Assembly (NCBI RefSeq): GCF_055900595.2
Contig: NZ_CM148325.1
DNA length: 64,000 nt
Reading direction: 5' to 3' (one strand)
Shown: positions 1 to 64,000 of the stretch, piece by piece
How the letters are laid out: each line of letters starts with the position of its first letter
How positions within the stretch are numbered: the first letter of the stretch is position 1
Notes under the pieces: generated by a model
Seen by the model: only the letters and a program-made list of their open reading frames with translations
What the model was told of the DNA's origin: nothing
The model's database searches: none
Made by a program: the position numbers and the translations under genes

Positions 1-387
1 ACAGAATGTGGATGTGGTCGTCGGGGATGCGTTGAAGCGGTTTCATCTGGTCGGGCCATCATGGGGGCAGCAAAAAATAAACTTGCAGGATATAGCACCA
101 AATATATTTTTGAATTAGCGAGACAGGGATATAAGGAAGCAGAATTTTTGACAGAGCGTTCTGCCAGTACTATTGCTGAATTAATAGTAAGTTTAAAATT
201 ACTGCTTGATTGTCAGGTTGTTGTTGTCGGAGGAAGTGTTGGACTTGCTGATGGGTATGTTCAGAAAGTGTCGAAACATCTTTCCATATATTCTGAAATT
301 TGTAATGTAATGCTGTTTCCGGCATATTTCAGAAGTGACTCTGGTCTTATTGGTGCAACTCTTTGGGACCGGGATTGTATTACTTAA
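1..387 (+). CDS. ROK-family sugar kinase, NanK-like (N-acetylmannosamine kinase); 5' end cut by window edge
   Basis: Frame open from base 1 (TECGCGRRGC ROK Cys motif precedes the listed Met); VVVVGGSVGLADGY resembles NanK C-terminus; directly upstream of NanT-like transporter. Confidence 0.6.
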   Translation, partial: TECGCGRRGCVEAVSSGRAIMGAAKNKLAGYSTKYIFELARQGYKEAEFLTERSASTIAELIVSLKLLLDCQVVVVGGSVGLADGYVQKVSKHLSIYSEICNVMLFPAYFRSDSGLIGATLWDRDCIT

Positions 388-435
388 AGTAATACTCCAG
401 TGTATTATAAATCCGCTATTATTGTGAGGTTTAAT

Positions 436-1908
436 ATGGACTCCTGTATTCAGAAAAAGCAGGTTTGGTATAAGCATCTTTCACCCAGACAGTGGAAGAT
501 ATTCGGTGCGGCATGGACAGGTTATTTACTTGATGGTTTTGATTTCGTTCTGATATCTCTGGTTCTTACAGAGGTTCAGCATGAATTCGGCTTGACGACA
601 ATAGAAGCGGCAAGCCTTATTTCCGCTGCTTTTATTTCTCGATGGTTTGGGGGGCTTGCTATTGGCGCTTTATCGGACAAGATGGGGCGCAGGATGGCAA
701 TGGTTTTAAGTATAGTGCTATTCTCTCTCGGAACCCTTGCCTGTGGTCTGGCTCCTGGATATGCAGTGATGTTTATTGCTCGCATTGTTATTGGGCTTGG
801 TATGGCAGGTGAATATGGCTCAAGTGTAACATATGTTATCGAAAGCTGGCCTGTTCATCTCAGAAACAAGGCAAGTGGTTTTTTAATTTCTGGATTTTCT
901 ATTGGGGGAGGTTTAGCTGCACAGGTTTATAGCATTGTAGTACCACTATGGGGCTGGCGTTCTCTTTTCTTTGTCGGCATGCTTCCAATATTATTTGCTT
1001 TTTATCTTCGCAAGAATCTTCCGGAGTCTGATGACTGGCAAAAAAGGCAACAAGAGAATAAACCCGTCAGAACAATGGTGGATATTCTGTACAGAGAAAA
1101 GAATAAATACATAAATATTCTTCTGTCTTGTATTGCATTTGCATGTCTATATGTTTGTTTTTCAGGCGTCACTGCAAACGCTGCTTTAATCACAGTTATG
1201 GCATTGTGCTGTGCGGCTGTTTTTATCAGTTTTATATATCAGGGTATGGGGAAAAGATGGCCAACAGGCATTATGTTGATGCTTGTGGTTATGTTCTGTT
1301 TCCTCTACGGATGGCCACTGCAGGCTTTTCTTCCTACATGGCTTAAGGTTGATATGCAGTATTCACCAGAAACTGTTGCTCTCATATTTATGCTGGCAGG
1401 TTTTGGCTCTGCAGCTGGAAGTTGTATAGGTGGTTTTATGGGGGACTGGCTTGGAACCCGAAAAGCATATGTTATATCACTTCTTATCGGTCAGCTTGTT
1501 ATTATCCCCGTTTTTCTTGTGGACCGGGACTATGTATGGTTACTTGGCCTTCTAATCTTTACTCAGCAGGTTTTTGGTCAGGGGATTGGTGCTCTGGTGC
1601 CGAAAATAATCAGTGGTTATTTTAATGTGGAGCAGCGTGCGGCAGGACTGGGGTTTATTTATAATGTAGGTTCACTTGGTGGAGCATGTGCGCCTATTCT
1701 TGGTGCAGTTGTTGCGTCTCATACAAGTCTTGGTACAGCAATGTGTTCTCTTGCTTTTATCTTAACATTTGTTGTTCTTGTCCTTATTGGTTTTGATATG
1801 CCATCACGTGTACAGAGATGGATCCATCCAGAAGCTGCGCTTGAATATGATACTGTCGATGGAAAACCTTTTTATGGAGCAAGAAAAAAGAATGTTGCAG
1901 AAGAATAA
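436..1908 (+). CDS. MFS sialic acid transporter, NanT/NanX family
   Basis: About 490 aa, 12+ TM MFS protein; long collinear similarity to E. coli NanT as recalled ([49 protein letters not shown]); ATG at 436 with GAGG 6 nt upstream (track ORF begins at an alternative start at 400). Confidence 0.85.
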
Positions 1909-1911
1909 CGG

Positions 1912-2742
1912 ATGCTATCAGGGAATAAAAAAATGATTCATTACAGGGAGAATATATATTCTCTTGATAATTATGAGCGTTACATAACTGACAGTTCGCT
2001 ATTTGAGAATACTGGCGATGGCATAATATATACAGGTATTGTGCCCCTTATTACAGTTGTTGAGCCTGTTGTATCTAATCAACATAGTGTGCTGATTATA
2101 CCTGGAGGTGGATACAGGAGGATTGTTTATGAAAGAGAGGGACTTGATGTTGGCAGATGGATAGCAGGTCAGGGATATACGGCATTTATTCTTTCTTACA
2201 GAATGCCCTCCGTTAATGGTTATTATTCCTTTGCAGATGCGAAGAATGCCCTGAACTTTATTTCTTACTGGGCCGGAATGTCGGAGAGAACATTTAAGAG
2301 TGTTGGATGTATGGGGTTTTCGGCAGGTGGTCATCTTGCTGGATATATTACTCATCTCCATTATGAGGAAGAGACTTCTGTGCGTCCTGACTGGATGGCT
2401 CTGATATATCCAGTTATATCTCTTGACAGGAGTATTGCTCATCAGGGATGCCGGAAACGTCTTCTGGATGCAGGTGAAAGTGAATATTCAGCCAGTCTTG
2501 AAAATAGTGTTACAGAGTATATGCCACCAGTCTTTATTGTGCATGCAACAGATGATAAGGATGTTCCAGTTATTCATTCTCTGAGATATTTTAACTCTAT
2601 TCGGGATAAGGGACATCATGCAGAAGCTCATTTTTTTGATAAGGGAGGTCATGGATTTGGTGTATCCGGAAAAAATGGATATCCGATAGAAAAATGGCAA
2701 AGCCTGCTTCTGGAATGGCTTGCGGAACATAAGTTTCATTGA
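1912..2742 (+). CDS. alpha/beta-hydrolase esterase (putative sialate/acetyl esterase), paralog 1
   Basis: PGGGY oxyanion-type motif and GFSAGGH nucleophile elbow; C-terminal HATDD..GGHGF; embedded in nan-like operon. Confidence 0.65.
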   Translation: MLSGNKKMIHYRENIYSLDNYERYITDSSLFENTGDGIIYTGIVPLITVVEPVVSNQHSVLIIPGGGYRRIVYEREGLDVGRWIAGQGYTAFILSYRMPSVNGYYSFADAKNALNFISYWAGMSERTFKSVGCMGFSAGGHLAGYITHLHYEEETSVRPDWMALIYPVISLDRSIAHQGCRKRLLDAGESEYSASLENSVTEYMPPVFIVHATDDKDVPVIHSLRYFNSIRDKGHHAEAHFFDKGGHGFGVSGKNGYPIEKWQSLLLEWLAEHKFH

Positions 2743-2787
2743 GAAATCAAATTACAAGTGATAAATATATTTAATGATGAGGCATTT

Positions 2788-3498
2788 ATGAAAAAATATT
2801 ATCCACTATTAACTGTAATTCTTCTTGGTTTACCTTTGTGCTCTCAGGCATTAACTCTTAATCTACGTGGGGGATACAGAAGCGCCAGTCACGCTTATGA
2901 AACGTTGATTCAGGTTAGTCAGGGGTGGAATAATGGTTGGTGGGCAAGTTTTGAGTCAAACACCTGGAATACAATTCACAACAATGAAAATGAATTGTTT
3001 GCACTCAATTATAATAAAATAGATATAAATAAAACATATAAAATAGATGACAAATGGGCTCTAATCCCAGGGATTCAGACACAATGGATGTCAGCAGGAA
3101 GTCAGTATAACCCTTATCTGAAAATTTCGTATCAGGCAACGCCAGATCTTAATCTGGCCTTACGCTATCGCTATGACTGGAAAGCTTTCCGACAGACGGA
3201 TTTAGATGGCAACAGGGCGCGTAATGATCAGCATCAGTTTGATGGTTATGTGACATACAAAATTAATGATTCATGGTTGTTTGCATGGCAGACCACGGTA
3301 TATACGAAGGTTAATAATTTCAAATATGGGAATCATAAAAAAACAGCAACTGAAAATGCATTTGTTCTGCAATATAAAATGTCACCGGTGTTCACCCCAT
3401 ATATAGAATATGATTACTTGGATAAACAAGGGGTGTATAAGGGGAAAGATAATAAACATGAAAATAGTTACCGTGTCGGTGTTCTGATTAATTTTTAA
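2788..3498 (+). CDS. nanC: NanC-like outer-membrane N-acetylneuraminic acid channel (KdgM porin family)
   Basis: About 236 aa, signal peptide MKKYYPLLTVILLGLPLCSQA, aromatic-rich beta-strand pattern, C-terminal ..YRVGVLINF; GAGG before ATG 2788. Confidence 0.75.
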   Translation: MKKYYPLLTVILLGLPLCSQALTLNLRGGYRSASHAYETLIQVSQGWNNGWWASFESNTWNTIHNNENELFALNYNKIDINKTYKIDDKWALIPGIQTQWMSAGSQYNPYLKISYQATPDLNLALRYRYDWKAFRQTDLDGNRARNDQHQFDGYVTYKINDSWLFAWQTTVYTKVNNFKYGNHKKTATENAFVLQYKMSPVFTPYIEYDYLDKQGVYKGKDNKHENSYRVGVLINF

Positions 3499-3501
3499 AA
3501 G

Positions 3502-4620
3502 GTGATTACAATGAAAGTGAAAAACTTTATATATCTTCCCTTCTGCTTGTTTATTGGAACGTCGGTAGCCGGAGCTTTACCGGAAATTCCTGAACCATTT
3601 AAATATGGTGTAGGAGGGATCGAGAATGGTAAAATATATATAGGACTAGGAAGTCTGGGAAATAACTGGTATATGATAGATACAAACCAGAGTGAAAAAA
3701 AATGGACTAAGATAGCGCAATGGCCGACAGTTCCCAGAGAGCAGGCAACAGCTACTATTATTGATGGTAAGATCTATGTATTTGGAGGAATTGGAAAAGA
3801 TAAAAGTGGAGTCATAACCTTACAAAAAGATGTCTATTCCTATGATATTGCTAAAGATAAATGGGAAAAATTGATGACCCGTCCTCCTGTATCTCTTGCC
3901 GGTCATGTTTCTTTTATCCATAATGGTCATGCGGTATCTACTGGTGGTGTAAATGAGAATATTTTTAATGGATACTTTTCAGATGTCGAGTTATCAAAAG
4001 GGAATTCCGCGCTGACAGAGAAAGTCAACAGGGATTATTTTAGTAAACCTGCTGATGATTATTTTTTAAATAATCATATAATTTCTTATGACCCGTCAAA
4101 AAACCAGTGGAAGAACCTGGGAACGACTCCATTTCCGGGAACTGCTGGTTCATCGGTGATTTTTGCAGAACAGCAAATTTATATACTGGGAGGGGAGAGA
4201 AAACCGGGGCTTCGTTCTGTTAGATCCTGGACGGGGGAGCTTTCGCATGATCGAATTAAATGGTCTGAACTTCCACCAGTAGCTTCACCCGAGGGGGTGT
4301 CAGGAGCATATGCCTCTGTTATTGATGGAAATATCTTTCTGGCCGGTGGTGCATATTTCCCGGGGGCGGCAGAAAAGTATAGCAATGGTGAATACTGGTC
4401 TCATAAAGGACTGGATAAAGCCTATTCAAAAGAGATATATCAGCTAATAAAAAATGACTGGAAAAAAGTTGGTTCTTTGCCGGAAGGACTTGCTTATGGT
4501 GTAAGCCTGCCCTGGCAGGGGGGGATGCTCATTCTGGGGGGGGAGAAAAAAGATGGTAAAGCTGTTTCAGATGTTATTTATCTGAAAAAAAATGACAAAC
4601 AAATAAAGATTGTTAAATAA
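3502..4620 (+). CDS. nanM: N-acetylneuraminate mutarotase/epimerase NanM (Kelch-repeat, YjhT family)
   Basis: Signal peptide plus repeated Kelch motifs (IYIGLG, IYVFGG, GHVSFIHNG, IYILGG, LILGGE); strong collinearity with E. coli NanM as recalled; start may be M at 3511. Confidence 0.85.
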   Translation: MITMKVKNFIYLPFCLFIGTSVAGALPEIPEPFKYGVGGIENGKIYIGLGSLGNNWYMIDTNQSEKKWTKIAQWPTVPREQATATIIDGKIYVFGGIGKDKSGVITLQKDVYSYDIAKDKWEKLMTRPPVSLAGHVSFIHNGHAVSTGGVNENIFNGYFSDVELSKGNSALTEKVNRDYFSKPADDYFLNNHIISYDPSKNQWKNLGTTPFPGTAGSSVIFAEQQIYILGGERKPGLRSVRSWTGELSHDRIKWSELPPVASPEGVSGAYASVIDGNIFLAGGAYFPGAAEKYSNGEYWSHKGLDKAYSKEIYQLIKNDWKKVGSLPEGLAYGVSLPWQGGMLILGGEKKDGKAVSDVIYLKKNDKQIKIVK

Positions 4621-4630
4621 CTGTAATGCA

Positions 4631-4665
4631 GGTGACTGTATTAGTTGTTCAGTCACCTGAGTTAT
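4631..4665 (+). terminator. stem-loop between nanM and downstream esterase gene
   Basis: Inverted repeat AGGTGACTG..CAGTCACCT followed by T-rich tract immediately after nanM stop. Confidence 0.4.
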
Positions 4666-4669
4666 TTTA

Positions 4670-5605
4670 ATGGGGTTTATAATGAATAAAGATAGATCTT
4701 TAAATGAAATGATGTTAAGCTTGTTTAATAAATCAACTATTGTTGACTTGTCAAGTGAGACAATATCTGAGAGTAAATCTCTTTCAGGCCGTATTTATCA
4801 GGATCCTGAACATAACGGGGAATTTGAACTTGATCGTGTATTGACAGATATTTATGCTCCTCAGTTAATTATTTTTTTACCAGATAAACCAAATGGAACA
4901 GGAATATTGATTATTCCCGGGGGGGGCTACCAGGCTGTTATGTTAGATAAGGAAGGTACAGCTCTTGCTCCAGAGTTTTTATCTCAGGGCTATACATTAT
5001 TTGTTCTTAGTTACAGATTACCATCGCCAGTTGAGGGAGAAAATATAAACAAAACTTTTATTGATGCAATATCTGCAATGCTTTATATTCGTAAGAATGC
5101 TGATAAATGGCATCTACAGCGTCATCGTATTGGTGTATTAGGATTTTCTGCTGGGGGGCATATCGCCTCAACGTTTGTGAATCAGATTTGTGATTTCAAA
5201 CGTTCTTCTGACAGTAAAGAACAAGAGATTTTCGCTATTCCCGATTTTGTCGGGTTAATTTATCCTGTAATATCAATGAAAGATGATGTGACACATCCAG
5301 GCTCCAGGAAGCAATTACTGGGGGACAATAGTACCTCAGAAAATATAATACAATATAGTGCGGATCTTAATGTCACATCATGTTTTCCTCCTGTGTTTTT
5401 ACTCCATTGTTGTGATGATGATCTTGTGTCAATTGAAAACAGTCTGCTCATGTACCGTGGCCTAATAGAGAAAGGCGTTTCTGCTGAAATGCATCTCTAT
5501 GAGAAAGGAGGGCATGGTTTTAGTATTCAGTGGGCCACAGATCTTTCTGTTGGAGGATGGATAAAACTGTTTATGGACTGGATGTATTCTCATGGATTTA
5601 AATAA
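4670..5605 (+). CDS. alpha/beta-hydrolase esterase, paralog 2
   Basis: Same motif architecture as 1912-2742 product (IIPGGGYQAV, GFSAGGH, EKGGHGF), diverged sequence. Confidence 0.65.
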   Translation: MGFIMNKDRSLNEMMLSLFNKSTIVDLSSETISESKSLSGRIYQDPEHNGEFELDRVLTDIYAPQLIIFLPDKPNGTGILIIPGGGYQAVMLDKEGTALAPEFLSQGYTLFVLSYRLPSPVEGENINKTFIDAISAMLYIRKNADKWHLQRHRIGVLGFSAGGHIASTFVNQICDFKRSSDSKEQEIFAIPDFVGLIYPVISMKDDVTHPGSRKQLLGDNSTSENIIQYSADLNVTSCFPPVFLLHCCDDDLVSIENSLLMYRGLIEKGVSAEMHLYEKGGHGFSIQWATDLSVGGWIKLFMDWMYSHGFK

Positions 5606-5640
5606 TATTTATGGTGACTACCTGGTGAAGCGTCGAGTAA

Positions 5641-6375
5641 CTATGATGCTTCAATTCGTTTATAAAGGTGATTATACATTAGCTGTTCAGCTTTATCACA
5701 ATCATGCTCTTTTATGGCCGTAAGTATTTCAATATGCTGCTGATGGGTTTTTTTGTTATTTTCATATGTCATTTTATTCTTTTCCAGAGGTTTGGCCATT
5801 ATCAGCCATTCAGAAAATGCTGAGTGTATTGTTTTTAATACTTTATTGTCAGGTATATCAGCAAGTATACTATGAAATTCAATATCATATTGAGCATACA
5901 CTTCGGGGGTTCTCAGTGAGTTATGATGGATACTGAGCACCTTCTCAAGCCTGTGAATATCCTCAGGCGTTGCATTTTTTGCTGCATATCTTACAAGGTT
6001 GGTTTCAAAAAAGATGCGTAGTCTTTCAAAATCCTTGATGCCATCAGCTGTAGATAAAAAATCTTTAACAATGCCTGATAACCCATTAATGATGGTTTCT
6101 GGTGATGGACGGCAGACACTGGCTTTTTCTCCCTTGTTATACCGGATTAGCCCTTTATGTCTGAGAGATGATAAAGCCTCTCTGACAGATGGTCTTCCAA
6201 CGCCAAAGAATGCCATAAGTTCACGTTCAGAAGGCAGGTATTCACCTTCCCTTATCTCCTCCTGGCGGATCATTCTTTCAAGCTCTTCGGCAACGATTTC
6301 TGAAAGTTTTTTTGTAACAATGGGCTTTCTGGTCGTTGTTAGCCCGGGTAACACGGTTTTTTTGTTGTCGGACAT
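5641..6375 (-). CDS. GntR/FadR-family transcriptional regulator, NanR-like
   Basis: N-terminal winged HTH (SERELMAFFGVGRPSVREALSSLRHKGLI) and FadR-type C-terminal domain; divergent from nanS. Confidence 0.75.
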   Translation of the reverse strand: MSDNKKTVLPGLTTTRKPIVTKKLSEIVAEELERMIRQEEIREGEYLPSERELMAFFGVGRPSVREALSSLRHKGLIRYNKGEKASVCRPSPETIINGLSGIVKDFLSTADGIKDFERLRIFFETNLVRYAAKNATPEDIHRLEKVLSIHHNSLRTPEVYAQYDIEFHSILADIPDNKVLKTIHSAFSEWLIMAKPLEKNKMTYENNKKTHQQHIEILTAIKEHDCDKAEQLMYNHLYKRIEAS

Positions 6376-6471
6376 ATATTGATTTATATGGATTAGAGCA
6401 AATGAGTTTTTAATTTAACACTTTCTTTTAATAATGAAAATATTTAATTAAATCTATTATGTAAAGGGGGA

Positions 6472-7461
6472 ATGATGTATCATCATGATTTTAATGAAAA
6501 AATAGGTTTCTGGTATGTGATAGCCCTCGCAGGACAGTCTAATGGTATGGCCTACGGTGAAGGTATTCCCCTGCCAGATACACTCGACAAACCCGAGTCC
6601 CGTGTAAAACAACTGGCTCGTCGAAAAACAATCACACCAGGAGGAAAAGAGTGTAAATTCAATGAGATTATTCCGGCAGATCACTGCCTGCATGATGTTC
6701 AGGATATGAGTGGATATCACCATCCGGCTGCTGATTTGCATAAAGGGGAATATGGTTGTGTCGGACAGGGATTGCATATAGCTAAAAAGTTACTGCCATA
6801 CATACCTGAGCAAGCAGGGATATTACTGGTTCCTTGTTGCAGAGGAGGTGCCGCCTTTACTGTTGGAGCTGAAGGTATGTATGTACCTGATACAGGGGCA
6901 ACAGCTGATGCAATGCGGTGGGGCACCGGAACAGCACTCTATGAGGACTTAGTAGCCCGGGTTAAGGTAGCTCTGGAATATAACAGAAAGAATAAACTGC
7001 TATCTGTCTGCTGGATGCAGGGGGAGTTTGATCTTATGTCACCAGATTATGAAAAGCATCCTGACTTGTTTTATCAGATGGTAACTTCTTTCAGGTCTGA
7101 GTTATCTGAATACTCATCTCAGTGTGTTGGTAATTCGTCAGAAAGAGTTCCATGGTTGTGTGGTGATACAACCTGGTACTGGAAGGAATCTTATCAAAAA
7201 GAATATGATTTTATATATGGACATTACAGACAACGGACTGATGATGAAATACATTTTCTCAGCTTTCAGGATAGTAACCGACATGAATTAACTAATGAGC
7301 CAGAAGAAGATGCCGATGATTTATCTGTCGGGTATCTGGGGTCATCATGGAGGACAGAATTAAGCTGGACAACGTCACAGAGAAGTACACATTTTAATTC
7401 AATGGCCAGAAGGGGAGTTATTGCTGAATGTTATGCGCAAAAAATAAGAAATTATTTGTAG
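6472..7461 (+). CDS. nanS: 9-O-acetyl-N-acetylneuraminate esterase NanS (SGNH/DUF303 family)
   Basis: ALAGQSNGMAYGEG catalytic Ser block near N-terminus; size about 329 aa as for YjhS/NanS. Confidence 0.8.
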   Translation: MMYHHDFNEKIGFWYVIALAGQSNGMAYGEGIPLPDTLDKPESRVKQLARRKTITPGGKECKFNEIIPADHCLHDVQDMSGYHHPAADLHKGEYGCVGQGLHIAKKLLPYIPEQAGILLVPCCRGGAAFTVGAEGMYVPDTGATADAMRWGTGTALYEDLVARVKVALEYNRKNKLLSVCWMQGEFDLMSPDYEKHPDLFYQMVTSFRSELSEYSSQCVGNSSERVPWLCGDTTWYWKESYQKEYDFIYGHYRQRTDDEIHFLSFQDSNRHELTNEPEEDADDLSVGYLGSSWRTELSWTTSQRSTHFNSMARRGVIAECYAQKIRNYL

Positions 7462-7612
7462 ACAAGTTCAGGATATATCTACAGCTCTGACATGATTCTC
7501 TGAGAGACATGACGGAGTGGTTAGACTGGCCCCCTGAATCTCCAGACAACCAATATCACTTAAATAAGTGATAGTCTTAATACTAGTTTTTAGACTAGTC
7601 ATTGGAGAACAG

Positions 7613-7978
7613 ATGATTGATGTCTTAGGGCCGGAGAAACGCAGACGGCGTACTACACAGGAAAAGATCGCTATCGTTCAGCAGAGCTTTGAACCGGGAA
7701 TGACGGTCTCCCTTGTTGCCCGGCAACATGGTGTGGCAGCCAGCCAGTTATTTCTCTGGCGTAAGCAATACCAGGAGGGAAGTCTTACTGCTGTGGCTGC
7801 CGGAGAACAGGTCGTTCCTGCCTCTGAACTTGCTGCCGCCATGAAGCAGATTAAAGAACTCCAGCGTCTGCTCGGCAAAAAAACGATGGAAAATGAACTC
7901 CTTAAAGAAGCCGTTGAATATGGGCGAGCAAAAAAGTGGATAGCGCACGCGCCCTTATTGCCCGGGGATGGGGAGTAA
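7613..7978 (+). CDS. insC: IS2 transposase OrfA
   Basis: [29 protein letters not shown].. matches IS2 InsC as recalled. Confidence 0.9.
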
Positions 7979-8841
7979 GCTTCGTCAGCCGTTGTCTCCG
8001 GGTGTCGCGTGCGCAGTTGCACGTCATTCTCAGACGAGCCGATGACTGGAAGGACGGCCGCCGCAGCCGTCACACGGATGATACGGATGTGCTTCGCCGT
8101 ATACACCATGTTATCGGAGAGCTACCCACATATGGTTATCGTCGGGTATGGGCGCTGCTTCGCAGACAAACAGAACTTGATGGTATGCCTGCGATCAATG
8201 CCAAACGTGTTTACCGGACCATGCGCCAGAATGCGCTGTTGCTTGAGCGAAAACCCGCTGTACCGCCATCGAAACGGGCACATACCGGCAGAGTGGCTGT
8301 GAAAGAAAGTAATCAGCGATGGTGCTCTGACGGGTTTGAGTTCCGCTGTGATAACGGAGAAAAACTGCGGGTCACGTTCGCGCTGGACTGCTGTGACCGT
8401 GAGGCACTGCACTGGGCGGTCACAACGGGTGGCTTCGACAGTGAAACAGTACAGGACGTCATGCTGGGAGCAGTGGAACGCCGCTTTGGCAGCGAGCTTC
8501 CGGCGTCTCCAGTGGAGTGGCTGACGGATAATGGTTCATGCTACCGGGCGAATGAAACACGTCAGTTCGCCAGGATGTTGGGACTTGAACCGAAGAACAC
8601 GGCAGTGCGGAGTCCGGAGAGTAACGGAATAGCAGAGAGCTTCGTGAAAACGATAAAGCGTGACTACATAAGTATCATGCCCAAACCAGACGGGTTAACG
8701 GCAGCAAAGAACCTTGCAGAGGCGTTCGAGCATTATAACGAATGGCATCCGCATAGTGCGCTGGGTTATCGCTCGCCACGGGAATATCTGCGGCAGTGGG
8801 CCAGTGATGGGTTAAGTGATAACAGGTGTCTGGAAATATAG
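7936..8841 (+). CDS. insD: IS2 transposase OrfB
   Basis: 301 aa, DDE integrase fold; matches IS2 InsD as recalled. Confidence 0.9.
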
Positions 8842-9267
8842 GGGCAAATCCATTGTCAGCACCAACAATGTGGGCTGACATGATAAAGCTGTCTAGGAAA
8901 TCGTTCGCCTCCTCAGCGGACAATCCAAATGGTGATTGTCTCTGTTAAACGTTTATTTTGAAGGTCGACTGAATAAGGTGATGACGCTGTAGAATTTTTC
9001 ACGTGCCACAGAATTTTGAACGCTTTCTCTTACAATATTTCAATGTTTCTATCAGTATTCGCCGGAAGAAGTCATCGACCAAATCATCCCAGTCGTCTCG
9101 CACCACTGACCATTCATGGTTGACATGTGGTGGAAATCCGCTTCTACAGTAACCATTTTTTATTCGCAAAACCGAACACGCCATACGGATAGCTGTTAAC
9201 TGGCATGCCGAGGCAGTCGTTATTTATATTTAGTTTTGTCAATAATCTTTATTTTTTGTAAAAGGCA

Positions 9268-9290
9268 AATATAAATTATTCTCATTATTG
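9268..9290 (+). promoter_or_regulatory. putative Fur box upstream of iha
   Basis: ATAAATTATTCTCATTATTG resembles Fur consensus GATAATGATAATCATTATC, about 60 bp upstream of iha ATG. Confidence 0.45.
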
Positions 9291-9340
9291 TTTGTATTTA
9301 TGTATTGTCTTGCCGGTTAACATGATCGGAGATTAGTAAT

Positions 9341-11431
9341 ATGCGAATAACCACTCTGGCTTCCGTAGTCATTCCCTGTCTCGGATTTTCAGCCAGCAGC
9401 ATAGCTGCTGCAGAGGATGTGATGATTGTCTCTGCATCCGGCTATGAGAAAAAGCTGACTAACGCAGCCGCCAGTGTTTCTGTGATTAGCCAGGAGGAAT
9501 TGCAGTCCAGCCAGTACCACGATCTGGCGGAGGCTCTGAGATCAGTAGAGGGTGTGGATGTTGAAAGTGGTACGGGTAAAACCGGTGGGCTGGAAATCAG
9601 CATCCGAGGAATGCCAGCCAGTTACACGCTGATACTGATTGATGGTGTTCGTCAGGGCGGAAGCAGTGACGTGACTCCCAACGGTTTTTCTGCCATGAAT
9701 ACCGGGTTCATGCCCCCTCTGGCCGCCATTGAGCGTATTGAGGTTATCAGGGGGCCGATGTCCACACTGTATGGCTCTGATGCGATGGGCGGTGTGGTGA
9801 ATATCATTACCAGAAAGAATGCAGACAAATGGCTCTCTTCCGTCAATGCAGGGCTGAATCTGCAGGAAAGCAACAAATGGGGTAACAGCAGCCAGTTTAA
9901 TTTCTGGAGCAGTGGTCCCCTTGTGGATGATTCTGTCAGCCTGCAGGTACGCGGTAGCACACAACAGCGTCAGGGCTCATCGGTCACATCACTGAGCGAT
10001 ACAGCAGCCACGCGTATTCCTTATCCCACGGAGTCACAGAATTATAATCTTGGTGCACGTCTTGACTGGAAGGCGTCGGCGCAGGATGTGCTCTGGTTTG
10101 ATATGGATACCACCCGGCAGCGTTATGATAACCGGGATGGGCAACTGGGGAGTCTGACGGGGGGATATGACCGGACCCTGCGCTATGAGCGAAACAAAAT
10201 TTCAGCTGGCTATGATCATACTTTCACCTTCGGAACATGGAAATCGTATCTGAACTGGAACGAGACAGAAAATAAAGGTCGTGAGCTCGTACGCAGTGTA
10301 CTGAAGCGCGACAAATGGGGGCTTGCCGGTCAGCCGCGGGAGCTTAAGGAATCGAACCTTATCCTGAATTCATTACTGCTTACCCCTCTGGGAGAATCTC
10401 ATCTGGTTACGGTGGGGGGCGAGTTTCAGAGCTCGTCCATGAAAGACGGAGTTGTCCTTGCCAGCACAGGTGAAACTTTCCGGCAGAAAAGCTGGTCGGT
10501 ATTTGCTGAGGATGAGTGGCATCTCACGGATGCACTTGCGCTGACTGTGGGCAGCCGCTATGAACATCATGAGCAATTCGGGGGACACTTCAGTCCGCGT
10601 GCATATCTGGTCTGGGATGTGGCAGATGCCTGGACGCTGAAAGGCGGTGTGACCACGGGATATAAGGCACCCAGAATGGGGCAGCTACATAAAGGGATTA
10701 GTGGTGTATCCGGGCAGGGAAAAACAAATCTACTTGGTAACCCCGACCTGAAGCCGGAAGAGAGCGTCAGTTATGAGGCTGGGGTGTATTACGATAACCC
10801 CGCCGGTCTGAATGCCAATGTCACAGGTTTTATGACTGACTTCTCCAACAAGATTGTCTCTTATTCCATAAATGATAACACCAATAGCTATGTAAACAGC
10901 GGAAAGGCCCGGTTGCATGGTGTGGAATTTGCCGGCACATTGCCGCTGTGGTCAGAGGATGTCACGCTGTCACTGAATTACACCTGGACCCGAAGTGAAC
11001 AACGTGATGGTGATAACAAAGGTGCGCCGCTGAGTTATACCCCTGAACACATGGTGAATGCGAAACTGAACTGGCAGATCACCGAAGAGGTGGCATCATG
11101 GCTGGGTGCCCGTTATCGCGGGAAAACACCACGTTTCACCCAGAATTATTCGTCACTGAGCGCTGTACAGAAGAAAGTGTATGATGAGAAAGGAGAATAC
11201 CTGAAAGCTTGGACGGTGGTGGATGCAGGTCTGTCGTGGAAGATGACGGATGCCCTGACGCTGAATGCTGCGGTGAATAACCTGCTCAACAAGGATTACA
11301 GTGACGTGAGCCTGTACAGTGCCGGTAAGAGTACGCTGTATGCCGGTGATTACTTCCAGACGGGATCATCAACAACAGGATATGTGATACCTGAGCGAAA
11401 TTACTGGATGTCGCTGAACTATCAGTTCTGA
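9341..11431 (+). CDS. iha: IrgA-homologue adhesin / TonB-dependent outer-membrane siderophore receptor Iha
   Basis: 696 aa, signal peptide, plug plus 22-strand barrel, C-terminal ..WMSLNYQF; N-terminus MRITTLASVVIPCLGFSASSIAAAEDVMIV matches Iha as recalled. Confidence 0.9.
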   Translation: MRITTLASVVIPCLGFSASSIAAAEDVMIVSASGYEKKLTNAAASVSVISQEELQSSQYHDLAEALRSVEGVDVESGTGKTGGLEISIRGMPASYTLILIDGVRQGGSSDVTPNGFSAMNTGFMPPLAAIERIEVIRGPMSTLYGSDAMGGVVNIITRKNADKWLSSVNAGLNLQESNKWGNSSQFNFWSSGPLVDDSVSLQVRGSTQQRQGSSVTSLSDTAATRIPYPTESQNYNLGARLDWKASAQDVLWFDMDTTRQRYDNRDGQLGSLTGGYDRTLRYERNKISAGYDHTFTFGTWKSYLNWNETENKGRELVRSVLKRDKWGLAGQPRELKESNLILNSLLLTPLGESHLVTVGGEFQSSSMKDGVVLASTGETFRQKSWSVFAEDEWHLTDALALTVGSRYEHHEQFGGHFSPRAYLVWDVADAWTLKGGVTTGYKAPRMGQLHKGISGVSGQGKTNLLGNPDLKPEESVSYEAGVYYDNPAGLNANVTGFMTDFSNKIVSYSINDNTNSYVNSGKARLHGVEFAGTLPLWSEDVTLSLNYTWTRSEQRDGDNKGAPLSYTPEHMVNAKLNWQITEEVASWLGARYRGKTPRFTQNYSSLSAVQKKVYDEKGEYLKAWTVVDAGLSWKMTDALTLNAAVNNLLNKDYSDVSLYSAGKSTLYAGDYFQTGSSTTGYVIPERNYWMSLNYQF

Positions 11432-11463
11432 TAATAACAAAACGCTATCACTGACGGTAGAAT

Positions 11464-11502
11464 ACGTTGCCACTGTAACTCCTGGCGGAACAGTGGCAAC
11501 GT
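11464..11502 (+). terminator. rho-independent-type hairpin downstream of iha
   Basis: 12-bp perfect stem ACGTTGCCACTG / CAGTGGCAACGT followed by TATT. Confidence 0.5.
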
Positions 11503-12214
11503 ATTAGGTTAAGTGCATTTCCGATCCGCTAATGAGATTTCGTTACCAACAACTAATATCGTCACAGGAAATGCACGGATTATTTTTAACTTATCATTTA
11601 CATACTTGTCCAGAGTGTAAGCGCACCGTGAAGGACGTGGGGTAAAAATTAGTGTACAGAGAGAGTGACGTTCCAGGGCAACAACTCTTTCATGCGGTTG
11701 GCAGGCCAGGTGTTGATTACACTGATCACGTGGCGTAGCCACGTTTCCGGCTCGATTCCGTTAAGTTTTGCAGCTACCGATCAGGCTGTACATCACTGCC
11801 GCACTATCGCTCGTCATCTCAAAGTCCGGTCTCGTCAGCAGGAAGGTATCATTCTCTCCCGCCATTTTTCCGGGGGCCCGGTCAGATAAGTCCCTTTGTC
11901 TATCGCTGACTCCTGGCTCATAACCCGGTTAGCAGAATGCAGGGTCACCACCTCGCCACGACCGAATCCGGATAAGTCAATTGCACCTTCTCAATCGCCA
12001 TTTTGTCACAATTAAGTTTGATAAATCATGTCACCTCTGCACTGAATCTGCTCCAGTGCCTCATTGGTCTCCGTCCACCCCTTTAAACTGCCGGATAAGA
12101 CTGCTGCACAGCGCCTTCCCCGGAATCAAATCACTTTCCCTGTCCGCCACAATCCGCTTCATGCCACCTCGTATTTTGTTTCAGAGACCGGAATCTGCCA
12201 GAAAGTGACTACGC

Positions 12215-12535
12215 GTGCACATATCGGTTTTCTGGGTTACATGCATCGTGTTATTTTCTGAAATGCAAAATAATAAAAAACAAGGACACATAATGAAGGA
12301 TGAAATACACAGTACCAGCATCAACCCGGATGTTGTTGAGCAGTTTCTGGCCCTTATGAACACACATTGTAAATCCTCAGAAGAGGCGCTCGCCATGCTG
12401 AGTACGCTTTGTTACAACCTGATGGTGACATGCGGTATCCATTCCATGGACAGCCAGATGCTCAATGGGCATGGGATATCCATGCAACTTCAGGGGATTG
12501 ATATTGCCGAAAGGCCAGGTAAGAATATTCACTAA
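12215..12535 (+). CDS. hypothetical small protein (likely start at internal Met, about 12293)
   Basis: First of four tandem same-strand small ORFs; no recognised motif. Confidence 0.35.
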   Translation: MHISVFWVTCIVLFSEMQNNKKQGHIMKDEIHSTSINPDVVEQFLALMNTHCKSSEEALAMLSTLCYNLMVTCGIHSMDSQMLNGHGISMQLQGIDIAERPGKNIH

Positions 12536-12810
12536 CCTGAACAGGGTCTGAAAACGCTGTCTTTTCAGGCCTCTGCAGGCAAAAACTGATGACAACAAAA
12601 TTTCTGCGTTTGTACCCCACCGATGAAAAAGACAAAAACTCACACCGGGCTTCTAGCCAGTAAAGATAAAACCCGACGTGTCAGCCTCTACGAAACGCCA
12701 ACGGCATGGTGTATCAGGGGGCAGGAGTGCTACAGCAAAAGTACAGGACGCCGCTGTGGCAGCCACGACAGTCTGAGCAGACTGCGCCTGGACAGCATTA
12801 AGCCTGTTGA

Positions 12811-13194
12811 ATGAGTGGTGGCACCATGAAAGATAACAGCACAACCGCCACCCCAGAAGCCTGGAAAATGCGTTTTCTGGCCAACGGGACATCCGGCACA
12901 TGGTTTTACACTGACGACATTACAGTCACTGACGCGTGGCTTCGCGCGCACCCGGATGATGTGGAGGTTATCCCTCTCTGCCGGATACCACCCCGTCAGC
13001 ATTCCCATGAACAACATATTGAAGAACTCCGTGCAGCCCTGGCCCGGATGCTGCATATGCATCATATGATGCTGGAAACCACGCATTACAGGGAAAACAT
13101 CACCGATGCCCGTTGTATCCGTGAAATGCATGAAGCTCCATTACAGGCGCTCAATATTCTGGCCAGATACCCGCATAAAAAGGACGAGGTGTGA
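12811..13194 (+). CDS. hypothetical protein
   Basis: Tandem small ORF, His-rich segment (HMHHMMLETTHY); no recognised domain. Confidence 0.35.
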   Translation: MSGGTMKDNSTTATPEAWKMRFLANGTSGTWFYTDDITVTDAWLRAHPDDVEVIPLCRIPPRQHSHEQHIEELRAALARMLHMHHMMLETTHYRENITDARCIREMHEAPLQALNILARYPHKKDEV

Positions 13195-13197
13195 CGC

Positions 13198-13413
13198 ATG
13201 TGGCTACTGATTTTCTGGCTTTCATCTCCCTTTAATGTCTCTTCCGGTGATGCCCGGCAGCCCACACTGGCGGTGCACAGCCAGGCATTTCATACCGAAC
13301 GGGCCTGTCGCGATGCATTGCACGCCATTAAAAAGGAGAATGTTGGCGAATTTTCTCTGCGGGGCGTTTGTGTTTCTGACGGAAATACGAAGGAGGAAGC
13401 TGAGAGCTCATGA
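13198..13413 (+). CDS. hypothetical small protein
   Basis: Starts 4 bp after previous stop; overlaps next ORF by 4 bp (operon-like coupling). Confidence 0.3.
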   Translation: MWLLIFWLSSPFNVSSGDARQPTLAVHSQAFHTERACRDALHAIKKENVGEFSLRGVCVSDGNTKEEAESS

Positions 13414-13682
13414 CGGATATTACTGACAGACATACACTTCGCCGTATGTCCTGGTCGGAACTCTTCACGGCAGCACAGGAAGCGGAATTTCAGCGTGATT
13501 ACGAGCGTGCCAGAATAGTGTGGTCATTCGCCTTACATGTTGCAACAACCACGATTAACAAAAATCTGGCCATAGCTCATATTCGACGCTGCAATACTTT
13601 GTTGCATAAATCAAAAACAGTACCCGGAAACAACACGGGGGGCCGGTCAGTGTGCCTGAGACCCCAACATCCCCGGAGATGA
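13410..13682 (+). CDS. hypothetical small regulator-like protein (possibly PerC-like)
   Basis: Pattern ..AEFQRDYERARIVW..IRRC.. is loosely reminiscent of PerC-family activators; from recall only. Confidence 0.3.
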   Translation: MTDITDRHTLRRMSWSELFTAAQEAEFQRDYERARIVWSFALHVATTTINKNLAIAHIRRCNTLLHKSKTVPGNNTGGRSVCLRPQHPRR

Positions 13683-13915
13683 CTGACATTCCGGACTGAC
13701 GCAGTTGCTGCATATCTGTGGCAATACGTTGTATCCAGCCAGACAGGTTATCCCGCGTAGTGACAATTAACCCGCTTTCCTGCACCAGCTTCAGCCGGGC
13801 CGTCGGGGATTTTACCAGCCGGAAATATCAGTAAAACAACATATCATTATGCCATGGTGTACGCGGCCAGTGTACGCTTACTTAAGGAATGAGGGATAAA
13901 TTGGATATTATTACT

Positions 13916-14188
13916 TCACTTTGCTTTTTTATGAGATTCATCACATAAGTGGGGTTTTACTGTTAAATAATCTGAATTTATTTGATATCCGTAAAGCAGA
14001 TGTCTCAGTTCGCTGTTTCCAACTTTTGTTATTCCTCTGGGGCGAATGCTGTTTCCGCTGGAATATTCACCTGGCACCAGTCCCAGAAAAGCCATGAGCT
14101 GTTCAGGATTGGAAAATCGCGAAAAATCACCCAGTTCAGCAACCAGGGTTATTGCGATTAGTTGACCAACACCTTTAAGAGCCTGCAA
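13916..14188 (-). pseudogene. IS110-family transposase, C-terminal fragment
   Basis: ..LVAELGDFSRFSNPEQLMAFLGLVPGEYSSG.. typical IS110/IS902 C-terminal region; N-terminal part missing. Confidence 0.55.
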
Positions 14189-14344
14189 CTGGCAGACCAG
14201 ATTGCACAGAGATCACTCAGGTAACAGGCGAGATATTTCCTGATCGAGTTGAAGTATGCGATCTTCAATCTGCTCCAGATTCTGACAATAATGTTGAAAG
14301 CAATCTGTTGAGATAGCAGACCAAATGATTGAGCGAGTGTTAGT

Positions 14345-14869
14345 GATGACAAACGTATCCAGGTACTTCTTATCTCATGGTGTTTTGGTGGATTTCTTGA
14401 GGCGGCAGCCGGATACGGTACAGCGGTAGCAATCCCCATTGGTATACTGATTGCTCTGGGCTTTAACCCACTAAAAGCAGCGATTGCATCACTGGTTGCT
14501 AATACAGTCCCTACAGCGTTTGGGGCAGTAGGTATACCTGTCTCTGTACTTGCTGAACAAGTTAATTTACCTGTAACCACACTCAGCGGGACAATTATTC
14601 TTCAACTGGCACTGTTCAACATTCTGCTTCCTTTCGTCATCGTCGCGATTATCGGTGGTGGTATGAAGACTATACGAGGCGTTGGACTAATTACCCTGAT
14701 GTGTGGTGTCAGTACATTAATTCCCCAGTATCTGGTGGCTGTTAATCTTGGCGCGGAACTCCCGGCTTTCGCGGGTAGTCTTGTCAGTCTGATAGTAATA
14801 GTCTTTATGGCGAAAAACCGTAAAGAAAAAACCGCCCCTGAATTGGGGATGCGGACGATTTCCTAGACT
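14345..14869 (+). pseudogene. L-lactate permease (LctP family) internal fragment
   Basis: Translated frame gives ..SWCFGGFLEAAAGYGTAVAIPIG..LVANTVPTAFGAVGIP.. as in LldP/GlcA; truncated on both sides by IS sequences. Confidence 0.55.
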
Positions 14870-14875
14870 GCTTTA

Positions 14876-15910
14876 TTATGCCAGCCCACATTGTTGGCGG
14901 TACATTTCAGGGCTGACTGCACCCAGCGATAATTTTATACGCCGCTCGTTATACCATCTGATGTAAGCATCTACATGCTGCATGAACTTTTCTGGCGTGA
15001 TGCCCGACCATTTACGCCCATAATACATTTCCGTTTTCAGTCTGCCGAAAAAACCTTCGCATGCGGCATTATCAGGTGAACATCCTTTACGGGACATTGA
15101 GCGAATAAGACCTGCTGCATTCACTCTTTCCAGCCAGCCTGGCCAGCGATAATGCCCACCTCTGTCACTGTGTATCACCGGTCGTTCGCCAGCATTTAAC
15201 GTTTCGACAGCGCTATCCAGCATAGTGTTGACCAGCTCAGCATCGGGGCGTGTACTGAGAGACCAGCTAATAACTTTTCCATCGAAGCAGTCCACCACCG
15301 GTGACAGCCAGACTTTACCTGCAGGGAGTTGGAACTCCGTGATATCTGTCAGCCATTTCTGATTAGGTTGCTACGCCTTAAAATCTCTGGCGATAAGGTT
15401 ATCCGGAGCCGGTCCGATTTCTCCGCAATATGAGCTGTAGCGACGACGACGGTTACGGCTGACGACAAGCTGTTCCTCCACCATAAGTCTGCGTACAACC
15501 TTTTCTGATAGCCGCCCCCCCTCATGCCTGAGCATCGCATGCAGGCGACGATAGCCATAACACTGGTAATTACTGTTAAATATATCTGTCAGCATCGTAC
15601 GTATCGTGGCGTATTTATCACCGGCTTTCAGTGCAGCCCGGTGATAAAAATAACTGCTACGGGTAAGGCCCAGAACATGAAGTAATTCTGTCAGGGGATA
15701 TGTTTGCCTCAGGGCATCAGCGATCTTTGTTTTTTCTCTGTTGTTCAGGTGACTGATACTGATGCCCGGGTCTTTTTTTATGATTTCCTCCGCTTTTTTC
15801 AGAATATCCAGCTCCATCTGCCGGCGGCGTATTTCCTGATTCAGTCGGGCGACTTCCTCCCGCAACGCATCGCGTTCTGCCTCCAGGGAAGGTTCGTTAT
15901 GTTTACGCAT
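14876..15910 (-). pseudogene. IS3-family transposase OrfB interrupted by in-frame stop
   Basis: Two track ORFs (15371-15910, 14876-15298) are in the same frame, separated by TAG (..DFKA*QPNQKWLTDITEF..); DDE motif region HSDRGGHY present. Confidence 0.6.
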
Positions 15911-15946
15911 AGTCTGGTAAGCACTGTTGCCGATAATTTCATCTTT

Positions 15947-16408
15947 CTATTTATACAATACCGCACGACTGACACCAATACGCCTGGCGATCTCACTGGC
16001 TGATACTTGTCGTGTACAGAGTGCCATGACAGCCTGACGTTTGACTTCTGGTTCAAAGGGCGCAACCGGGTTGGCCTTACTGGTAAATATACGTCGTCTG
16101 TCGGGATAAAGTTCATTAACCCAGCGAGCGAGTACATCAGTGCAGGGATAACCCAGGGCTCTGCTGGTAAACGCCAGGCAGCAGCCGTGGTTAAGATAAT
16201 GTTCAACGGCAACCTGTTTTTGCTCATCGGAGTAACGGTGCTTATGACGAATGGATTCTTTTGCGCCACCACCTGCTTCCCATGAGCGGATCCAACGCCG
16301 CAGATTTCTTTTCGAAGGGTAGCCCAGTTCGCGTACGACGGGAGCCAGCTTCTTACCATATTTGAAATAAAGCTCAATGGCGCGGATTTTTTCTTCTTCA
16401 GTAAACAT
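15947..16408 (-). CDS. IS3-family transposase OrfA (HTH)
   Basis: Two HTH-like segments; precedes OrfB in the same element. Confidence 0.6.
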   Translation of the reverse strand: MFTEEEKIRAIELYFKYGKKLAPVVRELGYPSKRNLRRWIRSWEAGGGAKESIRHKHRYSDEQKQVAVEHYLNHGCCLAFTSRALGYPCTDVLARWVNELYPDRRRIFTSKANPVAPFEPEVKRQAVMALCTRQVSASEIARRIGVSRAVLYK

Positions 16409-16823
16409 GTTTTATCTCCTGAGAGTCCAGGAAATCGTCCGCATCCCCCAACGAGCTGCTGTTTAAATTCGGGAGGATAATTAGGGCAGCCTTTTCGCCT
16501 GCCGGGAGTCACATTTTTCTGCATATCTGACACTTTGGTTCCCACTACTTATTTGGTGGACACCACTTTGTCTAATTCGTCAGATTCTGACCAGACGGTT
16601 CAGGCTGTACGCTTACAGTTGTTCAGGAGTAATAGTCCAAAGTATCGGGAATTTTCCAGACAATCCTGATAATACGCTTATGAACATTACAACACGCTCA
16701 TGCGGAACCTGGATGGGGGAAGGAACGGTGAAGCTGTTAGCGAATGACTGGCGTTTGTATAAACGCCGGTCATGATGAATGATATTTCAGAATATACCTC
16801 GGGCTAAAATACCGGGACAGAGA

Positions 16824-17247
16824 TCAGGCATGATTAATCTGCAGCATTTTTAATAACAGAAGTACTGAGCTTACTTTACCTTTGATGATGGAATAGTTAT
16901 TTCCGTCGGTACTCATTTTTCCCTGAAATAATGTCACGGATGTTTCTTCCTGCTGATCCTGCAGGCGCAGTCGTAAGGTCATATTTTTAATGAGCTGAGA
17001 TCCGGGTGGCAAGGGGTATTTGCTGTCAGATACTGGGCGACTGAGTCTGATGTGGCGCGTATACAGCCCGTTTTCGTACAGGGTGGCCTCTGTTATGGTG
17101 TCAGTGACCAGCATGTGGGAGACAATGCTGTATTCTTTTTTAAAGCACCCACCAGAAACGGTGATTGTAATGATAATGGTCTTCTCGATCGAGATGTAAA
17201 TACCCGTTTCGTTATACTGTCCGTATCGGAACCATGAGAACTCAGTT
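16824..17247 (-). pseudogene. remnant of unknown gene truncated by IS600-like insertion
   Basis: ORF runs into IS600-like right terminus; N-terminus lost; no recognised domain. Confidence 0.25.
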
Positions 17248-17290
17248 TGAGGTGTACTGGCAATAGCGGACACAACCATTTGTTCTTTTT

Positions 17291-18109
17291 TTAAGCAGCT
17301 ATCTGATGATATTTTTCCCTGAAGGCTGCCGGGGAGATATTCCCCAGACGAGAGTGACGACGCTGACGATTGTAGAAAATCTCAATGTATTCCCGTATTA
17401 CTGAGATGGCTTCATCCCGGTTATTAAAACGATAGTGGCTCAGGCTCTCATTTTTCAGCGTTCCCCAGAAGCTTTCCATCGGAGCGTTGTCGTAACAGTT
17501 ACCTTTACGCGACATTGATGTTTTCAGACCAAACTGCTCCTGTATGACCCGGTAATCGTATGCGCAGTACTGTGAACCTCGATCAGAGTGGTGGATTAGC
17601 CCGGCAGGTGGGCGCTGGCTCCTGAGCGCCATAAACAGGGCTTTACCTGTCAGCTCTTTTGTCATGCGCTCTCCCATGGCGTAGCCGACAATTTCGCACG
17701 TATAAACATCTTTGATGCCAGCGAGGTACAACCATCCCTCCTGTGTGGCAACATACGTCAGGTCCGCCACCCAGACCTGATTTGGTGCTGTAGGAGCGAA
17801 CGTCTGGTTCAGCAGATTTGGCGCAACTGGCAGATTGTGGTTCGAGTTCGTAGTCGCTCTGAACTTGCGTTTCTGCTTACAGCGTAGCCTTAGCTCCTTA
17901 CGAAGACGTGCCAGTCGGTCACGACCAACGATGATGCCATTCTCTGCCAGCTCCGTCTGGAGCCGCCGGGTTCCATATGTTTCGCGAGTGCGGATATGTG
18001 CCACCTTAATCTCCAGTTTTAGCCGCTCATCACTTTGTTTTCTGTCTGAGGGTTCATGCTGTACCCAGTTGTAATAACCGCTCCTGGATACACCAAATAC
18101 CTGACACAT
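17291..18109 (-). CDS. IS600-like transposase OrfB
   Basis: 272 aa DDE integrase (..VWVADLTYV..HHSDRGSQY..); matches IS600 OrfB as recalled. Confidence 0.8.
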   Translation of the reverse strand: MCQVFGVSRSGYYNWVQHEPSDRKQSDERLKLEIKVAHIRTRETYGTRRLQTELAENGIIVGRDRLARLRKELRLRCKQKRKFRATTNSNHNLPVAPNLLNQTFAPTAPNQVWVADLTYVATQEGWLYLAGIKDVYTCEIVGYAMGERMTKELTGKALFMALRSQRPPAGLIHHSDRGSQYCAYDYRVIQEQFGLKTSMSRKGNCYDNAPMESFWGTLKNESLSHYRFNNRDEAISVIREYIEIFYNRQRRHSRLGNISPAAFREKYHQIAA

Positions 18110-18654
18110 CGCTTCAATGGGAAATTGTTGTCGCCATTGTTCGATTAACGCGTATTTTTCAGCGACTCCTGTGCAAAATACGCGGTTGTAGATTCAATCT
18201 GTCAATGCAACACCCCTTTCAATTATCTCTTTCGGTGTTTTGAACTTCAGTGTCTTTCTCGGTCTGTTGTTTAGCTGAGCAGCAACCAGATCTAGTTCAT
18301 GTTGAGTATATTGGGCAAGACATGTCTTTTTAGGAAAGTACTGCCGAATTAGCCCATTTGTGTTCTCATTTGTTCCCCGCTGCCAAGGACTCTGAGGATC
18401 GCAGAAGTAAACTTTAACGCCGGTGCTGACAGTAAATTCTAGATGTCTGGCCAGTTCCATTCCTCTGTCCCATGTCAGTGATTTTCTGAGTTCTGACGGT
18501 AAACTCAGGAATTTGTCGGTAAGAGCCTGATTTACTGAGACAGAATCTTTGCCCCTGAGTCTAAGGATGATCGTATAACGTGATTTTCGGTCTACAAGTG
18601 TGTAACCGGCTCATTTAAACCGTCTGGTCTGTTTCCTCCGGCTCTACAAAAATA

Positions 18655-19332
18655 ATGTCCATCATTTTTAATGGACACTATCGTATGAAACACCGGACCT
18701 GGATCACTGAAGCTTTACGTCTTCACTTTGAAGAACATTTACCCCGGGTTGTGGCCGGGCGTCGCCTGGGTGTACCAAAATCAACAGTTTGTAGTATGTT
18801 CGTGCGCTTTCGGAGAGCTGGCCTTTCGTGGCCTTTGCCCGCAGGCATGTCGGAGCAGGAACTTGATGCCTGCCTTTACGGACAATTTTCCACGGTACCA
18901 GTCGTACGTCCTGAAAGCACCGTTATATCCGAAGCCCCCGTGGTAAAAAAACGTCCCCGGCGGCCCAACTTCCCTTATGAGTTTAAAATCGCCTTAGTGG
19001 AGCAGTCACTGCAGCCCGGAGCCTGTGTGGCGCAGATCGCCCGGGAAAACGGAATCAACGATAACCTGCTCTTCAACTGGCGCCATCAATACCGGAAAGG
19101 TGGCCTGCTGCCTTCCGGAAAAAATATGCCGGCACTGCTTCCCGTGACGTTAACGCCGGAGCCGGATAATAAAATCCCGGCCCCCGCACAGGAACCAGAG
19201 CGGATAAATACACCGTCCGACAGTCTGTGTTGTGAGCTGGTTCTGCCGGCCGGAACTCTCAGGCTTAAAGGTAAACTGACGCCGGCGTTATTACAGACAC
19301 TTATCCGCGAAATAAAAGGGAGCAGCCACTGA
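18655..19332 (+). CDS. IS66-family accessory protein (orf1, HTH)
   Basis: First ORF of IS66-type element. Confidence 0.7.
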   Translation: MSIIFNGHYRMKHRTWITEALRLHFEEHLPRVVAGRRLGVPKSTVCSMFVRFRRAGLSWPLPAGMSEQELDACLYGQFSTVPVVRPESTVISEAPVVKKRPRRPNFPYEFKIALVEQSLQPGACVAQIARENGINDNLLFNWRHQYRKGGLLPSGKNMPALLPVTLTPEPDNKIPAPAQEPERINTPSDSLCCELVLPAGTLRLKGKLTPALLQTLIREIKGSSH

Positions 19333-19679
19333 TGATATCTCTCCCTGCAGGTTCGCGTATCTGGCTGGTTGCAGGTATCACCGATATGCGAAATGGCTTT
19401 AACGGCCTGGCATCAAAAGTTCAGAACGTCCTGAAGGATGACCCGTTCTCCGGACACCTGTTCATCTTCCGCGGACGCCGGGGTGACCAGATAAAAGTGT
19501 TGTGGGCTGACAGTGACGGACTGTGCCTCTTCACCAAACGCCTGGAGCGGGGCCGCTTCGTCTGGCCAGTCACCCGTGACGGCAAGGTGCACCTTACTCC
19601 GGCTCAGTTATCCATGCTTCTTGAAGGTATCAACTGGAAGCACCCGAAACGAACGGAACGCGCTGGAATCCGCATATAA
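19332..19679 (+). CDS. IS66-family Orf2 (TnpB-like)
   Basis: 115 aa, MISLPAGSRIWLVAGITDMR.. typical IS66 orf2. Confidence 0.8.
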   Translation: MISLPAGSRIWLVAGITDMRNGFNGLASKVQNVLKDDPFSGHLFIFRGRRGDQIKVLWADSDGLCLFTKRLERGRFVWPVTRDGKVHLTPAQLSMLLEGINWKHPKRTERAGIRI

Positions 19680-19698
19680 CCCGTTGTAAAGTGAGGAT

Positions 19699-29773: not shown

Positions 29774-31051
29774 CTAGGTGCCGCTGCGCCACTGAATCAG
29801 GGCGGGCGGCATACTGAGATCGAATAAATCACGTCCCATTACGCGATTAAGAATACGTGCAGATCTCCATGCCATCAGGCTGAGCTGGGGTTCGGCGATG
29901 CCATGGGTTTGCATACTGGCGTTGACCACGAAGATGTTGTTCTCTTTCGGGCCACTCCATTCCAGAGTGAAGTCATCACGCACTTTAAAGGTGTTCTTAT
30001 CGTGCATGGTGATCAGGGGCATCAGTGAGGGAAGTATTTGTGGCAACGCAGAACGGTAACCTGTGGCGAAAATCACCACATCACTTTCCAGGCTCTCCCT
30101 GCCCTGATCCAGATGATGCTCCATCAGCAACTTCCAGCCAGGACCACTACTTTCCAGAGTTGTTACCGAGCGGCTGGGTAGCAGACGGATATTTCTTGGT
30201 TTTCTCAGAACTTCAAAACGGTGGTACAACTCACGATAAATGGTCAGTAAAGAATCGGCAGTGATGCCATCCGATGTCATTTTCTGCTCATCCAGTAACT
30301 GATGGCGAATATCTTCCTCCAGTCCGGAGAAGCCTGAAATATATTCAGGTGTAAAATACTCATCAGCAAAAGCAGCCTCATCCAGTGCGTTAAAATTATT
30401 ACGCCGGGAGACCCAGTTTATTTCCGCCGCTTCTCCCCATTCCCCGCGTAATGCATTAAGGAACAGGTCTGCACCACTCTGTCCTCCACCAACCACGGTT
30501 ATCCGTTTTCCACTAAGGTCCGGCCGACGAAGATTCATTTCACTGGCATGGAAACAGGATTGTGTCATATGCTTCACACAGGGTGGTAAATAAGGTTGTT
30601 TTCCTGTACCAAGGCAGATATTGCGGGCAAAATATTCTCCCTGGCTGGTTTGCACCAGAAACAATCGACGTTTTTTATCGAAATCAATGTTTTCAACGGT
30701 ATGACTGAAATACAGGTTATTCATATCTTCAGCAGCCCAGCGGAGGTAGTCAGAAAACTCTTCACGGGATACTGTACGTAGTCTGCTTGTAAGGAAGCGA
30801 TAGAACTTTTTGTGCTTCACCAGATAGTTAACAAAACTGTAGGGATTTGTAGGTGCAACAGCACTGACCAGATCTTTCAGAAAGACGGTCTGCATATGAC
30901 AATCCGGTACCAGCATACCCGGATGCCAGGAAAAATGAGGATGTTCATCAAAGAAGAGACAGTCCAGTTCTTCGATCTGATGTGACAACGCAGCAATGCT
31001 GAGATTAAATGGCCCTGTCCCTACACCAATAAAATCGACACTTTTTTTCAT
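29774..31051 (-). CDS. iucD: L-lysine N6-monooxygenase IucD
   Basis: FAD/NADPH motifs (GVGTGPFNLS, VVGGGQSGAD); overlaps iucC stop by 4 bp. Confidence 0.9.
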   Translation of the reverse strand: MKKSVDFIGVGTGPFNLSIAALSHQIEELDCLFFDEHPHFSWHPGMLVPDCHMQTVFLKDLVSAVAPTNPYSFVNYLVKHKKFYRFLTSRLRTVSREEFSDYLRWAAEDMNNLYFSHTVENIDFDKKRRLFLVQTSQGEYFARNICLGTGKQPYLPPCVKHMTQSCFHASEMNLRRPDLSGKRITVVGGGQSGADLFLNALRGEWGEAAEINWVSRRNNFNALDEAAFADEYFTPEYISGFSGLEEDIRHQLLDEQKMTSDGITADSLLTIYRELYHRFEVLRKPRNIRLLPSRSVTTLESSGPGWKLLMEHHLDQGRESLESDVVIFATGYRSALPQILPSLMPLITMHDKNTFKVRDDFTLEWSGPKENNIFVVNASMQTHGIAEPQLSLMAWRSARILNRVMGRDLFDLSMPPALIQWRSGT

Positions 31052-32790
31052 GATTCATATTCCTGAGTTACCAGCCACAGCGGATTTTGCAGATCCTCAA
31101 GGTAATTCGGCAGCATGCGGCTGCCGCCATCCAGATCAGGCCAGGTCAGTTTTACCGGGTTCAGCACCACGCGAATGATTTGTGGCCTGAAAAGTGAGAA
31201 AAGCGCAAAACGCTCTGACATTTGTGGATGTTTTTTCATGTAATCACTCAACACTGCTGCCAGCAGTTGATAAAATCGCCTTTCAGGTACGCCAAGACGA
31301 ACCATCAGTGGCGAAATAAAACGCAGTACTGTCACGAAGTGACCCGTCTGCAAATCATGGATTAAGTAGTCCGCACTCAGGCGGGATGTAACATCACGAA
31401 CCTCCTGAGGCAAAGAGTCCATTTCGGGGAACTCTTCTTTCACCAGTCGCATATCGCCCTGGAAGTCTTTCAGCAGAACACGCTGTGGAACCCCCTCTTT
31501 CATGGCGAGAGTTATATTTTGTCCATGTGCAATAAGCGCGACACCGTAGCGGCAAAGCAGGTGATACAGAGGAACCACGACCACCCGGAACAGTTGCGTA
31601 AGCCAGGTTTCAGCGTCCAGCCCGGAGCGGTCTATATATGCGCCTGCCAGCGGCTGATTGTTTTCGTCGCACTCCATCAGTGTTGCCATCAGAACCGGAC
31701 TTTCATCCGGTTTCAGCCAGCGGCACGGATTCTCCCGCCAGATAACACCAAGCATTTCCTGGTAGCGATAGGGAGCCCGGGCAAGCGCGGCATAGCCTTC
31801 ATGGGAGACATAGCCTGCAGCCGGTTCACCAAGTATCACTGCGCCGCTTTGCACTAGGGTGGCGTCGGTCGCAAAAACCTGTTGTAGCCAGCGTGAAGCC
31901 AGTGGTCCGGCAGCGATGTATCTGCCAGGGATCCCCCGGTAGCATGAGGTGTTGTAGATGGTCAGCGGCAGCTTGATATCCAGCCCGCCCCGGCGACTGG
32001 CGTTGGTCAGGGTACGCAGCGACTGCTGGGCGAGCCACTGGTCGCCAAACTCGCCGAGAGACACCATCCTGCCTTCGGCAAAATCAGCGATGAAGTCGGT
32101 AGCGATTTTTTGCTGCCACTGCCACGGATGTACCGGCAGCGGCAGCCAGTTGTGATCCAGTCCGTTTTCCTGCCAGACCTGACTGAAGCGTGTAAACTCC
32201 TGCGGATCCATTGCGGCAGTCAACAACTGCTGAATATCCAGATCGTTATCGCAGCGCCAGATCATATGTTCACGTTTTACCGCCAGCCAGTGCAGTCTGA
32301 AGGTGTTGGTATACTCTGGCGCATATCGTTCCAGCGCCTCTTTGCCCCAGCCACGGCGACCTTTATTAAAAACGAATTTAGGATGACCGCTCAGCAAGCA
32401 TTGCAGACGATCGGCATCAAGATTAATCAGGTCACTGGCACTCAGTCCGCGACGGGCCTTCAGCAGTTGCAGGTCGCCCAGTAGCGTGGCATACAAATCC
32501 TGCATATGCTCTGCAACAGTGGCATCACTCATTGACAGCACCGGCTTTAGCTGCATCAGCAGCGTCTGCGCCAGTACTGGTTCGTCCGTGCAGCGCAACG
32601 TTTGGGCATCAATCCACAGCCAGCCCCAGATACCACGTTCAGCGATGAAGCGCCATTGTGCTCCCGGCAGGTTAATGCAGTAGTGGTCATCGCCCTGAGA
32701 TTCCGCGTGGAAAACCTGCTCATACTCCATCTCAGACAACATTTTTGCCACCAGCCGACGGTTAACAAAATCCCAGTCCTTGTGATTCAT
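31048..32790 (-). CDS. iucC: aerobactin synthetase IucC (NRPS-independent siderophore synthetase)
   Basis: 580 aa IucA/IucC-family protein in iucABCD order. Confidence 0.9.
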   Translation of the reverse strand: MNHKDWDFVNRRLVAKMLSEMEYEQVFHAESQGDDHYCINLPGAQWRFIAERGIWGWLWIDAQTLRCTDEPVLAQTLLMQLKPVLSMSDATVAEHMQDLYATLLGDLQLLKARRGLSASDLINLDADRLQCLLSGHPKFVFNKGRRGWGKEALERYAPEYTNTFRLHWLAVKREHMIWRCDNDLDIQQLLTAAMDPQEFTRFSQVWQENGLDHNWLPLPVHPWQWQQKIATDFIADFAEGRMVSLGEFGDQWLAQQSLRTLTNASRRGGLDIKLPLTIYNTSCYRGIPGRYIAAGPLASRWLQQVFATDATLVQSGAVILGEPAAGYVSHEGYAALARAPYRYQEMLGVIWRENPCRWLKPDESPVLMATLMECDENNQPLAGAYIDRSGLDAETWLTQLFRVVVVPLYHLLCRYGVALIAHGQNITLAMKEGVPQRVLLKDFQGDMRLVKEEFPEMDSLPQEVRDVTSRLSADYLIHDLQTGHFVTVLRFISPLMVRLGVPERRFYQLLAAVLSDYMKKHPQMSERFALFSLFRPQIIRVVLNPVKLTWPDLDGGSRMLPNYLEDLQNPLWLVTQEYES

Positions 32791-33737
32791 TACAGACCGA
32801 CCTCCGTGAAGAAGTGATGACGATCCGCCATCACCATGCGCGAGCGCTTATGTGGGAAGTCGAACTCTTTAATTGTCCGGTATCCCGCAGGCTCAAGATG
32901 GCGGAACAGGCGCAGGTTATCGGTGCGTGGCTCCAGTACTGTGCGCTGCGTACGGGGCTCATCCAGCAGCAGGTAATGTGTCAGCCCGCGCAGCCAGCTT
33001 TGCACATAGTGGGCCCCGCGCCATTGCTGTTCACCAACCAGCAGATGCAGGCCACGGTCAAAGGGCTGCCACGAATAGTGACGACCAATGCGGTCTTCCG
33101 CCGCCCAGTAGATTTCGAAATAGCTGAATGGCCGATCGTCGAAGCACCCAATCAGCGGGAATGCATGTTTACCGGTGAGCTGGCGCTCCAGATAGGCGGT
33201 CTGTACCTCCAGTGAGCCACTTTGCTCCCAGAAATACTCAACGCGCGGATCATTCATCCAGCGGGTGAAACGTTCTGCATCAGAAACGGGATCGGCAATG
33301 CGGAAACTCAGCATCCTGCGAATACGTGGATCGTAACGGCGGTAAACCTCACCCTGTGGACGGGGTGGGCGCTGCGGGAAATAAATCTCACGCTCTGCAT
33401 CAAAAACCATTTCACCGGAGGCCCGGTTTGCCGGTGAACTCAACCATAACGGTAACTGCCAGAAGGCAGTACGATGGATAATGTCGCTTTTTACCTGCCC
33501 AAAAAGCGTCAGCGCCTGTGGCTCCTCACGCCATTCGGCCCAGGGGAGAGCCACTGCTGACAGTTGTGGAGCGGCGATAAATATCTGATCCAGCGCATCG
33601 CACAGCCACCCTGTCGGCAGCTCCCCGGGACAGTGCAACACCGCGCTATTGTCCAGTCCCCAGCCAAGATTCAGGGGCTTGTCGAGTTTTTCACAGCGCA
33701 GTCCATATCTGCTGTGAATAATGTTTGCCTCAGACAT
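32790..33737 (-). CDS. iucB: N6-hydroxylysine acetyltransferase IucB
   Basis: 315 aa, acetyltransferase in conserved operon position between iucA and iucC. Confidence 0.9.
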   Translation of the reverse strand: MSEANIIHSRYGLRCEKLDKPLNLGWGLDNSAVLHCPGELPTGWLCDALDQIFIAAPQLSAVALPWAEWREEPQALTLFGQVKSDIIHRTAFWQLPLWLSSPANRASGEMVFDAEREIYFPQRPPRPQGEVYRRYDPRIRRMLSFRIADPVSDAERFTRWMNDPRVEYFWEQSGSLEVQTAYLERQLTGKHAFPLIGCFDDRPFSYFEIYWAAEDRIGRHYSWQPFDRGLHLLVGEQQWRGAHYVQSWLRGLTHYLLLDEPRTQRTVLEPRTDNLRLFRHLEPAGYRTIKEFDFPHKRSRMVMADRHHFFTEVGL

Positions 33738-35462
33738 TCAGACCTCCTGAGCCTGCAGCGGGTTAGCGAAATCGAAATAGATCACCGAAGGGTCAACAAT
33801 GGTGTTCTCGTTATGATCGTTCAGATAACAGAAAAAGTTACCTTTTACGTTCCAGTACGGACTTTCCAGCACGTAGTTGAGACAGGTTTTATGAGTCACC
33901 TGATCACGCACTTCAGCCAGCGATGCTCGTACACGAGCCATCAGATTCGATTCGCTGTCCAGCCCGGCAGCCCCCAGCGCAGCGGTCACAGCAAAAGTGG
34001 AGTTAACCAGCAGGTAATAAGGGAAATAGCGCAGCAACTGCTCATGGGTGAAAATATTTTCCGCCTGCGCCTCGCCAATAGAATCGAGCCAGTCTGTCGC
34101 GTGAGGCATAAAAGCGCTGCCCTGACAGTCACGGTAAATAAATCCGACCGGCAGATCCCCAAGCATCTGGACAAGAATATTTTGCTGATGCGCCAGCAGC
34201 ACCAGGCCGTAATCCGCTTCAGCCGTAAACAGCGGCTTTAGCACTTGCTGACAGTATGCATCGACCCATGCATGGGCGGCCTGTTGCACAGTGATACCGA
34301 GGCGATCGCTCAGGCGTTTTACCGCCGAAACCAGCAGCGAATCACCGCCATCAGGTGCGGCCTGAGTCAGGGAGACCAGTACGTTAGTCTGGCTTTTCGG
34401 CTGATCCACCAGCAGATTTTCACGCAGGGCAAACAGACTTTCCTGCATGATGTTGCCGTTAAGATCGCGCAGCCCGGCCCAGCCATCCTCCTGCATTACC
34501 CGGAAAGTCGGGAAGCGGACCTGTAGCATCTGCCAGCCGTCGGTTTGAGCCAGGCGTGCCAGGCGCATCCCACGCTTCACTTCTTTCACGGACAGAGTAC
34601 GGATGGAGTTGGTCAGCCGTACGCTCAGGGAGAACTTGATCATATCGCGGCTGGTGGCACAGTAGAGGGAACGGGAAGAGGTGGTCGGCAGCCACGACGT
34701 GCCGGCCTCACCTAAGTCTTTAATCAGCCCTTTAGCAACAAGTGCCTGGCACCACCCCTGCTGCAAAAGATATTCCCCCTGCCACGGGTGCAACGGGAAC
34801 AGCCATTGGTTGTCACTTAATTCGTTGAGTAACTGAGGCGCATTCTCTGCGGCAAATCGCGTCAGCCGCTGTTGAAGGTTGAGATGCAAACTTTCACCGG
34901 CGATTTGCGTTTTATCCACCGAAAACCACCGCAGTGGGAAGTGGGGTGCCATATCAGGCAGGTAGCGTTCAGCCTCCCGCCGGTTAAACGGTTCATGAGA
35001 CTTAGGCGCAGGGTGGAAAGCGTGTCCTGTCAGCAGCGCCTGCTCAGCCTCGCCAAAATTCAACGCTTTTTCACGCAGAGCGGCCCAGTCATGACGGGCA
35101 TCAATTGCCTGTTGCGTATGGACATGGCTTTCCAGCACGCGCTGGTGGAAAGTTTCGCAGAGGGGAACGGGCAGAAACAGTTGATGGCGTAGCTTATCAA
35201 TAATAAGCCGGGAGAGAGTGGTAAAGTCGACAGGATAACTGCCTGATGCCGTGACCAGACGTGCAGGAAATGCAAAGCGGTGATGCTGGGTTGGGGAGAA
35301 ATAAGCCACTCTGAAATGGAGCGATTTCTGCTCATCCAGCGGGATGAGCAATTCGTCTGGCGGGTATTCTGTCAGTTTCCAGTCTGTGGTTTCACGAATC
35401 AGTGCATTCAGGAAGCACTGCGCAGCCACATCTGTGGCTGGTTTTTCAGAGGGCAGGGTCAT
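33738..35462 (-). CDS. iucA: aerobactin synthetase IucA
   Basis: Matches IucA from MTLPSEKPATDVAAQCF.. onward; the 21 codons upstream in the track ORF lie in the AT-rich promoter/Fur-box region. Confidence 0.9.
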   Translation of the reverse strand: MTLPSEKPATDVAAQCFLNALIRETTDWKLTEYPPDELLIPLDEQKSLHFRVAYFSPTQHHRFAFPARLVTASGSYPVDFTTLSRLIIDKLRHQLFLPVPLCETFHQRVLESHVHTQQAIDARHDWAALREKALNFGEAEQALLTGHAFHPAPKSHEPFNRREAERYLPDMAPHFPLRWFSVDKTQIAGESLHLNLQQRLTRFAAENAPQLLNELSDNQWLFPLHPWQGEYLLQQGWCQALVAKGLIKDLGEAGTSWLPTTSSRSLYCATSRDMIKFSLSVRLTNSIRTLSVKEVKRGMRLARLAQTDGWQMLQVRFPTFRVMQEDGWAGLRDLNGNIMQESLFALRENLLVDQPKSQTNVLVSLTQAAPDGGDSLLVSAVKRLSDRLGITVQQAAHAWVDAYCQQVLKPLFTAEADYGLVLLAHQQNILVQMLGDLPVGFIYRDCQGSAFMPHATDWLDSIGEAQAENIFTHEQLLRYFPYYLLVNSTFAVTAALGAAGLDSESNLMARVRASLAEVRDQVTHKTCLNYVLESPYWNVKGNFFCYLNDHNENTIVDPSVIYFDFANPLQAQEV

Positions 35463-35502
35463 AGTCAAACAGCTCCCACACAGCAAAATAATAACAATTA
35501 TG

Positions 35503-35535
35503 TCAATAATGATTCTCATTATCAATAATAAATGT
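35503..35535. promoter_or_regulatory. Fur box / iron-regulated promoter of iucABCD-iutA (divergent from shiF)
   Basis: CAATAATGATTCTCATTATCAATAATAA closely matches Fur consensus, about 45-70 bp upstream of iucA start. Confidence 0.65.
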
Positions 35536-35597
35536 TATTGTCAGATAAATTAATTTTACAAATAAACACAATTAATACATGGAGTTGAAACATTATA

Positions 35598-36791
35598 ATG
35601 TCACCAGGGATCGAAGATACGCCCCAAAAACCACTGTCCTGCTGGCCACTTGCGTTCAGTGCCGGGCTTCTCGGTATCGGACAGAACGGTCTGCTGGTTG
35701 TGCTCCCTGTTCTGGTCATACAGACAAATCTGAGTCTGTCTGTATGGGCTGCCCTGCTGATGCTTGGCTCAATGCTGTTTCTGCCATCGTCCCCGTGCTG
35801 GGGAAAGCAAATTTCCCGTACTGGCAGTAAACCTGTGGTGTTGTGGGCTCTGGGAGGATATGGCATAAGCTTTACCCTGCTAGGGCTGGGAAGCGTGCTG
35901 ATGGCTACCAGCGCCATAACAACAGCGGTGGGACTGGGAATATTAATCATCGCCCGGATCGCCTACGGGCTGACCGTGTCGGCAATGGTGCCAGCCTGTC
36001 AGGTCTGGGCATTGCAGAGAGCTGGAGAAGGGAATCGCATGGCCGCTCTGGCAACCATCAGCTCCGGCCTGAGTTGCGGCAGGCTATTCGGGCCGCTGTG
36101 CGCGGCAGCAATGCTGGCCATTCATCCTCTGGCGCCACTGGGGCTGCTGATGGCAGCCCCAGTGCTGGCGCTGCTGATGCTGCTGCGGTTGCCCGGCACA
36201 CCACCACAGCCCACACCGGAGTGCAAGAGCGTCAGTCTGAAGCGGGATTGTCTGCCTTATCTGCTTTGCGCAATATTACTGGCTGCGGCGGTGAGCATGA
36301 TGCAGCTTGGACTTTCGCCTGCCCTTACTCGCCAGTTCGCCACGGATACCACCGCCATTAGCCAACAGGTGGCCTGGCTGTTGGGTCTGTCCGCAGTAGC
36401 TGCGCTTATCGCGCAGTTCGGGGTACTCCGTCCGCAGCGCCTGACTCCGGTGGCCCTGCTCCTGAGTGCCGGAGTGTTGATGAGTGGTGGTCTGGCTATC
36501 ATGCTCTCCGAACAGCTATGGTTGTTTTACCCGGGCTGTGCAGTGCTGTCATTTGGAGCAGCTCTGGCAACACCCGCTTATCAACTTCTACTGAATGATA
36601 AGCTGGCTGATGGCGCAGGCGCGGGCTGGCTCGCTACCAGTCACACACTTGGCTATGGACTGTGCGCTTTGCTGGTGCCGCTGGTATCGAAAACAGGTGT
36701 CGCAATCGCGCTGATTATGGCAGCATTATTTGCAACTATATTATTTACCATTGTGTCTGTATTTATCTGGCATTACCGTACTATCAAATAA
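35598..36791 (+). CDS. shiF: MFS transporter ShiF
   Basis: 397 aa 12-TM MFS protein divergently transcribed from iucA, as in SHI-2-type aerobactin islands. Confidence 0.8.
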   Translation: MSPGIEDTPQKPLSCWPLAFSAGLLGIGQNGLLVVLPVLVIQTNLSLSVWAALLMLGSMLFLPSSPCWGKQISRTGSKPVVLWALGGYGISFTLLGLGSVLMATSAITTAVGLGILIIARIAYGLTVSAMVPACQVWALQRAGEGNRMAALATISSGLSCGRLFGPLCAAAMLAIHPLAPLGLLMAAPVLALLMLLRLPGTPPQPTPECKSVSLKRDCLPYLLCAILLAAAVSMMQLGLSPALTRQFATDTTAISQQVAWLLGLSAVAALIAQFGVLRPQRLTPVALLLSAGVLMSGGLAIMLSEQLWLFYPGCAVLSFGAALATPAYQLLLNDKLADGAGAGWLATSHTLGYGLCALLVPLVSKTGVAIALIMAALFATILFTIVSVFIWHYRTIK

Positions 36792-36903
36792 AGATATGAT
36801 CATCACCTTACTGGAGTAAATCAGAGGATATGAGAGAGGACCTGCGTCTGATGAAAACATGTCAGGCAGTGTTCTGGCTTGCTGCCCCCGCCTGGATTTG
36901 CCC

Positions 36904-37809
36904 CTATATTTCCAGACATCTGTTATCACTTAACCCATTACAGGCCCGCTGCCGCAGATATTCCCGTGGCGAGCGATAACCCAACGCACTATGCGGATGC
37001 CATTCGTTATAATGCTCGAACGCCTCTGCAAGGTTCTTTGCTGCCGTTAACCCGTCTGGTTTGGGTATGATACTTATGTAGTCACGCTTTATCGTTTTCA
37101 CGAAGCTCTCTGCTATGCCGTTACTCTCCGGACTCCGCACCGCCGTGTTTTTCGGTTCAAGCCCCAACATCCGGGCAAACTGCCGTGTTTCATTAGCCCG
37201 GTAGCATGAACCATTATCCGTCAGCCACTCTACTGGAGACGCCGGAAGCTCGTTGCCGAAGCGGCGTTCCACCGCTCCCAGCATGACGTCCTGTACTGTT
37301 TCACTGTTGAAGCCGCCCGTAGTGACCGCCCAGTGCAGTGCCTCACGGTCACAGCAGTCCAGCGCGAACGTGACCCGCAGTTTTTCTCCGTTATCACAGC
37401 GGAACTCGAACCCGTCAGAGCACCATCGCTGATTACTTTCTTTCACAGCCACTCTGCCGGTATGTGCCCGTTTCGATGGCGGTACAGCGGTTTTTCGCTC
37501 AAGCAACAGCGCATTCTGGCGCATGATCCGGTAAATACGTTTGGCATTGATCGCAGGCATACCATCAAGTTCTGTTTGTCTGCGAAGCAGCGCCCATACC
37601 CGACGATAACCATATGTGGGTAGCTCTCCGATAACATGGTGTATACGGCGAAGCACATCCGTATCATCCGTGTGACGGCTGCGGCGGCCGTCCTTCCAGT
37701 CATCGGCTCGTCTGAGAATGACGTGCAACTGCGCACGCGACACCCGGAGACAACGGCTGACGAAGCTTACTCCCCATCCCCGGGCAATAAGGGCGCGTGC
37801 GCTATCCAC
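36904..37809 (-). CDS. insD: IS2 transposase OrfB
   Basis: 301 aa, near-identical to copy 1 InsD. Confidence 0.9.
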
Positions 37810-38132
37810 TTTTTTGCTCGCCCATATTCAACGGCTTCTTTAAGGAGTTCATTTTCCATCGTTTTTTTGCCGAGCAGACGCTGGAGTTCTTTAATCTGCT
37901 TCATGGCGGCAGCAAGTTCAGAGGCAGGAACGACCTGTTCTCCGGCAGCCACAGCAGTAAGACTTCCCTCCTGGTATTGCTTACGCCAGAGAAATAACTG
38001 GCTGGCTGCCACACCATGTTGCCGGGCAACAAGGGAGACCGTCATTCCCGGTTCAAAGCTCTGCTGAACGATAGCGATCTTTTCCTGTGTAGTACGCCGT
38101 CTGCGTTTCTCCGGCCCTAAGACATCAATCAT
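37767..38132 (-). CDS. insC: IS2 transposase OrfA
   Basis: Identical to copy 1 InsC in the track translation. Confidence 0.9.
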
Positions 38133-38840
38133 CTGTTCTCCAATGACTAGTCTAAAAACTAGTATTAAGACTATCACTTATTTAAGTGATATTGGTTGTC
38201 TGGAGATTCAGGGGGCCAGTCTAACGGTTTACGTTACGCCCTTAGCTACCTGGCTAAACAGGATCAGAAAGAACACGGTATTATTCTGATGCGTAGCAGA
38301 CTTCCCGAAAAAAGTAACCGCGGCCGACCACGACACAACTGAATTACAGCTGTATTAGAATTAAGTTTCCGTAAGTTGTTGGGAGGTGCTTGAGTTAATA
38401 GGCAGCAGAGGGGGCGCTGTAATCAGTGTAGGGGACCCGAATTTCTGCTGTGGTGCTTCAGTGGTTCGGATACAGGTAACGAATATGGTTCATAAATCTG
38501 ACAGTGATGAATTAGCAGCACTGAGGGAAGACATCACTTGAAGCTTATGGGATTGAATGGCGACGTAAACCGCAGAGTCCTGTGCAGTGCGTTTCCGTAT
38601 TATCCACGGATGAGAAAGTTGCGTTATTTCGTCGGTTGTTTCGTGGGCGTAGTGATGTATGGGGCCTTCGATGGGAAAGTAAAACTAGCGGAAAATAAAA
38701 GTACTCGCCTGCCTACGGACCTTTTTACTCAGGGTATTTTTGTTTTCCATAACGTTGCGTATTAACATGAAGGAGAACGAGGGGGATTAGGTAATCTCTT
38801 TCCATGAAAATACGCAAACGTTCATCACCGAAGTGAAAAA

Positions 38841-39269
38841 TCAGTTTTTGATATTTAAATAATTTTTCAAATCATATTTCAGCAGGACACTACCAGCACC
38901 TAACAGCAGCACATCTTTGATGACAAAACTGTCAACTTTTCCCAGTTGTGGTAACAGACTTAGTGTGACTAAACCTGTAACAATAACGATAATATCTCCC
39001 AGTATGCCAGCAGCAGGCCTGAAGAAGCCGATACTCAGTGCTAGAAAAGTGATAGTTTCTACTATGCCGAGGAAATAGCTCCCCCCATGAACACCAAACA
39101 TAATGTACAGGATATTCAGCCACGTGGGAGAAATCAGGGGCTTGAGGGCCATCACTTCAAAATCAAACCATTTATAGGTCCCGAAGAGCATAAATATTAT
39201 AATAACAGACAGGCGAAGAATAACTATGTCATAATCTGATTTAATGTAAACATTAATAAATTTTTTCAT
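38841..39269 (-). CDS. small inner-membrane protein, DUF417-like (YkgB/RclC-like)
   Basis: About 142 aa, four predicted TM helices; downstream of TetR gene on same strand. Confidence 0.45.
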   Translation of the reverse strand: MKKFINVYIKSDYDIVILRLSVIIIFMLFGTYKWFDFEVMALKPLISPTWLNILYIMFGVHGGSYFLGIVETITFLALSIGFFRPAAGILGDIIVIVTGLVTLSLLPQLGKVDSFVIKDVLLLGAGSVLLKYDLKNYLNIKN

Positions 39270-39308
39270 TTCATTCTCCGGGTGGAAAATTATATGCACT
39301 AAAAAGGA

Positions 39309-39869
39309 TTAAGTACGGGTATCAAGCATTTTAATTAAAGCGTTAACGGTTCCTGAATAGATATCATGTGGTGGAAGTCGATTTAACATCAGTGCCCCCT
39401 TTAGTGTAGAACAGACTATAACGGCGAGCTCATCCGGAAGAAGAACTGTTTTGAACTCTCCACTATTCTGCCCGGAGGTGATAATATCTTTAATCATCTG
39501 TATCTCCTGATGTGCCAGTTGACTTACAGCCTCCTGTAATTCAGGAGAAAACTGATGGCTGTCGGATAGCATGGCATAAATACCGCACATTTCCCCTCTT
39601 TCAGCACAACCAGCAAATGCATCAAGATATGTCCTGAGACGTTGTACACCTGAAGAAACATTATGGAGAGTTATATTAAGTCTATCAAATACTTCTGTTT
39701 TGTATTGGCAGTAGGCTATACCAAGATCAGTTTTCCTCGGGAAATGGTGATGAATACTGGCTTTTCTGATACCAATTTCTTTTTCCAGATCTGCGTAACT
39801 GAACCCCAAAAATCCGCGTTGCTGGATCAGAGTATCCGTTATGCGAAGTATATTCTCATAAGTAGACAC
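39309..39869 (-). CDS. TetR/AcrR-family transcriptional regulator
   Basis: N-terminal HTH ..GFSYADLEKEIGIRKASIHHHFPRKTDL.. typical of TetR family. Confidence 0.8.
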   Translation of the reverse strand: MSTYENILRITDTLIQQRGFLGFSYADLEKEIGIRKASIHHHFPRKTDLGIAYCQYKTEVFDRLNITLHNVSSGVQRLRTYLDAFAGCAERGEMCGIYAMLSDSHQFSPELQEAVSQLAHQEIQMIKDIITSGQNSGEFKTVLLPDELAVIVCSTLKGALMLNRLPPHDIYSGTVNALIKMLDTRT

Positions 39870-39910
39870 GGCTTTACCTGTTATGTATTAAAGGGACTAT
39901 TATACATATT

Positions 39911-40177
39911 TTAGCGATAGATAATGGCAGTTCCATCAAGTTTATTTTTTCCTCCCAATGAAGTGATTCGGAAATGAGAACCTCCTGCCTGCTCCGCTTT
40001 GTCTTTAAGCGCAGTTGCCACCTCTTCTGGTGTATATAGATTACCAACAGAAATATAGTCTGACGGCATCAAACCAACAACGTCCTGACGATTAATTTCA
40101 TCTGCAGCAGTTGCGTAGCCTGTCAGAATGAGACCAAGGGCGACAATGGTAGTGCAGATAACATAATTCATGAGCAA
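39911..40177 (-). CDS. YhcN/BhsA-like periplasmic stress protein (DUF1471)
   Basis: Signal peptide then DUF1471-like C-terminus ..KAEQAGGSHFRITSLGGKNKLDGTAIIYR. Confidence 0.55.
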   Translation of the reverse strand: MLMNYVICTTIVALGLILTGYATAADEINRQDVVGLMPSDYISVGNLYTPEEVATALKDKAEQAGGSHFRITSLGGKNKLDGTAIIYR

Positions 40178-50254: not shown

Positions 50255-51520
50255 TCACCTTTTCAGTGGATTGTTAACTTTTGCATATTCAAACGGACTG
50301 ATACACTCCTCCCTGTTTGCATCCAGAAAATCTGCCCACCATTGCAGCATAAGCCGACGTTCTTCCAGATGTTCTGCTTTATGAATATACGCGGCACGTA
50401 CTCCGTTGCGCTCCTGATGACTCATCTGACGTTCAACCGCATCTCTTGACCATAAGCCGGATTCAATCAATGCACTGCACGCCATCGCCCGGAATCCATG
50501 GCCACAGACTTCCTTGGTTGTGTCATACCCCATCACTCTGAGGGCCTTATTTACGGTATTTTCACTGATTGGTTTACGTGGGTCGTGTGCTCCCGTAAAG
50601 ATCAGACCATTTTCACCTGCCCATGTCTGAAGTTCTGCCAGTATGGCTACAGCCTGTTGGCTGAGTGGCACAAGATGTGGTGTTCGCATCTTGGAGCCCC
50701 GGTATGAAAATTTTACGCCTGGCAGAGGTTCGCGTTCGGCTGGAATAGTCCACATGGCATTGTCAATATCAATTTCAGACCAGCGGGCATATCTGAGTTC
50801 ACTGGAACGAATAAAAACCAGTAAATTCAGCATAACTGCCAGTCGGGTGACAGGCTGGCCTTTATAACCGTCAATACGCGACAGAAGTTCAGGCAGGCGT
50901 GAAAGATCCAGAGCAGGGCGATGCTGGCGTTTTACCGTGGTCAATGCACCAGCCATATCCAGAGCCGGGTTATATCTGATGATGCCAGACTGTACGGCAT
51001 AACGCATTACAGCAGATATTCTTTGCTGCAGACGACTGGCGATTTCATAAATTTGTTTAACTTCTGCAGCACGAACAGGGATAAGCAGATCCGGGGTACT
51101 GAGTGTTGTGATATCCCGGTTGCCGATAAAGGGGAAAACGTGAGTCTCGAGGCTTTTGAGTACTTTATCGCTGTGTGATTGTGCCCATTGTTTATTACTG
51201 GCATGCCAGCGTCGTGCAATATGTTCAAAAGAGAGCTGTAAATCAGGGACTACTTTTTTAGCTCTTTTCTGTTCGCAAGGGTCAACCCCCTCCGAAATCA
51301 GTTTTCGGGCCTCATCCCGTTTTGTACGAGCTTCGGAGAGAGAAACTTCCGGATACACACCAAGTGCCAGGGTTTTCTCCTTACCCAGAATACGATAACG
51401 GAGACGCCAGTAACGGGAACCATTAGGATGTACCAGCAGGAACATGCCAGCCCCGTCAGTGAGTTTATAAGCCTTGTCAGTGGGCTTTGCAGCCCGGATT
51501 TTTGCGTCAGTCAGTGCCAT
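50255..51520 (-). CDS. P4-type tyrosine integrase
   Basis: 421 aa; N-terminal MALTDAKIRAAKP..YKLTDGAGMFLLVHPNGSRYWRLRYR, C-terminal catalytic region (..HGFRAMA..) typical of P4-family integrases at tRNA loci. Confidence 0.9.
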   Translation of the reverse strand: MALTDAKIRAAKPTDKAYKLTDGAGMFLLVHPNGSRYWRLRYRILGKEKTLALGVYPEVSLSEARTKRDEARKLISEGVDPCEQKRAKKVVPDLQLSFEHIARRWHASNKQWAQSHSDKVLKSLETHVFPFIGNRDITTLSTPDLLIPVRAAEVKQIYEIASRLQQRISAVMRYAVQSGIIRYNPALDMAGALTTVKRQHRPALDLSRLPELLSRIDGYKGQPVTRLAVMLNLLVFIRSSELRYARWSEIDIDNAMWTIPAEREPLPGVKFSYRGSKMRTPHLVPLSQQAVAILAELQTWAGENGLIFTGAHDPRKPISENTVNKALRVMGYDTTKEVCGHGFRAMACSALIESGLWSRDAVERQMSHQERNGVRAAYIHKAEHLEERRLMLQWWADFLDANREECISPFEYAKVNNPLKR

Positions 51521-51717
51521 AGTTCAGCCTTCTGAATGCGTTAAAGAGGGTACAAATTCTGTCGAACTGGGGTATACCCGCAATTATACCCACACAATGG
51601 GGTTGATGTGGGGGGAATCTGGTTGAGTTCGGTAGAATTGATTTGGAGGCAGAACGCTTAAATTGTGGCGTTCTGAAACGAAAAACGGACCTCCGTGGAG
51701 GTCCGTTTATATGAATT

Positions 51718-51736
51718 TGGTGCCCGGACTCGGAAT
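51718..51736 (-). other. 19-bp repeat of tRNA-Phe 3' end (att-type direct repeat), not a complete tRNA
   Basis: TGGTGCCCGGACTCGGAAT is the reverse complement of the tRNA-Phe 3' end; sequence beyond diverges from tRNA; about 200 bp upstream of int. Confidence 0.75.
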
Positions 51737-51983
51737 GAAACTGGTTATATAACCAATTGTTTTGTATCGACTGTTTTGTCTTTGTTCTTTTTGGGGCCAC
51801 CAATGAGGCCCCCATGTGCAATTCGAATTCTTTTGACGCTATAATCCCTCTTTTTTGTGCTTTGTTGTAATCATTTTGTCTGGTTCGATATGCTGAATCG
51901 CGGAATCGAAGTAACAACAAAATACAGAGATTTATAAAATACCTGGCTACCTGTGTTAGGGAGCGTTAACGCACAGATTTTGT

Positions 51984-52310
51984 TTATGGCTGCCAGAAAT
52001 GATCTGATGGTTTGTCGTCTGGCTCTGCAAGTACCCTGTTGATATCCCGGGAACCATGAACGATACGTTCGATACGAACTTCAGTATCCAGTACCCTGAA
52101 CAGCAGAAGGTAACGACCATACGAACAACCTCTGATCCCTGCCCCTAACTCGGGTCTTTCTCTGTAGAGTACTGGCGATTCGGCTATCAACAGACATTGT
52201 TGGTAAAGCTCTTCGGTAAAACTGATTGCACGGACAGGATTATCCTGAGCGATCCAGTCACCTATAGCTTCAAGATCGTGTTCTGCTAATGGTGAAACAG
52301 TCAGTTTCAT
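51984..52310 (-). CDS. type II toxin, ParE/RelE family
   Basis: 108 aa; ..YGRYLLLFRVLDTEVRIERIVHGSRD.. ParE signature; 4-bp overlap with upstream antitoxin gene. Confidence 0.75.
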   Translation of the reverse strand: MKLTVSPLAEHDLEAIGDWIAQDNPVRAISFTEELYQQCLLIAESPVLYRERPELGAGIRGCSYGRYLLLFRVLDTEVRIERIVHGSRDINRVLAEPDDKPSDHFWQP

Positions 52311-52570
52311 ATTGGCTGTTCACCTTCTGCCATCTTTTTGTATTTGTGCGTCAGTCGCCCGAATACCTCTTCAGCACTTTTACTTTCACCGCTGTTGATG
52401 CCTGCGGTAACGGCGCTCTGGAGTGATTCAAGCTTTATCTGCTGTTCCCGTTCTTCCAGAGCACGAAGTCCGGCACGAATGACTTCACTTGTATTGTTAT
52501 ACCGACCACTTTCTATTTGTTCGCGGATAAACGTTTCAAAGTAAGGACTGAGGGATACACTGGTAGGCAT
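52307..52570 (-). CDS. type II antitoxin, ParD-like (RHH)
   Basis: 87 aa; ..YFETFIREQIESGRYNNTSEVIRAGLRALEERE.. typical ParD/RHH antitoxin. Confidence 0.75.
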   Translation of the reverse strand: MPTSVSLSPYFETFIREQIESGRYNNTSEVIRAGLRALEEREQQIKLESLQSAVTAGINSGESKSAEEVFGRLTHKYKKMAEGEQPI

Positions 52571-52641
52571 GGTGATTTTCTCGCCGATTGATTACTATCA
52601 ATTAATAATAGTTAATATTCGCGAATTGTAAAATACCTCTT

Positions 52642-53508
52642 TTATGCCTTGCGGCTTTTGTTCACTGTGCTTGCCAGGGCTTCCGGGTAGTGTCTGACAA
52701 TAATATCATTAAGCCTGTCAACCAGTTCTGGTTTCCTGAACGTGATGTGCGCGGAGCCCTTCTTAAAGTATCTGATGCTGAACATCTCATCTTCATAGTC
52801 CTCTTTACCCTGAACAGACCGGATGTGCTCATTCAGATGAATGGTGATGTTTTCCCGGTTGTCGGGGATCGGTTTGCCGCTGAACAGATACAGCATTCTT
52901 TCCAGGTCGGCAAGTCGATCTGCCTGTTGCCCGGTGATAAGATGAAACCCCCACCGGTCCCACCTCACCAGGTTGTTGACGATAATTTTACTGCCAAATT
53001 TACAGGGTGAATTGTTTTCGTAATTCCAGCTCAGTCCCCTGAAAACATTGATCACCCCACGCTCAAACACTTCATCTTTGTTCTGGTGCAGTTGTTCAAA
53101 TGTGCTCAGAATGTTCGCTTCACTGATTTCCGGAAAATTATCGTATTCCAGTGACCGGTACCATGTATCACGGGCCTGCGCATCCATTAATGACAGCATC
53201 CCGGAACGTTGCATCAGGTCACGCCAGATTTCGCGATCGAGATTGCGGGTGATGGCTTTCATTGCTGTTTCCGGTTTATCCATGAGCCAGCATCCGCAGC
53301 GAAAATCCTGTTTCATCGCCCAGTCCCGTGCGCTTTTACCACCAATGCTTTTTGTCAGTACTGAGATTTCAGTCAGTTGCCGGATAAGCGTTTCGGTTTG
53401 TTGCAGTGCTGCATTCCGTACCGTCACAACGTGTCGGATACTGGTGGAGCAGATAACGTCCGTATTCCCGGTGACCACTTCCGGATGGGAGATTGTGATG
53501 TTTGACAT
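52642..53508 (-). CDS. conserved CP4-type prophage protein (YafZ-like, DUF4942-like)
   Basis: 288 aa; family assignment from recall only. Confidence 0.4.
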   Translation of the reverse strand: MSNITISHPEVVTGNTDVICSTSIRHVVTVRNAALQQTETLIRQLTEISVLTKSIGGKSARDWAMKQDFRCGCWLMDKPETAMKAITRNLDREIWRDLMQRSGMLSLMDAQARDTWYRSLEYDNFPEISEANILSTFEQLHQNKDEVFERGVINVFRGLSWNYENNSPCKFGSKIIVNNLVRWDRWGFHLITGQQADRLADLERMLYLFSGKPIPDNRENITIHLNEHIRSVQGKEDYEDEMFSIRYFKKGSAHITFRKPELVDRLNDIIVRHYPEALASTVNKSRKA

Positions 53509-53592
53509 TATCGGTTTCCCTTTTGGTTTATAAACGAAAACGCCAGCCGTATTCAGGCTGGCGTCAGTGGAATGAAGTCTGGTGAGTAAGGC

Positions 53593-53790
53593 TCACCGGT
53601 TCTGTTGCAGAAGCTGCAGTTGGCGCAGGGTATGGATATCCTCCCTCGCCTGTTCAATGCAGGGCAGCAGTGCTGCCGAATCCGTTTTATCCTCATCGTT
53701 GTCAAAGATAATTCCCGATTCGCAGTCGATATTGTCCTGCAGCCACGCAATCAGAATATCCAGTGCTGTTTCCGTGGTTAATGATTTCAT
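53593..53790 (-). CDS. small hypothetical protein (65 aa)
   Basis: ATG at 53790 preceded by AGGAA; acidic small protein downstream of cbtA-region genes. Confidence 0.35.
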   Translation of the reverse strand: MKSLTTETALDILIAWLQDNIDCESGIIFDNDEDKTDSAALLPCIEQAREDIHTLRQLQLLQQNR

Positions 53791-53801
53791 GTTGTTCCTG
53801 G

Positions 53802-54290
53802 TTACCAGTTGAAAGTGGGTAAACCCGGCAGGCATTCAGCGCTGGCATCCAGATGAATGAGACTGACGCCATAACGTCGGGTAAGTGTGACAACCAGACA
53901 ACGGAACGTTTTTGACAGGCCCAGGCGCTTAAGCCGCAGAACCGGGTATGACCACGCATCGGTACGTAACAGATAGCCGCTACCTGTGAAATGAATCCAT
54001 TCTGATTCACCAACGTCACTGGTCTGATGCGACAGCGAGTACAGCCAGGCGTTATCCTTTTCCGTGATATGTGCGGTACTGCAGCGTATGCCGGCAAGGG
54101 TTGCAAACGGTGGTAGTGTGCAGGTTGACTGTTGGTCGGATTCCTCCACCACGCGGAGTGAATAACCGTTTTCAGCGACCTTGTTAATCAGTTCAGTGAG
54201 ATTAACACCATCGACGTCAACGACAATTTGCCCCATGTTCAGTGCCTGCACATTAATTCTGTCGGCTTCCAGCATCAGGGAAAGTTTCAT
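53802..54290 (-). CDS. hypothetical protein downstream of CbtA-like toxin (YeeW-region)
   Basis: Start overlaps cbtA-like stop (ATGA coupling); no recognised motif. Confidence 0.4.
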
Positions 54291-54661
54291 CGTTTCTCCG
54301 GATGCTTACCCAGGGTAATGTTATTTACCGTTCTGTAATTGTCGCGGGTCATCAGGCCGGTCGCCCGGCGAGCCCGGAGGATATCAATACTGTTTATTAA
54401 CTGAGAGCGGGGACAAGTGCTGAATCCCGGCTGGTCGGTACGCACCAGCGCGTATTTTTCCACGAGAAAATTCACCGCATCACACAGTGAAATGCCAGCT
54501 TCAATATGCTGCTCAATCACACGTTCATCGGCGAACGGTGTGTCATTCAGTGTAAGGCCGTAATGCTGGCCCAGTAGTCGGGAGAGCAGAGTCTGCCAGA
54601 TGGTGACGGGAGACGGGCAGCTCGATGCCTCCCGTACGTGTGTATCGGGTAATGTTTTCAT
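54287..54661 (-). CDS. CbtA/YeeV/YkfI-family toxin (cytoskeleton-binding, type IV TA)
   Basis: 124 aa; ..[55 protein letters not shown].. matches YeeV family as recalled. Confidence 0.85.
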
Positions 54662-54750
54662 ACTGAAGGTTTTCCTGATATGCAGAGATGAAAAATGGAA
54701 AAGTGGCGTGGTGAAAGCACCAGGCCGGAGCAGAAGGTTATTCCGGTGGT

Positions 54751-55119
54751 TTACTTTTTCGTTTCGGGCGTCGGATAAACAGCCAGATAAACGTAACCAC
54801 AGGAGCCGAGGGTGTCGGCTTCGCAGGTCAGCCCTTTCGCATACAGCGTGACGGTATGCTGATGTCGGGGATTCAGTTCACCGCTGGTGAGCATGAGTTC
54901 CAGTTGTTTCATCAGCAGCGGAAAGGCCTGGTCCAGATGGTATGCATCTGCGTCGCTGAAGCGGCCTCTGATACCGGCGCGGTCGGCAAGGTAATGCAGG
55001 CGGTTACCCTCCTGCACCAGACGGGCGCCAAAACAGGGCCTCACTGTGCAGGGAAGCCCCCACCAGGGGCGGTCGTGATTGTCGTCGGGATGAGTTATCC
55101 CGGAGAGTGTGTCTGACAC
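54751..55119 (-). CDS. CbeA/YeeU-family antitoxin
   Basis: 122 aa; [42 protein letters not shown].. matches YeeU family as recalled. Confidence 0.85.
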
Positions 55120-55168
55120 GATAAAATCCTCTCTGAAAAGTGGTTAAGAATGGTTTAACGATGACAGG

Positions 55169-55801
55169 TCAGCCGGTGCGCTGACCGGTTTCGGTGAAGA
55201 TGTATGCATTGATGAGAATGGCCTCATCCACAGCGGCGTCTGAGGTCATCTGGTCGTACTCGTTTTCCAGTTGACGGTACAGCCAGAAGGCCAGGTCGCG
55301 CAGGGCTTCGCTGACAGCGGCTTCCGCATCGGCTGTCATAGCCTGACCAGTCGGACTGTTCCGGGTAACAGTGATAACGGATGGCAGTAACGTCCCCGGT
55401 GGTGGATTTCAGCCTGCAGTTGCCAGAAGTTACGTTTCTGCACCGCCTGCAGGGCATCCGCGATACGATGAAGCTCACGGTTCTGCGGGGCATACTCCCG
55501 GACTCTCCTGGTTGTTGCTGACTGCCAGTGCCAGCGTCCTTCAAAACAGGCTCCGTCCCTGGCTGCAGAATCCGCTGAACCAGATGCACGGCTCTTCCAT
55601 AAACCTGCCGTTGCTGAGACGGATAACACGCTGGCAGAGGTCAATTCCGAAAATGCCACAGACCTCCCTGACGTCCTCATACACGTTTTCATACCAGTTG
55701 CTGTCAGCATGATGCTGACGGTACCCGTCGCGGGCTTTTTCCCGTGCCGGGCAGGAAAGTTCATCCAGCGTATACACTGTGATGGTGATAATTCTGCTCA
55801 T
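55169..55801 (-). pseudogene. disrupted ORF between YeeT-like and CbeA-like genes (three overlapping frame fragments)
   Basis: Natural-looking segments lie in frame A (55541-55801), frame B (55336-55764) and frame A again (about 55169-55339); suggests two compensating frameshifts or overlapping small genes. Confidence 0.3.
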
Positions 55802-55815
55802 CAGAATGCCCTGAC

Positions 55816-56037
55816 TCAGTTCAGGGTGACGCTCATCAGCCGGACATACGGGCCAAAACTGTCCTTACGACGTTCTGCAAACACAGCCAGCACACCGGGA
55901 ATATCCTGCACTTCACGACCGGTATACGTTTCAGTGCTGCCGTGCCAGCGGTATTTGCCGGTACAGAACGGAAAAAGACGGGATGCAGGATGCTGTTGGT
56001 GAATACGCATGGCTTCACCACGGGTGATGATTTTCAT
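55816..56037 (-). CDS. YeeT-like protein (DUF987)
   Basis: 73 aa, MKIITRGEAMRIHQQHP..; conserved position between RadC-like and antitoxin genes. Confidence 0.7.
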   Translation of the reverse strand: MKIITRGEAMRIHQQHPASRLFPFCTGKYRWHGSTETYTGREVQDIPGVLAVFAERRKDSFGPYVRLMSVTLN

Positions 56038-56105
56038 AATGGGATACCTCTGAAGACAGAAGATAAAAGTGAAAACAGGTGTGATGTGGTTGTGACGGTG
56101 ACGGG

Positions 56106-56597
56106 TTAAAGCAGACCGTGTTCGGCAAAGGAGAATACCTGGCTGCCACCGACTATCAGATGGTCCGGCACCCGGATATCCACCAGGGCCAGCGCCTGAA
56201 CCAGACGTTCCGTAATAAGCCGGTCTGCCTTACTGGGAGTGACTTCACCGGACGGGTGGTTGTGTGCCAGTATCACGGCGGCGGCATTGTGGTACAGGGC
56301 GCGTTTAATCACTTCCCGGGGATGGACTTCCGTGCGGTTGATGGTGCCGGTGAAGAGGGTTTCACCGGCAATCAGCTGATTCTGGTTGTTCAGATACAGC
56401 ACCCGGAACTCTTCACGCTCCAGTCCCGCCATGTTCAGAATCAGCCATTCCCGTGCCGCATGCGTGGAGGTGAAGGCCACGCCGGGTTCATGAAGATGAC
56501 GGTCCAGGGTTTTCAGGGCCCGCTGAATGAGGCTGCGCTCACCGGGTGTCATCTCTCCGGGCAGAAAGGAAAGTTGTTGCATTGTGCTTCTCTCCAT
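56106..56597 (-). CDS. RadC-like JAB-domain protein (YeeS/YfjY family)
   Basis: JAMM-like motif ..AAVILAHNHPSGEVTPSKADRLIT.. Confidence 0.85.
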   Translation of the reverse strand: MERSTMQQLSFLPGEMTPGERSLIQRALKTLDRHLHEPGVAFTSTHAAREWLILNMAGLEREEFRVLYLNNQNQLIAGETLFTGTINRTEVHPREVIKRALYHNAAAVILAHNHPSGEVTPSKADRLITERLVQALALVDIRVPDHLIVGGSQVFSFAEHGLL

Positions 56598-57083
56598 TCA
56601 GTCGATGATGCGCATAATGGCGCTGCATTCCGGATGCTGCAGGGCATAATCCCGCAGCCGGTAATAATGGACCGTCATGGCATAACACTCCGTACGACAG
56701 GCATGATGACTGTACGTCATCAGACAGGCAGCAATGCCGGCGGCTTCCGGGCTCATTTCAGCGCGGTTACCGTTCATGGCATTGAACAGTACCCATGTTT
56801 CGTCATCATCGTCATCCGGTTCGGGTGCCATAAATGCCCCGCCGTTGTTCAGGGTGTACAGATTCCAGATACCACCGCAGTAGTCTTCGCACAGACGGTC
56901 CATCCAGCCGAAGACACGGGGCTCCAGGGTCACCCACTGTGGAATGAGGCCAAAGTGCTGCGGCCAGAAGCTGATGCGCTGTTCATCAGGGACTATGGTG
57001 GCAACCAGCTGAGACTGGTTATTCCCTGATGCAGTAGTTACGGAAACAGAAGGTGTGGTGAAATTATGCGAAGAGGTTGTCAT
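56598..57083 (-). CDS. antirestriction protein (YfjX/YafX, ArdB/KlcA-like)
   Basis: ..RISFWPQHFGLIPQWVTLEPRVFGWMDRLCEDYCGGIWNLYTLNNGGAFMAP.. typical antirestriction family. Confidence 0.8.
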   Translation of the reverse strand: MTTSSHNFTTPSVSVTTASGNNQSQLVATIVPDEQRISFWPQHFGLIPQWVTLEPRVFGWMDRLCEDYCGGIWNLYTLNNGGAFMAPEPDDDDDETWVLFNAMNGNRAEMSPEAAGIAACLMTYSHHACRTECYAMTVHYYRLRDYALQHPECSAIMRIID

Positions 57084-57173
57084 GAGATTATTCCTTATAA
57101 AAAGTAAATGAATGGAAGACGTCCCGGGGACAGGGACAGACGTGAGCCGGACTGTACTTTCAGGGAAACGGCA

Positions 57174-57992
57174 TCAGCGCAGGCTCTCCAGCAACGTTTC
57201 CGCCATCACCCATAACGCGCGATTGAGCTTAATGTCGGTGTCAATGCTGTGAATGGCCCGGGTATGGATACGTTTTCCTTTTGCACTGCGACCGGAAATC
57301 CCGCCTTTCAGCATATTCTCCTGGATGGTCTGATAAGCACTCCACAGGTCCTTACCGTAATCCTCCCGGCGTCGTGGCGTCAGAATGTCGGCGGTGGTGA
57401 CGAGGTGATGTTCGTCACCATAACGGTAAGTCAGTGCCGCCTGTGCCAGCGCCTGGCGTGCCGGTGGCGGCAGGACCAGCGACTGCATGGCATCACGCTT
57501 TTCCTCAATCCGGTCAAAAACGCCCACCACTTCGTAAGCCCCTTCAATAACTTTCTCCACCACGTCTCCCCGGTGTGGAACACGCACTTCCCCCAGAGAC
57601 TGACCACAGACGCAGCCGTTCTGGCAGACGAACCTGAAGTAACCCGGCAGCATCTGGTAGCTGGAGGTACCGTCATGGGAGTTCAGCAGGATGATTTCAG
57701 GGACATGTTGTCCGTTTATCTCTCCGTCACGGCGCAGACGCAGCATGTGTTTGGTATACCCCCGGCGGCCCGGGTCACGTACGCGGGTCTGGCAGGCAAA
57801 GAAGGGCTGAAAGCCTTCCCGCTGCAGGCTTTCCAGCACGGTGATGGTGGGGATCCAGGTATAGTTCTCGCTTCTGGATGTGTGCTTATCTTCCCCGAAT
57901 ACGCTGGGGACGACCTGCATCAGTTCTTCGCGAGTTAAGGGGCGGTCACGGCGTATCTGGTTCGCATAACCAAAACGACTGGCTAATCGCAT
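57174..57992 (-). CDS. DUF932-family protein (YfjQ-like)
   Basis: 272 aa; conserved CP4-57 module position. Confidence 0.6.
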   Translation of the reverse strand: MRLASRFGYANQIRRDRPLTREELMQVVPSVFGEDKHTSRSENYTWIPTITVLESLQREGFQPFFACQTRVRDPGRRGYTKHMLRLRRDGEINGQHVPEIILLNSHDGTSSYQMLPGYFRFVCQNGCVCGQSLGEVRVPHRGDVVEKVIEGAYEVVGVFDRIEEKRDAMQSLVLPPPARQALAQAALTYRYGDEHHLVTTADILTPRRREDYGKDLWSAYQTIQENMLKGGISGRSAKGKRIHTRAIHSIDTDIKLNRALWVMAETLLESLR

Positions 57993-58082
57993 GATTTGCT
58001 CCTTATGAATGAGTTAGCGATATAAATGAAAAAGCCGCGCCTCCCGGAGAAGACGCGGCCTGATGGATGAAATGAATGAGGT

Positions 58083-58316
58083 TTATTGTCTGGGAAGCCC
58101 TTCACTGGCGAGCCACGCATTAAGTTGTTTGCCGGCATCGTATTCAAAATTCCAGCACCGCCAGCGCAACTGACCTTCAGCATTGTGGATAACCAGCCGG
58201 AAATGCGTTCCCTGGTCATTTTCGATAAACACATTGCGATAAGCTGTTGTGATGGCAACCGCCTGCTCTCGAGAGAAAGGGCCTTCGGGCAATAAAACAG
58301 GGTGACAGTCCGACAT
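58083..58316 (-). CDS. DUF905-like small protein (YkfF/YpjJ-like)
   Basis: 77 aa, ..[30 protein letters not shown].. Confidence 0.55.
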
Positions 58317-58321
58317 ACCGG

Positions 58322-58999
58322 CTATTTTCCGATAAATTCAACGCTGGCACCGGTGGCATTACCGTCAGCACCAACCGTGACGGTCACTTTGTCGTACGCA
58401 CGGTCTTCAGGATTGAACACTTCAAACTCAACCTTATTGCCTTTTACTTCGTAAGAGCCAAAATCAGCGGTTTCTGTTGTTTCCTCGTCATATTCCCGGG
58501 CGTATGCCTGCCGGGCAGCCTGCAGGACGGAATCTTTATTAATAGTGGTCGTCTGTTTCGGGGAAAAACCGGCAAGTGATGTGACAAATTTCGGACAGAC
58601 CTTCAGCATATCACCGCGGGTGAATTCCATTCGTACACCAAATGCCTGTAAAACGGACACATCACGCTCTGCTATGGAGTGAACGGCTTTTTTGACCATT
58701 TCCGGCGCCTGTCCGATTTCCACCTCAACAGCCCTGAATCCCGTCTGCTGATTACACATTTGTGATGTGGGGATCAGGTTACCGTTAATACTGATACGGC
58801 TGCCCAGGAGCGTCTGTACGCCATTCGGGCATCCCTGCATCAGGCCGGTAATACCAATCGTGCCATTTTTCAGCATTACCAGCGCCTGACCATCTTCCGT
58901 CATGGTCTGACACCAGCCGTTTTTGACAGCCCAGTTGCCGGCGGAGGCGGAGAATGATGCCACAGTGAACAGCAGGGGAAAAAGAGCTCTGGTATTCAT
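58322..58999 (-). CDS. hypothetical secreted protein
   Basis: Signal peptide [20 protein letters not shown] at internal Met (58999); no recognised domain. Confidence 0.5.
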
Positions 59000-59146
59000 G
59001 ACTGACCTCTGAAATGAACGTATGGTGTTATTGATAATGATGGAAGGTATGCAGTGACTGTTCAGGGAATGACGTAGCCGTATATTTAGTTTTCTGTTCA
59101 ACATATTGTCTCCATACCTGTCGGGACGGCTTTGGCAGGCCGGCGA

Positions 59147-59827
59147 TCACAGGTTAAAGGTGTTGATAAGTTTATGGATGAAAGAGAAATGTGGCAGGGC
59201 GGAGATAAAACGCTCTTCAGCGACCAGACTGTGGATGTGGCCTCTCCGTTCAAACCGTTCTGATGTCAGGCTGACTGATTTGATATCTGCCAGAGGAAAG
59301 ACCTGCAGTTTTCCCTTCTGTAACGCGATCAGATACCAGCTACCGCTGTAATAAATGAGCCGGCAGGGCTCCAGTGACGGATACCATCGCTCAGCCATCA
59401 GAGAGATGTGGATACACTGTCTTATTGCCAGGATGAGTTGCGAGAAACACTCGGGGAACGTTGCAGTGATATCCGGCGCCGGTAGCCAGATAAGGCAGGG
59501 AGAGGGCTCCTGGTTGTCGGTAAGACAGGTTATCAGTCGTCCGTTCCGGAGCGGAAGTATCCGTGCGATCCCCGTATTCTGTATAAAAGAAAGCATTTCA
59601 GGGATCGCACCTGGGCTGCTCTGTCGTCTGAGGCTGTACCTGCCATTTCTGTACTCTAAATCCAGGTGAACCAGACGCTGATGAAAATCGCGCTGTAAAG
59701 TACGTTCTGTAACGCCAAATTCATCTGACAGTGTTTTTAGTGACAGAGATTCTCCGGCCATCAGTCGGCTGATAATGAGTGATAAGCGAACCGCCAGGCG
59801 ATCATGCCGGGAACGATTATCAGACAT
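59147..59827 (-). CDS. YfjR-like transcriptional regulator (HTH plus WYL-type domain)
   Basis: N-terminal HTH (..LSLIISRLMAGESLSLKTLSDEFGVTERTLQRDF..), about 226 aa. Confidence 0.7.
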   Translation of the reverse strand: MSDNRSRHDRLAVRLSLIISRLMAGESLSLKTLSDEFGVTERTLQRDFHQRLVHLDLEYRNGRYSLRRQSSPGAIPEMLSFIQNTGIARILPLRNGRLITCLTDNQEPSPCLIWLPAPDITATFPECFSQLILAIRQCIHISLMAERWYPSLEPCRLIYYSGSWYLIALQKGKLQVFPLADIKSVSLTSERFERRGHIHSLVAEERFISALPHFSFIHKLINTFNL

Positions 59828-60029
59828 AGATGTGCACTCCGTAAGAAAACATCTTTTATTTCATAATGTTATTATGCATCATGATGTTGAAAGGATGTGT
59901 CGCATCCGAATAATCAGGAATAAAATGCAGCAGAAAAAATATTCCTTTAATTATCTGATTTTTAAGCAGGGTTTCATAAAAAGAAGAATGCTTGTTAATC
60001 CAGCGACACATCCTGTCGGCGTGAGTGTG

Positions 60030-64000: not shown

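Follow-up and report, generated by a model that had tools for sequence, protein, structure and literature searches.

Two alpha/beta-hydrolase esterase genes in the nan module of the Escherichia coli pathogenicity island GI-pheV

The sialoregulon of Escherichia coli K-12 comprises nanR and two separate operons, nanATEK-yhcH and nanCMS, and its nanA promoter (PnanA) carries a CRP site together with GGTATA-type NanR boxes. The esterase NanS acts on O-acetyl groups at C7, C8 and C9 of sialic acids and not at C4, and there is no O-acetyl migration to or from C4 (PMC8319020); in the model of Vimr NanS is periplasmic, and the same review predicted further sialate-modifying esterases in E. coli (PMC3658417). 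A 'nan module' has also been described in the pheV pathogenicity island GI-pheV of strains CFT073 and EC958 (PLoS Genet 2024; PMC11537424), for which the accessible text gives a length of 8905 bp, IS elements on its flanks and 99.6-99.7% conservation among UPEC islands.

The locus studied here, which opens a window of 64,000 nucleotides (the whole stretch of DNA that was analysed), is this known module and, on the accessible text, the same DNA. That portion of the report mentions no esterases or hydrolases, no plasmid or Proteus versions and no operator, all of which are treated below; our additions are the conservation of two alpha/beta-hydrolase genes, ABH1 and ABH2, in four module versions, the clades that they form, and the operator/CRP layout. 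Positions 1-7461 cover an accessory nan locus of nine genes except for its 5' eighth; the order is nanA2-nanK2-nanT2-ABH1-nanC2-nanM2-ABH2, divergent nanR2, then nanS2, followed by IS2:

1..387, + strand: 3' end of nanK2 (N-acetylmannosamine kinase paralog; NanK profile); its start lies 488 nt before position 1
436..1908, + strand: nanT2, sialate:H+ symporter-family MFS transporter (NCBIfam NF003024, 829 bits, cutoff 604)
1912..2742, + strand: ABH1, BD-FAE-type alpha/beta-hydrolase esterase, 276 aa (Pfam BD-FAE, Abhydrolase_3, Peptidase_S9)
2788..3498, + strand: nanC2, KdgM-family outer-membrane channel/porin with signal peptide (PGAP: KdgM family)
3511..4620, + strand: nanM2, sialate mutarotase with signal peptide (NCBIfam NF010730, 499.5 bits, cutoff 416)
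4629..4659, + strand: hairpin with a 10-bp stem in the nanM2-ABH2 spacer (RNA fold -20.9 kcal/mol, z = -3.7 against shuffles)
4670..5605, + strand: ABH2, BD-FAE-type alpha/beta-hydrolase esterase, 311 aa (Pfam BD-FAE 8e-20, Abhydrolase_3)
5626..5653, no strand assigned: terminator-like hairpin where ABH2 and nanR2 converge (consensus scan, 17626-17653 of the Nissle 1917 locus L001; a pattern match only)
5641..6375, - strand: nanR2, GntR/FadR-family NanR-type regulator (NCBIfam NF003011, 273 bits, cutoff 260)
6475..7461, + strand: nanS2, SASA/SGNH-type sialate O-acetylesterase paralog (Pfam SASA)
7522..8852, + strand: IS2, 95.8% identical over 1241 nt to K-12 IS2A and bounding the module on its 3' side (in the PGAP annotation, an IS3-family transposase with programmed frameshift)

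All the genes named in an earlier sequence-only reading of this DNA were recovered at these coordinates, as was the IS2 element that it had placed beside the locus. The NanK-like part in the window is the C-terminal 108 aa only (61-387), aligned to positions 186-289 of the 291 of the NanK profile, and thus the window begins within the gene; full-length nanK2 (L001 11512-12387) reaches 420 bits, with the cutoff at 283. The remainder of nanK2 and nanA2 lie just upstream of the window, with further island DNA beyond them. The locus is therefore inside the island, 43-52 kb from pheV in Nissle, and the island edge at which it had been placed is apparent only because the window boundary falls there. 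Nissle 1917, ABU 83972 and further strains carry the same sequence at 100% identity, and 688 of the 5426 complete genomes of E. coli have the module. Four versions of it were compared, each with both ABH genes: that of GI-pheV, one on the chromosome of Proteus faecis, and, in E. coli, two versions of plasmid type that are permuted, of which one resides on conjugative IncF plasmids; the fourth version is known from short contigs.

Homologues of NanA, NanK, NanT, NanC, NanM, NanS and NanR are shared with K-12 at 44-66% identity (NanK2 53%, NanT2 66%, NanC2 61%, NanM2 44%, NanS2 56%, NanR2 52%), and curated family cutoffs are exceeded by NanT2, NanM2, NanR2, NanA2 and NanK2. In contrast to K-12, the module is a single compact nine-gene unit of about 39% G+C, is mobile (island, plasmids, Proteus) and includes the two extra alpha/beta-hydrolase genes, while nanE and nanQ are absent from all four versions; the label 'near-complete' given to it previously should be read with that limit, although a lyase gene, nanA2, does exist outside the window. 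NanA2 retains S47, T48, Y110, Y137, K165, T167, G189, D191, E192 and S208 of E. coli NanA, with F252L as the sole difference among the active-site residues compared. NanT2 is 89-92% identical across module versions, after which there is a gap to no more than 67% with all canonical NanT proteins, and transporters of this type were found only together with the module. The hydrophobic N-terminus of NanC2 ends in CSQA, as a signal peptide, whereas inspection of the N-terminal sequence of NanS2 found no signal peptide. NanS2 is a clear member of the NanS/NanS-p family (PDB 3PT5, E = 9e-125), with the GQSN block and the C-terminal SxHF conserved.

The reaction proposed for ABH1 and ABH2 is of the same kind as that of NanS, but their fold is unrelated, being that of alpha/beta hydrolases with a Ser-Asp-His triad (Ser137, Asp214/215 and His247 in ABH1; Ser160, Asp249/250 and His282 in ABH2). 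The two share 37% identity (E = 2e-50), both contain the PGGGY and GFSAGGH motifs, and nothing of their kind occurs in K-12 nanCMS, which upholds the earlier description of paralogous hydrolases outside the canonical operon and of three esterases of two folds. The AlphaFold model of ABH2 (pLDDT 90.3) is best matched by the acetyl esterases 6A6O and 7DWC (BTAxe1), and 6A6O is also matched by sequence (E = 1e-32 for ABH1, 1.5e-35 for ABH2). Pfam family, fold and catalytic motifs are shared with BD-FAE (PMC8165983), BTAxe1, the C. lactoaceticus acetyl ester-xyloside hydrolase (6A6O) and Dickeya PaeX, and this relatedness suggests a common chemistry on carbohydrate O-acetyl or short-chain esters. 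The substrates of those enzymes are xylan or pectin of plants, export is common among them, and they stand in plant-polysaccharide loci, whereas ABH1 and ABH2 form clades of their own in nan modules only and are predicted from sequence to be cytoplasmic: neither has a signal peptide, and ABH1 shows no N-terminal hydrophobic segment, while NanC2 and NanM2 do have signal peptides. The searchable literature yielded no biochemical or genetic data on either protein.

A NanR-type operator, for which the sequence-only reading had proposed an upstream search, was found before nanA2 in all four versions, accompanied by a CRP-like site at a fixed centre-to-centre distance of 54.5 bp, a layout like that of PnanA in K-12. 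The putative NanR2 operator, TGGTGTACTAGGTATCCCA, is a 19-bp palindrome of two half-sites, whereas K-12 has three direct GGTATA repeats; NanR2 itself is 71-86% identical across versions. Both permuted versions have a second NanR-type operator directly upstream of ABH2, and no recognisable NanR2 operator is present in the spacer upstream of nanS2. ABH1 and ABH2 hold the same operon positions across the four versions, between which every module gene has dS > 1.2, so that synonymous sites are saturated; dN/dS is 0.13-0.21 for ABH2 and 0.18-0.48 for ABH1, the least constrained gene of the module. Each clade is monophyletic (99/100 bootstraps for ABH1, 100/100 for ABH2), and the two are sisters in 84/100. 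The catalytic Ser-Asp-His and PGGG are invariant in both, and the oxyanion loop, the catalytic Asp and the catalytic His are bordered by residues that are invariant within one clade and specific to it. Outside GI-pheV, orthologues of ABH1 were found in the three remaining module versions and nowhere else, and no member of either clade was found outside nan modules; the closest non-module relatives show no nan linkage, and thus the link to nan is specific to these clades. Because they are retained at the same positions in four saturated versions, with an operator before ABH2 in the permuted two, the two genes are, judged by sequence comparison, ancient and conserved parts of the module that belong to the sialic-acid system. 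Homology to an unrelated pathway, which had been named in advance as grounds for rejecting such a role, is seen in part, as among characterised proteins the closest relatives are acetylesterases for plant xylan and pectin, but gene context overrides it.

Given the observed gene content, families, catalytic residues, lack of signal peptides, synteny and operator/CRP layout, we consider it moderately probable that the region makes up the greater part of a sialic-acid 'front end' that is self-contained and horizontally mobile and broadens the forms of sialic acid its host can consume. We infer each biochemical step, compartment and substrate as follows. Free sialic acids would enter through the NanC2 porin, be anomerised by the periplasmic mutarotase NanM2 and be imported by NanT2 as a symporter of a distinct, very conserved NanT subfamily. 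Three serine esterases, SGNH-type NanS2 and BD-FAE-type ABH1 and ABH2, would remove esters in the cytoplasm; the Neu5Ac so freed would be cleaved by NanA2, with its canonical active site, and the ManNAc phosphorylated by NanK2. Since the module has no nanE, chromosomal NanE, NagA and NagB would complete the pathway. Transcription would start upstream of nanA2, from a promoter that depends on CRP and that NanR2 represses through its operator. ABH1 and ABH2 would most probably contribute ester specificities absent from NanS, with 4-O-acetyl or other acyl or ester forms of sialic acid, or O-acetyl-ManNAc, as candidate substrates; a 4-O-acetyl group would not migrate, would not be cleaved by NanS and would have to block the lyase. 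Multiply or unusually O-acylated sialic acids, proposed in the sequence-only reading, may be the substrates, but at least two other readings suit the data as well, O-acetyl-ManNAc formed by the lyase and simple redundancy with NanS. The mannan esterases of Roseburia (10.1101/788067) are a precedent, in another organism, for a locus that encodes two esterases whose regiospecificities complement each other. Export of NanS along a non-classical route would weaken this assignment of compartments. That NanT2 carries acylated sialic acids is presumed, which we count against this explanation, together with the xylan/pectin relatives of the ABHs, the low constraint on ABH1 and the want of an operator for nanS2.

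It is unlikely that the ABHs instead act after the lyase, with NanA2 turning Neu5,9Ac2 and similar forms into O-acetyl-ManNAc (e.g. 6-O-acetyl-ManNAc), NanK2 being unable to phosphorylate 6-O-acetyl-ManNAc at O6, and the ABHs freeing ManNAc. Their predicted cytoplasmic location, the operon shared with lyase and kinase, a fold class in which the closest structures belong to acetyl esterases or short-chain carboxylesterases with small substrates, and the free 6-OH that NanK should need from the chemistry of its reaction all fit such a role, but NanS-type esterases would already have taken off the 9-O-acetyl group before cleavage (PMC8319020), and the Proteus version has both ABHs yet no nanK in the module.

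Quite unlikely in our judgement is redundancy with NanS, in which the ABHs would be 9-O (7/8/9-O) acetylesterases of the ordinary kind and bring more capacity or robustness at an unchanged specificity. The alpha/beta-type esterases Axe and EstA of Streptococcus pneumoniae belong to the CE7 and esterase D families, and so are set apart by family name from the BD-FAE-type ABHs. They act on O-acetyl sialic acids (PMC8319020) and are a precedent for such enzymes in sialic-acid foraging, in another organism and another compartment, and E. coli often has several nanS copies (PMC3658417, Table 3). All three esterase genes are kept in four of four versions, however, where redundancy would predict loss in at least one lineage, and the two ABH genes, now at about 35-40% identity, have kept separate clade-specific residues around the active site through saturating divergence, which favours distinct roles.

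That the ABHs are acetylesterases for plant oligosaccharides (xylan/pectin), merely travelling with nan genes, seems very improbable. PaeX and AxeA1 are their best profile matches, but at scores far under cutoff (254 and 168 against 550; 157 and 136 against 700). A more distant family member adjoins GH43, TRAP-transporter and UxaC genes, and in Dickeya paeX presumably adjoins kdgM, a porin gene related to nanC; yet all four module versions are free of glycoside hydrolase and oligosaccharide transporter genes, the positions within the operon are conserved and the spacers measure 3-60 bp, ABH2 is preceded by a NanR-type operator in the permuted versions, and the clades are confined to nan modules. 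Amidases occur among HSL-type alpha/beta hydrolases, but N-deacylation, for instance of Neu5Gc or ManNAc, in place of O-ester cleavage is hardly credible here, as the close structural and sequence relatives of the ABHs are all O-esterases and the NanA2 pocket is canonical and N-acetyl-accepting.

The hairpin in the nanM2-ABH2 spacer is followed by a short T-rich tract and is possibly an attenuator or mRNA stabiliser.

The content of the nan locus at the 5' end of the window, as read from the sequence alone, is confirmed by the gene map and motifs: the ORF map, NCBIfam and Pfam matches and the PGAP annotation of E. coli Nissle 1917, which has an identical stretch, agree on window 1-7461, and the nan genes, the neighbouring IS2 and the PGGGY and GFSAGGH motifs in both alpha/beta-hydrolase esterases (ABH1 and ABH2) are all present. 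The proposal of three esterases of two folds also stands, as NanS2 (the suffix 2 denoting an island paralog) matches the NanS structure 3PT5 (E = 9e-125) and ABH1 and ABH2 are alpha/beta hydrolases.

Features of the nan module and the adjoining insertion sequence (window coordinates)
1-387, + strand, 3' part of nanK2 (last 108 codons), NanK paralog
436-1908, + strand, nanT2, NanT-family symporter
1912-2742, + strand, ABH1, alpha/beta hydrolase of 276 aa
2788-3498, + strand, nanC2, KdgM-family porin with 61% identity to NanC
3511-4620, + strand, nanM2, NanM mutarotase
4670-5605, + strand, ABH2, alpha/beta hydrolase of 311 aa
5641-6375, - strand, nanR2, NanR-type regulator
6475-7461, + strand, nanS2, NanS paralog
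7522-8852, + strand, IS2, 95.8% identity over 1241 nt to K-12 IS2A, ORFs of 136 and 301 aa

The module does not lie at the edge of the island, as had been supposed, but inside it, the Nissle 1917 copy being 43-52 kb from tRNA-Phe. The 5' boundary of the window falls within nanK2; in Nissle 1917 the adjoining segment 5' of it has a NanA-type lyase gene and the remainder of nanK2, and beyond these come IS66-family remnants and further island DNA. The full unit has the order nanA2-nanK2-nanT2-ABH1-nanC2-nanM2-ABH2, nanR2 (opposite strand), nanS2, with a G+C content of about 39%. Its description as a near-complete second nan system is right to the extent that a lyase gene exists outside the window, but the unit has neither nanE nor nanQ. 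The PGAP annotation of the island module contains no NanE, a tblastn search with K-12 NanE listed no match in the searched loci (among them L010, a contig of the island type, and the two loci of Proteus), and the Pfam gene lists of both plasmid-type versions of the module hold no NanE-like gene. The pathway must therefore depend on chromosomal nanE, and the module cannot run it by itself.

The encoded proteins score well against curated families: NanA2 (10561-11478 of L001, the matching Nissle 1917 locus, outside the window) reaches 449 bits where the cutoff is 281, NanT2 829 against 604 (NF003024), NanK2 420 against 283 (NF003461), while falling under the stricter equivalog cutoff (385 vs 450), and NanR2 273 against 260; NanM2 likewise exceeds its curated cutoff. 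Every checked residue of the NanA2 active site is kept, the Schiff-base Lys165 included, with the exception of F252L, and NanS2 aligns with K-12 NanS in the GQSN block I with its nucleophile Ser (AGQSNGMAYGEG) and in the C-terminal STHF with the catalytic His. Identities to the K-12 proteins (NanA 66%, NanK 53%, NanT 66%, NanC 61%, NanM 44%, NanR 52%, NanS 56%) indicate old paralogs, not recent copies.

The nan module is already known and named. Passages of the GI-pheV paper (PLoS Genetics 2024) describe a 'nan module' of 8905 bp as the island's most conserved module, assign it to 'sialic acid catabolism' and include CFT073 and the pandemic clone ST131 among its carriers (PMC11537424), and two 'short' nanS copies in CFT073 had been counted in the 2013 review by Vimr (PMC3658417). 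We found no discussion or test of the two alpha/beta hydrolases in the searchable literature; queries with CFT073 locus tags (c3601 etc.) or names such as nanA2 brought up nothing beyond catalogue numbers and text on other subjects, the module was not found in UPEC transcriptome and Tn-seq papers, and a biosensor preprint mentions no second NanR. What appears to be undescribed in that literature is an ancient mobile cassette of nine genes that includes two esterases of the BD-FAE type as well as a distinct subfamily of NanT.

Window 1-7600 is present at 100.0% identity in the probiotic Nissle 1917 (one base differs), the asymptomatic-bacteriuria strain ABU 83972, 'clone D', an O25:H4 clinical isolate and others, and at least 80% of it occurs in 688 of 5426 complete E. 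coli genomes, about one in eight. In NZ_CP082775.1 (O25:H4 strain CU568-3) the match is in two pieces spanning 10.3 kb, and the ISCro1 (IS66-like) transposase annotated under it marks an IS insertion within the module. A variant with ABH2 allele P0001 (98%) differs from the window by 16 SNPs spread over 7.5 kb, and their lack of clustering rules out a recombinant ABH2 allele.

In a search space of 5.8 billion protein clusters, close relatives of ABH1 and ABH2 (46-57% identity) are found in only three further places, with the whole module at each. The first is the Proteus faecis chromosome (locus L011, with 99% nucleotide identity to metagenome contig L004), where the gene order is that of the island and nanK is absent. 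The second is a group of conjugative E. coli IncF plasmids that carry the module between finO and repA, such as NZ_CP145711.1; the plasmid type of ABH2 is on 18 PLSDB E. coli plasmids from mice (several), pigs and humans, although the mouse-derived plasmids are apparently from one study, judging by their adjacent accession numbers. The third, known from short contigs, adjoins a ParE/RelB pair. Both plasmid-type versions (L005/L006, L020/L021, L027) are exact circular permutations of the chromosomal order (window/L001, L011), reading ABH2, nanR (opposite strand), nanS, nanA, nanK, nanT, ABH1, nanC, nanM, which suggests capture via a circular intermediate or different IS cut points. A scan of genome contigs with just two peptide patterns, by which more diverged versions were possibly missed, gave one real extra species (Proteus faecis) together with mis-binned E. 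coli contigs. The GI-pheV module is also seen at 99-100% identity in MAGs labelled 'Collinsella sp.' (L009, GTDB) and 'Bacillota bacterium' (L010), and these contigs, assigned to Gram-positive MAGs, almost certainly represent E. coli DNA that was wrongly binned.

Synonymous divergence between the versions is saturated (dS > 1.2) in every gene, so the nine genes are equally old and their unequal protein identities reflect constraint: NanT 89-92%, NanC 78-87%, NanR 71-86%, NanA 69-82%, NanS 60-76%, NanM 55-76%, NanK 54-67%, ABH2 54-67% and ABH1 43-63%. The saturation of dS in each gene rules out recent recombination as the source of this unevenness (NanT 90% vs ABH1 47%). Across the four versions dN is 0.05-0.09 for NanT2 vs 0.25-0.58 for ABH1; in an operon whose genes are all of one age, constraint varies widely, from a transporter, porin and regulator that are almost frozen to the drifting enzymes NanM, NanK, ABH1 and ABH2. 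For both hydrolases dN/dS is below 0.5. Neighbour joining places the four ABH1 proteins in one clade (99 of 100 bootstraps) and the four ABH2 proteins in another (100 of 100), the two being sisters in 84 of 100; the ancestor shared by all module versions thus had both genes. The next-nearest relatives, with no nan link, are chromosomal singletons of Cronobacter and other enterobacteria, and proteins of Vibrio, Bacteroidota and a GH43/TRAP/UxaC locus; nan linkage, considered for homologs in Cronobacter, Kluyvera and Vibrio, does not hold. By these comparisons ABH1 and ABH2 are integral, old and maintained parts of the module. Comparative genomics gives good support to a tie of both to sialic acid, and with it partial support to the sequence-only interpretation.

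A search for NanR-type repeats upstream of the nanK-like gene, proposed in the sequence-only reading, gave no canonical triple GGTATA operator 5' of nanA2 or in the nanR2-nanS2 spacer; a conserved palindrome is present 5' of nanA2. This putative operator, which emerged only from comparison of the four module versions, is a 19-bp sequence, TGGTGTACTAGGTAT(A/C)CCA, conserved in all four at 28-54 bp 5' of the nanA2 start. In the island nanA2 promoter the candidate operator is TGGTGTACTAGGTATCCCA, with two GGTATA-like boxes in palindromic arrangement at 9-bp spacing, at L001 10514-10532, which places it some 1.47 kb before the first base of the window. In 4/4 versions the centre of a CRP-like site, (T/C)(T/G)TGA-N6-TCACA, is exactly 54.5 bp upstream of the palindrome centre, a layout that is the same at K-12 PnanA, which has three direct repeats instead. 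A second copy of the motif is directly upstream of ABH2 in both permuted versions (TGGTATGCTTAGTATACCA and TGGTATACTAAGCACTCCA), so that ABH2 there carries a putative operator of the nanA2-promoter type; in the island ABH2 follows nanM2 and a stable hairpin at window 4629-4659 (-20.9 kcal/mol, z = -3.7). The cassette common to GI-pheV, IncF plasmids and Proteus would by this comparison have a conserved operator of its own. In the plasmid version only, an operator-like sequence with one mismatch (TGGTATTTTAAATAAACCA) is in the ABH1-nanC spacer (L005 17154-17172). The nanR2-nanS2 spacer (window 6376-6474) has no recognisable NanR2-type operator in any version, and a different conserved stretch in it, GATCTTGCCATATATACA, is common to both plasmid-type versions. 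Matches in a consensus promoter and terminator scan were no commoner than in shuffles and therefore carry no information.

Classical signal peptides are found in NanC2 and NanM2, and none in ABH1, ABH2 or NanS2 of any module version, whereas Bacteroidota relatives of the hydrolases have one. At face value this means that de-esterification is cytoplasmic, and NanT2 would then have to import acylated sugars. Sequences at least 88% identical to NanT2 occur in module versions only and the canonical NanT of all Enterobacterales is at most 67% identical, which marks NanT2, by sequence, as a sharply separate NanT subfamily. We propose, as the most likely mechanism, that the module acts as a mobile front end for sialic acid use. 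Its porin, mutarotase and dedicated symporter, together with three predicted cytoplasmic esterases, a lyase whose pocket is canonical and a kinase, would pass ManNAc-6-P to chromosomal NanE, NagA and NagB, under the putative control of CRP and NanR2.

Synteny in four versions and the NanR-type operator 5' of ABH2 predict, from context, a sialate O-acyl esterase role for the hydrolases, for which we infer the substrates. The most interesting candidate target is C4, because retro-aldol cleavage needs a free 4-OH and NanS-type enzymes spare this position. Such enzymes take O-acetyl groups off C7, C8 and C9 and leave C4 untouched, and C4 neither gains nor loses acetyl groups by migration (PMC8319020); 4-O-acetyl and di- and tri-O-acetyl forms are abundant in the mouse gut according to reviews (PMC10017367), and Vimr predicted that methyl-ester and lactyl forms have esterases of their own yet to be identified (PMC3658417). 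On a joint reading that we consider tentative and somewhat unlikely, ABH1 and/or ABH2 would be the first bacterial esterases for NanS-resistant sialic acid esters (most likely 4-O-acetyl, else 9-O-lactyl, C1 methyl ester or lactone) and a third, BD-FAE-type class of sialate esterase, with NanT2 specialised for acylated sialic acids. A rival explanation has the two enzymes working after the lyase, on O-acetyl-ManNAc. Another holds them simply redundant with NanS, in which case the finding is an annotation refinement.

The hydrolases are 37% identical to one another and belong to Pfam BD-FAE (PF20434; 8e-20 for ABH2, 8e-7 for ABH1), and both match Abhydrolase_3. Their best NCBIfam matches are far under cutoff, namely the equivalogs for PaeX pectin acetylesterase (NF041902, cutoff 550; ABH2 254 and ABH1 168 bits) and AxeA1 acetylxylan esterase (NF042968, cutoff 700; ABH2 157 and ABH1 136 bits). 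The closest solved structures to both are 6A6O and 7DWC, and the AlphaFold model of ABH2 (pLDDT 90.3, pTM 0.92) has as its top matches the acetyl ester-xyloside hydrolase of C. lactoaceticus (6A6O), BTAxe1 of B. thetaiotaomicron (7DWC) and short-chain carboxylesterases. A third rival, in which ABH1 and ABH2 are hitch-hiking plant-oligosaccharide esterases, has these relatives on its side and the conserved linkage to the nan genes against it; that the two are N-deacylases is a further rival, with the same esterase matches against it. The nucleophile S160 of the GxSxG elbow, D249/250 and H282 of the triad and P83-G85 of the PGGG oxyanion loop (ABH2 numbering) are invariant in alignments of 27 and 40 sequences that took in all eight module esterases, and residues beside the catalytic elements are invariant in a clade-specific manner (GGGYQAVM vs GGGYRR; HCCDD.LV vs H[AS][TI]DD.DV; HGF.[IV]QW vs HGFG.S), as would be expected if both enzymes are active and their pockets differ. 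Short ABH1 forms of 156 aa (P0123 and P0125; 47% coverage, 90-100% identity) in some E. coli assemblies could reflect pseudogenisation in some lineages or fragmented assemblies.

Sialic acid freed in the inflamed gut fuels blooms of E. coli, and hosts protect their sialic acids mainly by O-acetylation. We know of no bacterial enzyme that takes off 4-O-acetyl, and two conserved, easily expressed, predicted cytoplasmic esterases in a sialic acid operon make this gap at C4 directly testable. Diverged versions of the module are also spread on conjugative IncF plasmids, and if the joint reading is true, carriers of GI-pheV or of these plasmids (several from mice and pigs) would reach a sialic acid pool closed to other E. 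coli. Action of ABH1 and ABH2 as proposed would also account for the module being better conserved than any other part of the pheV island.

In the rest of the window, ARAGORN finds no tRNA gene (1-64000), which rules out colinearity with Nissle up to pheV, and no complete genome of the collection covers more than 80% of 40000-64000 in one place; after roughly the first 19.6 kb the island arrangement therefore departs from that of Nissle. An ORF at 50255-51520 (- strand, 421 aa) is annotated as an integrase in the best matching records. Two inverted IS2 copies, at 7522-8852 (+) and about 36893-38223 (-), each with about 96% identity to K-12 IS2A, flank some 28 kb with the following genes.

Genes between the two IS2 copies (window coordinates)
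9341-11431, iha
22649-26548, sat
27491-35525, iutA and iucDCBA
35598-36791, shiF-like MFS gene

This inverted pair with the DNA between looks like a composite transposon, and the virulence block that it bounds could be mobile as a whole or invertible.

Follow-up and report, generated by a model that had tools for sequence, protein, structure and literature searches.

Inverted IS2 copies as probable recombination breakpoints around a 28-kb iha-sat-aerobactin segment in a pheV island of uropathogenic Escherichia coli

The stretch of DNA analysed here (the window) comprises 64,000 nucleotides of NZ_CM148325.1 (GCF_055900595.2) and belongs to the pheV island of uropathogenic E. coli. Genes were assigned from open reading frames (ORFs) and from the RefSeq annotation of near-identical genomes (Table 1). 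A preliminary description of this DNA had placed two inverted IS2 copies (here IS2-A and IS2-B) around iha, sat, iutA-iucDCBA and shiF; both copies are intact, and re-reading of the coordinates confirmed their positions. The left and right flanks of IS2-A are termed LA and RA, those of IS2-B are termed LB and RB. Between the two copies the order is RA, iha, hypothetical genes, insertion-sequence debris, sat, iutA, iucDCBA, shiF and LB. P pilus remnants, iha, sat, aerobactin and the nan/Ag43 side are content in common with PAI-CFT073-pheV. An IS66-family element, flanked by the duplication ACAAGTGT(G), is a strain-specific passenger that is missing from FDAARGOS_448, ABU 83972 and clone D; the outer right block is collinear with the same three genomes up to position 51739.

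Table 1. Features of the window around the two IS2 copies.
Feature	Position	Strand	Remarks
Outer left block (N/LA)	1-7521		Sialic-acid (nan-like) cluster; stops exactly at IS2-A IRL
nanR	5641-6375	-	Collinear-genome annotation and ORFs
Sialate O-acetylesterase gene	6472-7461	+	Collinear-genome annotation and ORFs
IS2-A	7522-8852	+	1331 bp; IRL TAGACTGG at 7522, IRR ...CAAATCCA at 8852
IS2-A IRL-proximal 687 nt	7522-8208	+	Identical to 37537-38223 of IS2-B
IS2-A insC	7613-7978	+	
IS2-A insD	7936-8841	+	
IS2-A IRR-proximal part	8209-8852	+	Bears 25 a-type variant sites
Invertible segment	8853-36892		28,040 bp between the IS2 copies; reversed in clone D i14 with the same outer blocks
RA	8853-9340		Upstream region of iha
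iha (siderophore receptor/adhesin)	9341-11431	+	ORFs and annotation of near-identical genomes
IS66-family element	18603-21300	+	2.7 kb, inside IS30; ORFs of 225 and 523 aa
sat (serine protease autotransporter toxin)	22649-26536	-	ORFs and RefSeq annotation
iutA-iuc block	27491-35462	-	
iutA	27491-29692	-	
iucD	29774-31051	-	
iucC	31048-32790	-	
iucB	32790-33737	-	
iucA	33738-35462	-	
shiF-like MFS gene	35598-36791	+	With 3' flank LB to 36892, cut at IS2-B IRR
IS2-B	36893-38223	-	1331 bp; IRR at 36893, IRL at 38223
IS2-B insD	36904-37809	-	
IS2-B insC	37767-38132	-	
RB	38224-38342	+	Inovirus-Gp2/YagK/YfjJ-family gene end, last 38 codons (38226-38342); cut exactly at IS2-B IRL
Outer right block (p)	38343-51792		AEP-primase pseudogene fragment, DUF417/TetR/DUF1471 genes, insertion-sequence debris, pap remnants (papI, papB, papA', IS1-papX-IS1), P4-type integrase, tRNA-Phe

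A repeat search returned one inverted repeat pair (7520-8852 and 36893-38225; 1333 nt, 98% complementary, 28,040 nt apart), in which the two extra repeat bases, GT beside both IRLs, are native flank sequence and lie outside IS2. Both copies carry the IS2 termini (IRL TAGACTGGCCCC... and IRR ...GGGGCAAATCCA), overlapping and open insC and insD frames, and the A6G programmed frameshift motif at IS position 409. InsC is identical in IS2-A, IS2-B and K-12; InsD has 301 aa in both copies and differs between them at 9 residues, in line with the several differences that had been described. On the nucleotide level 25 differences were counted, all of them in IS positions 688-1305 and none in positions 1-687; if differences were evenly spread, the chance of such clustering would be about 1e-8. 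K-12 IS2A differs from IS2-A at 57 positions (95.7% identity) and from IS2-B at 51 (96.2%). The IS2 copies in the window are mosaics of at least two IS2 lineages. Across lineages the IRR-proximal type is linked to the inner flank, a-type with RA and b-type with LB (the a-type/RA linkage was examined in the window, FDAARGOS_448, clone D and DETEC-P666). The copies had been described as not being a recent duplicate, which fits the 25 differences but not the identical first 687 nt; this tract points to exchange between IS2-A and IS2-B. Against conversion between the copies, the tract could also reflect shared descent, with one IRR-proximal half replaced later.

The IS2 copies are embedded as gtggt-A-ttgtc and ccgcc-B-acggt. 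In IS orientation the 5-mers are GTGGT and ACCGT on the IRL side, and TTGTC and GGCGG on the IRR side, and no pairing of them matches, neither in the present nor in the flipped arrangement. The absence of direct 5-bp repeats noted earlier was therefore upheld on re-reading of the ends. Control copies display a 5-bp duplication, namely ATTAC for K-12 IS2A and CGTAT for a third IS2 copy in DETEC-P666. Two intact IS2 with complete reading frames that bracket virulence cargo may suggest a composite transposon, in which the IS2 pair moved the 28-kb segment as one unit and the target duplication has since decayed. This explanation appears extremely improbable. The 5-mers around the whole IS2-to-IS2 unit differ (GTGGT and ACGGT), LA and RB do not adjoin where they occur natively, and 31 genomes have the IS2 of the LB side 862 bp further outwards. 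Moreover, both outer termini of the unit are IRLs and would be unable to act as donor: IS2 is reported to need IRR as donor, and IS2 constructs with two left ends to give no minicircles (PMC3299598). The suggested search for the module on plasmids yielded no plasmid record with both arms: the LB-IS2 junction was found on none, and one plasmid match carries positions 123-18602 of the window only.

On all four flanks, homology to other genomes ends exactly at an IS2 terminus. The LA block runs into subAB in the STEC island, where T7521 is native to the nan block, and window homology ends between 7521 and 7522. Homology of RA in O157:H7 and O178:H19 starts exactly at the match of position 8853, after ...GTCCTTAGTA, and the O157-type upstream region of iha precedes RA there. 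In SCU-172 and FDAARGOS_944, LB extends into shiE. The RB gene is full length in strains B2C and E2 (...GCGGTAG followed by ACGGTTTACG), which shows the AC at 38224-38225 to be part of the native gene; the 5' part of this YfjJ-like gene is absent from the window. We conclude that neither IS2 has a target duplication because each sits at a joint of DNA blocks of different origin. The LA-IS2-RA junction is present in 548 of 5,426 complete genomes, and the LB-IS2-RB junction in 244 genomes. The chromosome junction searches covered recombinations of the four known flanks; in the chromosomes examined, the IS2-flank junctions lie within the same island family.

Alternatively, two simple IS2 insertions may have occurred independently in a contiguous island, with duplications lost by point mutation or never formed owing to atypical insertion. 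The 25 differences between the copies agree with such a scenario, as do 349 genomes that lack IS2-B, are collinear otherwise and resemble an empty site; records named as ST131 are among them. However, this LB/RB joint reads CCCGCC-T-GGTTTACG and lacks the AC native to the truncated yfjJ-like gene, which the filled site keeps, and LB natively continues into shiE rather than into RB. LA contiguous with RA, the empty site expected for IS2-A, occurs in 0 of the 5,426 genomes, and both sides of each IS2 belong to different native contexts. Two independent insertions are thus very unlikely. Of the earlier proposal of independent insertions or recombination, it is recombination that is retained, in place of a single composite transposition.

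A second joint without IS2, LA/LB, is present in about 106 genomes, including CFT073 and ATCC 25922. The deleted lengths are 1332 bp for LB/RB, with GG as 2-bp microhomology, and 1334 bp for LA/LB, with GG/CC microhomology; published cases of IS loss involve 2-4 bp of microhomology and a deleted length close to that of the IS (bioRxiv 10.1101/2023.06.07.543989). The apparent empty sites LB/RB and LA/LB are scars of IS2 loss and not ancestral sites. That the IS2-bearing state precedes the IS2-less state follows from the native AC, found only in the filled state, together with the derived LB end. It may be argued instead that the LA/LB joint, with shiF beside nan, is ancestral, that an atypical IS2 insertion at this joint left a 2-bp GG duplication and an extra T, and that the window arose by inversion. 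The number of genomes with this joint, and a clone-D-like LA-IS2-LB readable as insertion product, would be compatible with this order of events. Yet it remains unlikely, as the continuation of LB into shiE in SCU-172-type genomes and FDAARGOS_944 makes the LB end in the CFT073 joint a derived breakpoint, T7521 is native to the nan block, and a 2-bp duplication is unlike the 5 bp of the IS2 controls. In structure, the intergenic region across the joint does not stand out from shuffled sequence (z = -0.06), and in DETEC-P666, which has a CFT073-like allele, LB still abuts a remnant of an IS2 IRR. A single inversion does not convert the window into CFT073, which counts against the explanation favoured below: the orientation of the iha unit is kept, the sat-iuc-shiF unit is flipped, relocated and fused straight to the nan block, and only one IS2, diverged and frameshifted, lies beside iha. 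One Nissle assembly also has the CFT073 joint.

The comparison of the same island in related strains, as proposed with the preliminary description, did reveal isomers in inverted orientation. Clone D i2/i14 reads RB-IS2-RA...LB-IS2-LA with exact junctions, and is an exact inversion isomer of the window. Both orientations, with base-exact reciprocal flanks, occur among ST73 relatives: the window, ABU 83972 and Nissle display one, clone D i2/i14 the other (ST73 membership of the window-type and clone D strains according to PMC7067039). The IS2 between LA and LB in clone D is an A/B hybrid: 19 sites (688-1107) carry the A-type base and 6 sites (1158-1305) the B-type base, which places the crossover between IS positions 1107 and 1158; the IS2 between RB and RA is all A-type. 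The repeats of clone D thereby record the exchange: the LA/LB copy is the hybrid, and the RB/RA copy has been converted to a-type throughout. The mapped crossover lies in the diverged half instead of the 687-nt IRL-proximal tract, which is the longest perfect homology between the copies. As the all-B copy of the window is not derivable from the two copies of clone D, the direction would be from the window type to the clone D type, and the window arrangement is probably the earlier of the two; this polarity covers clone D only. The flipped RB-IS2-RA junction was found in 36 further, non-clone-D genomes, where the segment in the flipped arrangement is a diverged allele (97.4% identical). Inversion between the two IS2 copies has occurred in related strains, and is seen through its products in different genomes, not directly. 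The earlier remark that no pattern consistent with simple inversion is present applies to the 5-bp flanks, but not to the segment as a whole.

Based on this dataset, we consider it highly probable that the IS2 copies remain from earlier rearrangements in which IS2 took part, and now act as recombination breakpoints that flip the 28-kb segment in an island of PAI-CFT073-pheV type. The repeats at both segment ends (1331 nt, 98% identical, including 687 nt at 100%) would serve as 1.3-kb inverted repeats. Homologous recombination between them, presumably RecA-dependent, would change the orientation of the iha-sat-iutA-iucDCBA-shiF segment with respect to the nan cluster at one end and to pap, the integrase gene and tRNA-Phe at the other. 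Among the older events, an 862-bp deletion beside the IS2 IRR may have made the LB end, and the other flanks may have been replaced via IS2-IS2 recombination or IS2-adjacent deletions. Loss of one IS2 would lock the orientation. The process is of a known kind, i.e., insertion-sequence-mediated inversion and insertion-sequence loss; the literature searched for this flip in the pheV island contained no description of it. A further, rather doubtful idea is that of a recurrent flip-flop: the IS2 pair would repeatedly reverse the block relative to replication and to neighbouring promoters, with effects on expression, microhomology-mediated loss of one IS2 (as in the 349 genomes) would fix the orientation, and this would be selected in ExPEC and not neutral. 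If this were true, orientation and locking would be selected traits in successful ExPEC lineages.

The genes iha, sat and those for aerobactin are standard ExPEC virulence markers, and maps of their island usually show it as fixed. In ST73 alone, at least three layouts of the central 28 kb are found: that of the window, ABU 83972 and Nissle, that of clone D, and that of CFT073 and ATCC 25922. The layout is readable from four junctions, which gives an inexpensive structural marker to trace lineages and to check assemblies. The direction of IS gain or loss, if read from presence and absence alone, would be wrong here, with the two apparently empty IS2 sites being deletion scars. The hybrid IS2 of clone D clearly documents a natural crossover and the conversion tract associated with it.

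The window copies share length, termini and insC/insD with the A6G frameshift site with K-12 IS2, and differ from it in their lack of a 5-bp duplication and in being mosaics. In enterobacterial chromosomes, inversion through homologous recombination between inverted insertion-sequence copies is known for IS1, IS3, IS5, IS26 and rrn-type repeats. The window shares with these cases the inverted repeats of 1.3 kb, both orientations in relatives, and a hybrid that marks the crossover; its particular feature is a defined 28-kb virulence block in the pheV pathogenicity island. The aerobactin operon on pColV-K30 is flanked by inverted IS1 copies, and so likewise lies between inverted IS copies without proof of transposition as a unit. 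In contrast, the window contains IS2 with its asymmetric ends, is part of a chromosomal island, and carries iha and sat as additional cargo; plasmid-type shiF is only 90-95% identical. Loss of ISApl1 from Tn6330 (mcr-1) and of IS30/IS629 is similar in that about one IS length is removed, the joints have 2-bp microhomology close to the IS ends, and one IS-less product is frequent in the population. Here, however, the element is IS2, and its flanks were never duplicates, so that the scars are chimeric joints which mimic empty sites. PAI-CFT073-pheV and GI-pheV of ST131, ST73 and ST1193 share gene content with the window, including the P4-type integrase beside tRNA-Phe (PMC7545054, PMC11488385).

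The two inverted IS2 copies enclosing the iha-sat-iutA-iucDCBA-shiF segment (hereafter IS2-A and IS2-B; LA and RA denote the DNA to the left and right of IS2-A, LB and RB that to the left and right of IS2-B) form one long inverted repeat in the window (7520-8852 and 36893-38225; 1333 nt, 98% complementary, spacing 28,040 nt). The repeat search and a reading of the ends bear out the preliminary description as to the inverted copies, their immediate flanks (gtggt and ttgtc around IS2-A, ccgcc and acggt around IS2-B) and the lack of a direct-repeat pattern. In IS orientation, the 5-mers are GTGGT and ACCGT on the IRL side and TTGTC and GGCGG on the IRR side, and no pairing, whether of present or of exchanged partners, yields a 5-bp direct repeat. 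The missing duplication is informative, since the simple IS2 insertions taken as controls do show one, namely K-12 IS2A (ATTAC/ATTAC) and the third IS2 of strain DETEC-P666 (CGTAT/CGTAT). The GT beside both IRLs was considered as a carried-over minicircle spacer and rejected, both being native flank sequence; the 1-bp spacer of functional IS2 circles, which is not transferred (PMC3299598), also counts against such an origin.

Each copy is 1331 bp long, with insC and insD open and the A6G frameshift motif present. Both are variants of IS2, given 57 (IS2-A) and 51 (IS2-B) differences from K-12 IS2A. Between the two copies InsC is the same and InsD differs at 9 residues. All 25 differences fall at IS positions 688-1305, a clustering that an even spread would give with a probability of ~1e-8, and both copies are therefore mosaic sequences. 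The earlier view that neither is a recent duplicate of the other applies to the IRR-proximal half only, positions 1-687 being identical.

The flanks themselves are breakpoints. In an STEC island the nan block has the sequence ...GACGGAGTGGT, after which it runs on into subAB, homology with the window (LA) stopping between 7521 and 7522; the DNA following there is unrelated to RA, and a weak likeness of RA to it (TTGTC...) was rejected, no homology being found on alignment. The iha upstream region (RA) is preceded by ...GTCCTTAGTA in O157:H7 and O178:H19, and window homology starts exactly at the base matching 8853. Of an inovirus-Gp2/YagK/YfjJ-family gene, RB retains the final 38 codons; at full length, in two other strains, this gene reads ...GCGGTAG directly followed by ACGGTTTACG. 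Its truncation hence falls exactly at the IRL of IS2-B, and AC (38224-38225) is native. Its 5' part is absent from the window. The YagK/YfjJ genes of SCU-172, which as the missing half would have meant that the unit had inserted into that gene, belong to a different paralogue and show no match. On the LB side, the DNA 3' of shiF extends at least 862 bp into shiE, an ORF with an IS4/Tn5-type DNA-binding domain, in SCU-172 (31 genomes like it) and FDAARGOS_944. A chimeric LA300+RA300 query (at least 80% coverage required) found LA joined to RA, the empty site of IS2-A, in 0 of 5,426 genomes. Since the flanks are breakpoints and no genome joins LA to RA, neither copy arose by simple insertion; the blocks that meet at each of them differ in ancestry, and this explains the missing duplications. 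Recombination had rightly been preferred to a single transposition; the independent insertions proposed alongside it find no support.

Inversion isomers were searched for with chimeric queries assembled from the four flanks. LA lies beside the reverse complement of LB in 109 genomes, two of which (clone D i2 and i14) have exactly one IS2 between them (span 2000 + 1331 bp), and the reverse complement of RA lies beside RB, with one IS2 between, in 38 genomes. The order in clone D i14 is tRNA-Phe, int, pap', ..., yfjJ', IS2, iha, ..., sat, iutA, iuc, shiF, IS2, esterase, nanR: the entire 28-kb segment is reversed and the outer blocks are unchanged, at 99.8-99.96% identity to the window. The comparison with other strains thus did recover the module in flipped form. 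The earlier remark that no simple-inversion pattern is seen stands in that the 5-bp flanks are uninformative, but not as a statement about inversion, which occurs.

The 25 variant sites were typed (a-type as in IS2-A, b-type as in IS2-B). In clone D, all of them are a-type in the copy joining RB to RA; in the copy joining LA to LB, the 19 sites at 688-1107 are a-type and the 6 at 1158-1305 are b-type. The latter copy results from a crossover that fell between 1107 and 1158, and in the other copy 688-1107 was converted to a-type. For b-type bases at 688-1107 clone D has no source, whereas an all-b IS2-B is present in the window and, among many other genomes, in ABU 83972; the change therefore ran from the window type to that of clone D. 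Clone D, ABU 83972, Nissle, CFT073 and ATCC 25922 all belong to ST73 (PMC7067039), so that three configurations occur within one sequence type. The other 36 genomes with RB-IS2-RA carry a diverged sat-iuc-shiF allele; in DETEC-P666 and SCU-172, the two examined, it matches the window at 97.4% identity and CFT073 at 99.5%. The orientation polymorphism is hence also old. In all arrangements the IRR half is a-type with RA and b-type with LB; this fits IS2-RA and IS2-LB junctions of ancient date and an exchange nearer the IRL.

A further 349 genomes are collinear with the window and have no IS2-B. Their LB-RB joint, CCCGCC-T-GGTTTACG (scar motif CCCGCCTGGTTTACG; the window has CCCGCC, IS2-B, then ACGGTTTACG), equals the filled sequence minus 1332 bp, a deletion whose ends are the two GG dinucleotides in the IS2 terminal TGG and in ACGG. 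FDAARGOS_448, which has this joint, was rejected as an ancestral empty site of IS2-B, because AC is native to the truncated gene, as its full-length form shows, and LB natively enters shiE, not RB, its end being derived. LB is fused directly to the reverse complement of LA in ~106 genomes, including CFT073 and ATCC 25922 (...CCCCCG[CC]ACTCCGTCA). This LA-LB joint equals the clone-D-type sequence LA-T-IS2-GG-LB minus 1334 bp, again with GG/CC microhomology; the LB end in it is the derived one, and the native T7521 is missing. In DETEC-P666, with its CFT073-like allele, LB is still joined to a 205-bp IS2 IRR remnant of the same sequence as IS2-B. Both apparent empty sites are scars of IS2 loss. 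The CFT073 LA-LB intergenic region was also considered as a native bidirectional terminator and rejected, folding being no better than in shuffles (z = -0.06) and no terminator-like site being found.

Strain G8 (NZ_CP060057.1 824098-827354) has a ~1257-bp insert, annotated as an IS3-family transposase, in the LA-LB region; it is not in G1/2 and G6/7, presumed siblings by name, and looks like a fresh insertion beside the scar. One Nissle 1917 record (NZ_CP007799.1 3377074-3379070) shows the CFT073-type joint, and two other Nissle records (CP022686.1, CP058217.1) include IS2-B and are arranged as in the window; the former is probably an artefact of reference-guided assembly, not real heterogeneity.

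The IS2-bounded unit is not a composite transposon. No duplication flanks the whole unit, and LA and RB are never neighbours in native contexts. Both outer termini are IRL; the donor end of IS2 is IRR only, and two-left-end derivatives give no minicircles (PMC3299598). Neither the intact unit with both IS2 arms nor the LB-IS2 junction was found on any plasmid. The suggested look for the module on plasmids returned a partial island segment only, window 123-18602 on one poorly assembled IncFIB record. That record, CP088636.1 (pC17EC0063-4, from a blood isolate), is a 36-kb IncFIB 'plasmid' with the nan block, IS2-A, iha and insertion-sequence debris up to IS30. Its alignment has 145 gap openings, a sign of poor assembly quality, and its assignment to a plasmid needs confirming.

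CFT073 and the window are more than one inversion apart: the iha unit has the same orientation, and the sat-iuc-shiF unit is flipped and relocated beside the nan block. A one-step path, by a single inversion or a single replicative intramolecular transposition, was rejected, as none reproduced the CFT073 block order. The only IS2 next to iha in CFT073 (L008, 17184-18513) is frameshifted, 1330 bp long and a third variant, with 36-50 differences from IS2-A, IS2-B and K-12 IS2A and another IRL flank, TGAGAATATCAC.

The island belongs to the PAI-CFT073-pheV / GI-pheV family (PMC7545054; PMC11488385). Its gene order was derived from the window ORFs and the RefSeq annotation of the near-identical genomes FDAARGOS_448 and ABU 83972. 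The IS66-family element is absent from these two and from clone D, and is hence a recent, strain-specific insertion. The reduced pap structure with IS1-papX-IS1 is common to the window and all three. In the same three window-type genomes PGAP calls iucD frameshifted; the CFT073 allele has 445 aa and another C-terminal tail. The match to pheV-island genomes stops within tRNA-Phe, yqgA/speC do not lie beyond, and the DNA that follows appears to be a second CP4-like island, with integrase, GTPase, DUF4942 and DUF932. Coverage of window 44000-64000 is at most 77% in every complete RefSeq E. coli genome; that collection therefore lacks the source strain or its tandem-island arrangement.

Features of the island in the window, in map order
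Feature	Position	Strand	Content	Basis
Before IS2-A			nan-like cluster, nanR, sialate O-acetylesterase gene	
IS2-A	7522-8852	+	IRL TAGACTGG... at 7522, ...CAAATCCA at 8852	ends read in sequence
Between the IS2 copies			iha, 4 small hypothetical genes, insertion-sequence debris, sat, iutA, iucDCBA, shiF (MFS gene)	
IS66-family element, within IS30 copy	18603-21300		2.7 kb; ORFs of 225 and 523 aa; duplication ACAAGTGT(G) at edges	
iucD	29774-31051		425-aa ORF	
IS2-B	36893-38223	-		ends read in sequence
Beyond IS2-B			yfjJ/Gp2-like 3' stub, AEP-primase pseudogene, DUF417/TetR/DUF1471 genes, more insertion-sequence debris	
Archaeo-eukaryotic-primase ('TOTE') pseudogene fragment	~38483-38693		just beyond IS2-B	
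Inverted IS1 pair	45687-46458 and 47710-48481		772 nt, 100% identical, 1251 nt apart, enclosing papX	
End of island			pap remnants (papI, papB, frameshifted papA, papX), P4-type integrase, tRNA-Phe	
Past the pheV-island match	51739-64000			

In the probable order of events, IS2 copies were first placed beside the iha upstream region and near shiE, and their outer flanks would then have been replaced by IS2-adjacent deletions or by recombination with other IS2 copies, 862 bp of shiE being lost to give the LB-IRR junction. The inverted copies would subsequently have swapped sequence and also reversed the segment, in ST73 at least once and probably before that too, and in large clades microhomology deletion would later have removed one or the other copy. 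The papers searched gave no account of this inversion, and this particular case appears to be undescribed in them. Both mechanisms are well known: recombination between inverted copies of an insertion sequence, and insertion-sequence loss mediated by microhomology. In the loss of ISApl1 from Tn6330 and in IS30/IS629 excisions, about one IS length is deleted at 2-4 bp of microhomology (bioRxiv 10.1101/2023.06.07.543989), and the IS2 scars match this pattern.

What the first reader, a model, noticed from the sequence alone, without database searches (positions are those of the whole stretch)
12215..13682. Four-gene operon of small unknown proteins between iha and IS debris
Four same-strand ORFs (about 80, 122, 71 and 90 aa) are tightly packed, with a 4-bp gap and a 4-bp overlap between the last three, which argues they are real and translationally coupled. 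The last resembles PerC-type small activators, and the second has a His-rich stretch. They lie directly downstream of the iha terminator and could be regulators co-acquired with iha.
Basis: partly seen in the sequence, partly recalled or inferred. Interest (0 to 1): 0.4.

Follow-up and report, generated by a model that had tools for sequence, protein, structure and literature searches.

The report
Plasmid-derived small-gene cassette beside iha
The ORFs next to iha are real genes, five rather than four: a fragment of IncI-type conjugative-plasmid backbone made of phage-style small proteins, the last resembling the ANR family of small anti-regulator proteins, and nothing shows that they control iha.

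Summary
The four ORFs exist as described, and NCBI's PGAP pipeline annotates the same four. A fifth gene of 63 aa (12623-12814) was missed.

All five are under purifying selection against diverged plasmid copies (dN/dS 0.08-0.27, dS about 1 or more).

Window 12135 to about 13830 is 92-96% identical to an accessory segment of I-complex plasmids (IncI1, IncK2/Z, IncB/O). That segment lies between the pnd (hok/gef) killer locus and a convergent winged-helix gene of the ECs1377 family, followed by nuc and trbABC. In the island that winged-helix gene is cut off by IS debris.

About 97% of chromosomal copies share the same left flank, which runs to within 70 bp of the iha stop codon, so iha and the cassette travel together.

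The last gene is not PerC: it gives no PF06069 hit, while the positive control PchD scores 124 bits. It is a divergent ANR-like protein:
- 25 bits on NF033650, below the 32-bit cut-off, and all 8 family members hit only that model.
- It carries 5 of the 7 published signature residues plus the conserved Cys.
- A confident model shows three helices.

Published transposon-insertion sequencing (TraDIS) of a plasmid carrying the cassette shows it is dispensable for plasmid maintenance and conjugation. The other four proteins have phage early-region relatives of unknown function.

Ordinary mobile-element cargo with one modest functional lead.

The parts
11461..11505 (+). Strong hairpin 30 nt after the iha stop codon. 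It may be the iha terminator, but it has no U-tract. Context only.
   Evidence: strand folding: -33.3 kcal/mol, z -3.44, 0 of 200 shuffles fold as well. The terminator scan does not call it.
11617..11810 (.). IS66-family fragment separating iha from the cassette. It marks an IS-mediated junction.
   Evidence: 96% identity to IS66-family transposase regions on many plasmids. PGAP annotates a 'transposase domain-containing protein' pseudogene at the matching position.
12135..13830 (+). Segment homologous to the I-complex plasmid accessory region that lies between pnd (hok/gef) and nuc.
   Evidence: 92-96% identity to IncI1 and IncB/O plasmids; plasmid synteny.
12293..12535 (+). orf80: acidic 80-aa protein (8.8 kDa, pI 5.3) with no known family. 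First gene of the cassette; it has an AAGGA Shine-Dalgarno sequence.
   Evidence: Annotated by PGAP. dN/dS 0.17 against a 71%-identical copy in L009. No Pfam, NCBIfam or PADLOC hit. Found in 479 plasmid records.
12623..12814 (+). orf63: basic 63-aa protein (pI 10.0).
   Evidence: phrog_1226 E=1.1e-16 plus three further PHROGs. Annotated on plasmids. dN/dS 0.12. Homologs sit in early regions of temperate-phage genomes.
12826..13194 (+). orf122: two-domain protein. N-terminal beta-beta-alpha-beta domain (residues 12-51) plus a C-terminal helical hairpin carrying a conserved, uncharacterised motif (RM..MH ... DA.C.RE.xEAP.QA).
   Evidence: dN/dS 0.10-0.14. The full-length family is restricted to E. 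coli. The C-terminal domain recurs in about 20 small metagenomic proteins at E around 1e-5, one of them in a prophage early-left gene array beside an integrase. AF2 pLDDT 67. No fold match.
13198..13413 (+). orf71: 71-aa protein with a very conserved hydrophobic N-terminus (MWLLIFWLSSPF) and two conserved Cys.
   Evidence: phrog_3766 E=1.5e-10. dN/dS 0.08-0.10. A 56-aa homolog is translationally coupled between the Ead and Eaa genes of Klebsiella phage 2b LV-2017.
13410..13682 (+). orf90: basic (pI 11.1) three-helix ANR-like protein. The C-terminal tail (residues 73-90) is disordered and frame-shifted relative to the 83-aa plasmid form.
   Evidence: NF033650 ANR_neg_reg at 25.3 bits, E=1e-5, cut-off 32, covering model positions 6-53 of 54. 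All 8 family members hit only this model. AF2 pLDDT 81 with helices 15-27, 31-44 and 48-70. Signature residues checked against PMC4983702. BLASTP of the IncK homolog against the validated ANR protein Rnr gives E=4e-6.
13612..13830 (-). 3' remnant of the convergent ECs1377-family winged-helix gene, which is 207 aa on plasmids. Here it is truncated and frameshifted.
   Evidence: tblastn maps plasmid protein residues 139-197 to window 13815-13642 at 67% identity. The intact gene scores 300 bits on NF052300 and hits HTH_39. Alignment A1.

Best explanation
**What it is.** This is a five-gene, translationally coupled cassette of small accessory proteins (orf80, orf63, orf122, orf71, orf90).

**Origin.** It belongs to the accessory segment of I-complex conjugative plasmids (IncI1, IncK2/Z, IncB/O). 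There it sits between the pnd (hok/gef) post-segregational killing locus and a convergent winged-helix gene of the ECs1377 family, followed by nuc and trbABC. A fragment of that plasmid segment was joined to iha by IS-mediated rearrangement. The fragment lost pnd and two thirds of the winged-helix gene. It now travels with iha in pheV-type ExPEC islands. This much is shown.

**Gene type.** The genes resemble phage accessory genes. Relatives lie in the early, non-essential gene arrays of temperate phages, and the characterised ANR protein Rnr lies in the early region of a Mu-like prophage. This is shown.

**Mechanism (inferred).** The last product is a divergent ANR-like, TPR-like three-helix protein. 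It most likely acts as characterised ANR proteins do, not by binding DNA but by binding other regulators: H-NS family proteins, AraC/XylS activators, or on the plasmid possibly the neighbouring winged-helix protein. That binding would damp or retune their activity.

**The other four proteins.** They have no assignable biochemical function. I take them as host- or element-modulating cargo rather than machinery, because the cassette is dispensable for plasmid maintenance and conjugation.
For: **Reality of the genes.** dN/dS is 0.08-0.27 at dS of about 1 or more for all five genes. The frames are intact in diverged chromosomal copies.

**Plasmid origin.**
- 92-96% identity and full synteny on IncI1 and IncB/O plasmids.
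- The orf63-orf122-orf71-ANR part occurs at about 72% identity on IncK2/Z plasmids.
- A mosaic copy with a 71%-identical orf80 is in L009.
- The winged-helix remnant is present in the window.

**Linkage to iha.** 783 genomes carry the cassette with the same left flank, out of about 810 chromosomal places. Three island contexts were inspected.

**Phage-type genes.** PHROG hits. Homologs in early-region gene arrays of temperate-phage genomes. The orf122 C-terminal domain occurs in a prophage early-left gene array.

**ANR-like identity of orf90.**
- All 8 diverged family members hit only NF033650, at 20.6-29 bits, best E=2e-7. Validated ANRs score 57-66 bits.
- Positions A22, E26, A34, W38 and A41 plus C61 match the published ANR signature (PMC4983702; alignment).
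- A confident three-helix model has TPR/MIT-like structural neighbours.
- BLASTP of the IncK homolog against Rnr gives E=4e-6.
- Rnr itself lies in a packed early gene array of a Mu-like prophage with no adjacent AraC gene.

**ANR mechanism from the literature.** Direct binding to AraC-family activators and to H-NS: PMC4983702, PMC5570504, PMC10148876.

**Dispensability.** In TraDIS of pMS7163B, which carries the cassette at 52354-53730, insertions are tolerated (Log2MPM 12.6-13.2) and the conjugation Log2FC values are -0.78, +2.08, +1.29 and +1.62. That is the range of neutral resistance cargo (S1 Table of PMC10286972).
Against: **ANR membership is below threshold.**
- 25.3 bits against a 32-bit cut-off.
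- Two of the seven signature residues (W43, R47) are replaced (L53, H57).
- BLASTP against Aar finds nothing.
- hhalign against a shallow Aar/Cnr profile gives only 4% probability.
- The chromosomal form is 10.46 kDa, above the published 4.4-9.5 kDa range.

**Context and expression.**
- The annotation of the matching Nissle island lists no AraC/XylS gene.
- The consensus scan finds no promoter upstream of orf80.
- The likely plasmid partner, the winged-helix gene, is truncated here.
- No expression or phenotype data exist for the chromosomal copy.

**Weak constraint between chromosomal copies.** dN/dS among them is only 0.3-0.4, from 15-22 substitutions. That is compatible with relaxed constraint.

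**Four of the five proteins have no functional evidence at all.**
Confidence: 0.6

Rival explanations
1. In the chromosome the cassette is a functionless passenger. It is plasmid DNA that hitch-hiked with iha during IS-mediated assembly of the island. The frames are intact only because the capture was recent.
For: - IS debris lies on both sides, and the pnd locus and the winged-helix gene are lost or truncated.
- No promoter is called upstream.
- The tail of orf90 is frame-shifted relative to the plasmid form.
- Chromosomal copies differ by at most 1.6%, and dN/dS between them is 0.3-0.4.
- Even on its native plasmid the cassette is dispensable.
Against: - Nearly every listed row carries at least four intact PGAP CDSs under the match, and about 810 chromosomal places match. 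The two most divergent chromosomal copies inspected have no stop codon or frameshift in any of the five frames.
- The frame-shifted tail is predicted to be disordered, so the three-helix core is untouched.
- The surrounding IS and pap genes have decayed visibly while these five have not.
Confidence: 0.3
2. One reading: the last gene is a PerC/Pch-type small activator, and the cassette regulates iha, sat or iuc, with which it was co-acquired.
For: - The cassette is tightly linked to iha.
- orf90 is a small, basic, helical protein like PerC.
- PchD gives a faint hit to the ANR model (16 bits), so the two families may be remotely related.
- O157 SpLE1 also carries an ANR-like fragment and pchD near iha.
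Against: - orf90 gives no PerC Pfam hit, while the control PchD scores 124 bits. BLASTP against PchD gives E=1.7.
- The same cassette sits on hundreds of plasmids that lack iha, sat and iuc.
- Characterised ANR proteins act as negative modulators (PMC4038620).
Confidence: 0.07
3. The cassette is a conflict module, such as anti-defence, superinfection exclusion or toxin-antitoxin. Small phage and plasmid genes of this style often have such roles.
For: - Relatives lie in phage early accessory regions, where such genes cluster.
- On plasmids the cassette sits among type I toxins (pnd, dqlB) and a nuclease.
- orf71 has a hydrophobic N-terminus and a conserved Cys pair, which would fit a small envelope protein (alignment).
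Against: - No PADLOC hit for any of the five proteins.
- No Pfam or NCBIfam toxin or antitoxin family.
- Transposon insertions in single genes are tolerated without loss of the plasmid, which argues against a classical toxin-antitoxin pair.
- The cassette lies on the trailing side of oriT, not in the leading region where plasmid anti-defence genes cluster. This follows from the gene order in the pESBL table.
Confidence: 0.1

Closest known systems
ANR (AraC negative regulator) family: Aar of EAEC, Cnr of ETEC, Rnr of EPEC and C. rodentium (NCBIfam NF033650)
   Same: - Small, basic protein with three alpha-helices.
- Conserved A..AE...D...A...W..A core and the conserved Cys.
- The only HMM family hit by all 8 homologs.
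- Encoded on mobile elements. Rnr likewise sits in a tightly packed array of small phage early genes.
   Different: - Scores 20.6-29 bits against a 32-bit cut-off, where validated members score 57-66.
- W43 and R47 of the signature are replaced.
- It has a 20-40 residue extra tail, and the chromosomal form exceeds 10 kDa.
- No AraC/XylS partner gene is nearby.
- No binding or regulatory data exist.
Accessory region between excA/pnd and trbA of I-complex plasmids (R64-type IncI1, pMS7163B IncB/O, IncK2/Z)
   Same: Same five genes in the same order at 92-96% identity, with the same convergent ECs1377-family gene. The TraDIS gene numbers 530, 560, 570 and 580 of pMS7163B are the direct counterparts.
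   Different: - The window copy lacks pnd, two thirds of the winged-helix gene, nuc and trbABC.
- It is chromosomal and flanked by IS fragments and iha.
- Some IncI1 plasmids, such as pESBL, carry different cargo in this slot, including an Hha/YmoA gene.
Early-region accessory ('moron'-like) gene arrays of temperate phages
   Same: - Short co-oriented ORFs with overlapping stop and start codons and unknown functions.
- Individual homologs are present: the orf63 family (phrog_1226), the orf71 family (phrog_3766, found between the Ead and Eaa genes of Klebsiella phage 2b LV-2017), and the orf122 C-terminal domain.
   Different: - There is no DNA-level similarity to any phage record.
- The five-gene order itself was not found in a phage.
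- No phage structural, replication or integration genes accompany it.
PerC/Pch family (PF06069)
   Same: Small helical regulators of about 90 aa carried on mobile elements. pchD lies in the iha-bearing SpLE1 island of O157. PchD has a faint similarity to the ANR model.
   Different: orf90 gives no PF06069 hit, where the control scores 124 bits, and there is no pairwise similarity.

Membership tests
ANR family (NF033650; Santiago et al. 2014, 2016) | Scores at or above the curated NCBIfam cut-off of 32 bits | tested here: not met
   orf90 scores 25.3 bits, E=1e-5, over model positions 6-53 of 54. Homologs score 20.6-29 bits. The controls Aar, Cnr and Rnr score 57-66 bits.
ANR family (NF033650; Santiago et al. 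2014, 2016) | Three conserved alpha-helices spanning the protein | tested here: met
   The AF2 model has pLDDT above 90 for residues 11-65, with helices at 15-27, 31-44 and 48-70.
ANR family (NF033650; Santiago et al. 2014, 2016) | Signature residues A10, E14, A22, W26, A29, W43 and R47, plus the highly conserved Cys | tested here: inconclusive
   A22, E26, A34, W38, A41 and C61 align with the signature and with Aar, Cnr and Rnr. The W43 and R47 positions are L53 and H57.
ANR family (NF033650; Santiago et al. 2014, 2016) | Low molecular mass (published range 4.36-9.54 kDa) | tested here: inconclusive
   The chromosomal form is 10.46 kDa and the plasmid form 9.44 kDa. The excess is a disordered tail.
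ANR family (NF033650; Santiago et al. 2014, 2016) | Accompanies and is activated by a cognate AraC/XylS regulator | tested here: not met
   No AraC/XylS gene appears in the annotation of the matching island or beside the plasmid copies. The validated member Rnr also lacks an adjacent AraC gene. Activation is not testable here.
ANR family (NF033650; Santiago et al. 2014, 2016) | Binds AraC-family activators and/or H-NS and represses their regulons | not testable with these tools
   Needs two-hybrid, pull-down or complementation experiments.
PerC/Pch family (PF06069) | Match to the PerC Pfam model | tested here: not met
   No hit at E<=1. The positive control PchD scores 123.8 bits. BLASTP against PchD gives E=1.7.
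I-complex plasmid accessory segment between pnd and nuc | Same genes in the same order with high nucleotide identity to the plasmid segment | tested here: met
   92-96% identity over window 12135-13830. The order orf80, orf63, orf122, orf71, ANR-like, then the convergent winged-helix gene holds in four plasmids of different subgroups.
Operon with translational coupling | Same strand, minimal or overlapping intercistronic spacing, conserved across homologs | tested here: met
   Gaps are 87 nt, 11 nt and 3 nt, followed by a 4-nt ATGA overlap. The spacing is preserved in the IncK2/Z copies. Co-transcription itself was not tested.
Known anti-phage defence or toxin-antitoxin systems (PADLOC-DB) | Match to a defence-system protein model | tested here: not met
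   No hit at E<=1 for any of the five proteins.

The most novel reading that the evidence does not exclude
orf90 and its plasmid homologs form a previously unrecognised ANR/PerC-like subfamily. It is carried by I-complex resistance plasmids and by iha islands. It binds H-NS family or other global regulators, so that carrying the plasmid or island retunes silencing of horizontally acquired virulence genes (iha, sat, pap, aerobactin) or of the plasmid transfer genes. The four co-translated partners would form one functional unit with it.
Probability: 0.15. Interest if true: 0.55.

Novelty: new member of a known kind. Interest (0 to 1): 0.3.

Why it matters
If orf90 does act like an ANR protein, then common IncI-type resistance plasmids and the iha/sat/aerobactin island of ExPEC and Nissle 1917 carry a small modulator of global regulators that standard annotation misses.

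Short of that, the result has three uses:
- It shows where the DNA flanking iha came from: a conjugative-plasmid backbone.
- It adds a missed gene.
- It removes a wrong label (PerC).

As it stands, this is ordinary accessory cargo with one testable lead.

Tried and rejected
- **Rfam**, 11300-14300 at E<=1: only a chance snoRNA hit, and no hok/sok-type RNA.
- **blastn against phage records:** no DNA match.
- **PADLOC:** nothing.
- **PDB sequence search** with orf90 and orf122: only chance hits. These include the neurotensin receptor, which may explain the odd database name.
- **orf122 structure:** moderate model (pLDDT 67), and Foldseek against PDB gives nothing below E=1.
- **orf90 structure:** Foldseek against PDB gives only generic TPR, MIT and 14-3-3 helical matches at E>=0.16. 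The afdb50 library was unavailable, so I could not test whether ANR models are its nearest structural neighbours.
- **Links to Aar:** hhalign of the orf90 family against a six-sequence Aar/Cnr profile gives 4% probability, and BLASTP against Aar finds nothing. The link to ANR rests on the broader NCBIfam model and on Rnr.
- **Aar homolog search:** returned only 5 close relatives, too few for a good profile.
- **Pfam and PHROG scans** of distant relatives of the orf122 C-terminal domain: no named family.
- **Hft region of IncI1 pESBL** as a possible identity: rejected, because it lies between traA and repY, elsewhere on the plasmid.
- **Promoter and terminator scan:** nothing above shuffle expectation. 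The hairpin between orf80 and orf63 is not significant (z -1.55).
- **Literature searches** for the presumed CFT073 locus tags c3610-c3615 (recalled from memory) and for ECs1377 found nothing relevant. The Furuya and Komano 1996 paper on R64 pnd and trbABC is not held.
Full report
**Setting.** The window is a pheV-associated ExPEC island. The 11500-14200 stretch is 100% identical to Nissle 1917, the CFT073-lineage 'clone D' strains, ABU 83972 and many others. The annotated order is nan-like genes, IS3, iha (window 9341-11431), IS debris, four hypothetical CDSs, more IS debris, sat, iutA/iuc, pap remnants, an integrase and tRNA-Phe.

**Observation.**
- The four ORFs are at the stated coordinates and on one strand, and PGAP annotates the same four.
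- The true starts are most likely 12293 (ATG preceded by AAGGA) and 12826. The upstream ATG at 12811 is absent from the IncK2/Z copies.
- The spacing between genes is 3 nt between orf122 and orf71, and a 4-nt ATGA overlap between orf71 and orf90.
It is annotated on plasmids, matches four PHROG families (best E=1.1e-16) and is under strong constraint.
- All five frames are conserved against copies that have diverged to saturation at synonymous sites. dN/dS is 0.12 (orf63), 0.10-0.14 (orf122), 0.08-0.10 (orf71), about 0.27 (orf90) and 0.17 (orf80).
- That rules out chance ORFs. It also rules out the long antisense ORF at 12730-13131.

**What the segment is.**
- Window 12135 to about 13830 is 92-96% identical to a segment of I-complex conjugative plasmids.
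- On IncI1 and IncB/O plasmids the order is traY, excA, (a TnsA-like gene), pnd (hok/gef, opposite strand), orf80, orf63, orf122, orf71, an 83-aa ANR-like ORF, then a convergent 207-aa winged-helix gene of the ECs1377 family (NF052300, 300 bits; HTH_39), then nuc, dqlB and trbABC.
- IncK2/Z plasmids carry the orf63-orf122-orf71-ANR part at about 72% DNA identity, in another position after nuc.
- In the window the pnd locus is gone. Only the last third of the winged-helix gene survives, frameshifted, on the minus strand (tblastn 13815-13642).
- To the left lie about 325 bp of unassigned DNA, an IS66-family fragment (11617-11810), and a strong hairpin without a U-tract just after iha.
- The cassette is therefore a captured plasmid fragment, not a native neighbour of iha.
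- The linkage to iha is nevertheless stable. 783 genomes have the cassette with the same left flank, out of about 810 chromosomal places. Islands with different outer flanks keep iha, the IS66 fragment and the cassette together.
- In O157 Sakai SpLE1, iha (ECs1360) has within 10 kb an ANR-like fragment (46% identity, inside ECs_5708) and ECs1377 itself. iha has evidently been associated with this kind of DNA more than once.

**The last gene (orf90).**
PF06069 gives no hit, although it scores PchD at 123.8 bits. BLASTP against PchD is at noise level.
- NCBIfam's ANR model does match: 25.3 bits, E=1e-5, nearly full model length, but below the 32-bit cut-off.
- All eight diverged members of the orf90 family hit this model and no other consistent family. 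The validated ANRs Aar, Cnr and Rnr score 57-66 bits.
- The published ANR signature (PMC4983702) has seven highly conserved residues plus a conserved Cys. orf90 has A22, E26, A34, W38, A41 and C61 in register with Aar and Cnr, but L53 and H57 in place of W43 and R47.
- AlphaFold gives a confident three-helix model (pLDDT above 90 over residues 11-65) with a disordered tail. That tail is the part that differs by a 2-bp indel between the chromosomal (90 aa) and plasmid (83 aa) forms.
- Structural neighbours are TPR, MIT and 14-3-3-type helical protein-binding units, none significant.
- The IncK homolog aligns with Rnr at E=4e-6 in pairwise BLASTP. Aar alone gives nothing.
- Rnr, a characterised ANR that binds H-NS and Ler (PMC10148876), sits in the early region of a Mu-like prophage among packed small ORFs and has no adjacent AraC gene. 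That is the closest analogue of the arrangement here.
- I therefore call orf90 ANR-like, a divergent relative that fails the curated threshold. I infer the family's mode of action: binding to regulators such as H-NS or AraC/XylS proteins (PMC4983702, PMC5570504). This step is inference.

**The other four genes.**
- orf63 and orf71 have homologs in early accessory gene arrays of temperate-phage genomes. The orf71 homolog is coupled between the Ead and Eaa genes of a Klebsiella phage. The Cys residues of orf63 are not conserved in the phage homolog, so a zinc site is unlikely.
- orf122 is restricted to E. coli as a full-length protein. Its C-terminal 50 residues form a conserved, unnamed domain found in about 20 small metagenomic proteins. 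One of these lies in a prophage early-left gene array next to an integrase. The 'His-rich stretch' is part of this motif, but only M78 and H79 are conserved.
- The orf122 model is moderate (pLDDT 67) and matches no known fold.
- orf80 has no relatives outside these plasmids and islands.
- None of the five proteins hits PADLOC.

**Experimental evidence from the literature.**
- pMS7163B, the plasmid used for TraDIS by Lian et al. 2023, carries the cassette at 52354-53730.
- In their Table A, genes 530, 560, 570 and 580 tolerate insertions (Log2MPM 12.6-13.2, against 0.98 for repA). Their conjugation Log2FC values are -0.78, +2.08, +1.29 and +1.62. Neutral resistance genes fall in the same range, +0.8 to +2.0.
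- The cassette is therefore dispensable for maintenance and surface mating in K-12.
- Another IncI1 plasmid, pESBL, has different dispensable cargo in the same slot, including an Hha/YmoA-family gene. This marks the slot as a variable accessory region.

**Verdict.** It is wrong on family (ANR-like, not PerC) and on origin (plasmid backbone cargo, not an iha regulon). Whether the chromosomal copy does anything is open. A passenger role remains a serious rival.

Noticed in passing
window 12623-12814 (+): A conserved 63-aa gene (phrog_1226; dN/dS 0.12) is not annotated in most chromosomal RefSeq records, which list four hypothetical proteins, but it is annotated on plasmids. This is an annotation gap that affects hundreds of genomes.
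   Followed up: yes
window 13410-13682 and its homologs (P0049, P0055, P0057, P0077): Several public records name this protein 'neurotensin receptor R8'. The only basis I could find is a chance-level similarity (E about 1) of residues 35-70 to neurotensin receptor chains in the PDB. The name is an artefact.
   Followed up: partly
L004 2606-6697 (pE2855-1, IncK2/Z, bovine E. coli): An S6-family autotransporter protease (SPATE) lies between nuc and the cassette on this plasmid. It is only 30-53% identical to the window's Sat. Virulence cargo evidently inserts beside this cassette on plasmids too, which hints that the iha-cassette-sat block could have been assembled on a plasmid.
   Followed up: partly
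L012 (O157 Sakai SpLE1) 2906-3253, 10292-10915 and 19878-20147: Near iha in O157 lie an ANR-like fragment (46% identity to orf90, inside ECs_5708), the type gene ECs1377, and pchD. PchD, a PerC-family protein, gives a faint hit to the ANR model (16 bits, E=0.007), so the PerC and ANR families may be remotely related.
   Followed up: partly
pMS7163B genes 590 and 610 (L019 4681-5304 and 6081-6257); not present intact in the window: In the published TraDIS table, insertions in the winged-helix gene (Log2FC +2.94) and in the 58-aa gene '610' upstream of trbA (+4.69, the highest value on the plasmid) are enriched after conjugation. These may be negative regulators of transfer, or the effect may come from the transposon's outward-reading promoter.
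   Followed up: no
window 11461-11505 (+): A long near-perfect hairpin (-33 kcal/mol, z -3.4) lies 30 nt after the iha stop codon and has no U-tract. It could be an atypical terminator, an RNA-stability element or the end of a mobile element.
   Followed up: partly
window about 18230-21300: The IS-rich stretch between the cassette and sat is arranged differently from the Nissle 1917 record (the k-mer offset changes from +501 to +1754 to -953). The window therefore comes from a related but not identical island variant.
   Followed up: no
window 11811-12134: About 325 bp between the IS66 fragment and the start of plasmid homology matched no plasmid other than island-bearing records and has no called feature. 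Its origin is unknown.
   Followed up: no

Follow-up and report, generated by a model that had tools for sequence, protein, structure and literature searches.

The window analysed here is a stretch of 64,000 nucleotides from contig NZ_CM148325.1 (NCBI RefSeq assembly GCF_055900595.2), in which a sequence-only reading had placed, at positions 14876-15910, an IS3-family OrfB gene broken by a single in-frame amber codon. The minus strand of this region carries a complete insertion sequence with inverted terminal repeats, whose transposase is encoded by one reading frame with two internal TAG codons and whose right end cuts a gene for L-lactate permease. Its features are as follows.

14844-16449, minus strand: IS3-family insertion sequence, complete copy of 1606 bp with inverted terminal repeats, its ends taken from six copies in different flanks
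16424-16449, minus strand: left terminal inverted repeat (IRL), GGGGGATGCGGACGATTTCCTGGACT
14844-14869, minus strand: right terminal inverted repeat (IRR), the reverse complement of which is TGGGGATGCGGACGATTTCCTAGACT
14876-16408, minus strand: single transposase reading frame, read by translation from the ATG at 16408 to the TAA at 14876-14878, 511 codons with two internal TAG
15947-15949, minus strand: first amber codon, codon 154, TGG to TAG (G to A), in ..AVLYK*KDEII..
15371-15373, minus strand: second amber codon, codon 346, GAG to TAG (G to T), in ..RDFKA*QPNQKW..
15056-15346, minus strand: codons of the DDE triad, D355 (15344-15346), D415 (15164-15166) and E451 (15056-15058), which are invariant columns in relatives
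14340-14843, plus strand: L-lactate permease gene fragment cut by the right end of the IS, from the open reading frame list; RefSeq annotates the identical locus as 'L-lactate permease, incomplete'

The length of the element fits that of 1.6-kb, IS-only contigs of relatives, in which the coding sequence starts about 41 nt from the end. IRL and IRR are 26-bp repeats, identical at 24 of 26 positions. The right end of the IS is CA, and the dinucleotide at the left end is GG in the window, TG in the copies that we designate L002, L094 and L095, and AG in L001. At position 16449, the minus-strand 5' terminal base of the IS, the window thus has G where L002, L094 and L095 have T; this T-to-G change breaks the TG...CA terminus and may be an additional inactivating lesion, or the G may be a mere base of the flank. 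Plasmid annotations, protein-cluster names and RefSeq products gave the element no other name than 'IS3 family transposase'. The frame of the permease fragment continues into the IS, ending ..PELGMRTIS*. The two flanks are mutually unrelated, with lactate permease on one side only, and no direct target-site duplication of 3-4 bp was found at this copy, where the sequences ..CTCGTT and ATTCAG.. flank the IS without a repeat. The missing duplication fits a later rearrangement beside the IS and would be a trait of the window copy, not of the element.

Pfam searches with the window translation returned rve (3.6e-18), rve_2, rve_3, HTH_Tnp_1, HTH_21 and HTH_28. The intact homologue scored 428.9 bits against NCBIfam NF033516 (transpos_IS3), for which the cut-off is 160. 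This profile covers residues 121-504, leaving outside it the first ~120 residues (HTH_28), which form an extra N-terminal HTH module.

The minus-strand open reading frame 15371-15910 stops at a TAG, and the same frame then goes on to 14876-14878 (..IARDFKA*QPNQKWLTDITEF..). As the intact reference we used the copy of E. coli FDAARGOS_1251 (L001:1541-3073), annotated as the plain 510-aa CDS WP_001608690.1, and the alignment to this intact RefSeq copy stood in for an ISfinder alignment. The window frame is collinear with it; the two share 97.8% of their nucleotides across 1528 aligned nt, and the alignment needs no indel. Since both halves align to an intact transposase gene without an indel, the frame that they share is not due to chance, and the sequence-only reading was right that the TAG at 15371-15373 parts two same-frame pieces of a transposase. 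Two other elements of that description had to be revised. First, the name OrfB does not apply, because one undivided frame runs from 16408 to 14876 and there is no separate OrfB; the 15371-15910 fragment begins in the leucine-zipper/HTH_Tnp_1 part, which corresponds to the zipper region of OrfA in classical IS3 elements. Second, the amber codon is not alone: a second in-frame TAG lies at 15947-15949, 37 nt outside the interval originally described. This upstream TAG, at codon 154, removes the invariant Trp of the LYKW motif in the second HTH. Ribosomes that begin at the normal ATG would stop after 153 residues, so that the codon 154 TAG would by itself be enough to truncate the product. The DDE triad is intact, with K458 seven residues past E451, yet lies 3' of both stops, and the window copy would accordingly be unable to make any transposase with a DDE domain.

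Five other E. coli copies, including a fully intact one, were compared at these codons; none has either amber codon, and they read TGG at codon 154 and GAG at codon 346. In full-length relatives of 55-98% identity, column 154 is Trp in 106 of 106, and column 346 holds a variable sense residue (A 61, T 8, G 8, C 7, E 6 and S 6); these 106 relatives were retrieved as called proteins and are stop-free by construction, so that the argument rests on the residues found in the two columns and on the comparison of copies at the DNA level. Other copies are broken elsewhere. L005 carries TGG to TAG at codon 43, L008 four TAA or TGA stops at codons 266, 312, 329 and 467, and L007:348-1867 (pCFSAN004178P_02) a 1-nt deletion at gene nt 66 together with a 12-nt deletion at nt 727-741, while L002 has lost one nucleotide in an A run. 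As these lesions differ in place and kind among the copies and no stop is conserved, we conclude that single copies decayed independently; the point-mutational decay first proposed for the downstream TAG is thereby supported. Relative to the intact copy, the window copy shows 22 synonymous, 10 non-synonymous and two nonsense codon differences. The excess of synonymous changes indicates that most of the 2.2% divergence arose under purifying selection, before the window copy died.

Any single-base feature raises the generic worry that it is a sequencing or assembly error in one sequence, although nothing specific points to such an error here. Counted as exact 61-mer matches rather than by genome-by-genome inspection, the sequence centred on the codon 154 TAG is present in 602 records of complete E. 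coli genomes and that centred on the codon 346 TAG in 617. Identical 61-mers in so many independent complete-genome records exclude a sequencing artefact. Moreover, many strains, Nissle 1917 and ST131 isolates among them, share the entire IS at 99.9-100% identity. We give the error explanation a vanishingly small probability. On the identical locus, RefSeq/PGAP has the label 'IS3 family transposase, pseudo, internal stop': the pseudogene itself is thus already known, and the window copy is exactly a case of the 'internal stop' IS pseudogenes that RefSeq/PGAP marks in pathogenicity islands, with no relevant difference.

A second explanation is that the amber codons are decoded, by programmed read-through or natural suppression, to provide a low, regulated level of transposase. 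Both stops are TAG, the frame is open across both and the DDE triad is intact. In addition, the TAG at codon 346 is followed by CAA, which superficially resembles leaky UAG-CAR contexts. Such leaky stop contexts are known from plant viruses. Two successive read-through events would be needed, however, and insertion of Gln or of another near-cognate residue would not restore the invariant Trp154. The sequence-only reading had itself named read-through as the finding that would speak against decay, and the comparison of copies goes the other way, since neither stop is conserved, the other E. coli copies having TGG and GAG at these codons. Other copies are broken elsewhere by TAA, by TGA and by indels, and the genomes with one and the same junction between IS and flank are at least as many as the TAG alleles. 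The literature covered describes frameshifting and transcriptional slippage in IS elements, and we came across no account of stop read-through in it. The recoding-type signal of the family, a -1 frameshift cassette treated below, lies ~400 nt upstream of the codon 346 TAG and is not a stop codon. Read-through thus appears very improbable.

How the two stops spread can be read from the locus. A 65-nt probe over the junction between the IS and the L-lactate permease gene matched 676 genomes, 653 of them over at least 80% of the probe length. Nearly all matches were chromosomal, with a median of one per genome. The IS is present in ~1,600 E. coli genomes. Sequence matching it in any allelic form was found at a median of one place per genome, and the TAG allele is restricted to one orthologous locus, present about once per genome. 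The agreement between the counts of TAG alleles and those of junction-bearing genomes argues for one ancestral insertion, two substitutions and vertical inheritance. In a 100%-identical genome (strain U1), the element has iucABCD-iutA, sat, iha and the nan cluster as neighbours, with tRNA-Phe and an integrase upstream of them; this host region, the pheV island of extraintestinal pathogenic E. coli, is rich in truncated transposases. In the history that we propose, the IS would have inserted once into an L-lactate permease gene of the pheV pathogenicity island (iuc/iutA-sat-iha). Two base substitutions would then have created the premature amber stops at codons 154 and 346, and the copy would afterwards have been passed down vertically with the island.

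The persistence of the locus in ~650 genomes invites another reading, in which the 153-residue N-terminal HTH fragment has been retained as a domesticated, trans-acting, OrfA-like inhibitor that would, for example, bind the inverted repeats of intact copies and damp their transposition. The first 153 codons are open, the start codon and the upstream IRL region are kept, and the fragment holds HTH_28 and part of HTH_Tnp_1; OrfA-type proteins of the IS3 family are known regulators (2016 recoding review). However, recent common descent of the island, in which the copies are 99.9-100% identical, fully accounts for the retention. The fragment ends at the invariant Trp within the second HTH, without the leucine zipper needed for multimerisation, and some genomes have lost parts of the copy. 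We therefore consider such a role unlikely, if somewhat less remote than read-through. Taken together, these results lead us to hold with high confidence that the element at 14844-16449 is a dead IS3-family copy, derived from one insertion and two independent amber substitutions and inherited vertically with its island. No evidence against this explanation was found, and the copy shows no sign of later movement.

The surrounding island shows further traces of IS activity. Strain U1 (L004:19232-20000) carries an IS1 directly at the left end of the IS (~16450), which is absent from the window; otherwise the two sequences are 99.95-100% identical. The presence of this IS1 in U1 and its absence from the window indicate that the island is still being reshaped by other IS elements. 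Another IS3-family transposase in the same island of U1 (L093:20995-22208) is annotated 'programmed frameshift; internal stop' and has an AL1L pseudoknot feature. This pseudogene is probably the IS629-like element that the sequence-only reading had cited as a companion case of decay, a parallel that is plausible. The broader suggestion that several IS copies of the island are decayed agrees with the RefSeq annotation of the matching genome, which lists a second IS3 pseudogene with an internal stop and many truncated transposases. Elsewhere in the window, positions 8862-8915 on the plus strand match the last 54 nt (the right end) of the IS at 88.9% over 54 nt. This match lies just past a 1.33-kb IS3-family element at 7520-8852, whose second copy is at 36893-38225, and may be the solo end of a related IS.

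We then considered the family to which the copy belongs. Protein searches returned almost only undivided proteins of ~510 aa, from many genera, an organisation that is uncommon among IS3 elements. The nucleotide set comprised 84 loci, 80 from a scan of one genome per species and four from direct look-ups, and spanned Gamma-, Beta- and Alphaproteobacteria, Firmicutes, Spirochaetes, Acidobacteria and others. Within the transposase gene of these loci we found two conserved nucleotide features, which in the window lie at the following positions.

15773-15779, minus strand: slippery heptamer A_AAA_AAA, in the zero frame ATA AAA AAA GAC, codons 210-212
15712-15767, minus strand: stem-loop starting 5 nt 3' of the heptamer, with arms at 15757-15767 (GGGCATCAGTA) and 15712-15722 (CGCTGATGCCC), the 3' arm holding the TGA that closes the -1 frame

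In 69 of 81 loci, 495 codons or more can be read without a stop in the frame that passes through the heptamer site. The possibility that a split orfA/orfB organisation is ancestral and that the fused copies are mutants was rejected, as these 69 of 81 relatives are undivided and come from many phyla. The motif T-AAAAAAA-G, in the zero frame NTA AAA AAA GNN, is present in 81 of 84 loci and A_AAA_AAG in one more, so that 82 of 84 have a heptamer. Elsewhere in the genes of these relatives, 37% of Lys codons are AAA, and 14% of Leu, Ile and Val codons end in A. From the codon usage of each gene, the heptamer would be expected in about 3 of 81. A per-codon scan of synonymous entropy over 70 full-length genes had its gene-wide minimum at codons 210-216 (0.27, against a mean of 0.82), with a second dip over the 3' arm of the stem.

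The stem is conserved as well. In the window copy 10 of its 11 pairs are formed, and the window fold has a z of -2.28. Across 81 aligned relatives the 11-bp stem is conserved with covariation, and six pairs show compensatory changes. Pair 26-76 is AU in 41, GC in 34 and GU in 7, with none broken, and pair 31-71 is CG in 34, UA in 31 and UG in 14. Pairing holds in 98% of all cells of the stem; with the partner shifted by 1-3 columns it falls to 21-49%, and none of 500 shuffles attained the observed value. In one covarying pair, position 1 of an Ile/Val codon is matched with position 3 of an Asp codon, so that protein constraint cannot explain the covariation. Of 67 loci scored downstream of the heptamer, 46 have a -1 frame that stops after 18 codons, at a TGA of the 3' arm, and 43 have a +1 frame that stops after 8. 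As a candidate Shine-Dalgarno-like stimulator, the sequence GGAGG lies upstream of the heptamer in the E. coli copies; inspection by eye of the short stretch that precedes the heptamer in the aligned betaproteobacterial sequences showed none, and we claim no such element for the family. In the window, heptamer and stem lie downstream of the codon 154 TAG, and the cassette is irrelevant to the dead copy itself.

A heptamer spaced by 5 nt from a GC-rich stem is the signature of bacterial -1 ribosomal frameshifting. If it acts in this way, standard decoding of the one undivided reading frame would yield the full transposase, and the heptamer and hairpin (15712-15779 in the window) would divert some ribosomes into the -1 frame, where translation would end 18 codons on. 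The predicted truncated product, of about 230 residues (212+18), would end ..IIKK-RSGHQYQSPEQQRKNKDR; it would comprise the HTH and zipper parts, be the equivalent of OrfA and regulate transposition. Such an arrangement would be the inverse of the one known from IS3 elements. Classical members of the family in E. coli (IS600, IS911, IS150, IS2 and IS3) share with this clade the rve DDE domain with K at +7, an N-terminal HTH and leucine zipper, inverted repeats of ~26 bp (with the ending TG..CA in part of the copies compared), a length in the 1.2-1.6 kb range and a slippery heptamer followed by a hairpin; IS600 uses the heptamer A_AAA_AAA with a stem-loop. By contrast, the clade has one 510-aa frame (69 of 81 relatives and the intact E. 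coli copy) in place of the orfA/orfB split, and has the additional ~120 N-terminal residues with HTH_28. The classical layout, with orfA and an orfB in the -1 frame fused by frameshifting, was not what we found, for the cassette sits inside a single open reading frame, and a -1 shift at its heptamer would shorten the protein, not extend it.

The proposed layout would parallel that of E. coli dnaX (tau/gamma), in which standard decoding also gives the full product, a heptamer of lysine codons is followed by a close 3' hairpin, and the -1 frame soon stops. The two differ in that dnaX has A_AAA_AAG with an upstream Shine-Dalgarno-like stimulator and an experimentally proven frameshift, whereas the clade has A_AAA_AAA, an 18-codon tail and a predicted shift. 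In the literature searched, with ISfinder outside its scope, we found no description of an inverse arrangement in which an IS3 frameshift shortens the product. The window element is absent from the eight IS clusters of Sharma et al. 2014, in which the product is longer in every IS3-family cluster and 'shorter' in a single IS cluster, insB of IS1. The 2016 recoding review treats IS frameshifting of the fusion type only, and a passing remark in the IS1447 paper states that 'no' frameshift is required in some relatives. The joint claim, that the cassette of this clade recodes in this inverse, dnaX-like manner to make a short OrfA-like regulator and that it is undescribed, is one that we advance tentatively and judge rather less probable than its negation.

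The cassette may instead act in one of two other ways. It may be a translational pause favouring action in cis, which was proposed for IS911 (2016 recoding review), or it may promote transcriptional slippage. IS1447/IS120, of an IS3 subgroup with +1 transcriptional slippage on A9, corresponds formally to the rare A9 variant of L002, which likewise needs one extra A to restore the frame; unlike the clade, IS1447 has an OrfAB of ~383-400 aa and TA termini and belongs to a different subgroup.

The A run of the heptamer varies among E. coli copies. The window and L001 have the A7-GAY form. Enterotoxigenic E. coli have an in-frame A10 form (IIKKKPG; L094:1101-1164 and L095:1101-1164), often in several copies per genome. 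An A9 form (L002:2144-2206), found in 8 records, is out of frame and carries the PGAP label 'programmed frameshift'; it is one base short of the in-frame A10 lineage, a loss that may be a real slip mutation or a homopolymer assembly error. Under the proposed mechanism, such one-base changes of the A run (A7G, A10 and A9 in E. coli) could switch the main product between the transposase and, as in the classical design, a short OrfA-like protein. A copy from Pseudomonas marginalis (L060:~1030-1045) reads ATA AAA AAA TAG, in which a G-to-T change has put a stop directly after the heptamer, and is another independently killed copy. We also considered whether the label 'programmed frameshift' could serve as evidence of a classical split orfA/orfB, and rejected this, as the frame of L007 breaks at nt 66, far from the heptamer, and the break in L002 amounts to A9 against A10 in a homopolymer. 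On sequence grounds the label on L007 looks like an annotation artefact, neither of its deletions being near the slippery site.

Three of these copies have a peculiar setting. In L094 (~450-480 and ~2060-2090), in L095 (at the same positions) and in L002 (~1470-1500 and ~3105-3135), the 1.6-kb IS lies inside an imperfect palindrome of ~57 bp, laid out as TGTCAACGCCAAGATTATTGGCCGTTT / IS / TTACTGTCTTATATCATTGGCGCTGACA. Direct repeats of 4 bp (CATG, CCTT and TGGT) border the palindrome in three unrelated targets, and the IS core of L002 is oriented, relative to the outer palindrome ends, opposite to that of L094 and L095. The palindrome might be a type of target that the IS prefers, might itself form a small mobile shell, or might reflect an inversion between the inner inverted repeats. 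The window copy has no palindrome shell.

In conclusion, the window copy adds one more decayed IS to the pheV island of extraintestinal pathogenic E. coli and matters little in itself. At most, its two diagnostic SNPs and one junction provide a stable clonal marker, present in ~600-650 of 5,426 complete genomes. For annotators, the survey carries a warning that PGAP applies 'programmed frameshift' to some mutated copies whose frame break is far from the slippery site. The cassette, conserved in a widespread IS3 clade, may matter more than the dead copy: if it works as proposed, these elements would set the ratio of transposase to regulator by frameshifting out of the catalytic domain, not into it.

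What the first reader, a model, noticed from the sequence alone, without database searches (positions are those of the whole stretch)
35463..35597. Compact divergent iucA-shiF control region with Fur box
Only about 135 bp separate the iucA and shiF start codons, and this stretch contains a near-consensus Fur box. Both transcription units are therefore likely co-regulated by iron from one shared region, as expected for aerobactin islands.
Basis: established knowledge. Interest (0 to 1): 0.15.

Follow-up and report, generated by a model that had tools for sequence, protein, structure and literature searches.

The report
Known shared iucA–shiF Fur control region
This 135-bp stretch is the well-studied iron-repressed switch between the aerobactin siderophore genes and the neighbouring transporter gene shiF; it is really there, but its shared control by the Fur repressor has already been shown by experiment.

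Summary
The iucA start (minus strand, ATG at 35462) and the shiF/MFS start (plus strand, ATG at 35598) are separated by exactly 135 bp (35463-35597, 24% G+C). This spacer holds a 19-bp Fur box, GATAATGAGAATCATTATT (35505-35523, minus strand), matching the consensus at 17 of 19 positions. Three matches were found in the window against 0.03 expected by chance.

The box lies over the iucA P1 promoter (TTGATA-17-CATAAT). It sits inside a cluster of weaker Fur-like sites (35484-35542).

The window is the E. coli pheV pathogenicity island, 100% identical here to Nissle 1917 and many ExPEC strains.

- Lemaître 2012 and Genuini 2019 state that shiF shares the aerobactin Fur box and is iron-induced.
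- Banerjee 2020 shows for CFT073 (three spacer substitutions, none in the box) one Fur ChIP-seq peak region, 119-fold (iucA) and 32-fold (shiF) derepression in a fur mutant, and this same 19-mer assigned to both genes.

The open point is where the shiF promoter lies. No mapped start was found. The best conserved candidate has its -35 inside the Fur box. A very conserved 36-bp block (35547-35582) is unexplained.

Verdict: real, ordinary, already known.

The parts
33738..35462 (-). iucA (aerobactin synthase, 574 aa), first gene of iucABCD-iutA
   Evidence: ORF list. Pfam IucA_IucC 2.8e-45 and FhuF 6e-34. RefSeq annotation of identical genomes.
35463..35597 (.). 135-bp divergent iucA-shiF spacer, 24% G+C against 47% for the window
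   Evidence: The spacing is free of indels across the E. coli chromosomal, ColV, E. fergusonii and two Klebsiella alleles. It is also annotated as 135 bp in Cronobacter.
35505..35523 (-). Primary Fur box GATAATGAGAATCATTATT (17/19 to consensus)
   Evidence: 3 matches in the window against 0.03 expected. Same 19-mer as the motif under the CFT073 Fur ChIP peak for both iucA and shiF (PMC7157518). 14 of 19 positions invariant across five alleles.
35497..35525 (-). iucA main promoter P1: -35 TTGATA (35525..35520), 17-nt spacer, -10 CATAAT (35502..35497)
   Evidence: Consensus scan, 10/12 matches. Top minus-strand score in my PWM scan, with the -35 at the same spacer position (63) in all six loci. 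A review places both Fur sites within P1, over -35 and -10 (PMC3788343).
35484..35542 (.). Cluster of overlapping Fur-like 19-mers (12-13/19) on both sides of the primary box, including the 'secondary' site 35484-35502 over the P1 -10/+1
   Evidence: starts at 35484, 35496, 35499, 35505, 35511 and 35524. Six observed against 0.94 in shuffles of the spacer (fraction reaching six: 0.0035). Consistent with the published long iucA operator (PMC2189734).
35513..35541 (+). Best conserved candidate shiF promoter (inferred, not mapped): -35 TTCTCA (35513-35518, inside the Fur box), 17-nt spacer, -10 TATTGT (35536-35541)
   Evidence: This is the only plus-strand candidate that scores at the same alignment column in all five alleles (Klebsiella TTCCCA/TTCTCA-17-TAGGAT). 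It is weak evidence: the -10 lies in the least conserved part of the spacer (48% identity to Klebsiella). An alternative is TCAATA (35522-35527)-18-TAAATT (35546-35551).
35547..35582 (.). Highly conserved 36-bp shiF-proximal block, AAATTAATTTTACAAATAAACACAATTAATACATGG; role unresolved (shiF leader or promoter, upstream iucA promoter, or distal part of the Fur operator)
   Evidence: 30 of 36 positions invariant and 86-100% identity to the other alleles, better than the flanking codons. No RNA structure: z = +1.19, consensus energy -0.66 kcal/mol. No Rfam match.
35598..36791 (+). shiF (MFS transporter, 397 aa), auxiliary aerobactin secretion factor
   Evidence: ORF. Pfam MFS_1 2.2e-18. RefSeq 'MFS transporter'. 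Function from PMC6918656.

Best explanation
This is the classic aerobactin promoter-operator, in its chromosomal (pheV island) allele. It acts as a bidirectional, iron-repressed control region.

When iron is plentiful, Fur with its metal cofactor binds the 19-bp box at 35505-35523. It then spreads over the flanking weaker hexamer repeats. This covers the -35 to -10 of the iucA P1 promoter and, on the other strand, the promoter of shiF, so RNA polymerase is kept off both. When iron is scarce, Fur leaves and both units are transcribed: iucABCD-iutA makes and takes up aerobactin, and ShiF (an MFS transporter) raises aerobactin secretion.

Shown here: the geometry, the box, the site cluster, the P1 overlap and the conservation. 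Shown in the literature for near-identical alleles: Fur occupancy and Fur- and iron-dependent expression of both genes. Inferred: the position of the shiF promoter, and therefore that the same box rather than a neighbouring weak site occludes it.
For: Sequence and statistics:
- 135-bp spacer and start codons.
- Fur box at 17/19, with 3 matches in the window against 0.03 expected.
- Cluster of six Fur-like 19-mers against 0.94 expected even in shuffles of the AT-rich spacer.
- P1 TTGATA-17-CATAAT lies over the box.
- The box is one of the two most conserved islands of the spacer (14/19 invariant).
- The spacing has no indels from E. coli to Klebsiella at about 76% identity.
- The best conserved shiF-direction promoter candidate has its -35 inside the box.

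Literature:
- CFT073 Fur ChIP peaks of 341 and 331; 119-fold and 32-fold derepression in a fur mutant; the same 19-mer assigned to both genes (PMC7157518).
- shiF up 7.7- to 17.7-fold in low iron, serum and urine, and said to share 'the same Fur Box' (PMC3438092; PMC6918656).
- The footprinted iucA operator in pColV-K30 is 103 bp long with 13 predicted overlapping sites (PMC2189734). By my mapping this corresponds to about 35477/35482 to 35579/35584, most of the spacer.
- The CFT073 spacer differs from the window by 3 bases outside the box. The ColV-like allele differs by 8, also outside the box.
Against: - No transcription start for shiF was found in the searchable literature. The promoter candidates are weak in an AT-rich region where such matches are common.
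- The -10 of the best candidate lies in the least conserved segment.
- ChIP-seq resolution cannot tell one shared site from two adjacent sites.
- In Cronobacter the strongest Fur box sits 23 bp closer to iucA (spacer positions 20-38), far from any likely MFS promoter. A single box covering both promoters is therefore not a fixed feature of this gene pair.
- My mapping of the 103-bp footprint onto the window assumes that the 19-mer lies within M10930 347-370 and that there are no indels. I could not read the original footprinting papers.
Confidence: 0.85

Rival explanations
1. Both genes are Fur-repressed, but through separate sites. The 19-mer controls iucA P1. shiF is controlled by its own weaker Fur sites nearer its promoter, in the flank 35524-35542 or in the conserved block 35547-35582. 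The region would then be two adjacent operators rather than one shared box.
For: - Additional Fur-like 19-mers at 35511-35529 and 35524-35542 (13/19).
- Klebsiella alleles have a 13/19 site at spacer positions 99-117, inside the conserved block.
- The long 103-bp published footprint holds 13 predicted sites.
- In Cronobacter the strongest box has moved towards iucA.
Against: - In E. coli no 19-mer in 35547-35582 reaches 12/19.
- The published motif calls assign the same 19-mer to both genes.
- Fur spreading from a nucleating site makes the distinction partly a matter of wording.
Confidence: 0.1
2. The iron response of shiF is indirect. Its promoter is coupled to iucA P1 activity, for example through local supercoiling from strong divergent transcription or through release of promoter competition, rather than being occluded by Fur itself.
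For: - The two promoters must lie within about 100 bp of each other, back to back.
- shiF derepression (32-fold) is smaller than that of iucA (119-fold).
Against: - The Fur ChIP signal over the spacer, and the authors' classification of shiF as a direct target.
- The Fur site cluster extends towards shiF.
- No evidence for coupling was found.
Confidence: 0.03
3. The Fur box is a chance AT-rich match and the two genes are not co-regulated by iron.
For: The spacer is 24% G+C, so partial matches to an AT-rich consensus are easy to obtain.
Against: - A 17/19 match never occurred in 2000 shuffles of the spacer.
- 0.03 matches expected in the whole window.
- Conservation of the box.
- Direct published ChIP-seq, RNA-seq and qRT-PCR evidence.
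Confidence: 0.01

Closest known systems
Aerobactin promoter-operator of plasmid pColV-K30 (de Lorenzo et al. 1987; Escolar et al. 1997, 2000; cited through PMC2189734 and PMC3788343)
   Same: - Same 19-bp Fur box (100% identical in the ColV-like allele).
- Same P1 hexamers TTGATA-17-CATAAT.
- Same secondary site over the -10.
- Same 135-bp distance to the divergent MFS gene.
   Different: - The window carries the chromosomal pheV-island allele, about 93% identical over 501 bp, with 8 substitutions in the spacer, all outside the box.
- The classic work concerned only the iucA direction.
iucA-shiF (c3627-c3628) region of uropathogenic E. coli CFT073 (Banerjee et al. 2020, PMC7157518)
   Same: - Same island type and same gene order.
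- Identical Fur 19-mer.
- Both genes shown to be direct Fur targets by ChIP-seq plus RNA-seq.
   Different: - Three substitutions in the spacer (35484, 35529, 35596).
- CFT073 has the long 445-aa IucD, whereas the window has a 425-aa form.
Bidirectional Fur-controlled promoter regions of the enterobactin cluster (fepA-fes, fepB-entC, fepD-entS; listed in PMC2189734)
   Same: - Two divergent iron-uptake transcription units.
- A short AT-rich spacer.
- Clusters of overlapping Fur sites spaced by 6 or 3 bp.
   Different: - In those regions both promoters were mapped and footprinted. fepB-entC has two distinct protected regions.
- Here only the iucA side is mapped, and there is no sequence homology between the regions.
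Cronobacter sakazakii plasmid aerobactin-like locus (pESA3 type; NZ_CP011048.1)
   Same: - Divergent IucA/IucC-family gene and ShiF-like MFS gene (58% identity).
- Annotated spacer also 135 bp.
- iucA-direction -35 at the same spacer position (63).
- A 17/19 Fur box.
   Different: - The Fur box lies at spacer positions 20-38, over the -10/+1, instead of 43-61.
- The MFS gene is followed by a siderophore-interacting protein gene.
- The spacer sequence is otherwise hardly alignable.

Membership tests
Fur-repressed promoter (Fur box operator) | A 19-bp site close to GATAATGATAATCATTATC | tested here: met
   17/19 at 35505-35523 on the minus strand. 0.03 matches expected in the window, and none in 2000 shuffles of the spacer.
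Fur-repressed promoter (Fur box operator) | The site overlaps core promoter elements, so that bound Fur excludes RNA polymerase | tested here: met
   The box spans the -35 and the spacer of iucA P1, TTGATA-17-CATAAT. For shiF this holds only for an inferred candidate promoter.
Fur-repressed promoter (Fur box operator) | Fur occupies the site in vivo or in vitro | not testable with these tools
   Published for near-identical alleles: ChIP-seq peaks 341/331 in CFT073, and DNase footprints on pColV-K30 cited in PMC2189734.
Fur-repressed promoter (Fur box operator) | Expression rises on iron starvation or fur deletion | not testable with these tools
   Published: iucA 119-fold and shiF 32-fold in a CFT073 fur mutant. 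iucA 16- to 168-fold and shiF 7.7- to 17.7-fold in pS88 under low iron, serum and urine.
Bidirectional Fur-controlled promoter region (fepA-fes type) | Two divergently transcribed units whose starts flank one short spacer | tested here: met
   iucA on the minus strand and shiF on the plus strand, 135 bp apart.
Bidirectional Fur-controlled promoter region (fepA-fes type) | Both promoters lie within the Fur-protected DNA | tested here: inconclusive
   iucA P1: yes. For shiF no mapped start was found. The candidates are TTCTCA-17-TATTGT and TCAATA-18-TAAATT, which overlap the box or the site cluster. The published 103-bp footprint would cover them if my mapping is right.
Aerobactin locus (iucABCD-iutA with shiF) | Gene content and order: iutA-iucD-iucC-iucB-iucA on one strand, shiF divergent | tested here: met
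   Pfam domains, ORFs and RefSeq annotation of 100%-identical genomes.

The most novel reading that the evidence does not exclude
The 36-bp block at 35547-35582 is the best conserved part of the spacer (30/36 invariant from E. coli to Klebsiella). It may not be simply a distal part of the Fur operator. It could be the binding site of a second regulator, or the true shiF promoter or leader element. That would give shiF and/or the upstream iucA promoter an input other than iron, for example the oxygen-dependent down-regulation reported for iuc and shiF in Shigella (PMC4229854). The Fur consensus does not explain the block in E. coli (no 19-mer reaches 12/19), and it is not a structured RNA.
Probability: 0.2. 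Interest if true: 0.3.

Novelty: already known. Interest (0 to 1): 0.08.

Why it matters
Aerobactin is a major virulence-associated siderophore of extraintestinal E. coli, Shigella and hypervirulent Klebsiella. Its promoter is the model on which Fur repression was first worked out. Confirming the element here only shows that this island carries an intact, canonical iron switch for both iucABCD-iutA and shiF.

One small gap remains. The shiF promoter has never been mapped, so it is not known how one operator serves both directions, or what the very conserved shiF-proximal block does.

Tried and rejected
1. The promoter-like TTAATA-16-TATAAT at 35572-35599 was considered as the shiF promoter and rejected. 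Its -10 overlaps the shiF ATG, so transcripts would start inside the gene. It is also not conserved (TACAAT in ColV, CGTGAC in Klebsiella).

2. ATGTCA-18-AATAAT (35500-35529, plus strand) would put the Fur box exactly in a shiF promoter spacer. Its -10 is lost in the ColV allele (AATGAG), where shiF is known to be iron-induced, so it was rejected.

3. A structured shiF leader or a known RNA element was ruled out: Rfam gave only a chance hit (E = 0.37, 13 bits against a gathering score of 58), the fold z-score was +1.19, and there was no covariation.

4. The terminator-like hairpin at 35421-35440 lies inside the iucA codons and is not conserved in Klebsiella. It is treated as chance.

5. I looked by eye for ArcA-type repeats in the conserved block. 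I found only weak matches, not conserved in Klebsiella, and ran no statistical test.

6. I tried to read the original footprinting papers (PMC212138, PMC103753, PMC107206). They are not held, so the footprint limits come second-hand from PMC2189734.

7. A column-by-column alignment with Cronobacter was not reliable, so that locus was analysed on its own.

8. NCBIfam gave no name for IucA or ShiF above its cut-offs. Pfam and RefSeq annotation were used instead.

Full report
**Observation**

On the minus strand an ATG at 35462 opens a 574-aa ORF (33738-35462). On the plus strand an ATG at 35598 opens a 397-aa ORF (35598-36791). An in-frame TGA at 35586-35588 makes 35598 the first possible ATG for the plus-strand gene.

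The first product has IucA_IucC and FhuF domains, and the second is an MFS_1 transporter. RefSeq annotates the same coordinates as iucA and 'MFS transporter' in genomes that are 100% identical here.

The spacer 35463-35597 is exactly 135 bp and 24% G+C, against 47% for the window. It holds GATAATGAGAATCATTATT at 35505-35523 (minus strand), which is two mismatches from the Fur consensus. The whole window gives 3 matches at up to 3 mismatches against 0.03 expected. Because the spacer is AT-rich, I also shuffled the spacer itself. A 17/19 match never arose in 2000 shuffles. Six 19-mers with at least 12/19 matches (35484-35542) were seen against 0.94 expected.

**Where the window comes from**

A 24-kb stretch around the site is 100% identical to several human ExPEC chromosomes and 99.9% identical to Nissle 1917. 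The annotated neighbourhood is the pheV-associated pathogenicity island: iha, sat, iutA-iucDCBA, shiF, IS2, IS debris, a degraded pap operon, an integrase, tRNA-Phe, and then core genes.

The 501 bp around the spacer occur in 1811 of 5426 complete E. coli genomes. They also occur in 827 plasmids at about 93% identity, mostly ColV-type. Klebsiella virulence plasmids carry alleles at about 76% identity.

**Anatomy**

The consensus scan finds TTGATA-17-CATAAT on the minus strand (35525..35497), lying over the box. This is the P1 promoter of the classic literature, and a review places both Fur sites within P1, over its -35 and -10 (PMC3788343). My own position-weight scan recovers it as the best minus-strand promoter. 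Its -35 starts at the same distance from the iucA start (spacer position 63) in all six loci examined, including Cronobacter.

The five-allele alignment has no indels across the spacer. Two islands stand out by conservation:
- The Fur 19-mer, with 14 of 19 positions invariant.
- A 36-bp block next to shiF (35547-35582), with 30 of 36 positions invariant. This is better than the first codons of either gene.

**What is already known**

- Lemaître et al. 2012 measured iucA and shiF of plasmid pS88. Both rose in iron-depleted broth, serum and urine (shiF 7.7- to 17.7-fold). [quoted passage not shown]
- Genuini et al. 2019 repeated this statement. They showed that deleting shiF halves aerobactin secretion and slows growth in low iron (PMC6918656).
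- Banerjee et al. 2020 list shiF (c3628) among the direct Fur targets of CFT073, with ChIP peak height 331 against 341 for iucA. Derepression in a fur mutant was 32-fold against 119-fold. The motif reported for both genes is GATAATGAGAATCATTATT (PMC7157518).
- I fetched the CFT073 region. Its spacer differs from the window at 35484, 35529 and 35596 only, all outside the box.
- Chen et al. 2007 record that the footprinted iucA operator of pColV-K30 is unusually long (M10930 291-393, 103 bp), with 13 overlapping predicted sites, citing Escolar et al. 2000 (PMC2189734).

The 19-mer must lie within the 24-bp primary region 347-370, and the ColV-like allele has no indels relative to the window. On those assumptions the footprint maps to about 35477/35482 through 35579/35584, roughly three quarters of the spacer. 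This mapping is my inference.

**Mechanism**

Iron-loaded Fur binds first at the 19-mer and extends over the flanking degenerate repeats. It occludes P1, and it occludes whatever promoter drives shiF. Iron starvation releases both.

The basis of each step differs:
- Shown here from the sequence: the geometry and the site cluster.
- Shown in the literature for near-identical alleles: Fur occupancy and regulation of both genes.
- Inferred: the shiF side of the mechanism, because I found no mapped shiF start.

In my scan, the only plus-strand promoter candidate that holds its position in all five alleles is TTCTCA (35513-35518)-17-TATTGT (35536-35541), which is TTCCCA/TTCTCA-17-TAGGAT in Klebsiella. 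Its -35 lies inside the Fur box, back to back with the P1 -35. The evidence is weak: such matches are common in AT-rich DNA, and its -10 lies in the least conserved stretch. A second candidate, TCAATA-18-TAAATT, would also start at the box.

Two higher-scoring consensus matches were rejected. TATAAT at 35594-35599 overlaps the start codon and is not conserved. AATAAT at 35524-35529 is lost in the ColV allele, where shiF is known to be induced.

**Rivals**

- Separate neighbouring Fur sites for the two promoters (confidence about 0.1). ChIP-seq cannot exclude this. It gains some support from Cronobacter, where the 17/19 box lies at spacer positions 20-38, over the -10/+1 of the iucA-direction promoter and far from the MFS gene.
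- Indirect coupling of shiF to P1 activity (about 0.03). Nothing supports this.
- A chance match without co-regulation. The statistics and the published data refute it.

**The conserved block at 35547-35582**

The Fur consensus does not explain the block in E. coli, since no 19-mer there reaches 12/19. It does not fold into a stable or conserved RNA structure, and it matches no Rfam family.

It could be the shiF leader or promoter, the minor upstream iucA promoter (which I recall from the 1980s literature but could not read), the distal part of the long Fur operator, or a site for another regulator. Shigella RNA-seq reports that iuc and shiF fall together under anaerobiosis without FNR involvement (PMC4229854). 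A second input is therefore conceivable but untested.

**Verdict**

The finding is real and correctly interpreted, and it is textbook material. It is the chromosomal allele of the aerobactin promoter-operator. Its shared use by shiF has been stated since at least 2012 and was demonstrated genome-wide in 2020.

Novelty: already known. Interest is low. The only residual question is where the shiF promoter lies and what the conserved block does.

Noticed in passing
window 35547-35582: This 36-bp block next to shiF is the most conserved part of the spacer (30/36 invariant across E. coli chromosomal, ColV, E. fergusonii and two Klebsiella alleles), better conserved than the flanking codons. It is not Fur-consensus-like in E. 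coli and not a structured RNA. Its role is unknown.
   Followed up: partly
window 35594-35600; L004 and L006 around 819-842: The E. coli shiF ATG (35598) and the TATAAT overlapping it are not conserved in Klebsiella, where the aligned codon is ACG. There the MFS gene is annotated to start at an ATG 21 nt downstream, giving a 156-bp annotated spacer without any indel.
   Followed up: partly
window 29718-31051 (iucD, minus strand): iucD here encodes 425 aa ending in WRSGT. CFT073 has 445 aa. A premature TAG plus a 1-nt deletion changes only the last about 20 codons. RefSeq flags this allele as 'frameshifted' in identical genomes, including Nissle 1917. Whether the short form is fully active was not tested.
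   Followed up: partly
window 41762-41780 (+): A second Fur-like 19-mer, GCAAATGATAATCATTGTC (3 mismatches), lies in IS debris between an ISL3 transposase fragment and an Rz fragment, with no obvious gene to regulate. It is not in the CFT073 Fur motif tables. It may be an orphaned operator from a disrupted iron-regulated gene.
   Followed up: partly
window 35421-35440 (+): A terminator-like hairpin followed by a T run (CAGCCACATCTGTGGCTG GTTTTT) lies inside the first codons of iucA, on the opposite strand. It is not conserved in Klebsiella and is probably chance.
   Followed up: partly
L009 2321-2455 (Cronobacter sakazakii plasmid NZ_CP011048.1): A distant aerobactin-like locus keeps the divergent layout, a 135-bp annotated spacer and the position of the iucA-direction -35. 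Its best Fur box (17/19), however, is shifted 23 bp towards iucA, over the -10/+1. The ShiF-like gene there is followed by a siderophore-interacting protein gene.
   Followed up: partly
window 36904-38132 (-), and about 45000-48500: An IS2 (IS3 family) element sits 112 bp downstream of the shiF stop. Further on, the pap operon is degraded (papA frameshifted, IS1 insertions flanking papX), as annotated in identical genomes.
   Followed up: no

Follow-up and report, generated by a model that had tools for sequence, protein, structure and literature searches.

Gene content of the locus

The window analysed here, a stretch of 64,000 nucleotides, carries three intact open reading frames on the minus strand in the order DUF1471 gene, TetR gene, DUF417 gene, separated by intergenic gaps of 41 nt and 39 nt. 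Their GC content is 39–41%, against 50–60% in the flanks. They are listed under the names of the published operon to which they are assigned below.

39911–40171, minus strand: rcrA, 86-aa DUF1471 / YdgH_BhsA-like protein (PF07338, E 5.3e-13)
39309–39869, minus strand: rcrR, 186-aa TetR-family repressor and HOCl sensor (TetR_N and TetR_C_13)
38841–39269, minus strand: rcrB, 142-aa DUF417 inner-membrane protein and HOCl-resistance effector (Pfam DUF417, E 8.9e-21 to 7.7e-21)

The Pfam HMM searches bear out the DUF417, TetR and DUF1471 assignments that a preliminary description of this DNA had made, and none of the three proteins fell into an unrelated family. RcrR is a member of the TetR family, with matches to PF00440 (31.7 bits) and PF16925 (33.9 bits) that both exceed their cutoffs. 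Its cysteines lie at residues 54, 88, 95 and 153, the positions published in PMC9600549, and C54, C88 and C95 are invariant across 7 orthologues. RcrA is annotated as WP_001110186.1 in both Nissle and CFT073; judged by eye, the N-terminal part resembles a signal peptide, MNYVICTTIVALGLILTGYATA before ADE.

The mechanically called open reading frames spanned 38841–39299 (DUF417), 39309–39869 (TetR) and 39911–40177 (DUF1471). For rcrA the mechanical TTG start is probably too long, with ATG 40171 as the likely start. The mechanical GTG start of rcrB at 39299 is likewise probably too long, and the ATG at 39269, which gives a protein of 142 aa, is favoured because a GGAG lies 8 nt upstream of it and all 14 of 14 aligned RcrB homologues begin with MK(N/K) at this position. 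Most of the 120 database relatives listed for RcrB are also about 142 aa long. Numbering of RcrB in the literature runs from GTG 39299 (152 aa), so the corrected N-terminus, likely only, would shift the published residue numbers by 10.

Flanking sequences

The three co-directional genes had been described as lying between IS2 and ISL3/IS629 debris, and both the open reading frames and the RefSeq annotation of Nissle confirm a position between IS2 and ISL3/IS3 debris. The following features flank the operon.

36893–38223, minus strand: IS2, inserted between shiF and the debris beside rcrB, with terminal repeats TGGATTTGCCCC... and ...GGGGGCCAGTCTA
38229–38342, plus strand: 3' remnant of a YagK/YfjJ ('inovirus-type Gp2') gene, its last 39 codons, a partial pseudogene in the Nissle annotation
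38485–38714, plus strand: 5' fragment of a TOTE archaeo-eukaryotic primase domain gene, a frameshifted pseudogene with its C-terminus missing (RefSeq Nissle annotation)
38751–38822, minus strand: long hairpin with imperfect pairing in the 3' region of rcrB, predicted at −38 kcal/mol (z −2.9), without a U-tract
about 40720–41469, plus strand: fragment of an ISL3-family transposase (open reading frame 40723–41469) with its N-terminus missing (RefSeq annotation of the identical Nissle sequence)
about 42209–43422: IS3-family pseudogene (RefSeq annotation of the identical Nissle sequence)

The ISL3 fragment bounds the operon on the promoter side. At the ends of IS2 in the window no clean 5-bp repeat was seen as a target duplication; the junction of shiF and rcrB without IS2 occurs in plasmid pE2022-9 and on some chromosomes, among them uk_P46212.

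The approximately 600-bp stretch at 38224–38840 had been placed upstream of the module and left unexplained. It actually lies downstream (3') of rcrB and is island-backbone debris holding the two pseudogene fragments. By tblastn, the YagK/YfjJ remnant is 97% identical to residues 149–187 of an intact 187-aa protein of SW4848, and the TOTE fragment, which runs from ATG 38485, was aligned over its segment to an intact example in SW4848. Among 5426 E. coli genomes, 2080 have islands that contain DNA 82–97% identical to 38224–38714. This homology stops at 38714, and the approximately 125 bp that precede the rcrB stop codon in window coordinates occur only together with rcrARB. Two open reading frames in this stretch, 38386–38541 and 38538–38765, had no Pfam or NCBIfam match and were rejected as frames through the TOTE pseudogene.

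The hairpin at 38751–38822 may mark the end of the transcript or stabilise it. A canonical intrinsic terminator was not detected after rcrB, the sole terminator-like site on that strand lying approximately 510 nt further on, at 38334–38317, and a search of 38000–40800 for known RNA families (Rfam) gave no hit at E ≤ 1.

Identity with the rcrARB operon

The CFT073 genes c3599, c3600 and c3601 have been renamed rcrA, rcrR and rcrB (Sultana 2022 mBio; PMC9600549), and follow-up papers comprise PMC10312555 and a 2026 preprint (bioRxiv 10.64898/2026.03.12.711259). The proteins of the window show the near-identity to c3599–c3601 that is expected of rcrARB: RcrA is 100% identical to c3599, RcrR carries one substitution (I170T) and RcrB one (Y147H, 152-aa numbering). 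At the DNA level, 38100–40600 is 100% identical to Nissle 1917, and also to ABU 83972 and many other strains. Every published functionally mapped residue is present in the window proteins. In RcrB these include K43, W44, M50, W60, K121, F125 and K128 (152-aa numbering), found in the window open reading frame at the positions given in the preprint; the residues K33, W34, W50 and K118 of the 142-aa protein, which correspond to K43, W44, W60 and K128, are invariant across 14 homologues.

Based on the protein identity to CFT073, the complete DNA identity to Nissle and the phenotype of an rcrB deletion in Nissle, we identify the module at 38841–40171 on the minus strand as the published rcrARB operon (RcrR regulon), which was acquired horizontally and protects against reactive chlorine species, with a probability of about 0.95; no observation speaks against this identification. 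This operon is already known and experimentally characterised and is itself not new. The published work concerns mainly the CFT073 allele, and the Nissle rcrB deletion is the sole test of the allele found in the window.

In unstressed cells RcrR is bound at the rcrA promoter region and all three genes are off; deletion of rcrR raises rcrA expression 105-fold and rcrB expression 24-fold (PMC9600549). HOCl, HOBr and chloramines oxidise RcrR to intermolecular disulfides and oligomers, and DNA binding drops. Cys54 and Cys95 are essential, the C54S and C95S variants binding DNA poorly and failing to complement ΔrcrR (PMC9600549). RcrB is needed for HOCl resistance in CFT073 (PMC9600549) and suffices alone in K-12, while deletion of RcrA has no HOCl phenotype (PMC9600549). 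Deletion of the rcrB homologue in Nissle leads to HOCl sensitivity (PMC10312555). The preliminary suggestion of a mobile, hypochlorite-responsive oxidative-stress cassette fits the published rcrARB, with its HOCl-specific induction through RcrR and its resistance through RcrB. As already published, the operon matters in that it accounts for the survival of neutrophil bleach by many extraintestinal E. coli and by Nissle 1917.

Predicted promoter and operator of rcrA

Binding of RcrR to the promoter has been tested on a 440-bp fragment only (PMC9600549). No defined RcrR operator was found in the rcr literature, and the string 'palindrom' is absent from PMC9600549. For 7 rcrR-containing loci, the sequence upstream of the first gene was aligned and scanned, which yielded the following predictions for the window and the corresponding dyads elsewhere.

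40205–40233, minus strand: predicted rcrA promoter, −35 TTGCAA at 40228–40233, 17-nt spacer, −10 TAGCAT at 40205–40210
40211–40226, unstranded: predicted RcrR operator, dyad CCTACC-AATC-AGAAGG as read on the minus strand, 2 mismatches to the consensus CCTACC-N4-GGTAGG
Proteus: CCTACC-TTCT-GGTAGG, perfect
Providencia: CCTACC-TTTT-GGTAGG, perfect, widening to a 26-bp palindrome
Klebsiella plasmid: palindrome that is perfect over 24 bp, with CCTATC-TATT-GATAGG at its centre
E. marmotae: 1 mismatch
Serratia: 3 mismatches
Raoultella: 3 mismatches

All 7 loci, from 6 genera, share a common layout of a −35 element TTGnnn, one base, the 16-bp dyad and a −10 element TAnnnT, with a 17-nt spacer. Judging from this layout, the transcript would be expected to start near 40198. 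Both mismatches of the E. coli copy fall in one half-site, and an inverted-repeat search of the promoter region missed the predicted operator owing to this imperfect dyad. In the 64 kb of the window, 40211–40226 is the sole match to the dyad at up to 2 mismatches. Since chance alone would give about one such match per 64 kb, the case for the operator rests on its register and its recurrence in otherwise unalignable promoters. No copy of the dyad was detected upstream for 4 DUF417 genes whose loci have no intact rcrR. An open reading frame over the promoter region, 40168–40482 on the minus strand, was discarded as spurious, its SseI match being at chance level (18 bits against a cutoff of 621).

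We propose that RcrR would bind the 16-bp dyad at 40211–40226, which fills the spacer between −35 TTGCAA and −10 TAGCAT, and that RcrR on this predicted operator would occlude RNA polymerase. This precise predicted operator and promoter for RcrR form a lead added to the published account.

Distribution and linkage to aerobactin genes

Of 5426 complete E. coli genomes, 633 cover the rcrARB segment to at least 80%. In 589 E. coli genomes, approximately 93% of the rcrARB carriers, shiF is joined to rcrB with or without IS2. On the K. pneumoniae plasmid pSGH10, iutA is followed immediately downstream by the rcr genes, which show 77% identity at the DNA level. Taken together, these two adjacencies indicate that the rcr cluster borders the aerobactin locus in both genera, on opposite sides.

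The pSGH10 cluster continues beyond rcrB with a CMD/AhpD-like gene (CxxC), a DM13 gene whose product has an N-terminal membrane anchor, and a gene for a 306-aa YdgH-like protein with a signal peptide. The same six genes are present on the Serratia plasmid pET_W2, and other plasmid-like contigs carry rcrARB and CMD followed by msrB and msrA. In Raoultella the cluster is cut by IS1 immediately after rcrB. In Proteus, rcrR and rcrB are paired on the chromosome and rcrA is missing; 3.5 kb away lies a gene pair whose domain content is RclR- and RclA-like. In Providencia alcalifaciens, rcrR and rcrB are arranged divergently next to a GST gene, and in Citrobacter the DUF417 gene has a small regulator of another kind in front of it. 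The six-gene form occurs in 612 plasmid records with an identity of at least 99%; Klebsiella accounts for 580 of these records, and those examined were virulence-type plasmids.

From only two six-gene loci and three partial four-gene loci, we infer that the six-gene form is the older arrangement. In our reading, E. coli rcrARB represents the first three genes of a cluster made up of rcrA, rcrR, rcrB, CMD, DM13 and the YdgH-like gene. Neither blastn nor tblastn found a CMD remnant downstream of E. coli rcrB, and homology of the E. coli locus to the non-E. coli loci stops at 38849. Based on the published description of the marker, the CMD gene of the cluster is probably the hvKp marker peg-589.

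Neither the aerobactin linkage nor the six-gene form was found in the rcr literature. In the literature on rcrARB and Klebsiella, RcrR homologues are mentioned in passing only, and a literature search for functional studies of the Klebsiella six-gene cluster found none. The position of this longer cluster beside the aerobactin receptor gene suggests a putative oxidant defence in hypervirulent K. pneumoniae.

Fold and possible mechanism of RcrB

An AlphaFold2 model of RcrB, built from a 48-sequence alignment, had a pLDDT of 91 and a pTM of 0.82, with helices consistent with four membrane-spanning segments. Foldseek matched the model to a DoxX-like structure with TM scores of 0.69/0.73. At the profile level, 29 of 48 DUF417 members also matched Pfam DoxX (best E 2.7e-5), 20 matched MauE and 9 matched DoxX_2; RcrB itself reached an E value of only 1.1 against Pfam DoxX. 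The DUF417 profile had no match among PDB chain sequences. The family is small, a search of 1.84 billion proteins giving 324 representative clusters at E ≤ 0.001, and in a wide DUF417 alignment only K33 (published K43) is invariant, with R19, E38 and E71 nearly so. Having both the four-helix fold and the profile-level kinship, RcrB is placed by the structural model and the profile comparisons in the DoxX-like superfamily, a fold and sequence class that says nothing direct on substrate or cofactor. Literature searches found neither RclC and DoxX treated together nor a DoxX-like placement of RcrB.

DoxD and DoxX proteins are members of quinone- or thiol-linked membrane redox complexes. As a four-helix DoxX-like protein, RcrB would more likely be a redox-coupled membrane component than a passive shield.

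The source for the biochemical mechanism is the preprint (bioRxiv 10.64898/2026.03.12.711259), which reports that RcrB resides in the inner membrane, lowers extracellular HOCl and depends for its activity on glutathione synthesis. It also reports that the four periplasm-facing residues K43, W44, W60 and K128 are essential and argues for direct chemistry, in which HOCl would be quenched on the Lys/Trp surface of RcrB itself. An alternative is that RcrB supplies a periplasmic reductant that destroys HOCl, either by DoxX-like quinol/thiol redox chemistry or by release of glutathione. The DoxX-like fold and sequence kinship and the dependence on glutathione synthesis are compatible with this alternative, as are the neighbours of rcrB in related loci (a CxxC AhpD-like protein, an 'electron transfer DM13' protein, MsrA/MsrB or GST) and the near-invariant R19, E38 and E71 of the wider family, for which no test was found in the literature consulted. 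The four essential surface residues speak against it, and so does the activity of RcrB alone in K-12, without its neighbours from the six-gene cluster. On balance, we regard supply of a reductant by RcrB as unlikely, though with an appreciable chance of being correct.

A broader and still more tentative proposal, which we consider speculative, is that rcrARB is the front half left of a six-gene envelope redox system, linked to aerobactin in two arrangements and complete on Klebsiella hypervirulence plasmids, where it would serve as a defence against neutrophil oxidants, with RcrB as a DoxX-like, redox-coupled protein and not a self-contained scavenger.

For the module as a whole, two other readings can be set against its identification as a functional rcrARB operon. 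It might be decaying cargo, a truncated and non-functional remnant among insertion sequences, given that only three of the six genes seen elsewhere are retained, that IS elements and pseudogenes lie on both sides and that a CMD remnant is absent. This is highly improbable in view of the three intact open reading frames, their wide occurrence among complete E. coli genomes, and the published results (PMC9600549 and PMC10312555) that HOCl resistance is lost once rcrB is deleted in Nissle or CFT073 and that RcrB alone is sufficient in K-12.

DUF1471 proteins are generally tied to stress and biofilm. A general stress module for the envelope or for copper/biofilm conditions, of the RclC/BhsA type and not specific to chlorine, would agree with the weak similarity of the proteins to RclC, BhsA and YhcN models, but the equivalog scores are far below their cutoffs (RclC 23.6 bits against 275, BhsA 47.6 against 90, YhcN 37.4 against 125), PMC10312555 reports no induction by H2O2 or HOSCN next to that by HOCl, HOBr and chloramines, no cross-complementation between RcrB and RclC and an apparent irrelevance of RcrB to biofilm formation, and this reading is effectively refuted by the HOCl-specific induction and resistance already shown.

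Comparison with known systems

The closest relative of the module is the rcrARB operon of CFT073, which has the same gene order and lengths, 99–100% protein identity and all functional residues. It resides in the same pheV-type island as in the window, with the same ISL3 fragment and the same degenerate pap genes adjoining. The DNA differs left of 38616: the window has the Nissle-type order rcrB, debris, IS2, shiF-iuc, whereas CFT073 has other hypothetical genes, ISEc10 and iha.

The pSGH10 / pLVPK-type Klebsiella cluster is more distant, with RcrA 65%, RcrR 74% and RcrB 80% identical, and keeps the functional residues as well as the promoter/operator layout. It differs in its additional CMD (CxxC), DM13 and 306-aa YdgH-like genes and in its position downstream of iutA, whereas the cluster in the window stands beside shiF.

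RclC (YkgB) of rclABC is, like RcrB, a DUF417 inner-membrane protein from an HOCl-induced operon. RclC has a 190-position NCBIfam model and is under the AraC-type activator RclR, whereas RcrB has 142 aa and is TetR-controlled. The score against the RclC model (NF040476) excludes RcrB as an RclC orthologue, so that of the RclC-type DUF417 protein named in the preliminary description the DUF417 family stands and the RclC orthology does not. The same applies to the protein that had been called YhcN/BhsA-like: RcrA has the DUF1471 domain, for which only the Pfam domain-level match (PF07338) passes, and orthology to BhsA or YhcN is rejected by the scores against NF047859 and NF033776.

NemR, like RcrR, is a TetR-family repressor whose inactivation at cysteines by reactive chlorine derepresses protective genes (PMC9600549). 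NemR works by a thiol-sulfenamide switch, whereas RcrR uses other cysteines and forms intermolecular disulfides, and the target genes differ (PMC9600549). Finally, RcrB resembles the members of the DoxX/DoxD-like superfamily (DoxX, MauE, NACHO/TMEM35A) in its predicted small four-helix membrane fold, with sequence kinship at the level of the family.

Island context of the rcrARB operon

The sequence surrounding the operon is nearly that of E. coli Nissle 1917, with 99.985% identity over window positions 29100-49601 (2 mismatches and 1 gap). This interval includes iucD, which is flagged as frameshifted in the RefSeq annotation of Nissle 1917. The features concerned are:

29718-31051, iucD, aerobactin locus
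36893-38223, IS2, separating shiF from the debris on the rcrB side
51720-64000, second island backbone, following the island integrase and a partial tRNA-Phe 3' end

No 5-bp target duplication was recognisable at the ends of the IS2 copy, and the shiF-rcrB junction is known in a form lacking IS2 from other genomes as well as from one plasmid. At the far end of the island, yqgA and speC adjoin the island terminus in Nissle 1917, SK1144 and CFT073, whereas they do not do so in the window. The second backbone encodes DUF4942, DUF5983, RadC, antirestriction and DUF932 proteins, a WYL-HTH regulator and a GTPase. This arrangement has the appearance of a tandem pair of islands occupying a pheV-type site.

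A further segment of about 2.7 kb (18603-21300) is missing from Nissle 1917 and SK1144. It contains three ORFs in the same direction, of 225, 115 and 523 aa, and the pattern of ORF sizes makes it a candidate IS66-family element.

Start codon of RcrB

Published RcrB has 152 aa, counted from a GTG at 39299 (window 38841-39299). The first 10 residues of this numbering are probably not translated, because a GGAG motif precedes the ATG at 39269 and every aligned homologue begins at that position.

rcr genes on plasmids and in Proteus

Related genes occur at the following loci, each in its own coordinates:

L006, E. coli conjugative plasmid pE2022-9, 60.8 kb
L002, 7111-10321, six-gene rcr cluster, K. 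pneumoniae pSGH10
L005, 6107-9322, six-gene rcr cluster, Serratia pET_W2
L011, L012 and L014, about 7459-8182, msrB then msrA (methionine sulfoxide reductase) after rcrARB-CMD, plasmid-like contigs
L007, 4354-12376, rcrR-rcrB neighbourhood, Proteus chromosome

Plasmid pE2022-9 carries iutA-iucDCBA-shiF, rcrBRA and a degenerate pap segment in the order found in the chromosomal island. As judged from this shared gene order, a large piece of the island is either captured by a conjugative plasmid or derived from one. The six-gene cluster, which in Klebsiella lies directly downstream of iutA, consists of rcrA, rcrR, rcrB and genes for a CMD protein (AhpD-like, with CxxC), a DM13 protein and a 306-aa YdgH-like protein, in that order. 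Copies of this cluster that are ≥99% identical occur on 612 plasmid records. The arrangement rcrARB-CMD-msrB-msrA on the three plasmid-like contigs fits an oxidant-repair island.

In Proteus, rcrR-rcrB is flanked on one side by an hlyC/RTX-toxin gene pair and on the other by a divergent pair encoding an AraC/Cupin_6 regulator and a pyridine-nucleotide disulfide oxidoreductase. The domain content of this divergent pair matches that of RclR and RclA, and on this resemblance the region may be a chlorine-stress neighbourhood.

Follow-up and report, generated by a model that had tools for sequence, protein, structure and literature searches.

Tandem islands at pheV

Biggel et al. 2020 (PMC7686366) describe a papGII+ 'type IV' PAI of CC73-L4 that is "integrated adjacent to a PAI-ABU83972-pheV-like island" at pheV. 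The part of that paper concerned with this arrangement consists of one sentence, which does not treat the att anatomy. The stretch of DNA analysed here, 64,000 nucleotides of contig NZ_CM148325.1 (the window), resembles the CC73-L4 array as far as that sentence describes it, in that two pheV islands lie side by side and one of them is an iuc-sat-iha island of the ABU83972/EC958 type. We refer to this island as island B, to its neighbor as island A, and to their integrases as int2 and int1, respectively. In genome MS15046, our proxy for the outer ends of the array, papG-II lies in the tRNA-proximal island, like the papGII+ PAI of Biggel et al.; the window shows only the last 12 kb of this island.

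The intP4.1_GI-pheV islands (EC958_GI-pheV, CFT073, ABU 83972 and Nissle; PMC11537424) share with island B the integrase, identical to that of ST131, and the same modules, and have the same attR as the proxy. The modules of GI-pheV, including shiF-iuc-iutA-sat and nan, and the imperfect 19-bp attR of the intP4.1 islands, TTTCATTCCGATTCCGGGCACCA, have been defined (PMC11537424). That definition places intP4 immediately beside pheV, whereas int2 abuts a 19-bp stub of the tRNA gene and is separated from pheV by island A, over a distance of ~63 kb in MS15046 and ~84 kb in TUM10828. In the O103:H2 strain 12009, LEE is located downstream of the attR of GI-pheV, which was read as an independent acquisition (PMC11537424). 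A second element thus follows an internal attR at pheV in strain 12009, as it does here, but the elements differ, LEE in one case and a UPEC island in the other.

Tandem integrative elements are known for SGI1 (PMC2297512), for the asn tDNA islands of K. pneumoniae (PMC4891358), and from reviews of ICEs and IMEs (PMC5704250, PMC5812530). These arrays occupy one att site, have direct core repeats between the elements, and contain an attP-like internal junction, as in the window. They belong to other integrase families and other hosts, whereas the array described here combines distinct integrases, 42% identical to each other, on the same 19 nt. The configuration is already known: it is a textbook result of repeated integration at a tRNA hotspot and was previously noted for pheV. 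A published anatomy of a pheV tandem junction was not found in the literature, and a literature search for VR50 together with pheV gave no match. The site analysed here is very probably the internal att junction of two different tRNA-Phe islands in tandem at pheV, the outer ends of the array being deduced from relatives.

The att core

The junction is centered on a copy of the 3' end of tRNA-Phe:

51718..51736, minus strand: att core, 19-bp direct repeat, exact copy of the tRNA-Phe 3' end

On the plus strand, positions 51718-51736 read TGGTGCCCGGACTCGGAAT. Alignment with intact pheV and pheU shows that this is exactly the reverse complement of the 19 nt at the 3' end of tRNA-Phe. The 19-mer takes in the AUU of the T-loop, the 3' strands of the T-stem and acceptor stem, and ACCA. 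The block of identity with tRNA-Phe is 19 nt long, extends from the T-loop AUU to the CCA end, and is the 3' part of a tRNA, as in P4-type targets. Williams is said to have distinguished, in 2002, a T-loop class in which the tRNA identity block begins in the T-loop. The 19-mer is unique in the 64-kb window with up to three mismatches allowed, and the chance expectation is 0.01 matches. Neither ARAGORN nor Rfam identifies a complete tRNA gene in the whole window. The original prediction, made from the letters of the window, had proposed both the 19-bp copy and the lack of a complete tRNA, and both proposals hold. It had also named an adjacent intact tRNA, with the 19-bp match misaligned, as an outcome that would overturn it; there is no intact tRNA at the junction.

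We aligned five sequences, representing the window, the intact pheV and pheU loci, and the island ends. All of them share exactly the 19-mer, and the breakpoints of all aligned sequences, determined against the intact pheV and pheU genes, coincide with its inner end. Beyond the 19-mer, the intact tRNAs run on as ...AATCGAACC, and both island ends as ...AATGAAACTGG. The junction has the form of the island A distal arm, the 19-bp core, and the island B integrase-proximal arm, without a tRNA body. Judged from this alignment, the 19-mer at 51718-51736 is the attR of island A fused to the attL of island B.

Island B and its integrase

The DNA to the left of the core is organized as follows:

1..51717, minus strand: island B, GI-pheV/PAI-ABU83972-pheV-type, running on past window position 1 (ORFs, NCBIfam)
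400-7461, island B: nan/sialate module (ORFs, NCBIfam matches)
9341-11431, island B: iha (ORFs, NCBIfam matches)
22649-26548, island B: sat (ORFs, NCBIfam matches)
27491-36791, island B: shiF-iucABCD-iutA, aerobactin (ORFs, NCBIfam matches)
48956..50029, minus strand: TPR-repeat protein gene, immediately after int2 (ORF, weak TPR match)
50255..51520, minus strand: int2, intact P4-type tyrosine integrase of island B, 421 aa (ORF, Pfam, identity to P4 Int)

Island B also contains IS elements. The first 24 kb of the window are 100% identical to the islands of ST131, ST69, and ABU 83972, and island B carries both the shiF-iuc-iutA-sat and the nan modules that characterize intP4.1_GI-pheV. Island B corresponds to the GI-pheV of intP4.1 type described by Nhu et al. 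in 2024 (PMC11537424), alias the PAI-ABU83972-pheV-like island.

The start codon of int2 is 197 bp from the 19-mer, close to the ~200 bp at which a P4-type integrase had been predicted. The integrase is composed of the domains Arm-DNA-bind_3 (2e-29), Phage_int_M (1e-26), and Phage_integrase (8e-17), as identified by Pfam. Its ORF is of full length, and the match to the catalytic domain covers positions 8-170 of the 172 positions of the Pfam model. The protein is 54.9% identical to the Int of phage P4 over 97% of its length (E = 7e-152) and 100% identical to the integrase located beside pheV in one ST131 genome. We take int2 to be the intP4.1 allele of GI-pheV, a name that follows from its ST131 membership. 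The homologue of the product of the neighboring gene at 48956-50029 is annotated in RefSeq as 'tetratricopeptide repeat protein', and the position of the gene suggests that it is the one called shiA by Nhu et al.

Integrase-proximal arm and hairpins

The segment between int2 and the core contains two hairpins:

51521..51717, minus strand: integrase-proximal (P') arm of island B, 197 bp, with two hairpins; near-identical to the ST131 pheV-to-int segment
51573-51594, in the P' arm: tandem repeats TATACCCGCA/TATACCCACA (repeat analysis)
51650..51675, minus strand: second hairpin, 8-bp stem and 10-nt loop (RNA fold, inverted-repeat search)
51670..51708, minus strand: intrinsic-terminator-like hairpin (stem 51708..51683) with TTTTTCGTTT (terminator scan, RNA fold, inverted repeat)

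The P' arm presumably holds the promoter or operator region of the integrase gene. In the alignment, it is near-identical to the stretch of an ST131 genome (L007) that lies between intact pheV and the same integrase. In a spread sample of complete E. coli genomes, it adjoins intact tRNA-Phe in most rows. The hairpin at 51683-51708 has a perfect 12-bp stem, which begins 9 nt past the copy of the tRNA 3' end. The folding energy of the 101-nt hairpin region is -32.2 kcal/mol, with a z-score of -5.25 relative to shuffled controls. The terminator scan scored the hairpin as an intrinsic terminator, with TTTTTCGTTT positioned 3' of it on the minus strand, which is the strand of the tRNA fragment and of the integrase. 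Because TTTTTCGTTT follows the hairpin on that strand, the strong hairpin that had been predicted between the 19-mer and the integrase can be described more precisely as a terminator-like element.

Distal end of island A

The DNA to the right of the core is the end of a second island:

51737..64000, minus strand: island A, distal 12.3 kb in the window, continuing past 64000 towards pheV (collinear regions in MS15046, TUM10828, 2017.18.02CC, and 09A22)
51737..51909, minus strand: distal (P) arm of island A, ~173 bp, ~93% identical to the island B distal arm in MS15046
51984-52310, minus strand: parE (Pfam ParE_toxin, 9e-18)
52307-52570, minus strand: parD (NCBIfam ParD, 96.9 bits)
52642..60914, minus strand: yee-type module of island A (Pfam; RefSeq annotation of collinear TUM10828 and IR53017)
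54287-54661, yee module: CbtA (Pfam CbtA_toxin, 1e-61)
54751-55119, yee module: CbeA (Pfam CbeA_antitoxin, 9e-55)
60030-60914, yee module: YeeP-like GTPase (GTPase profile match)

The remaining genes of the yee module encode DUF4942, DUF957, DUF5983/YeeW-like, DUF987, JAB/RadC-like, antirestriction, DUF932, and DUF905 proteins and an HTH regulator. The parDE toxin-antitoxin pair (51984..52570) constitutes the last genes of island A. Beyond the ~93%-identical distal arms, the cargo of the two islands differs, with ParDE in island A and AbiE in island B. The right flank of the core matches the arm that closes a ParDE-terminated island at pheU in 09A22 (L005) and at pheV in 2017.18.02CC. The region from 51.5 to 64 kb is only ~96% identical to its best matches, and the islands A of relatives differ in cargo. 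PADLOC gave no match to a defence system among eight proteins of the distal end of island A, from ParE to the product of the DUF932 gene.

The original prediction assigned this region to the distal end of a CP4-57-like element with ParDE and CbtA/CbeA. The genes are present according to Pfam and NCBIfam, whereas the label is only loosely right, since the target is tRNA-Phe and not ssrA. A yee/yfj-type module including CbtA/CbeA is common to CP4-57 and island A, and the yee-type module of island A also occurs in CP4-44, CP4-6, and CP4-57-like elements. CP4-57, however, integrates at ssrA with its own integrase, whereas island A is bounded by the tRNA-Phe core and is located at pheV or pheU in relatives. 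Comparison of the modules and boundaries indicates that island A is distinct from CP4-57, with which it has one module in common.

The complete array in related genomes

We surveyed 5,426 complete E. coli genomes, among which the best match to the junction is 99.6% identical. The tandem junction is present in about 206-219 of them (~4%), in strains from varied hosts and sources. Since the window contains the middle junction only, the outer att copies, int1, and pheV were deduced from relatives, and the outer core copies are those seen in MS15046. This genome has matches to the junction of the window and to the elements on both sides of it.

The array of MS15046 starts with yqgA, pheV, int1 (396 aa), a TPR gene, the papG-II operon, ireA, and a yee module leading to ParDE. 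The perfect 19-mer follows, and after it int2, a TPR gene, iuc/sat/iha/nan, flu and yee modules, and an AbiE pair. The array ends with an 18/19 copy of the core (ATTCCGATTCCGGGCACCA), a different terminator hairpin, an IS110 relic, and the genes from kpsF through yghD. Island A of MS15046 is ~63 kb long and island B ~74 kb. The three core copies, the one in pheV with a private 1-nt difference, the perfect one in the middle, and the distal 18/19 one, all have the same orientation. Together with the preceding TTTC, the 18/19 copy is exactly the imperfect attR of PMC11537424, and is at the expected place.

The distal core and terminator of MS15046 (positions 28040-28109 of locus L010) match the sequence beside intact pheV in island-free genomes, and in some genomes the match extends into the same IS110 relic. 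The native pheV terminator is AACCCGCCCACAAGGCGGGTTTTT. Because the sequence after the 18/19 copy is that found after intact pheV in island-free genomes, the array ends at the native flank. Genome TUM10828 has the same plan as MS15046, with pheV ~84 kb from the junction. An int1-type integrase adjoins pheV or pheU in MS15046, TUM10828, 2017.18.02CC, and 09A22. The intact tRNA-Phe and second integrase that were to be sought past the right end of the window correspond in MS15046 and TUM10828 to pheV and int1, and the second att copy, whose absence was to count against the prediction, is present in MS15046 in front of the native pheV flank.

In MS15046, one nucleotide of the acceptor stem of pheV is deleted. 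We considered that the int1-type island damages the tRNA and rejected this as a general feature, since the deletion occurs in one assembly only and the next-best matches keep the base; the cause is probably an error in sequencing or a mutation private to this strain.

Genomes with one island

Each of the two islands also occurs without the other, as the comparison suggested with the prediction had called for. Island B is located directly beside intact pheV in 34 of 60 rows of an evenly spaced sample of ranked matches. Island A is alone at pheV in 2017.18.02CC, where the order is pheV, an int1-type integrase, cargo, ParDE, a core with a 1-nt deletion, the native terminator, and kps; the island A of this strain contains integrase fragments. 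In 09A22, island A is located at pheU, with an int1-type integrase at its head, between pheU and an old integrase relic. The int1-type arm adjoins tRNA-Phe in about 485 genomes, including SMS-3-5. The int1-type integrase is probably the 'most divergent intP4' of PMC11537424.

Across the window and its relatives, we observe two distinct P4-family integrases and a single shared core of 19 nt; each island is accompanied by its own arms, and the native flank closes the far end. Each island has its own integrase beside its tRNA-side core, int2 in the window and int1 in relatives. The flank alignment, the layouts of MS15046 and TUM10828, and the single-island genomes support the tandem array of two tRNA-Phe elements that had been proposed from the window.

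Proposed organization and mechanism

In the direction of the minus strand, the array is expected to begin with yqgA, pheV, int1, and island A, with variable pap/ireA/other cargo, yee, and ParDE, up to the 19-mer. It would continue with the terminator, int2, and island B, containing the shiA-like gene, IS elements, iuc, sat, iha, nan, and flu and yee modules, and would end with the imperfect 19-mer, the native pheV terminator, and kps. We propose that each island is led by its own P4-family tyrosine integrase and uses the final 19 nt of tRNA-Phe for recombination. Integration would take place by recombination of attP with att inside the 19-nt core and would displace the native pheV terminator to the far end. 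Island B appears to carry a replacement terminator, 9 nt past the rebuilt CCA end, so that the reconstituted tRNA gene would still be terminated. In the tandem, this hairpin follows only a 19-nt stub of the tRNA, and there it probably insulates int2 from read-through from parDE.

The three direct cores should in principle allow the excision of island A alone, of island B alone, or of both together. Compared at the sequence level, the middle junction would almost equal the excised attP of island B itself, the distal arms being ~93% identical. Because these arms are so similar, though the integrases share only 42% identity, either integrase might use any of the three cores. We nevertheless consider it rather unlikely that the hybrid junction is a working attP-like site. 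If it were, island A, island B, or the two together could excise, exchange partners, and transfer between pheV and pheU, and int1-type islands would preferentially stack onto occupied sites.

Order of arrival and alternative explanations

Our analysis somewhat favors island B as the first resident of pheV, with island A entering the reconstituted tRNA gene later. We lean to this order because the A-type island at pheU has entered on the tRNA side of an element that was there before it, and because island B beside the tRNA is the much commoner state. The three cores fail to discriminate the order, as the G-to-T change in the attR of island B and the 1-nt deletion in the attR of island A alone fit both.

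It is conceivable, although we do not think it probable, that island A was the first at pheV and that island B (sat/iuc) then integrated into the core of the island A attR, which would give the same architecture. This order predicts a hybrid junction identical to that seen, and island A alone does exist at pheV with its attR beside the native flank, which makes it a suitable target, as an attR has the full core and a P-arm half-site. However, the attR of the island A alone that we examined has a 1-nt deletion in the core, whereas the core of the tandem junction is perfect. At pheU, moreover, the int1-type ParDE-ended island sits on the tRNA side of a relic that is older and present in nearly all E. 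coli, and island B by an intact tRNA, as in most rows of the spread sample, is far commoner than island A alone.

It is somewhat doubtful that the tandem was imported or assembled by homologous recombination, through a large pheV-spanning fragment or through an exchange between pheU and pheV at the yee modules and P arms. Such recombination accounts for the spread of the array but not for its origin, as site-specific recombination must have taken place at some time to give a clean junction that is bounded by the core and has two complete arms. The ~93%-identical P arms and the yee modules present in both islands would provide the homology, and the presence of the junction in strains of varied hosts and sources is consistent with it. 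The same holds for the difference between island B, 100% identical to ST131-type islands, and island A, only ~96% identical to its best matches. Module-wise exchange has been stressed for GI-pheV and for the surroundings of the capsule locus (PMC11537424, PMC11488385). Homologous recombination may therefore have spread or reshuffled the array, the arms and yee modules being shared.

It is extremely improbable that the window contains a single island and that the 19-mer arose by chance or was left behind by a rearrangement or duplication within it. The window does hold only one copy of the 19-mer, and integrase fragments inside the island A of another strain show that such regions decay and rearrange. 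However, a chance match has an expectation of 0.01, both flanks are att arms found separately by intact tRNA-Phe or the native flank, the two integrases share only 42% identity, and the islands carry different cargo. The flank alignment, the native far flank, and the A-only genome effectively refute this reading.

Implications for island typing

With two islands in tandem as the preferred reading, the junction would mark the end of one virulence island and the start of the next, and the locus would be two islands rather than one giant island. Typing schemes that define GI-pheV as 'pheV + adjacent intP4', or that halt at the first direct repeat, would mis-size or mis-type such loci. Scoring the array as one very large island would affect ~4% of complete E. 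coli genomes. The integrase of the iuc/sat/iha island is still intact, and cores flank the island on both sides, the far one being known from relatives. With three direct cores and two intact integrases, this island could in principle move alone or with its neighbor.

An island relic at pheU

Nearly all E. coli genomes match a part of the query, and the sampled ones that are free of tRNA-Phe islands do so through a relic at pheU. K-12-like genomes match window positions 51604-51739 next to pheU, without an integrase. We rejected the possibility that the 114 bp beside the 19-mer (51604-51717) are the native flank of pheU, which would have shifted the boundary of island B, as they are followed by an integrase fragment in K-12 and are found at pheV only with an island. 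The 51604-51717-like sequence at K-12 pheU is a relic island arm. The relic keeps the 114-bp P' arm and both hairpins and is ~97% identical to window positions 51604-51717. Unlike the intact island B, it retains a 160-bp integrase fragment, annotated as a pseudogene, and no cargo. We take the K-12 integrase relic downstream of pheU to be yjdQ. The relic shows how old the island family is at tRNA-Phe.

Island remnants at tRNA-Phe loci

The pheU locus of K-12 (L006 2758-3190) is homologous to window 51604-51739, the segment that carries the 19-bp copy of the tRNA-Phe 3' end and the adjoining part of the arm of island B, the GI-pheV/PAI-ABU83972-pheV-type island. In K-12, pheU is followed by this 114-bp island arm containing both hairpins, next by a 160-bp integrase fragment, and finally by cadC. 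Matches to the query, of some kind, were obtained in 5,417 of the 5,426 genomes. Therefore, the arm and the integrase fragment at pheU appear to be the product of a very early decay of an intP4-type island, whose terminator now serves pheU. The K-12 relic is 12 bp shorter at the position of two tandem 10-mers, TATACCCGCA and TATACCCACA, which lie with a spacing of 12 bp at window 51573-51594, just upstream of the start of int2, the P4-type integrase gene of island B. The 10-mers are candidate arm-type sites of the integrase or a candidate int operator.

The interior of island A, the second tRNA-Phe island, contains two annotated tyrosine-recombinase fragments in strain 2017.18.02CC (L013 17576-17731 and 31982-32167), which suggest earlier rounds of stacking at pheV that have since decayed. 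A search of the island A locus of this strain for an additional core copy with at most two mismatches found none. The attR core of the lone island A at pheV in 2017.18.02CC (L011 5001-5018) carries a one-nucleotide deletion, CCGGGC to CCGGC, in agreement with the gapped repeats in PMC11537424, Table 1. The identical deletion is located inside the pheV tRNA itself in MS15046 (L009 31440-31460), where it is private to that assembly.

Gene content of the two islands

The families of islands A and B share a gene frame, as compared across window 48956-51520 and the MS15046 loci L009 31638-34303 and L010 24002-27855. In each family, an integrase gene and then a TPR-repeat gene come first; at the closing end, a yee module precedes a toxin-antitoxin pair that lies directly beside the att arm. 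The terminal pair is ParDE in island A and AbiE (DUF6088/AbiEii) in island B. Four open reading frames of island A, encoding 260, 226, 319, and 267 amino acids (window 58322-59827 and 61028-62847), have no NCBIfam match; the RefSeq annotation of their homologues is either hypothetical protein or HTH regulator.

An IS-rich segment of island B, flanked by aerobactin genes on one side and int2 on the other, contains three Rfam matches:

41870-41992, STnc490 sRNA
42490-42606, ALIL pseudoknot
43657-43835, AS-pc02 antisense RNA

The ALIL pseudoknot is a frameshift element of the IS3 family. Also in island B, window 45687-46458 and 47710-48481 form a perfect inverted repeat of 772 bp, the arms of which are two IS1 copies containing 167-residue open reading frames that match IS1 transposase. 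The 1,251 bp between the copies encode a MarR/MprA-like regulator (46711-47262), and the arrangement resembles a composite transposon.

Follow-up and report, generated by a model that had tools for sequence, protein, structure and literature searches.

Why does one end of a genomic island carry two toxin-antitoxin pairs, and would either of them help to retain the island in the chromosome? The question was raised by a 64-kb stretch of DNA (hereafter the window), in which a first-pass annotation had placed a ParD/ParE pair and a CbeA/CbtA-like pair at the distal end of a CP4-like element. Both pairs were described as addiction modules that could contribute to the retention of a whole tandem array of islands.

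The Boundary between the Two Islands

The following features define the end of the element.

50255-51520, minus strand: P4-type tyrosine integrase of island 2, with three Pfam integrase domains; outside island 1
51718-51736, minus strand: att repeat, 19 bp that exactly match the 3' end of tRNA-Phe (pheV), CCA included, located by comparison with Nissle 1917
51737-51909, no strand assigned: conserved noncoding terminus of island 1, approximately 172 bp, common to ParDE-type and AbiE-type islands

A tRNA scan of the 64-kb window found no tRNA, so that a comparison with Nissle 1917 was needed to define the boundary. When the window is aligned with the pheV locus of that genome, identity stops within the tRNA. 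At the 19-bp repeat the CP4-like island 1, on the right, meets island 2, on the left, which confirms the element boundary proposed earlier. A search that allowed up to three mismatches found no second copy of the repeat in the window (0.01 matches expected by chance), and the far end of island 2 must therefore lie outside the window or be degenerate. In one single-island genome, similarity to the window begins at about position 51710, beyond which lies the chromosomal gene yghD; parDE abuts yghD there.

The 172-bp terminus, which has an imperfect 20-bp palindrome (51739-51758) flush against the att repeat, was matched at 91.9% identity in approximately 646 parDE-negative E. coli genomes and was confirmed by alignment with the AbiE-type end of Nissle. 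On the other side of the repeat, the island 2 integrase shows 100% identity to that of Nissle 1917, which adjoins an intact pheV, and the cargo of island 2 consists of iuc/iutA, sat, iha, and pap remnants. The 114 bp that separate the repeat from this integrase also match K-12 beside a tRNA-Phe, a stretch that has no bearing on the boundary of island 1.

The complete array is found in JNEC-KY173, where yqgA, pheV, integrase 1, an island of approximately 40 kb, parDE, the repeat, integrase 2, and a second island follow one another. The two sequences are 99.9% identical across the junction and have the same layout, although the internal cargo of island 1 differs. The order integrase 2-repeat-parE is shared with 213 genomes. 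The start of island 1 lies beyond the end of the window; in JNEC-KY173 an integrase adjoins pheV. The distal position and the tandem context assumed in the first-pass annotation are borne out by this identical junction, and we consider it probable that the window contains the distal end of a P4-integrase (CP4-like) island that is the first of a tandem pair at pheV. A candidate for a second CP4-like end at 11-18 kb was rejected, as only IS fragments are present. No extra copies of seven tested proteins were detected in the window with tblastn, and Rfam gave no match at 50-60 kb.

This layout is ordinary and already known. A report on ST38 E. coli (PMC12632120, BMC Genomics 2025) describes, in its available text, two adjacent tRNA-Phe islands with their own tyrosine integrases and parDE between them, and with yeeV/yeeU in the tRNA-proximal island. 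That text is a purely descriptive account of the layout and does not mention an exchange with an AbiE cassette.

Identification of parD and parE

All of the genes named in the first-pass annotation (parD, parE, cbeA, cbtA, and the RadC and antirestriction genes) are present and intact on the minus strand, and their Pfam or TIGR scores are large enough to rule out chance open reading frames. The features next to the boundary are listed below.

51910-52670, minus strand: exchangeable ParDE cassette of approximately 750 bp (promoter, parD, parE), delimited by alignment with Nissle/CFT073
51984-52310, minus strand: parE, type II toxin, 108 aa (PF05016, E 8e-18, profile positions 3-88 of 89)
52307-52570, minus strand: parD, ribbon-helix-helix antitoxin, 87 aa (PF03693, E 4e-17)
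52632-52605, minus strand: putative parDE promoter, TTTACA, 16 nt, TATTAT (promoter scan, 10 of 12 matches)

The score of ParD against TIGR02606 is 96.9 bits (cut-off 46.2). The parD gene comes first and overlaps parE by 4 bp, and the ATGA of this previously reported overlap is visible in the sequence itself. A ribbon-helix-helix ParD encoded upstream of, and overlapping, ParE is also the arrangement of RK2/RP4 parDE, Caulobacter ParDE1 (3kxe), and V. cholerae ParDE2 (7b22/7r5a). The resemblance to these classical systems is at the family level only: ParD matches 7b22 (V. cholerae ParD2) and 3kxe (Caulobacter ParD1) with E values of ~1e-10, and the best solved relative of ParE is 6x0a (E 3e-13), with further matches to 3kxe and 5ceg. 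By analogy with these systems, ParE may poison gyrase.

Upstream of parD, the palindrome ATTGAT-N4-ATCAAT (52587-52602) and an imperfect palindrome (52612-52631) both overlap the promoter-like site. Such short palindromes are common in AT-rich DNA; the two found here, which are not statistically distinctive, could be operators for ParD.

A conjugative IncF plasmid of Salmonella and megaplasmids of Pantoea carry homologues of parDE, with protein identities of 79-84% and 70-81% to the pair in the window. Relative to these homologues the dN/dS of parD is 0.05-0.08, and parD is under strong purifying selection. For parE the corresponding dN is 0.15-0.21, with dS saturated. The exact ParE and ParD proteins each occur on at least 1000 contigs.

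The plasmid homologues would be compatible with an antiaddiction role, in which the chromosomal ParD neutralizes the ParE of incoming plasmids and the host sheds such plasmids unharmed. However, not one of 72,556 plasmids carries a homologue of parDE with more than 80% DNA identity, and this role is highly improbable. The idea that the ParDE cassette came recently from a plasmid was also rejected, the best plasmid match having 72-77% DNA identity.

The cbeA-cbtA Operon and Its Neighbors

To the right of the cassette the following features were assigned.

52642-53508, minus strand: DUF4942 gene, 288 aa, with which the conserved core ends (PF13708, E 2e-66)
53539-53565, minus strand: terminator-like hairpin (scan: 10 pairs, then a T-rich tail)
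53593-53790, minus strand: small gene, 65 aa; relatives have a gene annotated as DUF957 in this position
53802-54290, minus strand: full-length DUF5983 (YeeW-like) gene, 162 aa (PF25638, PF19419)
54287-54661, minus strand: cbtA-family type IV toxin gene, 124 aa (PF06755, E 1e-61, full length)
54751-55119, minus strand: cbeA (yeeU)-family type IV antitoxin gene, 122 aa (PF06154, E 8e-55)
55169-55801, minus strand: pseudogene of a conserved hypothetical protein of ~214 aa (alignment with three intact relatives)
55816-56037, minus strand: DUF987 gene (PF06174)
56106-56597, minus strand: RadC-like JAB protein gene (PF04002)
56598-57083, minus strand: ArdB/KlcA-type antirestriction gene (PF03230)

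CbeA is 92% identical to K-12 CbeA and matches the solved YeeU structures 2h28 and 2inw (E ~1e-77). CbtA, whose gene is adjacent to and preceded by that of the antitoxin, is 88% identical to K-12 CbtA and retains F65, the residue that contacts FtsZ (PMC5624674). Position 15 is Cys rather than the MreB-contacting Arg15 of K-12 CbtA, as is also the case in YpjF and YkfI. This difference does not exclude the protein from the CbtA family. Cys15 was also rejected as evidence for a loss of MreB targeting, since YpjF and YkfI naturally have Cys15 and still affect cell elongation, and the reverse change is without effect.

The first 4 bp of the DUF5983 gene overlap the end of cbtA, and the terminator-like hairpin closes the cbeA-cbtA-DUF5983-DUF957 transcription unit. 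The gene at the DUF957 position, taken as an 80-aa open reading frame, has no Pfam match at E ≤ 0.01. The DUF4942 gene has its own promoter-like site (53534-53507), and its product aligns with positions 82-290 of a PHROG that carries the annotation DNA methyltransferase; no solved relative of it was found by sequence search.

Both the CbtA/CbeA (YeeV/YeeU) pair of K-12 CP4-44 and the YpjF/YfjZ pair of CP4-57 share with the window the Pfam families, the gene order, the 89-bp spacer, the upstream RadC and DUF987 genes, and a position near the attachment site. In K-12, however, yeeW is truncated to 195 nt, and CP4-44 lacks both DUF4942 and parDE. The order DUF932, antirestriction, RadC, DUF987, CbeA, CbtA, DUF5983, DUF957, DUF4942 is nearly universal in E. 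coli: 80% or more of the stretch from CbtA to DUF4942 is present in 3262 of 5426 E. coli genomes, at a median of 3 places in each. The distal order GTPase, DUF932, antirestriction, RadC, DUF987, CbeA, CbtA is also found in K-12 CP4-44 and in many other genomes. The distances given in the first-pass annotation need some adjustment. Both pairs had been placed within 3 kb of the boundary, which holds for parE (its stop is 247 bp from the att repeat) and for cbtA (at most 2.9 kb), but cbeA reaches 3.4 kb. The RadC and antirestriction genes do accompany the pairs, but at 4.4-5.3 kb from the boundary and outside 51984-55119.

An addiction role for CbeA/CbtA is doubtful. CbeA, YafW, and YfjZ neutralize one another's toxins (PMC5371832), and the median number of copies of the module is 3-4 per E. 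coli genome. Because the antitoxins of this family cross-neutralize and several copies are usually present, cbtA is a weak candidate for addiction, and the loss of one copy need not kill the cell. The description of this type IV pair as an addiction module is thus unsupported as it was written.

The cross-neutralizing paralogues also bear on a broader alternative. Both pairs may be passengers, selfish or neutral, that do not measurably affect retention, are hard to delete, and spread by recombination, in islands that stay in place through lost mobility or selected cargo. The region is a mosaic: over 10 kb, identity to the best single genome is only 94.8%, and subsegments are 99-100% identical in different genomes, a pattern that fits spread by homologous recombination. 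There is also decay nearby. The pseudogene at 55169-55801, whose intact form matches phrog_5162, is broken by deletions of 2 and 10 bp, and relatives are found with a pseudogenized WYL regulator and GTPase gene and with cbtA interrupted by ISEcp1. However, the strong purifying selection on parD and the exact conservation of all four toxin and antitoxin proteins, each on approximately 1000 or more contigs, point to retained activity. Retained activity does not by itself prove a stabilizing effect, and we regard the passenger explanation as unlikely.

The Exchangeable Slot

The slot occupied by parDE is limited on one side by the DUF4942 gene, the final codons of which contain the right breakpoint of the cassette, and on the other side by the 172-bp terminus. 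Similarity to the AbiE-type islands of Nissle and CFT073 drops out across the cassette and returns on both sides of it. In these sister islands the same slot holds AbiEi/AbiEii, which are absent from the window and whose proteins (DUF6088 and a nucleotidyltransferase) are unrelated to ParDE. ParDE occupies the slot in 471 of 5426 E. coli genomes, and AbiEi/AbiEii in 652 of the same 5426. When a query from which the cassette had been deleted was used, ParDE and AbiE were the only cargo types among the ends with the terminus; cargo of more than ~1.6 kb would escape detection in this search. The parDE genes are therefore an accessory cassette outside the conserved core, and this is the sole addition made here to the published layout. 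The earlier view of the locus as a typical CP4-57-type end is accordingly correct for the core gene order but does not extend to ParDE.

AbiE is an established type IV toxin-antitoxin system that functions in abortive infection, and the alternation of ParDE with AbiE fits a role in defense at least as well as one in addiction. The last slot could hold defense cargo, with ParDE, like AbiEi/AbiEii, acting mainly in abortive infection or against plasmids for the benefit of the host or of the island under phage attack, and the position beside the att repeat would then be a permissive site for cargo. The shared flanks of the two cassettes and the antirestriction genes nearby, which suggest a region concerned with conflict between mobile elements, are in agreement with this proposal. 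However, neither ParD nor ParE matches any PADLOC defense model, and the slot is empty in the copies of the island end at serX. No protein encoded in 51984-57992 matches a PADLOC model, and to the right of 57992 there are only WYL and weak GTPase matches. We know of no ParDE-family pair that functions in phage defense, and we consider this alternative quite unlikely. An equally small chance is given to a more specific version, in which the last position before the att repeat of tRNA-Phe islands is a dedicated, exchangeable guard slot. ParDE and AbiE would then be functional alternates, swapped by recombination between the 3' end of the DUF4942 gene and the 172-bp terminus, and ParDE would be a system for abortive infection or against mobile elements instead of, or besides, addiction.

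Proposed Function of the Two Pairs

The explanation that we consider probable is that the two intact toxin-antitoxin operons at the end of island 1 differ in standing, and that parDE would provide addiction through post-segregational killing. The cbeA-cbtA genes would be expressed as part of the core operon, which would run on into DUF5983 and DUF957 and then end at the terminator. By homology, CbtA would block FtsZ and MreB, and CbeA would counteract it at the level of these targets. The parDE genes would be transcribed from their own promoter in the final slot ahead of the att repeat, with ParD repressing the operon and sequestering ParE, again as predicted from homologues. Once the island had been excised and lost, ParD, as the labile partner, would decay and leave ParE free to poison DNA gyrase, and cells without the island would be removed. 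Toxicity, the lability of ParD, its binding to the operators, and any effect on island retention are inferred. An addiction role for ParDE is plausible.

There is a precedent for this role in Shewanella oneidensis, where, according to the available part of the report, ParESO/CopASO is required for the maintenance of the excised CP4So prophage (PMC8706911). As in the window, a ParE-family toxin is carried by a CP4-type integrative element. The antitoxin, however, is of the CopA type rather than ParD, and the host and the element are different. For toxin-antitoxin genes on the islands of E. coli, a role in retention is only suggested in the available text of two reports (PMC4927057; PMC12632120). 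We found no experiments on this ParDE or this CbtA/CbeA in the literature.

The reach of such an effect would be narrower than the retention of the whole array suggested earlier, a claim that is unsupported as written. Killing by ParE would protect island 1, or the whole array if both islands were lost jointly. It would not prevent island 2 from excising alone, and since island 2 has its own integrase (50255-51520), it could leave with both pairs kept in the chromosome. The addiction role would be moot if island 1 cannot excise; its integrase and excision functions lie beyond the window.

Significance

Both toxin-antitoxin families are well characterized and the exact proteins were already named by PGAP, and the assignments made here are of little import beyond annotation. 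The map of the junction, with the att repeat, the limits of the cassette, and the operon structure, simplifies the design of work on island stability. The occupation of the slot by one of two alternatives, ParDE or AbiE, suggests that there is selection for some toxin-antidote module at the tip of the island. Such a module is relevant to the retention by ExPEC of virulence islands that carry aerobactin, Sat, Iha, and Afa/Dr.

Gene Content of the Island End

The distal end of the CP4-like island (island 1) was found to contain an unbroken run of minus-strand genes from 51984 to 57083, each with a strong full-length Pfam match.

Genes at the distal end of island 1
51984-52310, minus strand, ParE (PF05016, E 8e-18)
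52307-52570, minus strand, ParD (PF03693, E 4e-17)
52642-53508, minus strand, DUF4942 protein (PF13708, E 2e-66)
53802-54290, minus strand, DUF5983/YeeW-like protein (PF25638, E 2e-28; PF19419, E 7e-21)
54287-54661, minus strand, CbtA (PF06755, E 1e-61)
54751-55119, minus strand, CbeA (PF06154, E 8e-55)
55816-56037, minus strand, DUF987 protein (PF06174, E 4e-39)
56106-56597, minus strand, RadC (PF04002, E 2e-45)
56598-57083, minus strand, antirestriction protein (PF03230, E 2e-37)

The first-pass annotation had placed a ParD/ParE pair with a 4-bp overlap, a CbeA/CbtA-like pair, and RadC-like and antirestriction genes at this end, and all of them were recovered: the ATGA overlap is legible in the sequence, and identity to the K-12 CP4-44 proteins is 88% for CbtA and 92% for CbeA. 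ParD scores above the cutoff of the curated NCBIfam model TIGR02606, ParE and ParD match the solved ParE/ParD structures 6x0a, 3kxe, and 7b22, and for CbeA the structural matches are the YeeU entries 2h28 and 2inw. The exact sequences of the four toxin-antitoxin (TA) proteins each occur on at least about 1000 contigs.

A conserved hypothetical gene of ~214 aa between the DUF987 gene and cbeA (55169-55801, minus strand) is a pseudogene in the window, with 2-bp and 10-bp deletions relative to three intact relatives; the gene is sometimes annotated by PGAP as "antitoxin of toxin-antitoxin stability system," and its intact form matches phrog_5162. In the PHROG comparison, the DUF4942 protein aligned with positions 82-290 of a 548-aa family labeled DNA methyltransferase (E 2e-16), and a search by sequence for a solved relative found none. 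Its gene has its own promoter-like site (53534-53507).

The FtsZ-contact residue F65 is retained in the CbtA of the window, and position 15 is a cysteine. The R15C substitution abolishes MreB binding by CbtA, but Cys15 was ruled out as a sign of lost function because YpjF and YkfI naturally carry C15 and are still dual inhibitors. The DUF5983 gene overlaps cbtA by 4 bp, a DUF957-type gene (65 aa) begins 11 bp past the end of the DUF5983 gene and is itself followed by a terminator-like hairpin, so cbeA and cbtA look like part of a longer, four-gene operon (53539-55119, minus strand). The DUF5983 gene is full-length; its truncated K-12 counterpart, yeeW, encodes 64 aa. The corresponding island end of a relative, E. 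coli M24FEP-TDT (L014 8583-11810), provides a natural toxin knock-out beside an intact cbeA: ISEcp1-blaCTX-M-55 has inserted into its cbtA, and parDE is intact.

Island Boundary and Tandem Array

An ARAGORN scan of the whole window detected no tRNA. Positions 38000-51739 are 100% identical to E. coli Nissle 1917, where the counterpart of the integrase at 50255-51520 adjoins an intact tRNA-Phe (pheV) beside yqgA, and the identity ends within this tRNA. The remnant in the window, TGGTGCCCGGACTCGGAAT (51718-51736), is the exact pheV 3' end on the minus strand and is unique within the window (chance expectation 0.01). To the left of this repeat, island 2 carries an integrase, a TPR protein, IS1, papX, pap remnants, iucABCD-iutA, a Sat-like autotransporter, an Iha-like receptor, and a sialic-acid cluster; to the right, island 1 continues beyond the window edge. 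Strain JNEC-KY173, 99.9% identical over 38000-52000, has the complete array: yqgA, pheV, integrase 1, a ~40-kb island (afa/dra, Ag43, CP4 module, CbeA/CbtA, DUF4942, ParDE), the repeat, integrase 2, and island 2. Of 5426 complete E. coli genomes, 213 share the integrase 2-repeat-parE junction, and in a single-island genome the chromosomal yghD lies directly beside parDE. The tRNA repeat, the JNEC-KY173 array, and the single-island genome together place the parE stop 247 bp from the end of island 1, and the earlier assignment of a distal position within a tandem array was thus correct.

Immediately beside the repeat is a 20-bp imperfect palindrome, AACTGGTTATATAACCAATT (51739-51758), a candidate site for a recombinase or accessory factor; its counterpart in AbiE-type ends is less palindromic. 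The 114 bp between the repeat and integrase 2 (51604-51717, with a strong terminator hairpin at 51708-51683) match tRNA-Phe-flanking sequence of island-free K-12-type genomes at 97% identity, are absent after the repeat in a single-island pheV genome, and may derive from a pheU-type flank. In island 2 (1-50000), the sialic-acid-type cluster includes a NanM-like epimerase, a KdgM-family porin, esterases, and a GntR regulator; the serine-protease autotransporter is 1299 aa, and IS copies are numerous.

ParDE as a Swappable Cassette

With 51737-52641 as the query, the whole ParDE segment was found in 471 genomes, and only the first 172 bp, the non-coding terminus beside the repeat, in ~646 further genomes. 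In Nissle 1917 the terminus is followed by AbiEii and DUF6088 (AbiEi-like) genes and then by the DUF4942 gene; the alignment with the window is conserved up to ~51909, gives way to unrelated DNA, and resumes at the last DUF4942 codons. A direct search located the AbiE-type end in 652 genomes, and a cassette-removed query for further cargo of up to ~1.6 kb showed ParDE and AbiE as the only types at terminus-bearing ends. The serX copies of the core module end ~150 bp past DUF4942 with no cargo, and in the copy beside setC, probably at the selC site, the slot contains a rhuM remnant. The CbtA-to-DUF4942 part was at least 80% present in 3262 of 5426 genomes, at a median of three places per genome. 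By these slot comparisons, CbeA/CbtA, RadC, and the antirestriction gene belong to a conserved core, and the last slot has ParDE as an accessory allele, a swappable cassette. The description of this region as a typical CP4-57-type end therefore holds for the core and not for ParDE. AbiE is a known abortive-infection system, and its alternation with ParDE allows a defense role for the latter, but neither ParD nor ParE matched any PADLOC model.

Island 1 is a mosaic by sequence comparison. Around 52000-60000, the best match over 10 kb among complete E. coli genomes is 94.8% identical. Single segments match better: strain VTB97379v has a 100% identical ParDE cassette, other strains reach 99.2% identity over 60000-64000, and JNEC-KY173 and Nissle reach 99.9-100% over 38000-52000. 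A selfish passenger fits this pattern, in which sub-segments are 99-100% identical in different genomes, and also fits the local decay. A low-GC stretch (0.36-0.39) at 61000-64000 contains ORFs 61028-61987 (plus strand) and 62044-62847 (minus strand), which had no Pfam, NCBIfam, or PADLOC match and may be uncharacterized cargo.

Proposed Roles in Addiction and Retention

The ParDE cassette has a promoter-like site of its own (TTTACA-16-TATTAT, 52632-52605, 10 of 12 positions matched) with two short palindromes that could be ParD operators. Relative to homologues on a Salmonella IncF plasmid and Pantoea megaplasmids, parD has a dN/dS of 0.05-0.08 and parE a dN of 0.15-0.21 with saturated dS, which indicates purifying selection. 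By homology, ParD would repress the operon and sequester ParE; once the island is lost, decay of ParD would leave ParE free to poison gyrase. The CP4So prophage, once excised, is reportedly maintained by a ParE-family pair (PMC8706911). An anti-addiction role against the ParE homologues of plasmids is conceivable but improbable. The addiction reading is weak for CbtA/CbeA because CbeA acts on the targets and not on the toxin, because CbeA, YafW, and YfjZ cross-neutralize each other's toxins (PMC5371832), and because most genomes hold several copies of the module. A retention role has been suggested for yeeUV on E. coli islands (PMC4927057). Both TA pairs would be lost if island 1 excised, alone or with the rest of the array; the claim of whole-array retention is limited because excision of island 2 via its own integrase would remove neither.

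In a published account of ST38 E. coli (PMC12632120), a 110-kb tRNA-Phe region has two islands and two integrases, with a parDE module between the islands and yeeV/yeeU in the first. The window fits this layout, so neither TA family is new here, nor are the conserved island end and the tandem arrangement. What the analysis adds is small: an exchange of ParDE and AbiE at a defined slot, of which a limited literature search found no description. In a protein-transfer screen of the F-plasmid type IV secretion system, CbeA, YfjZ, YagB, and the CP4-57 antirestriction protein YfjX were reported to reach recipients (PMC11288057); such transfer would tie this island end to conjugation biology.
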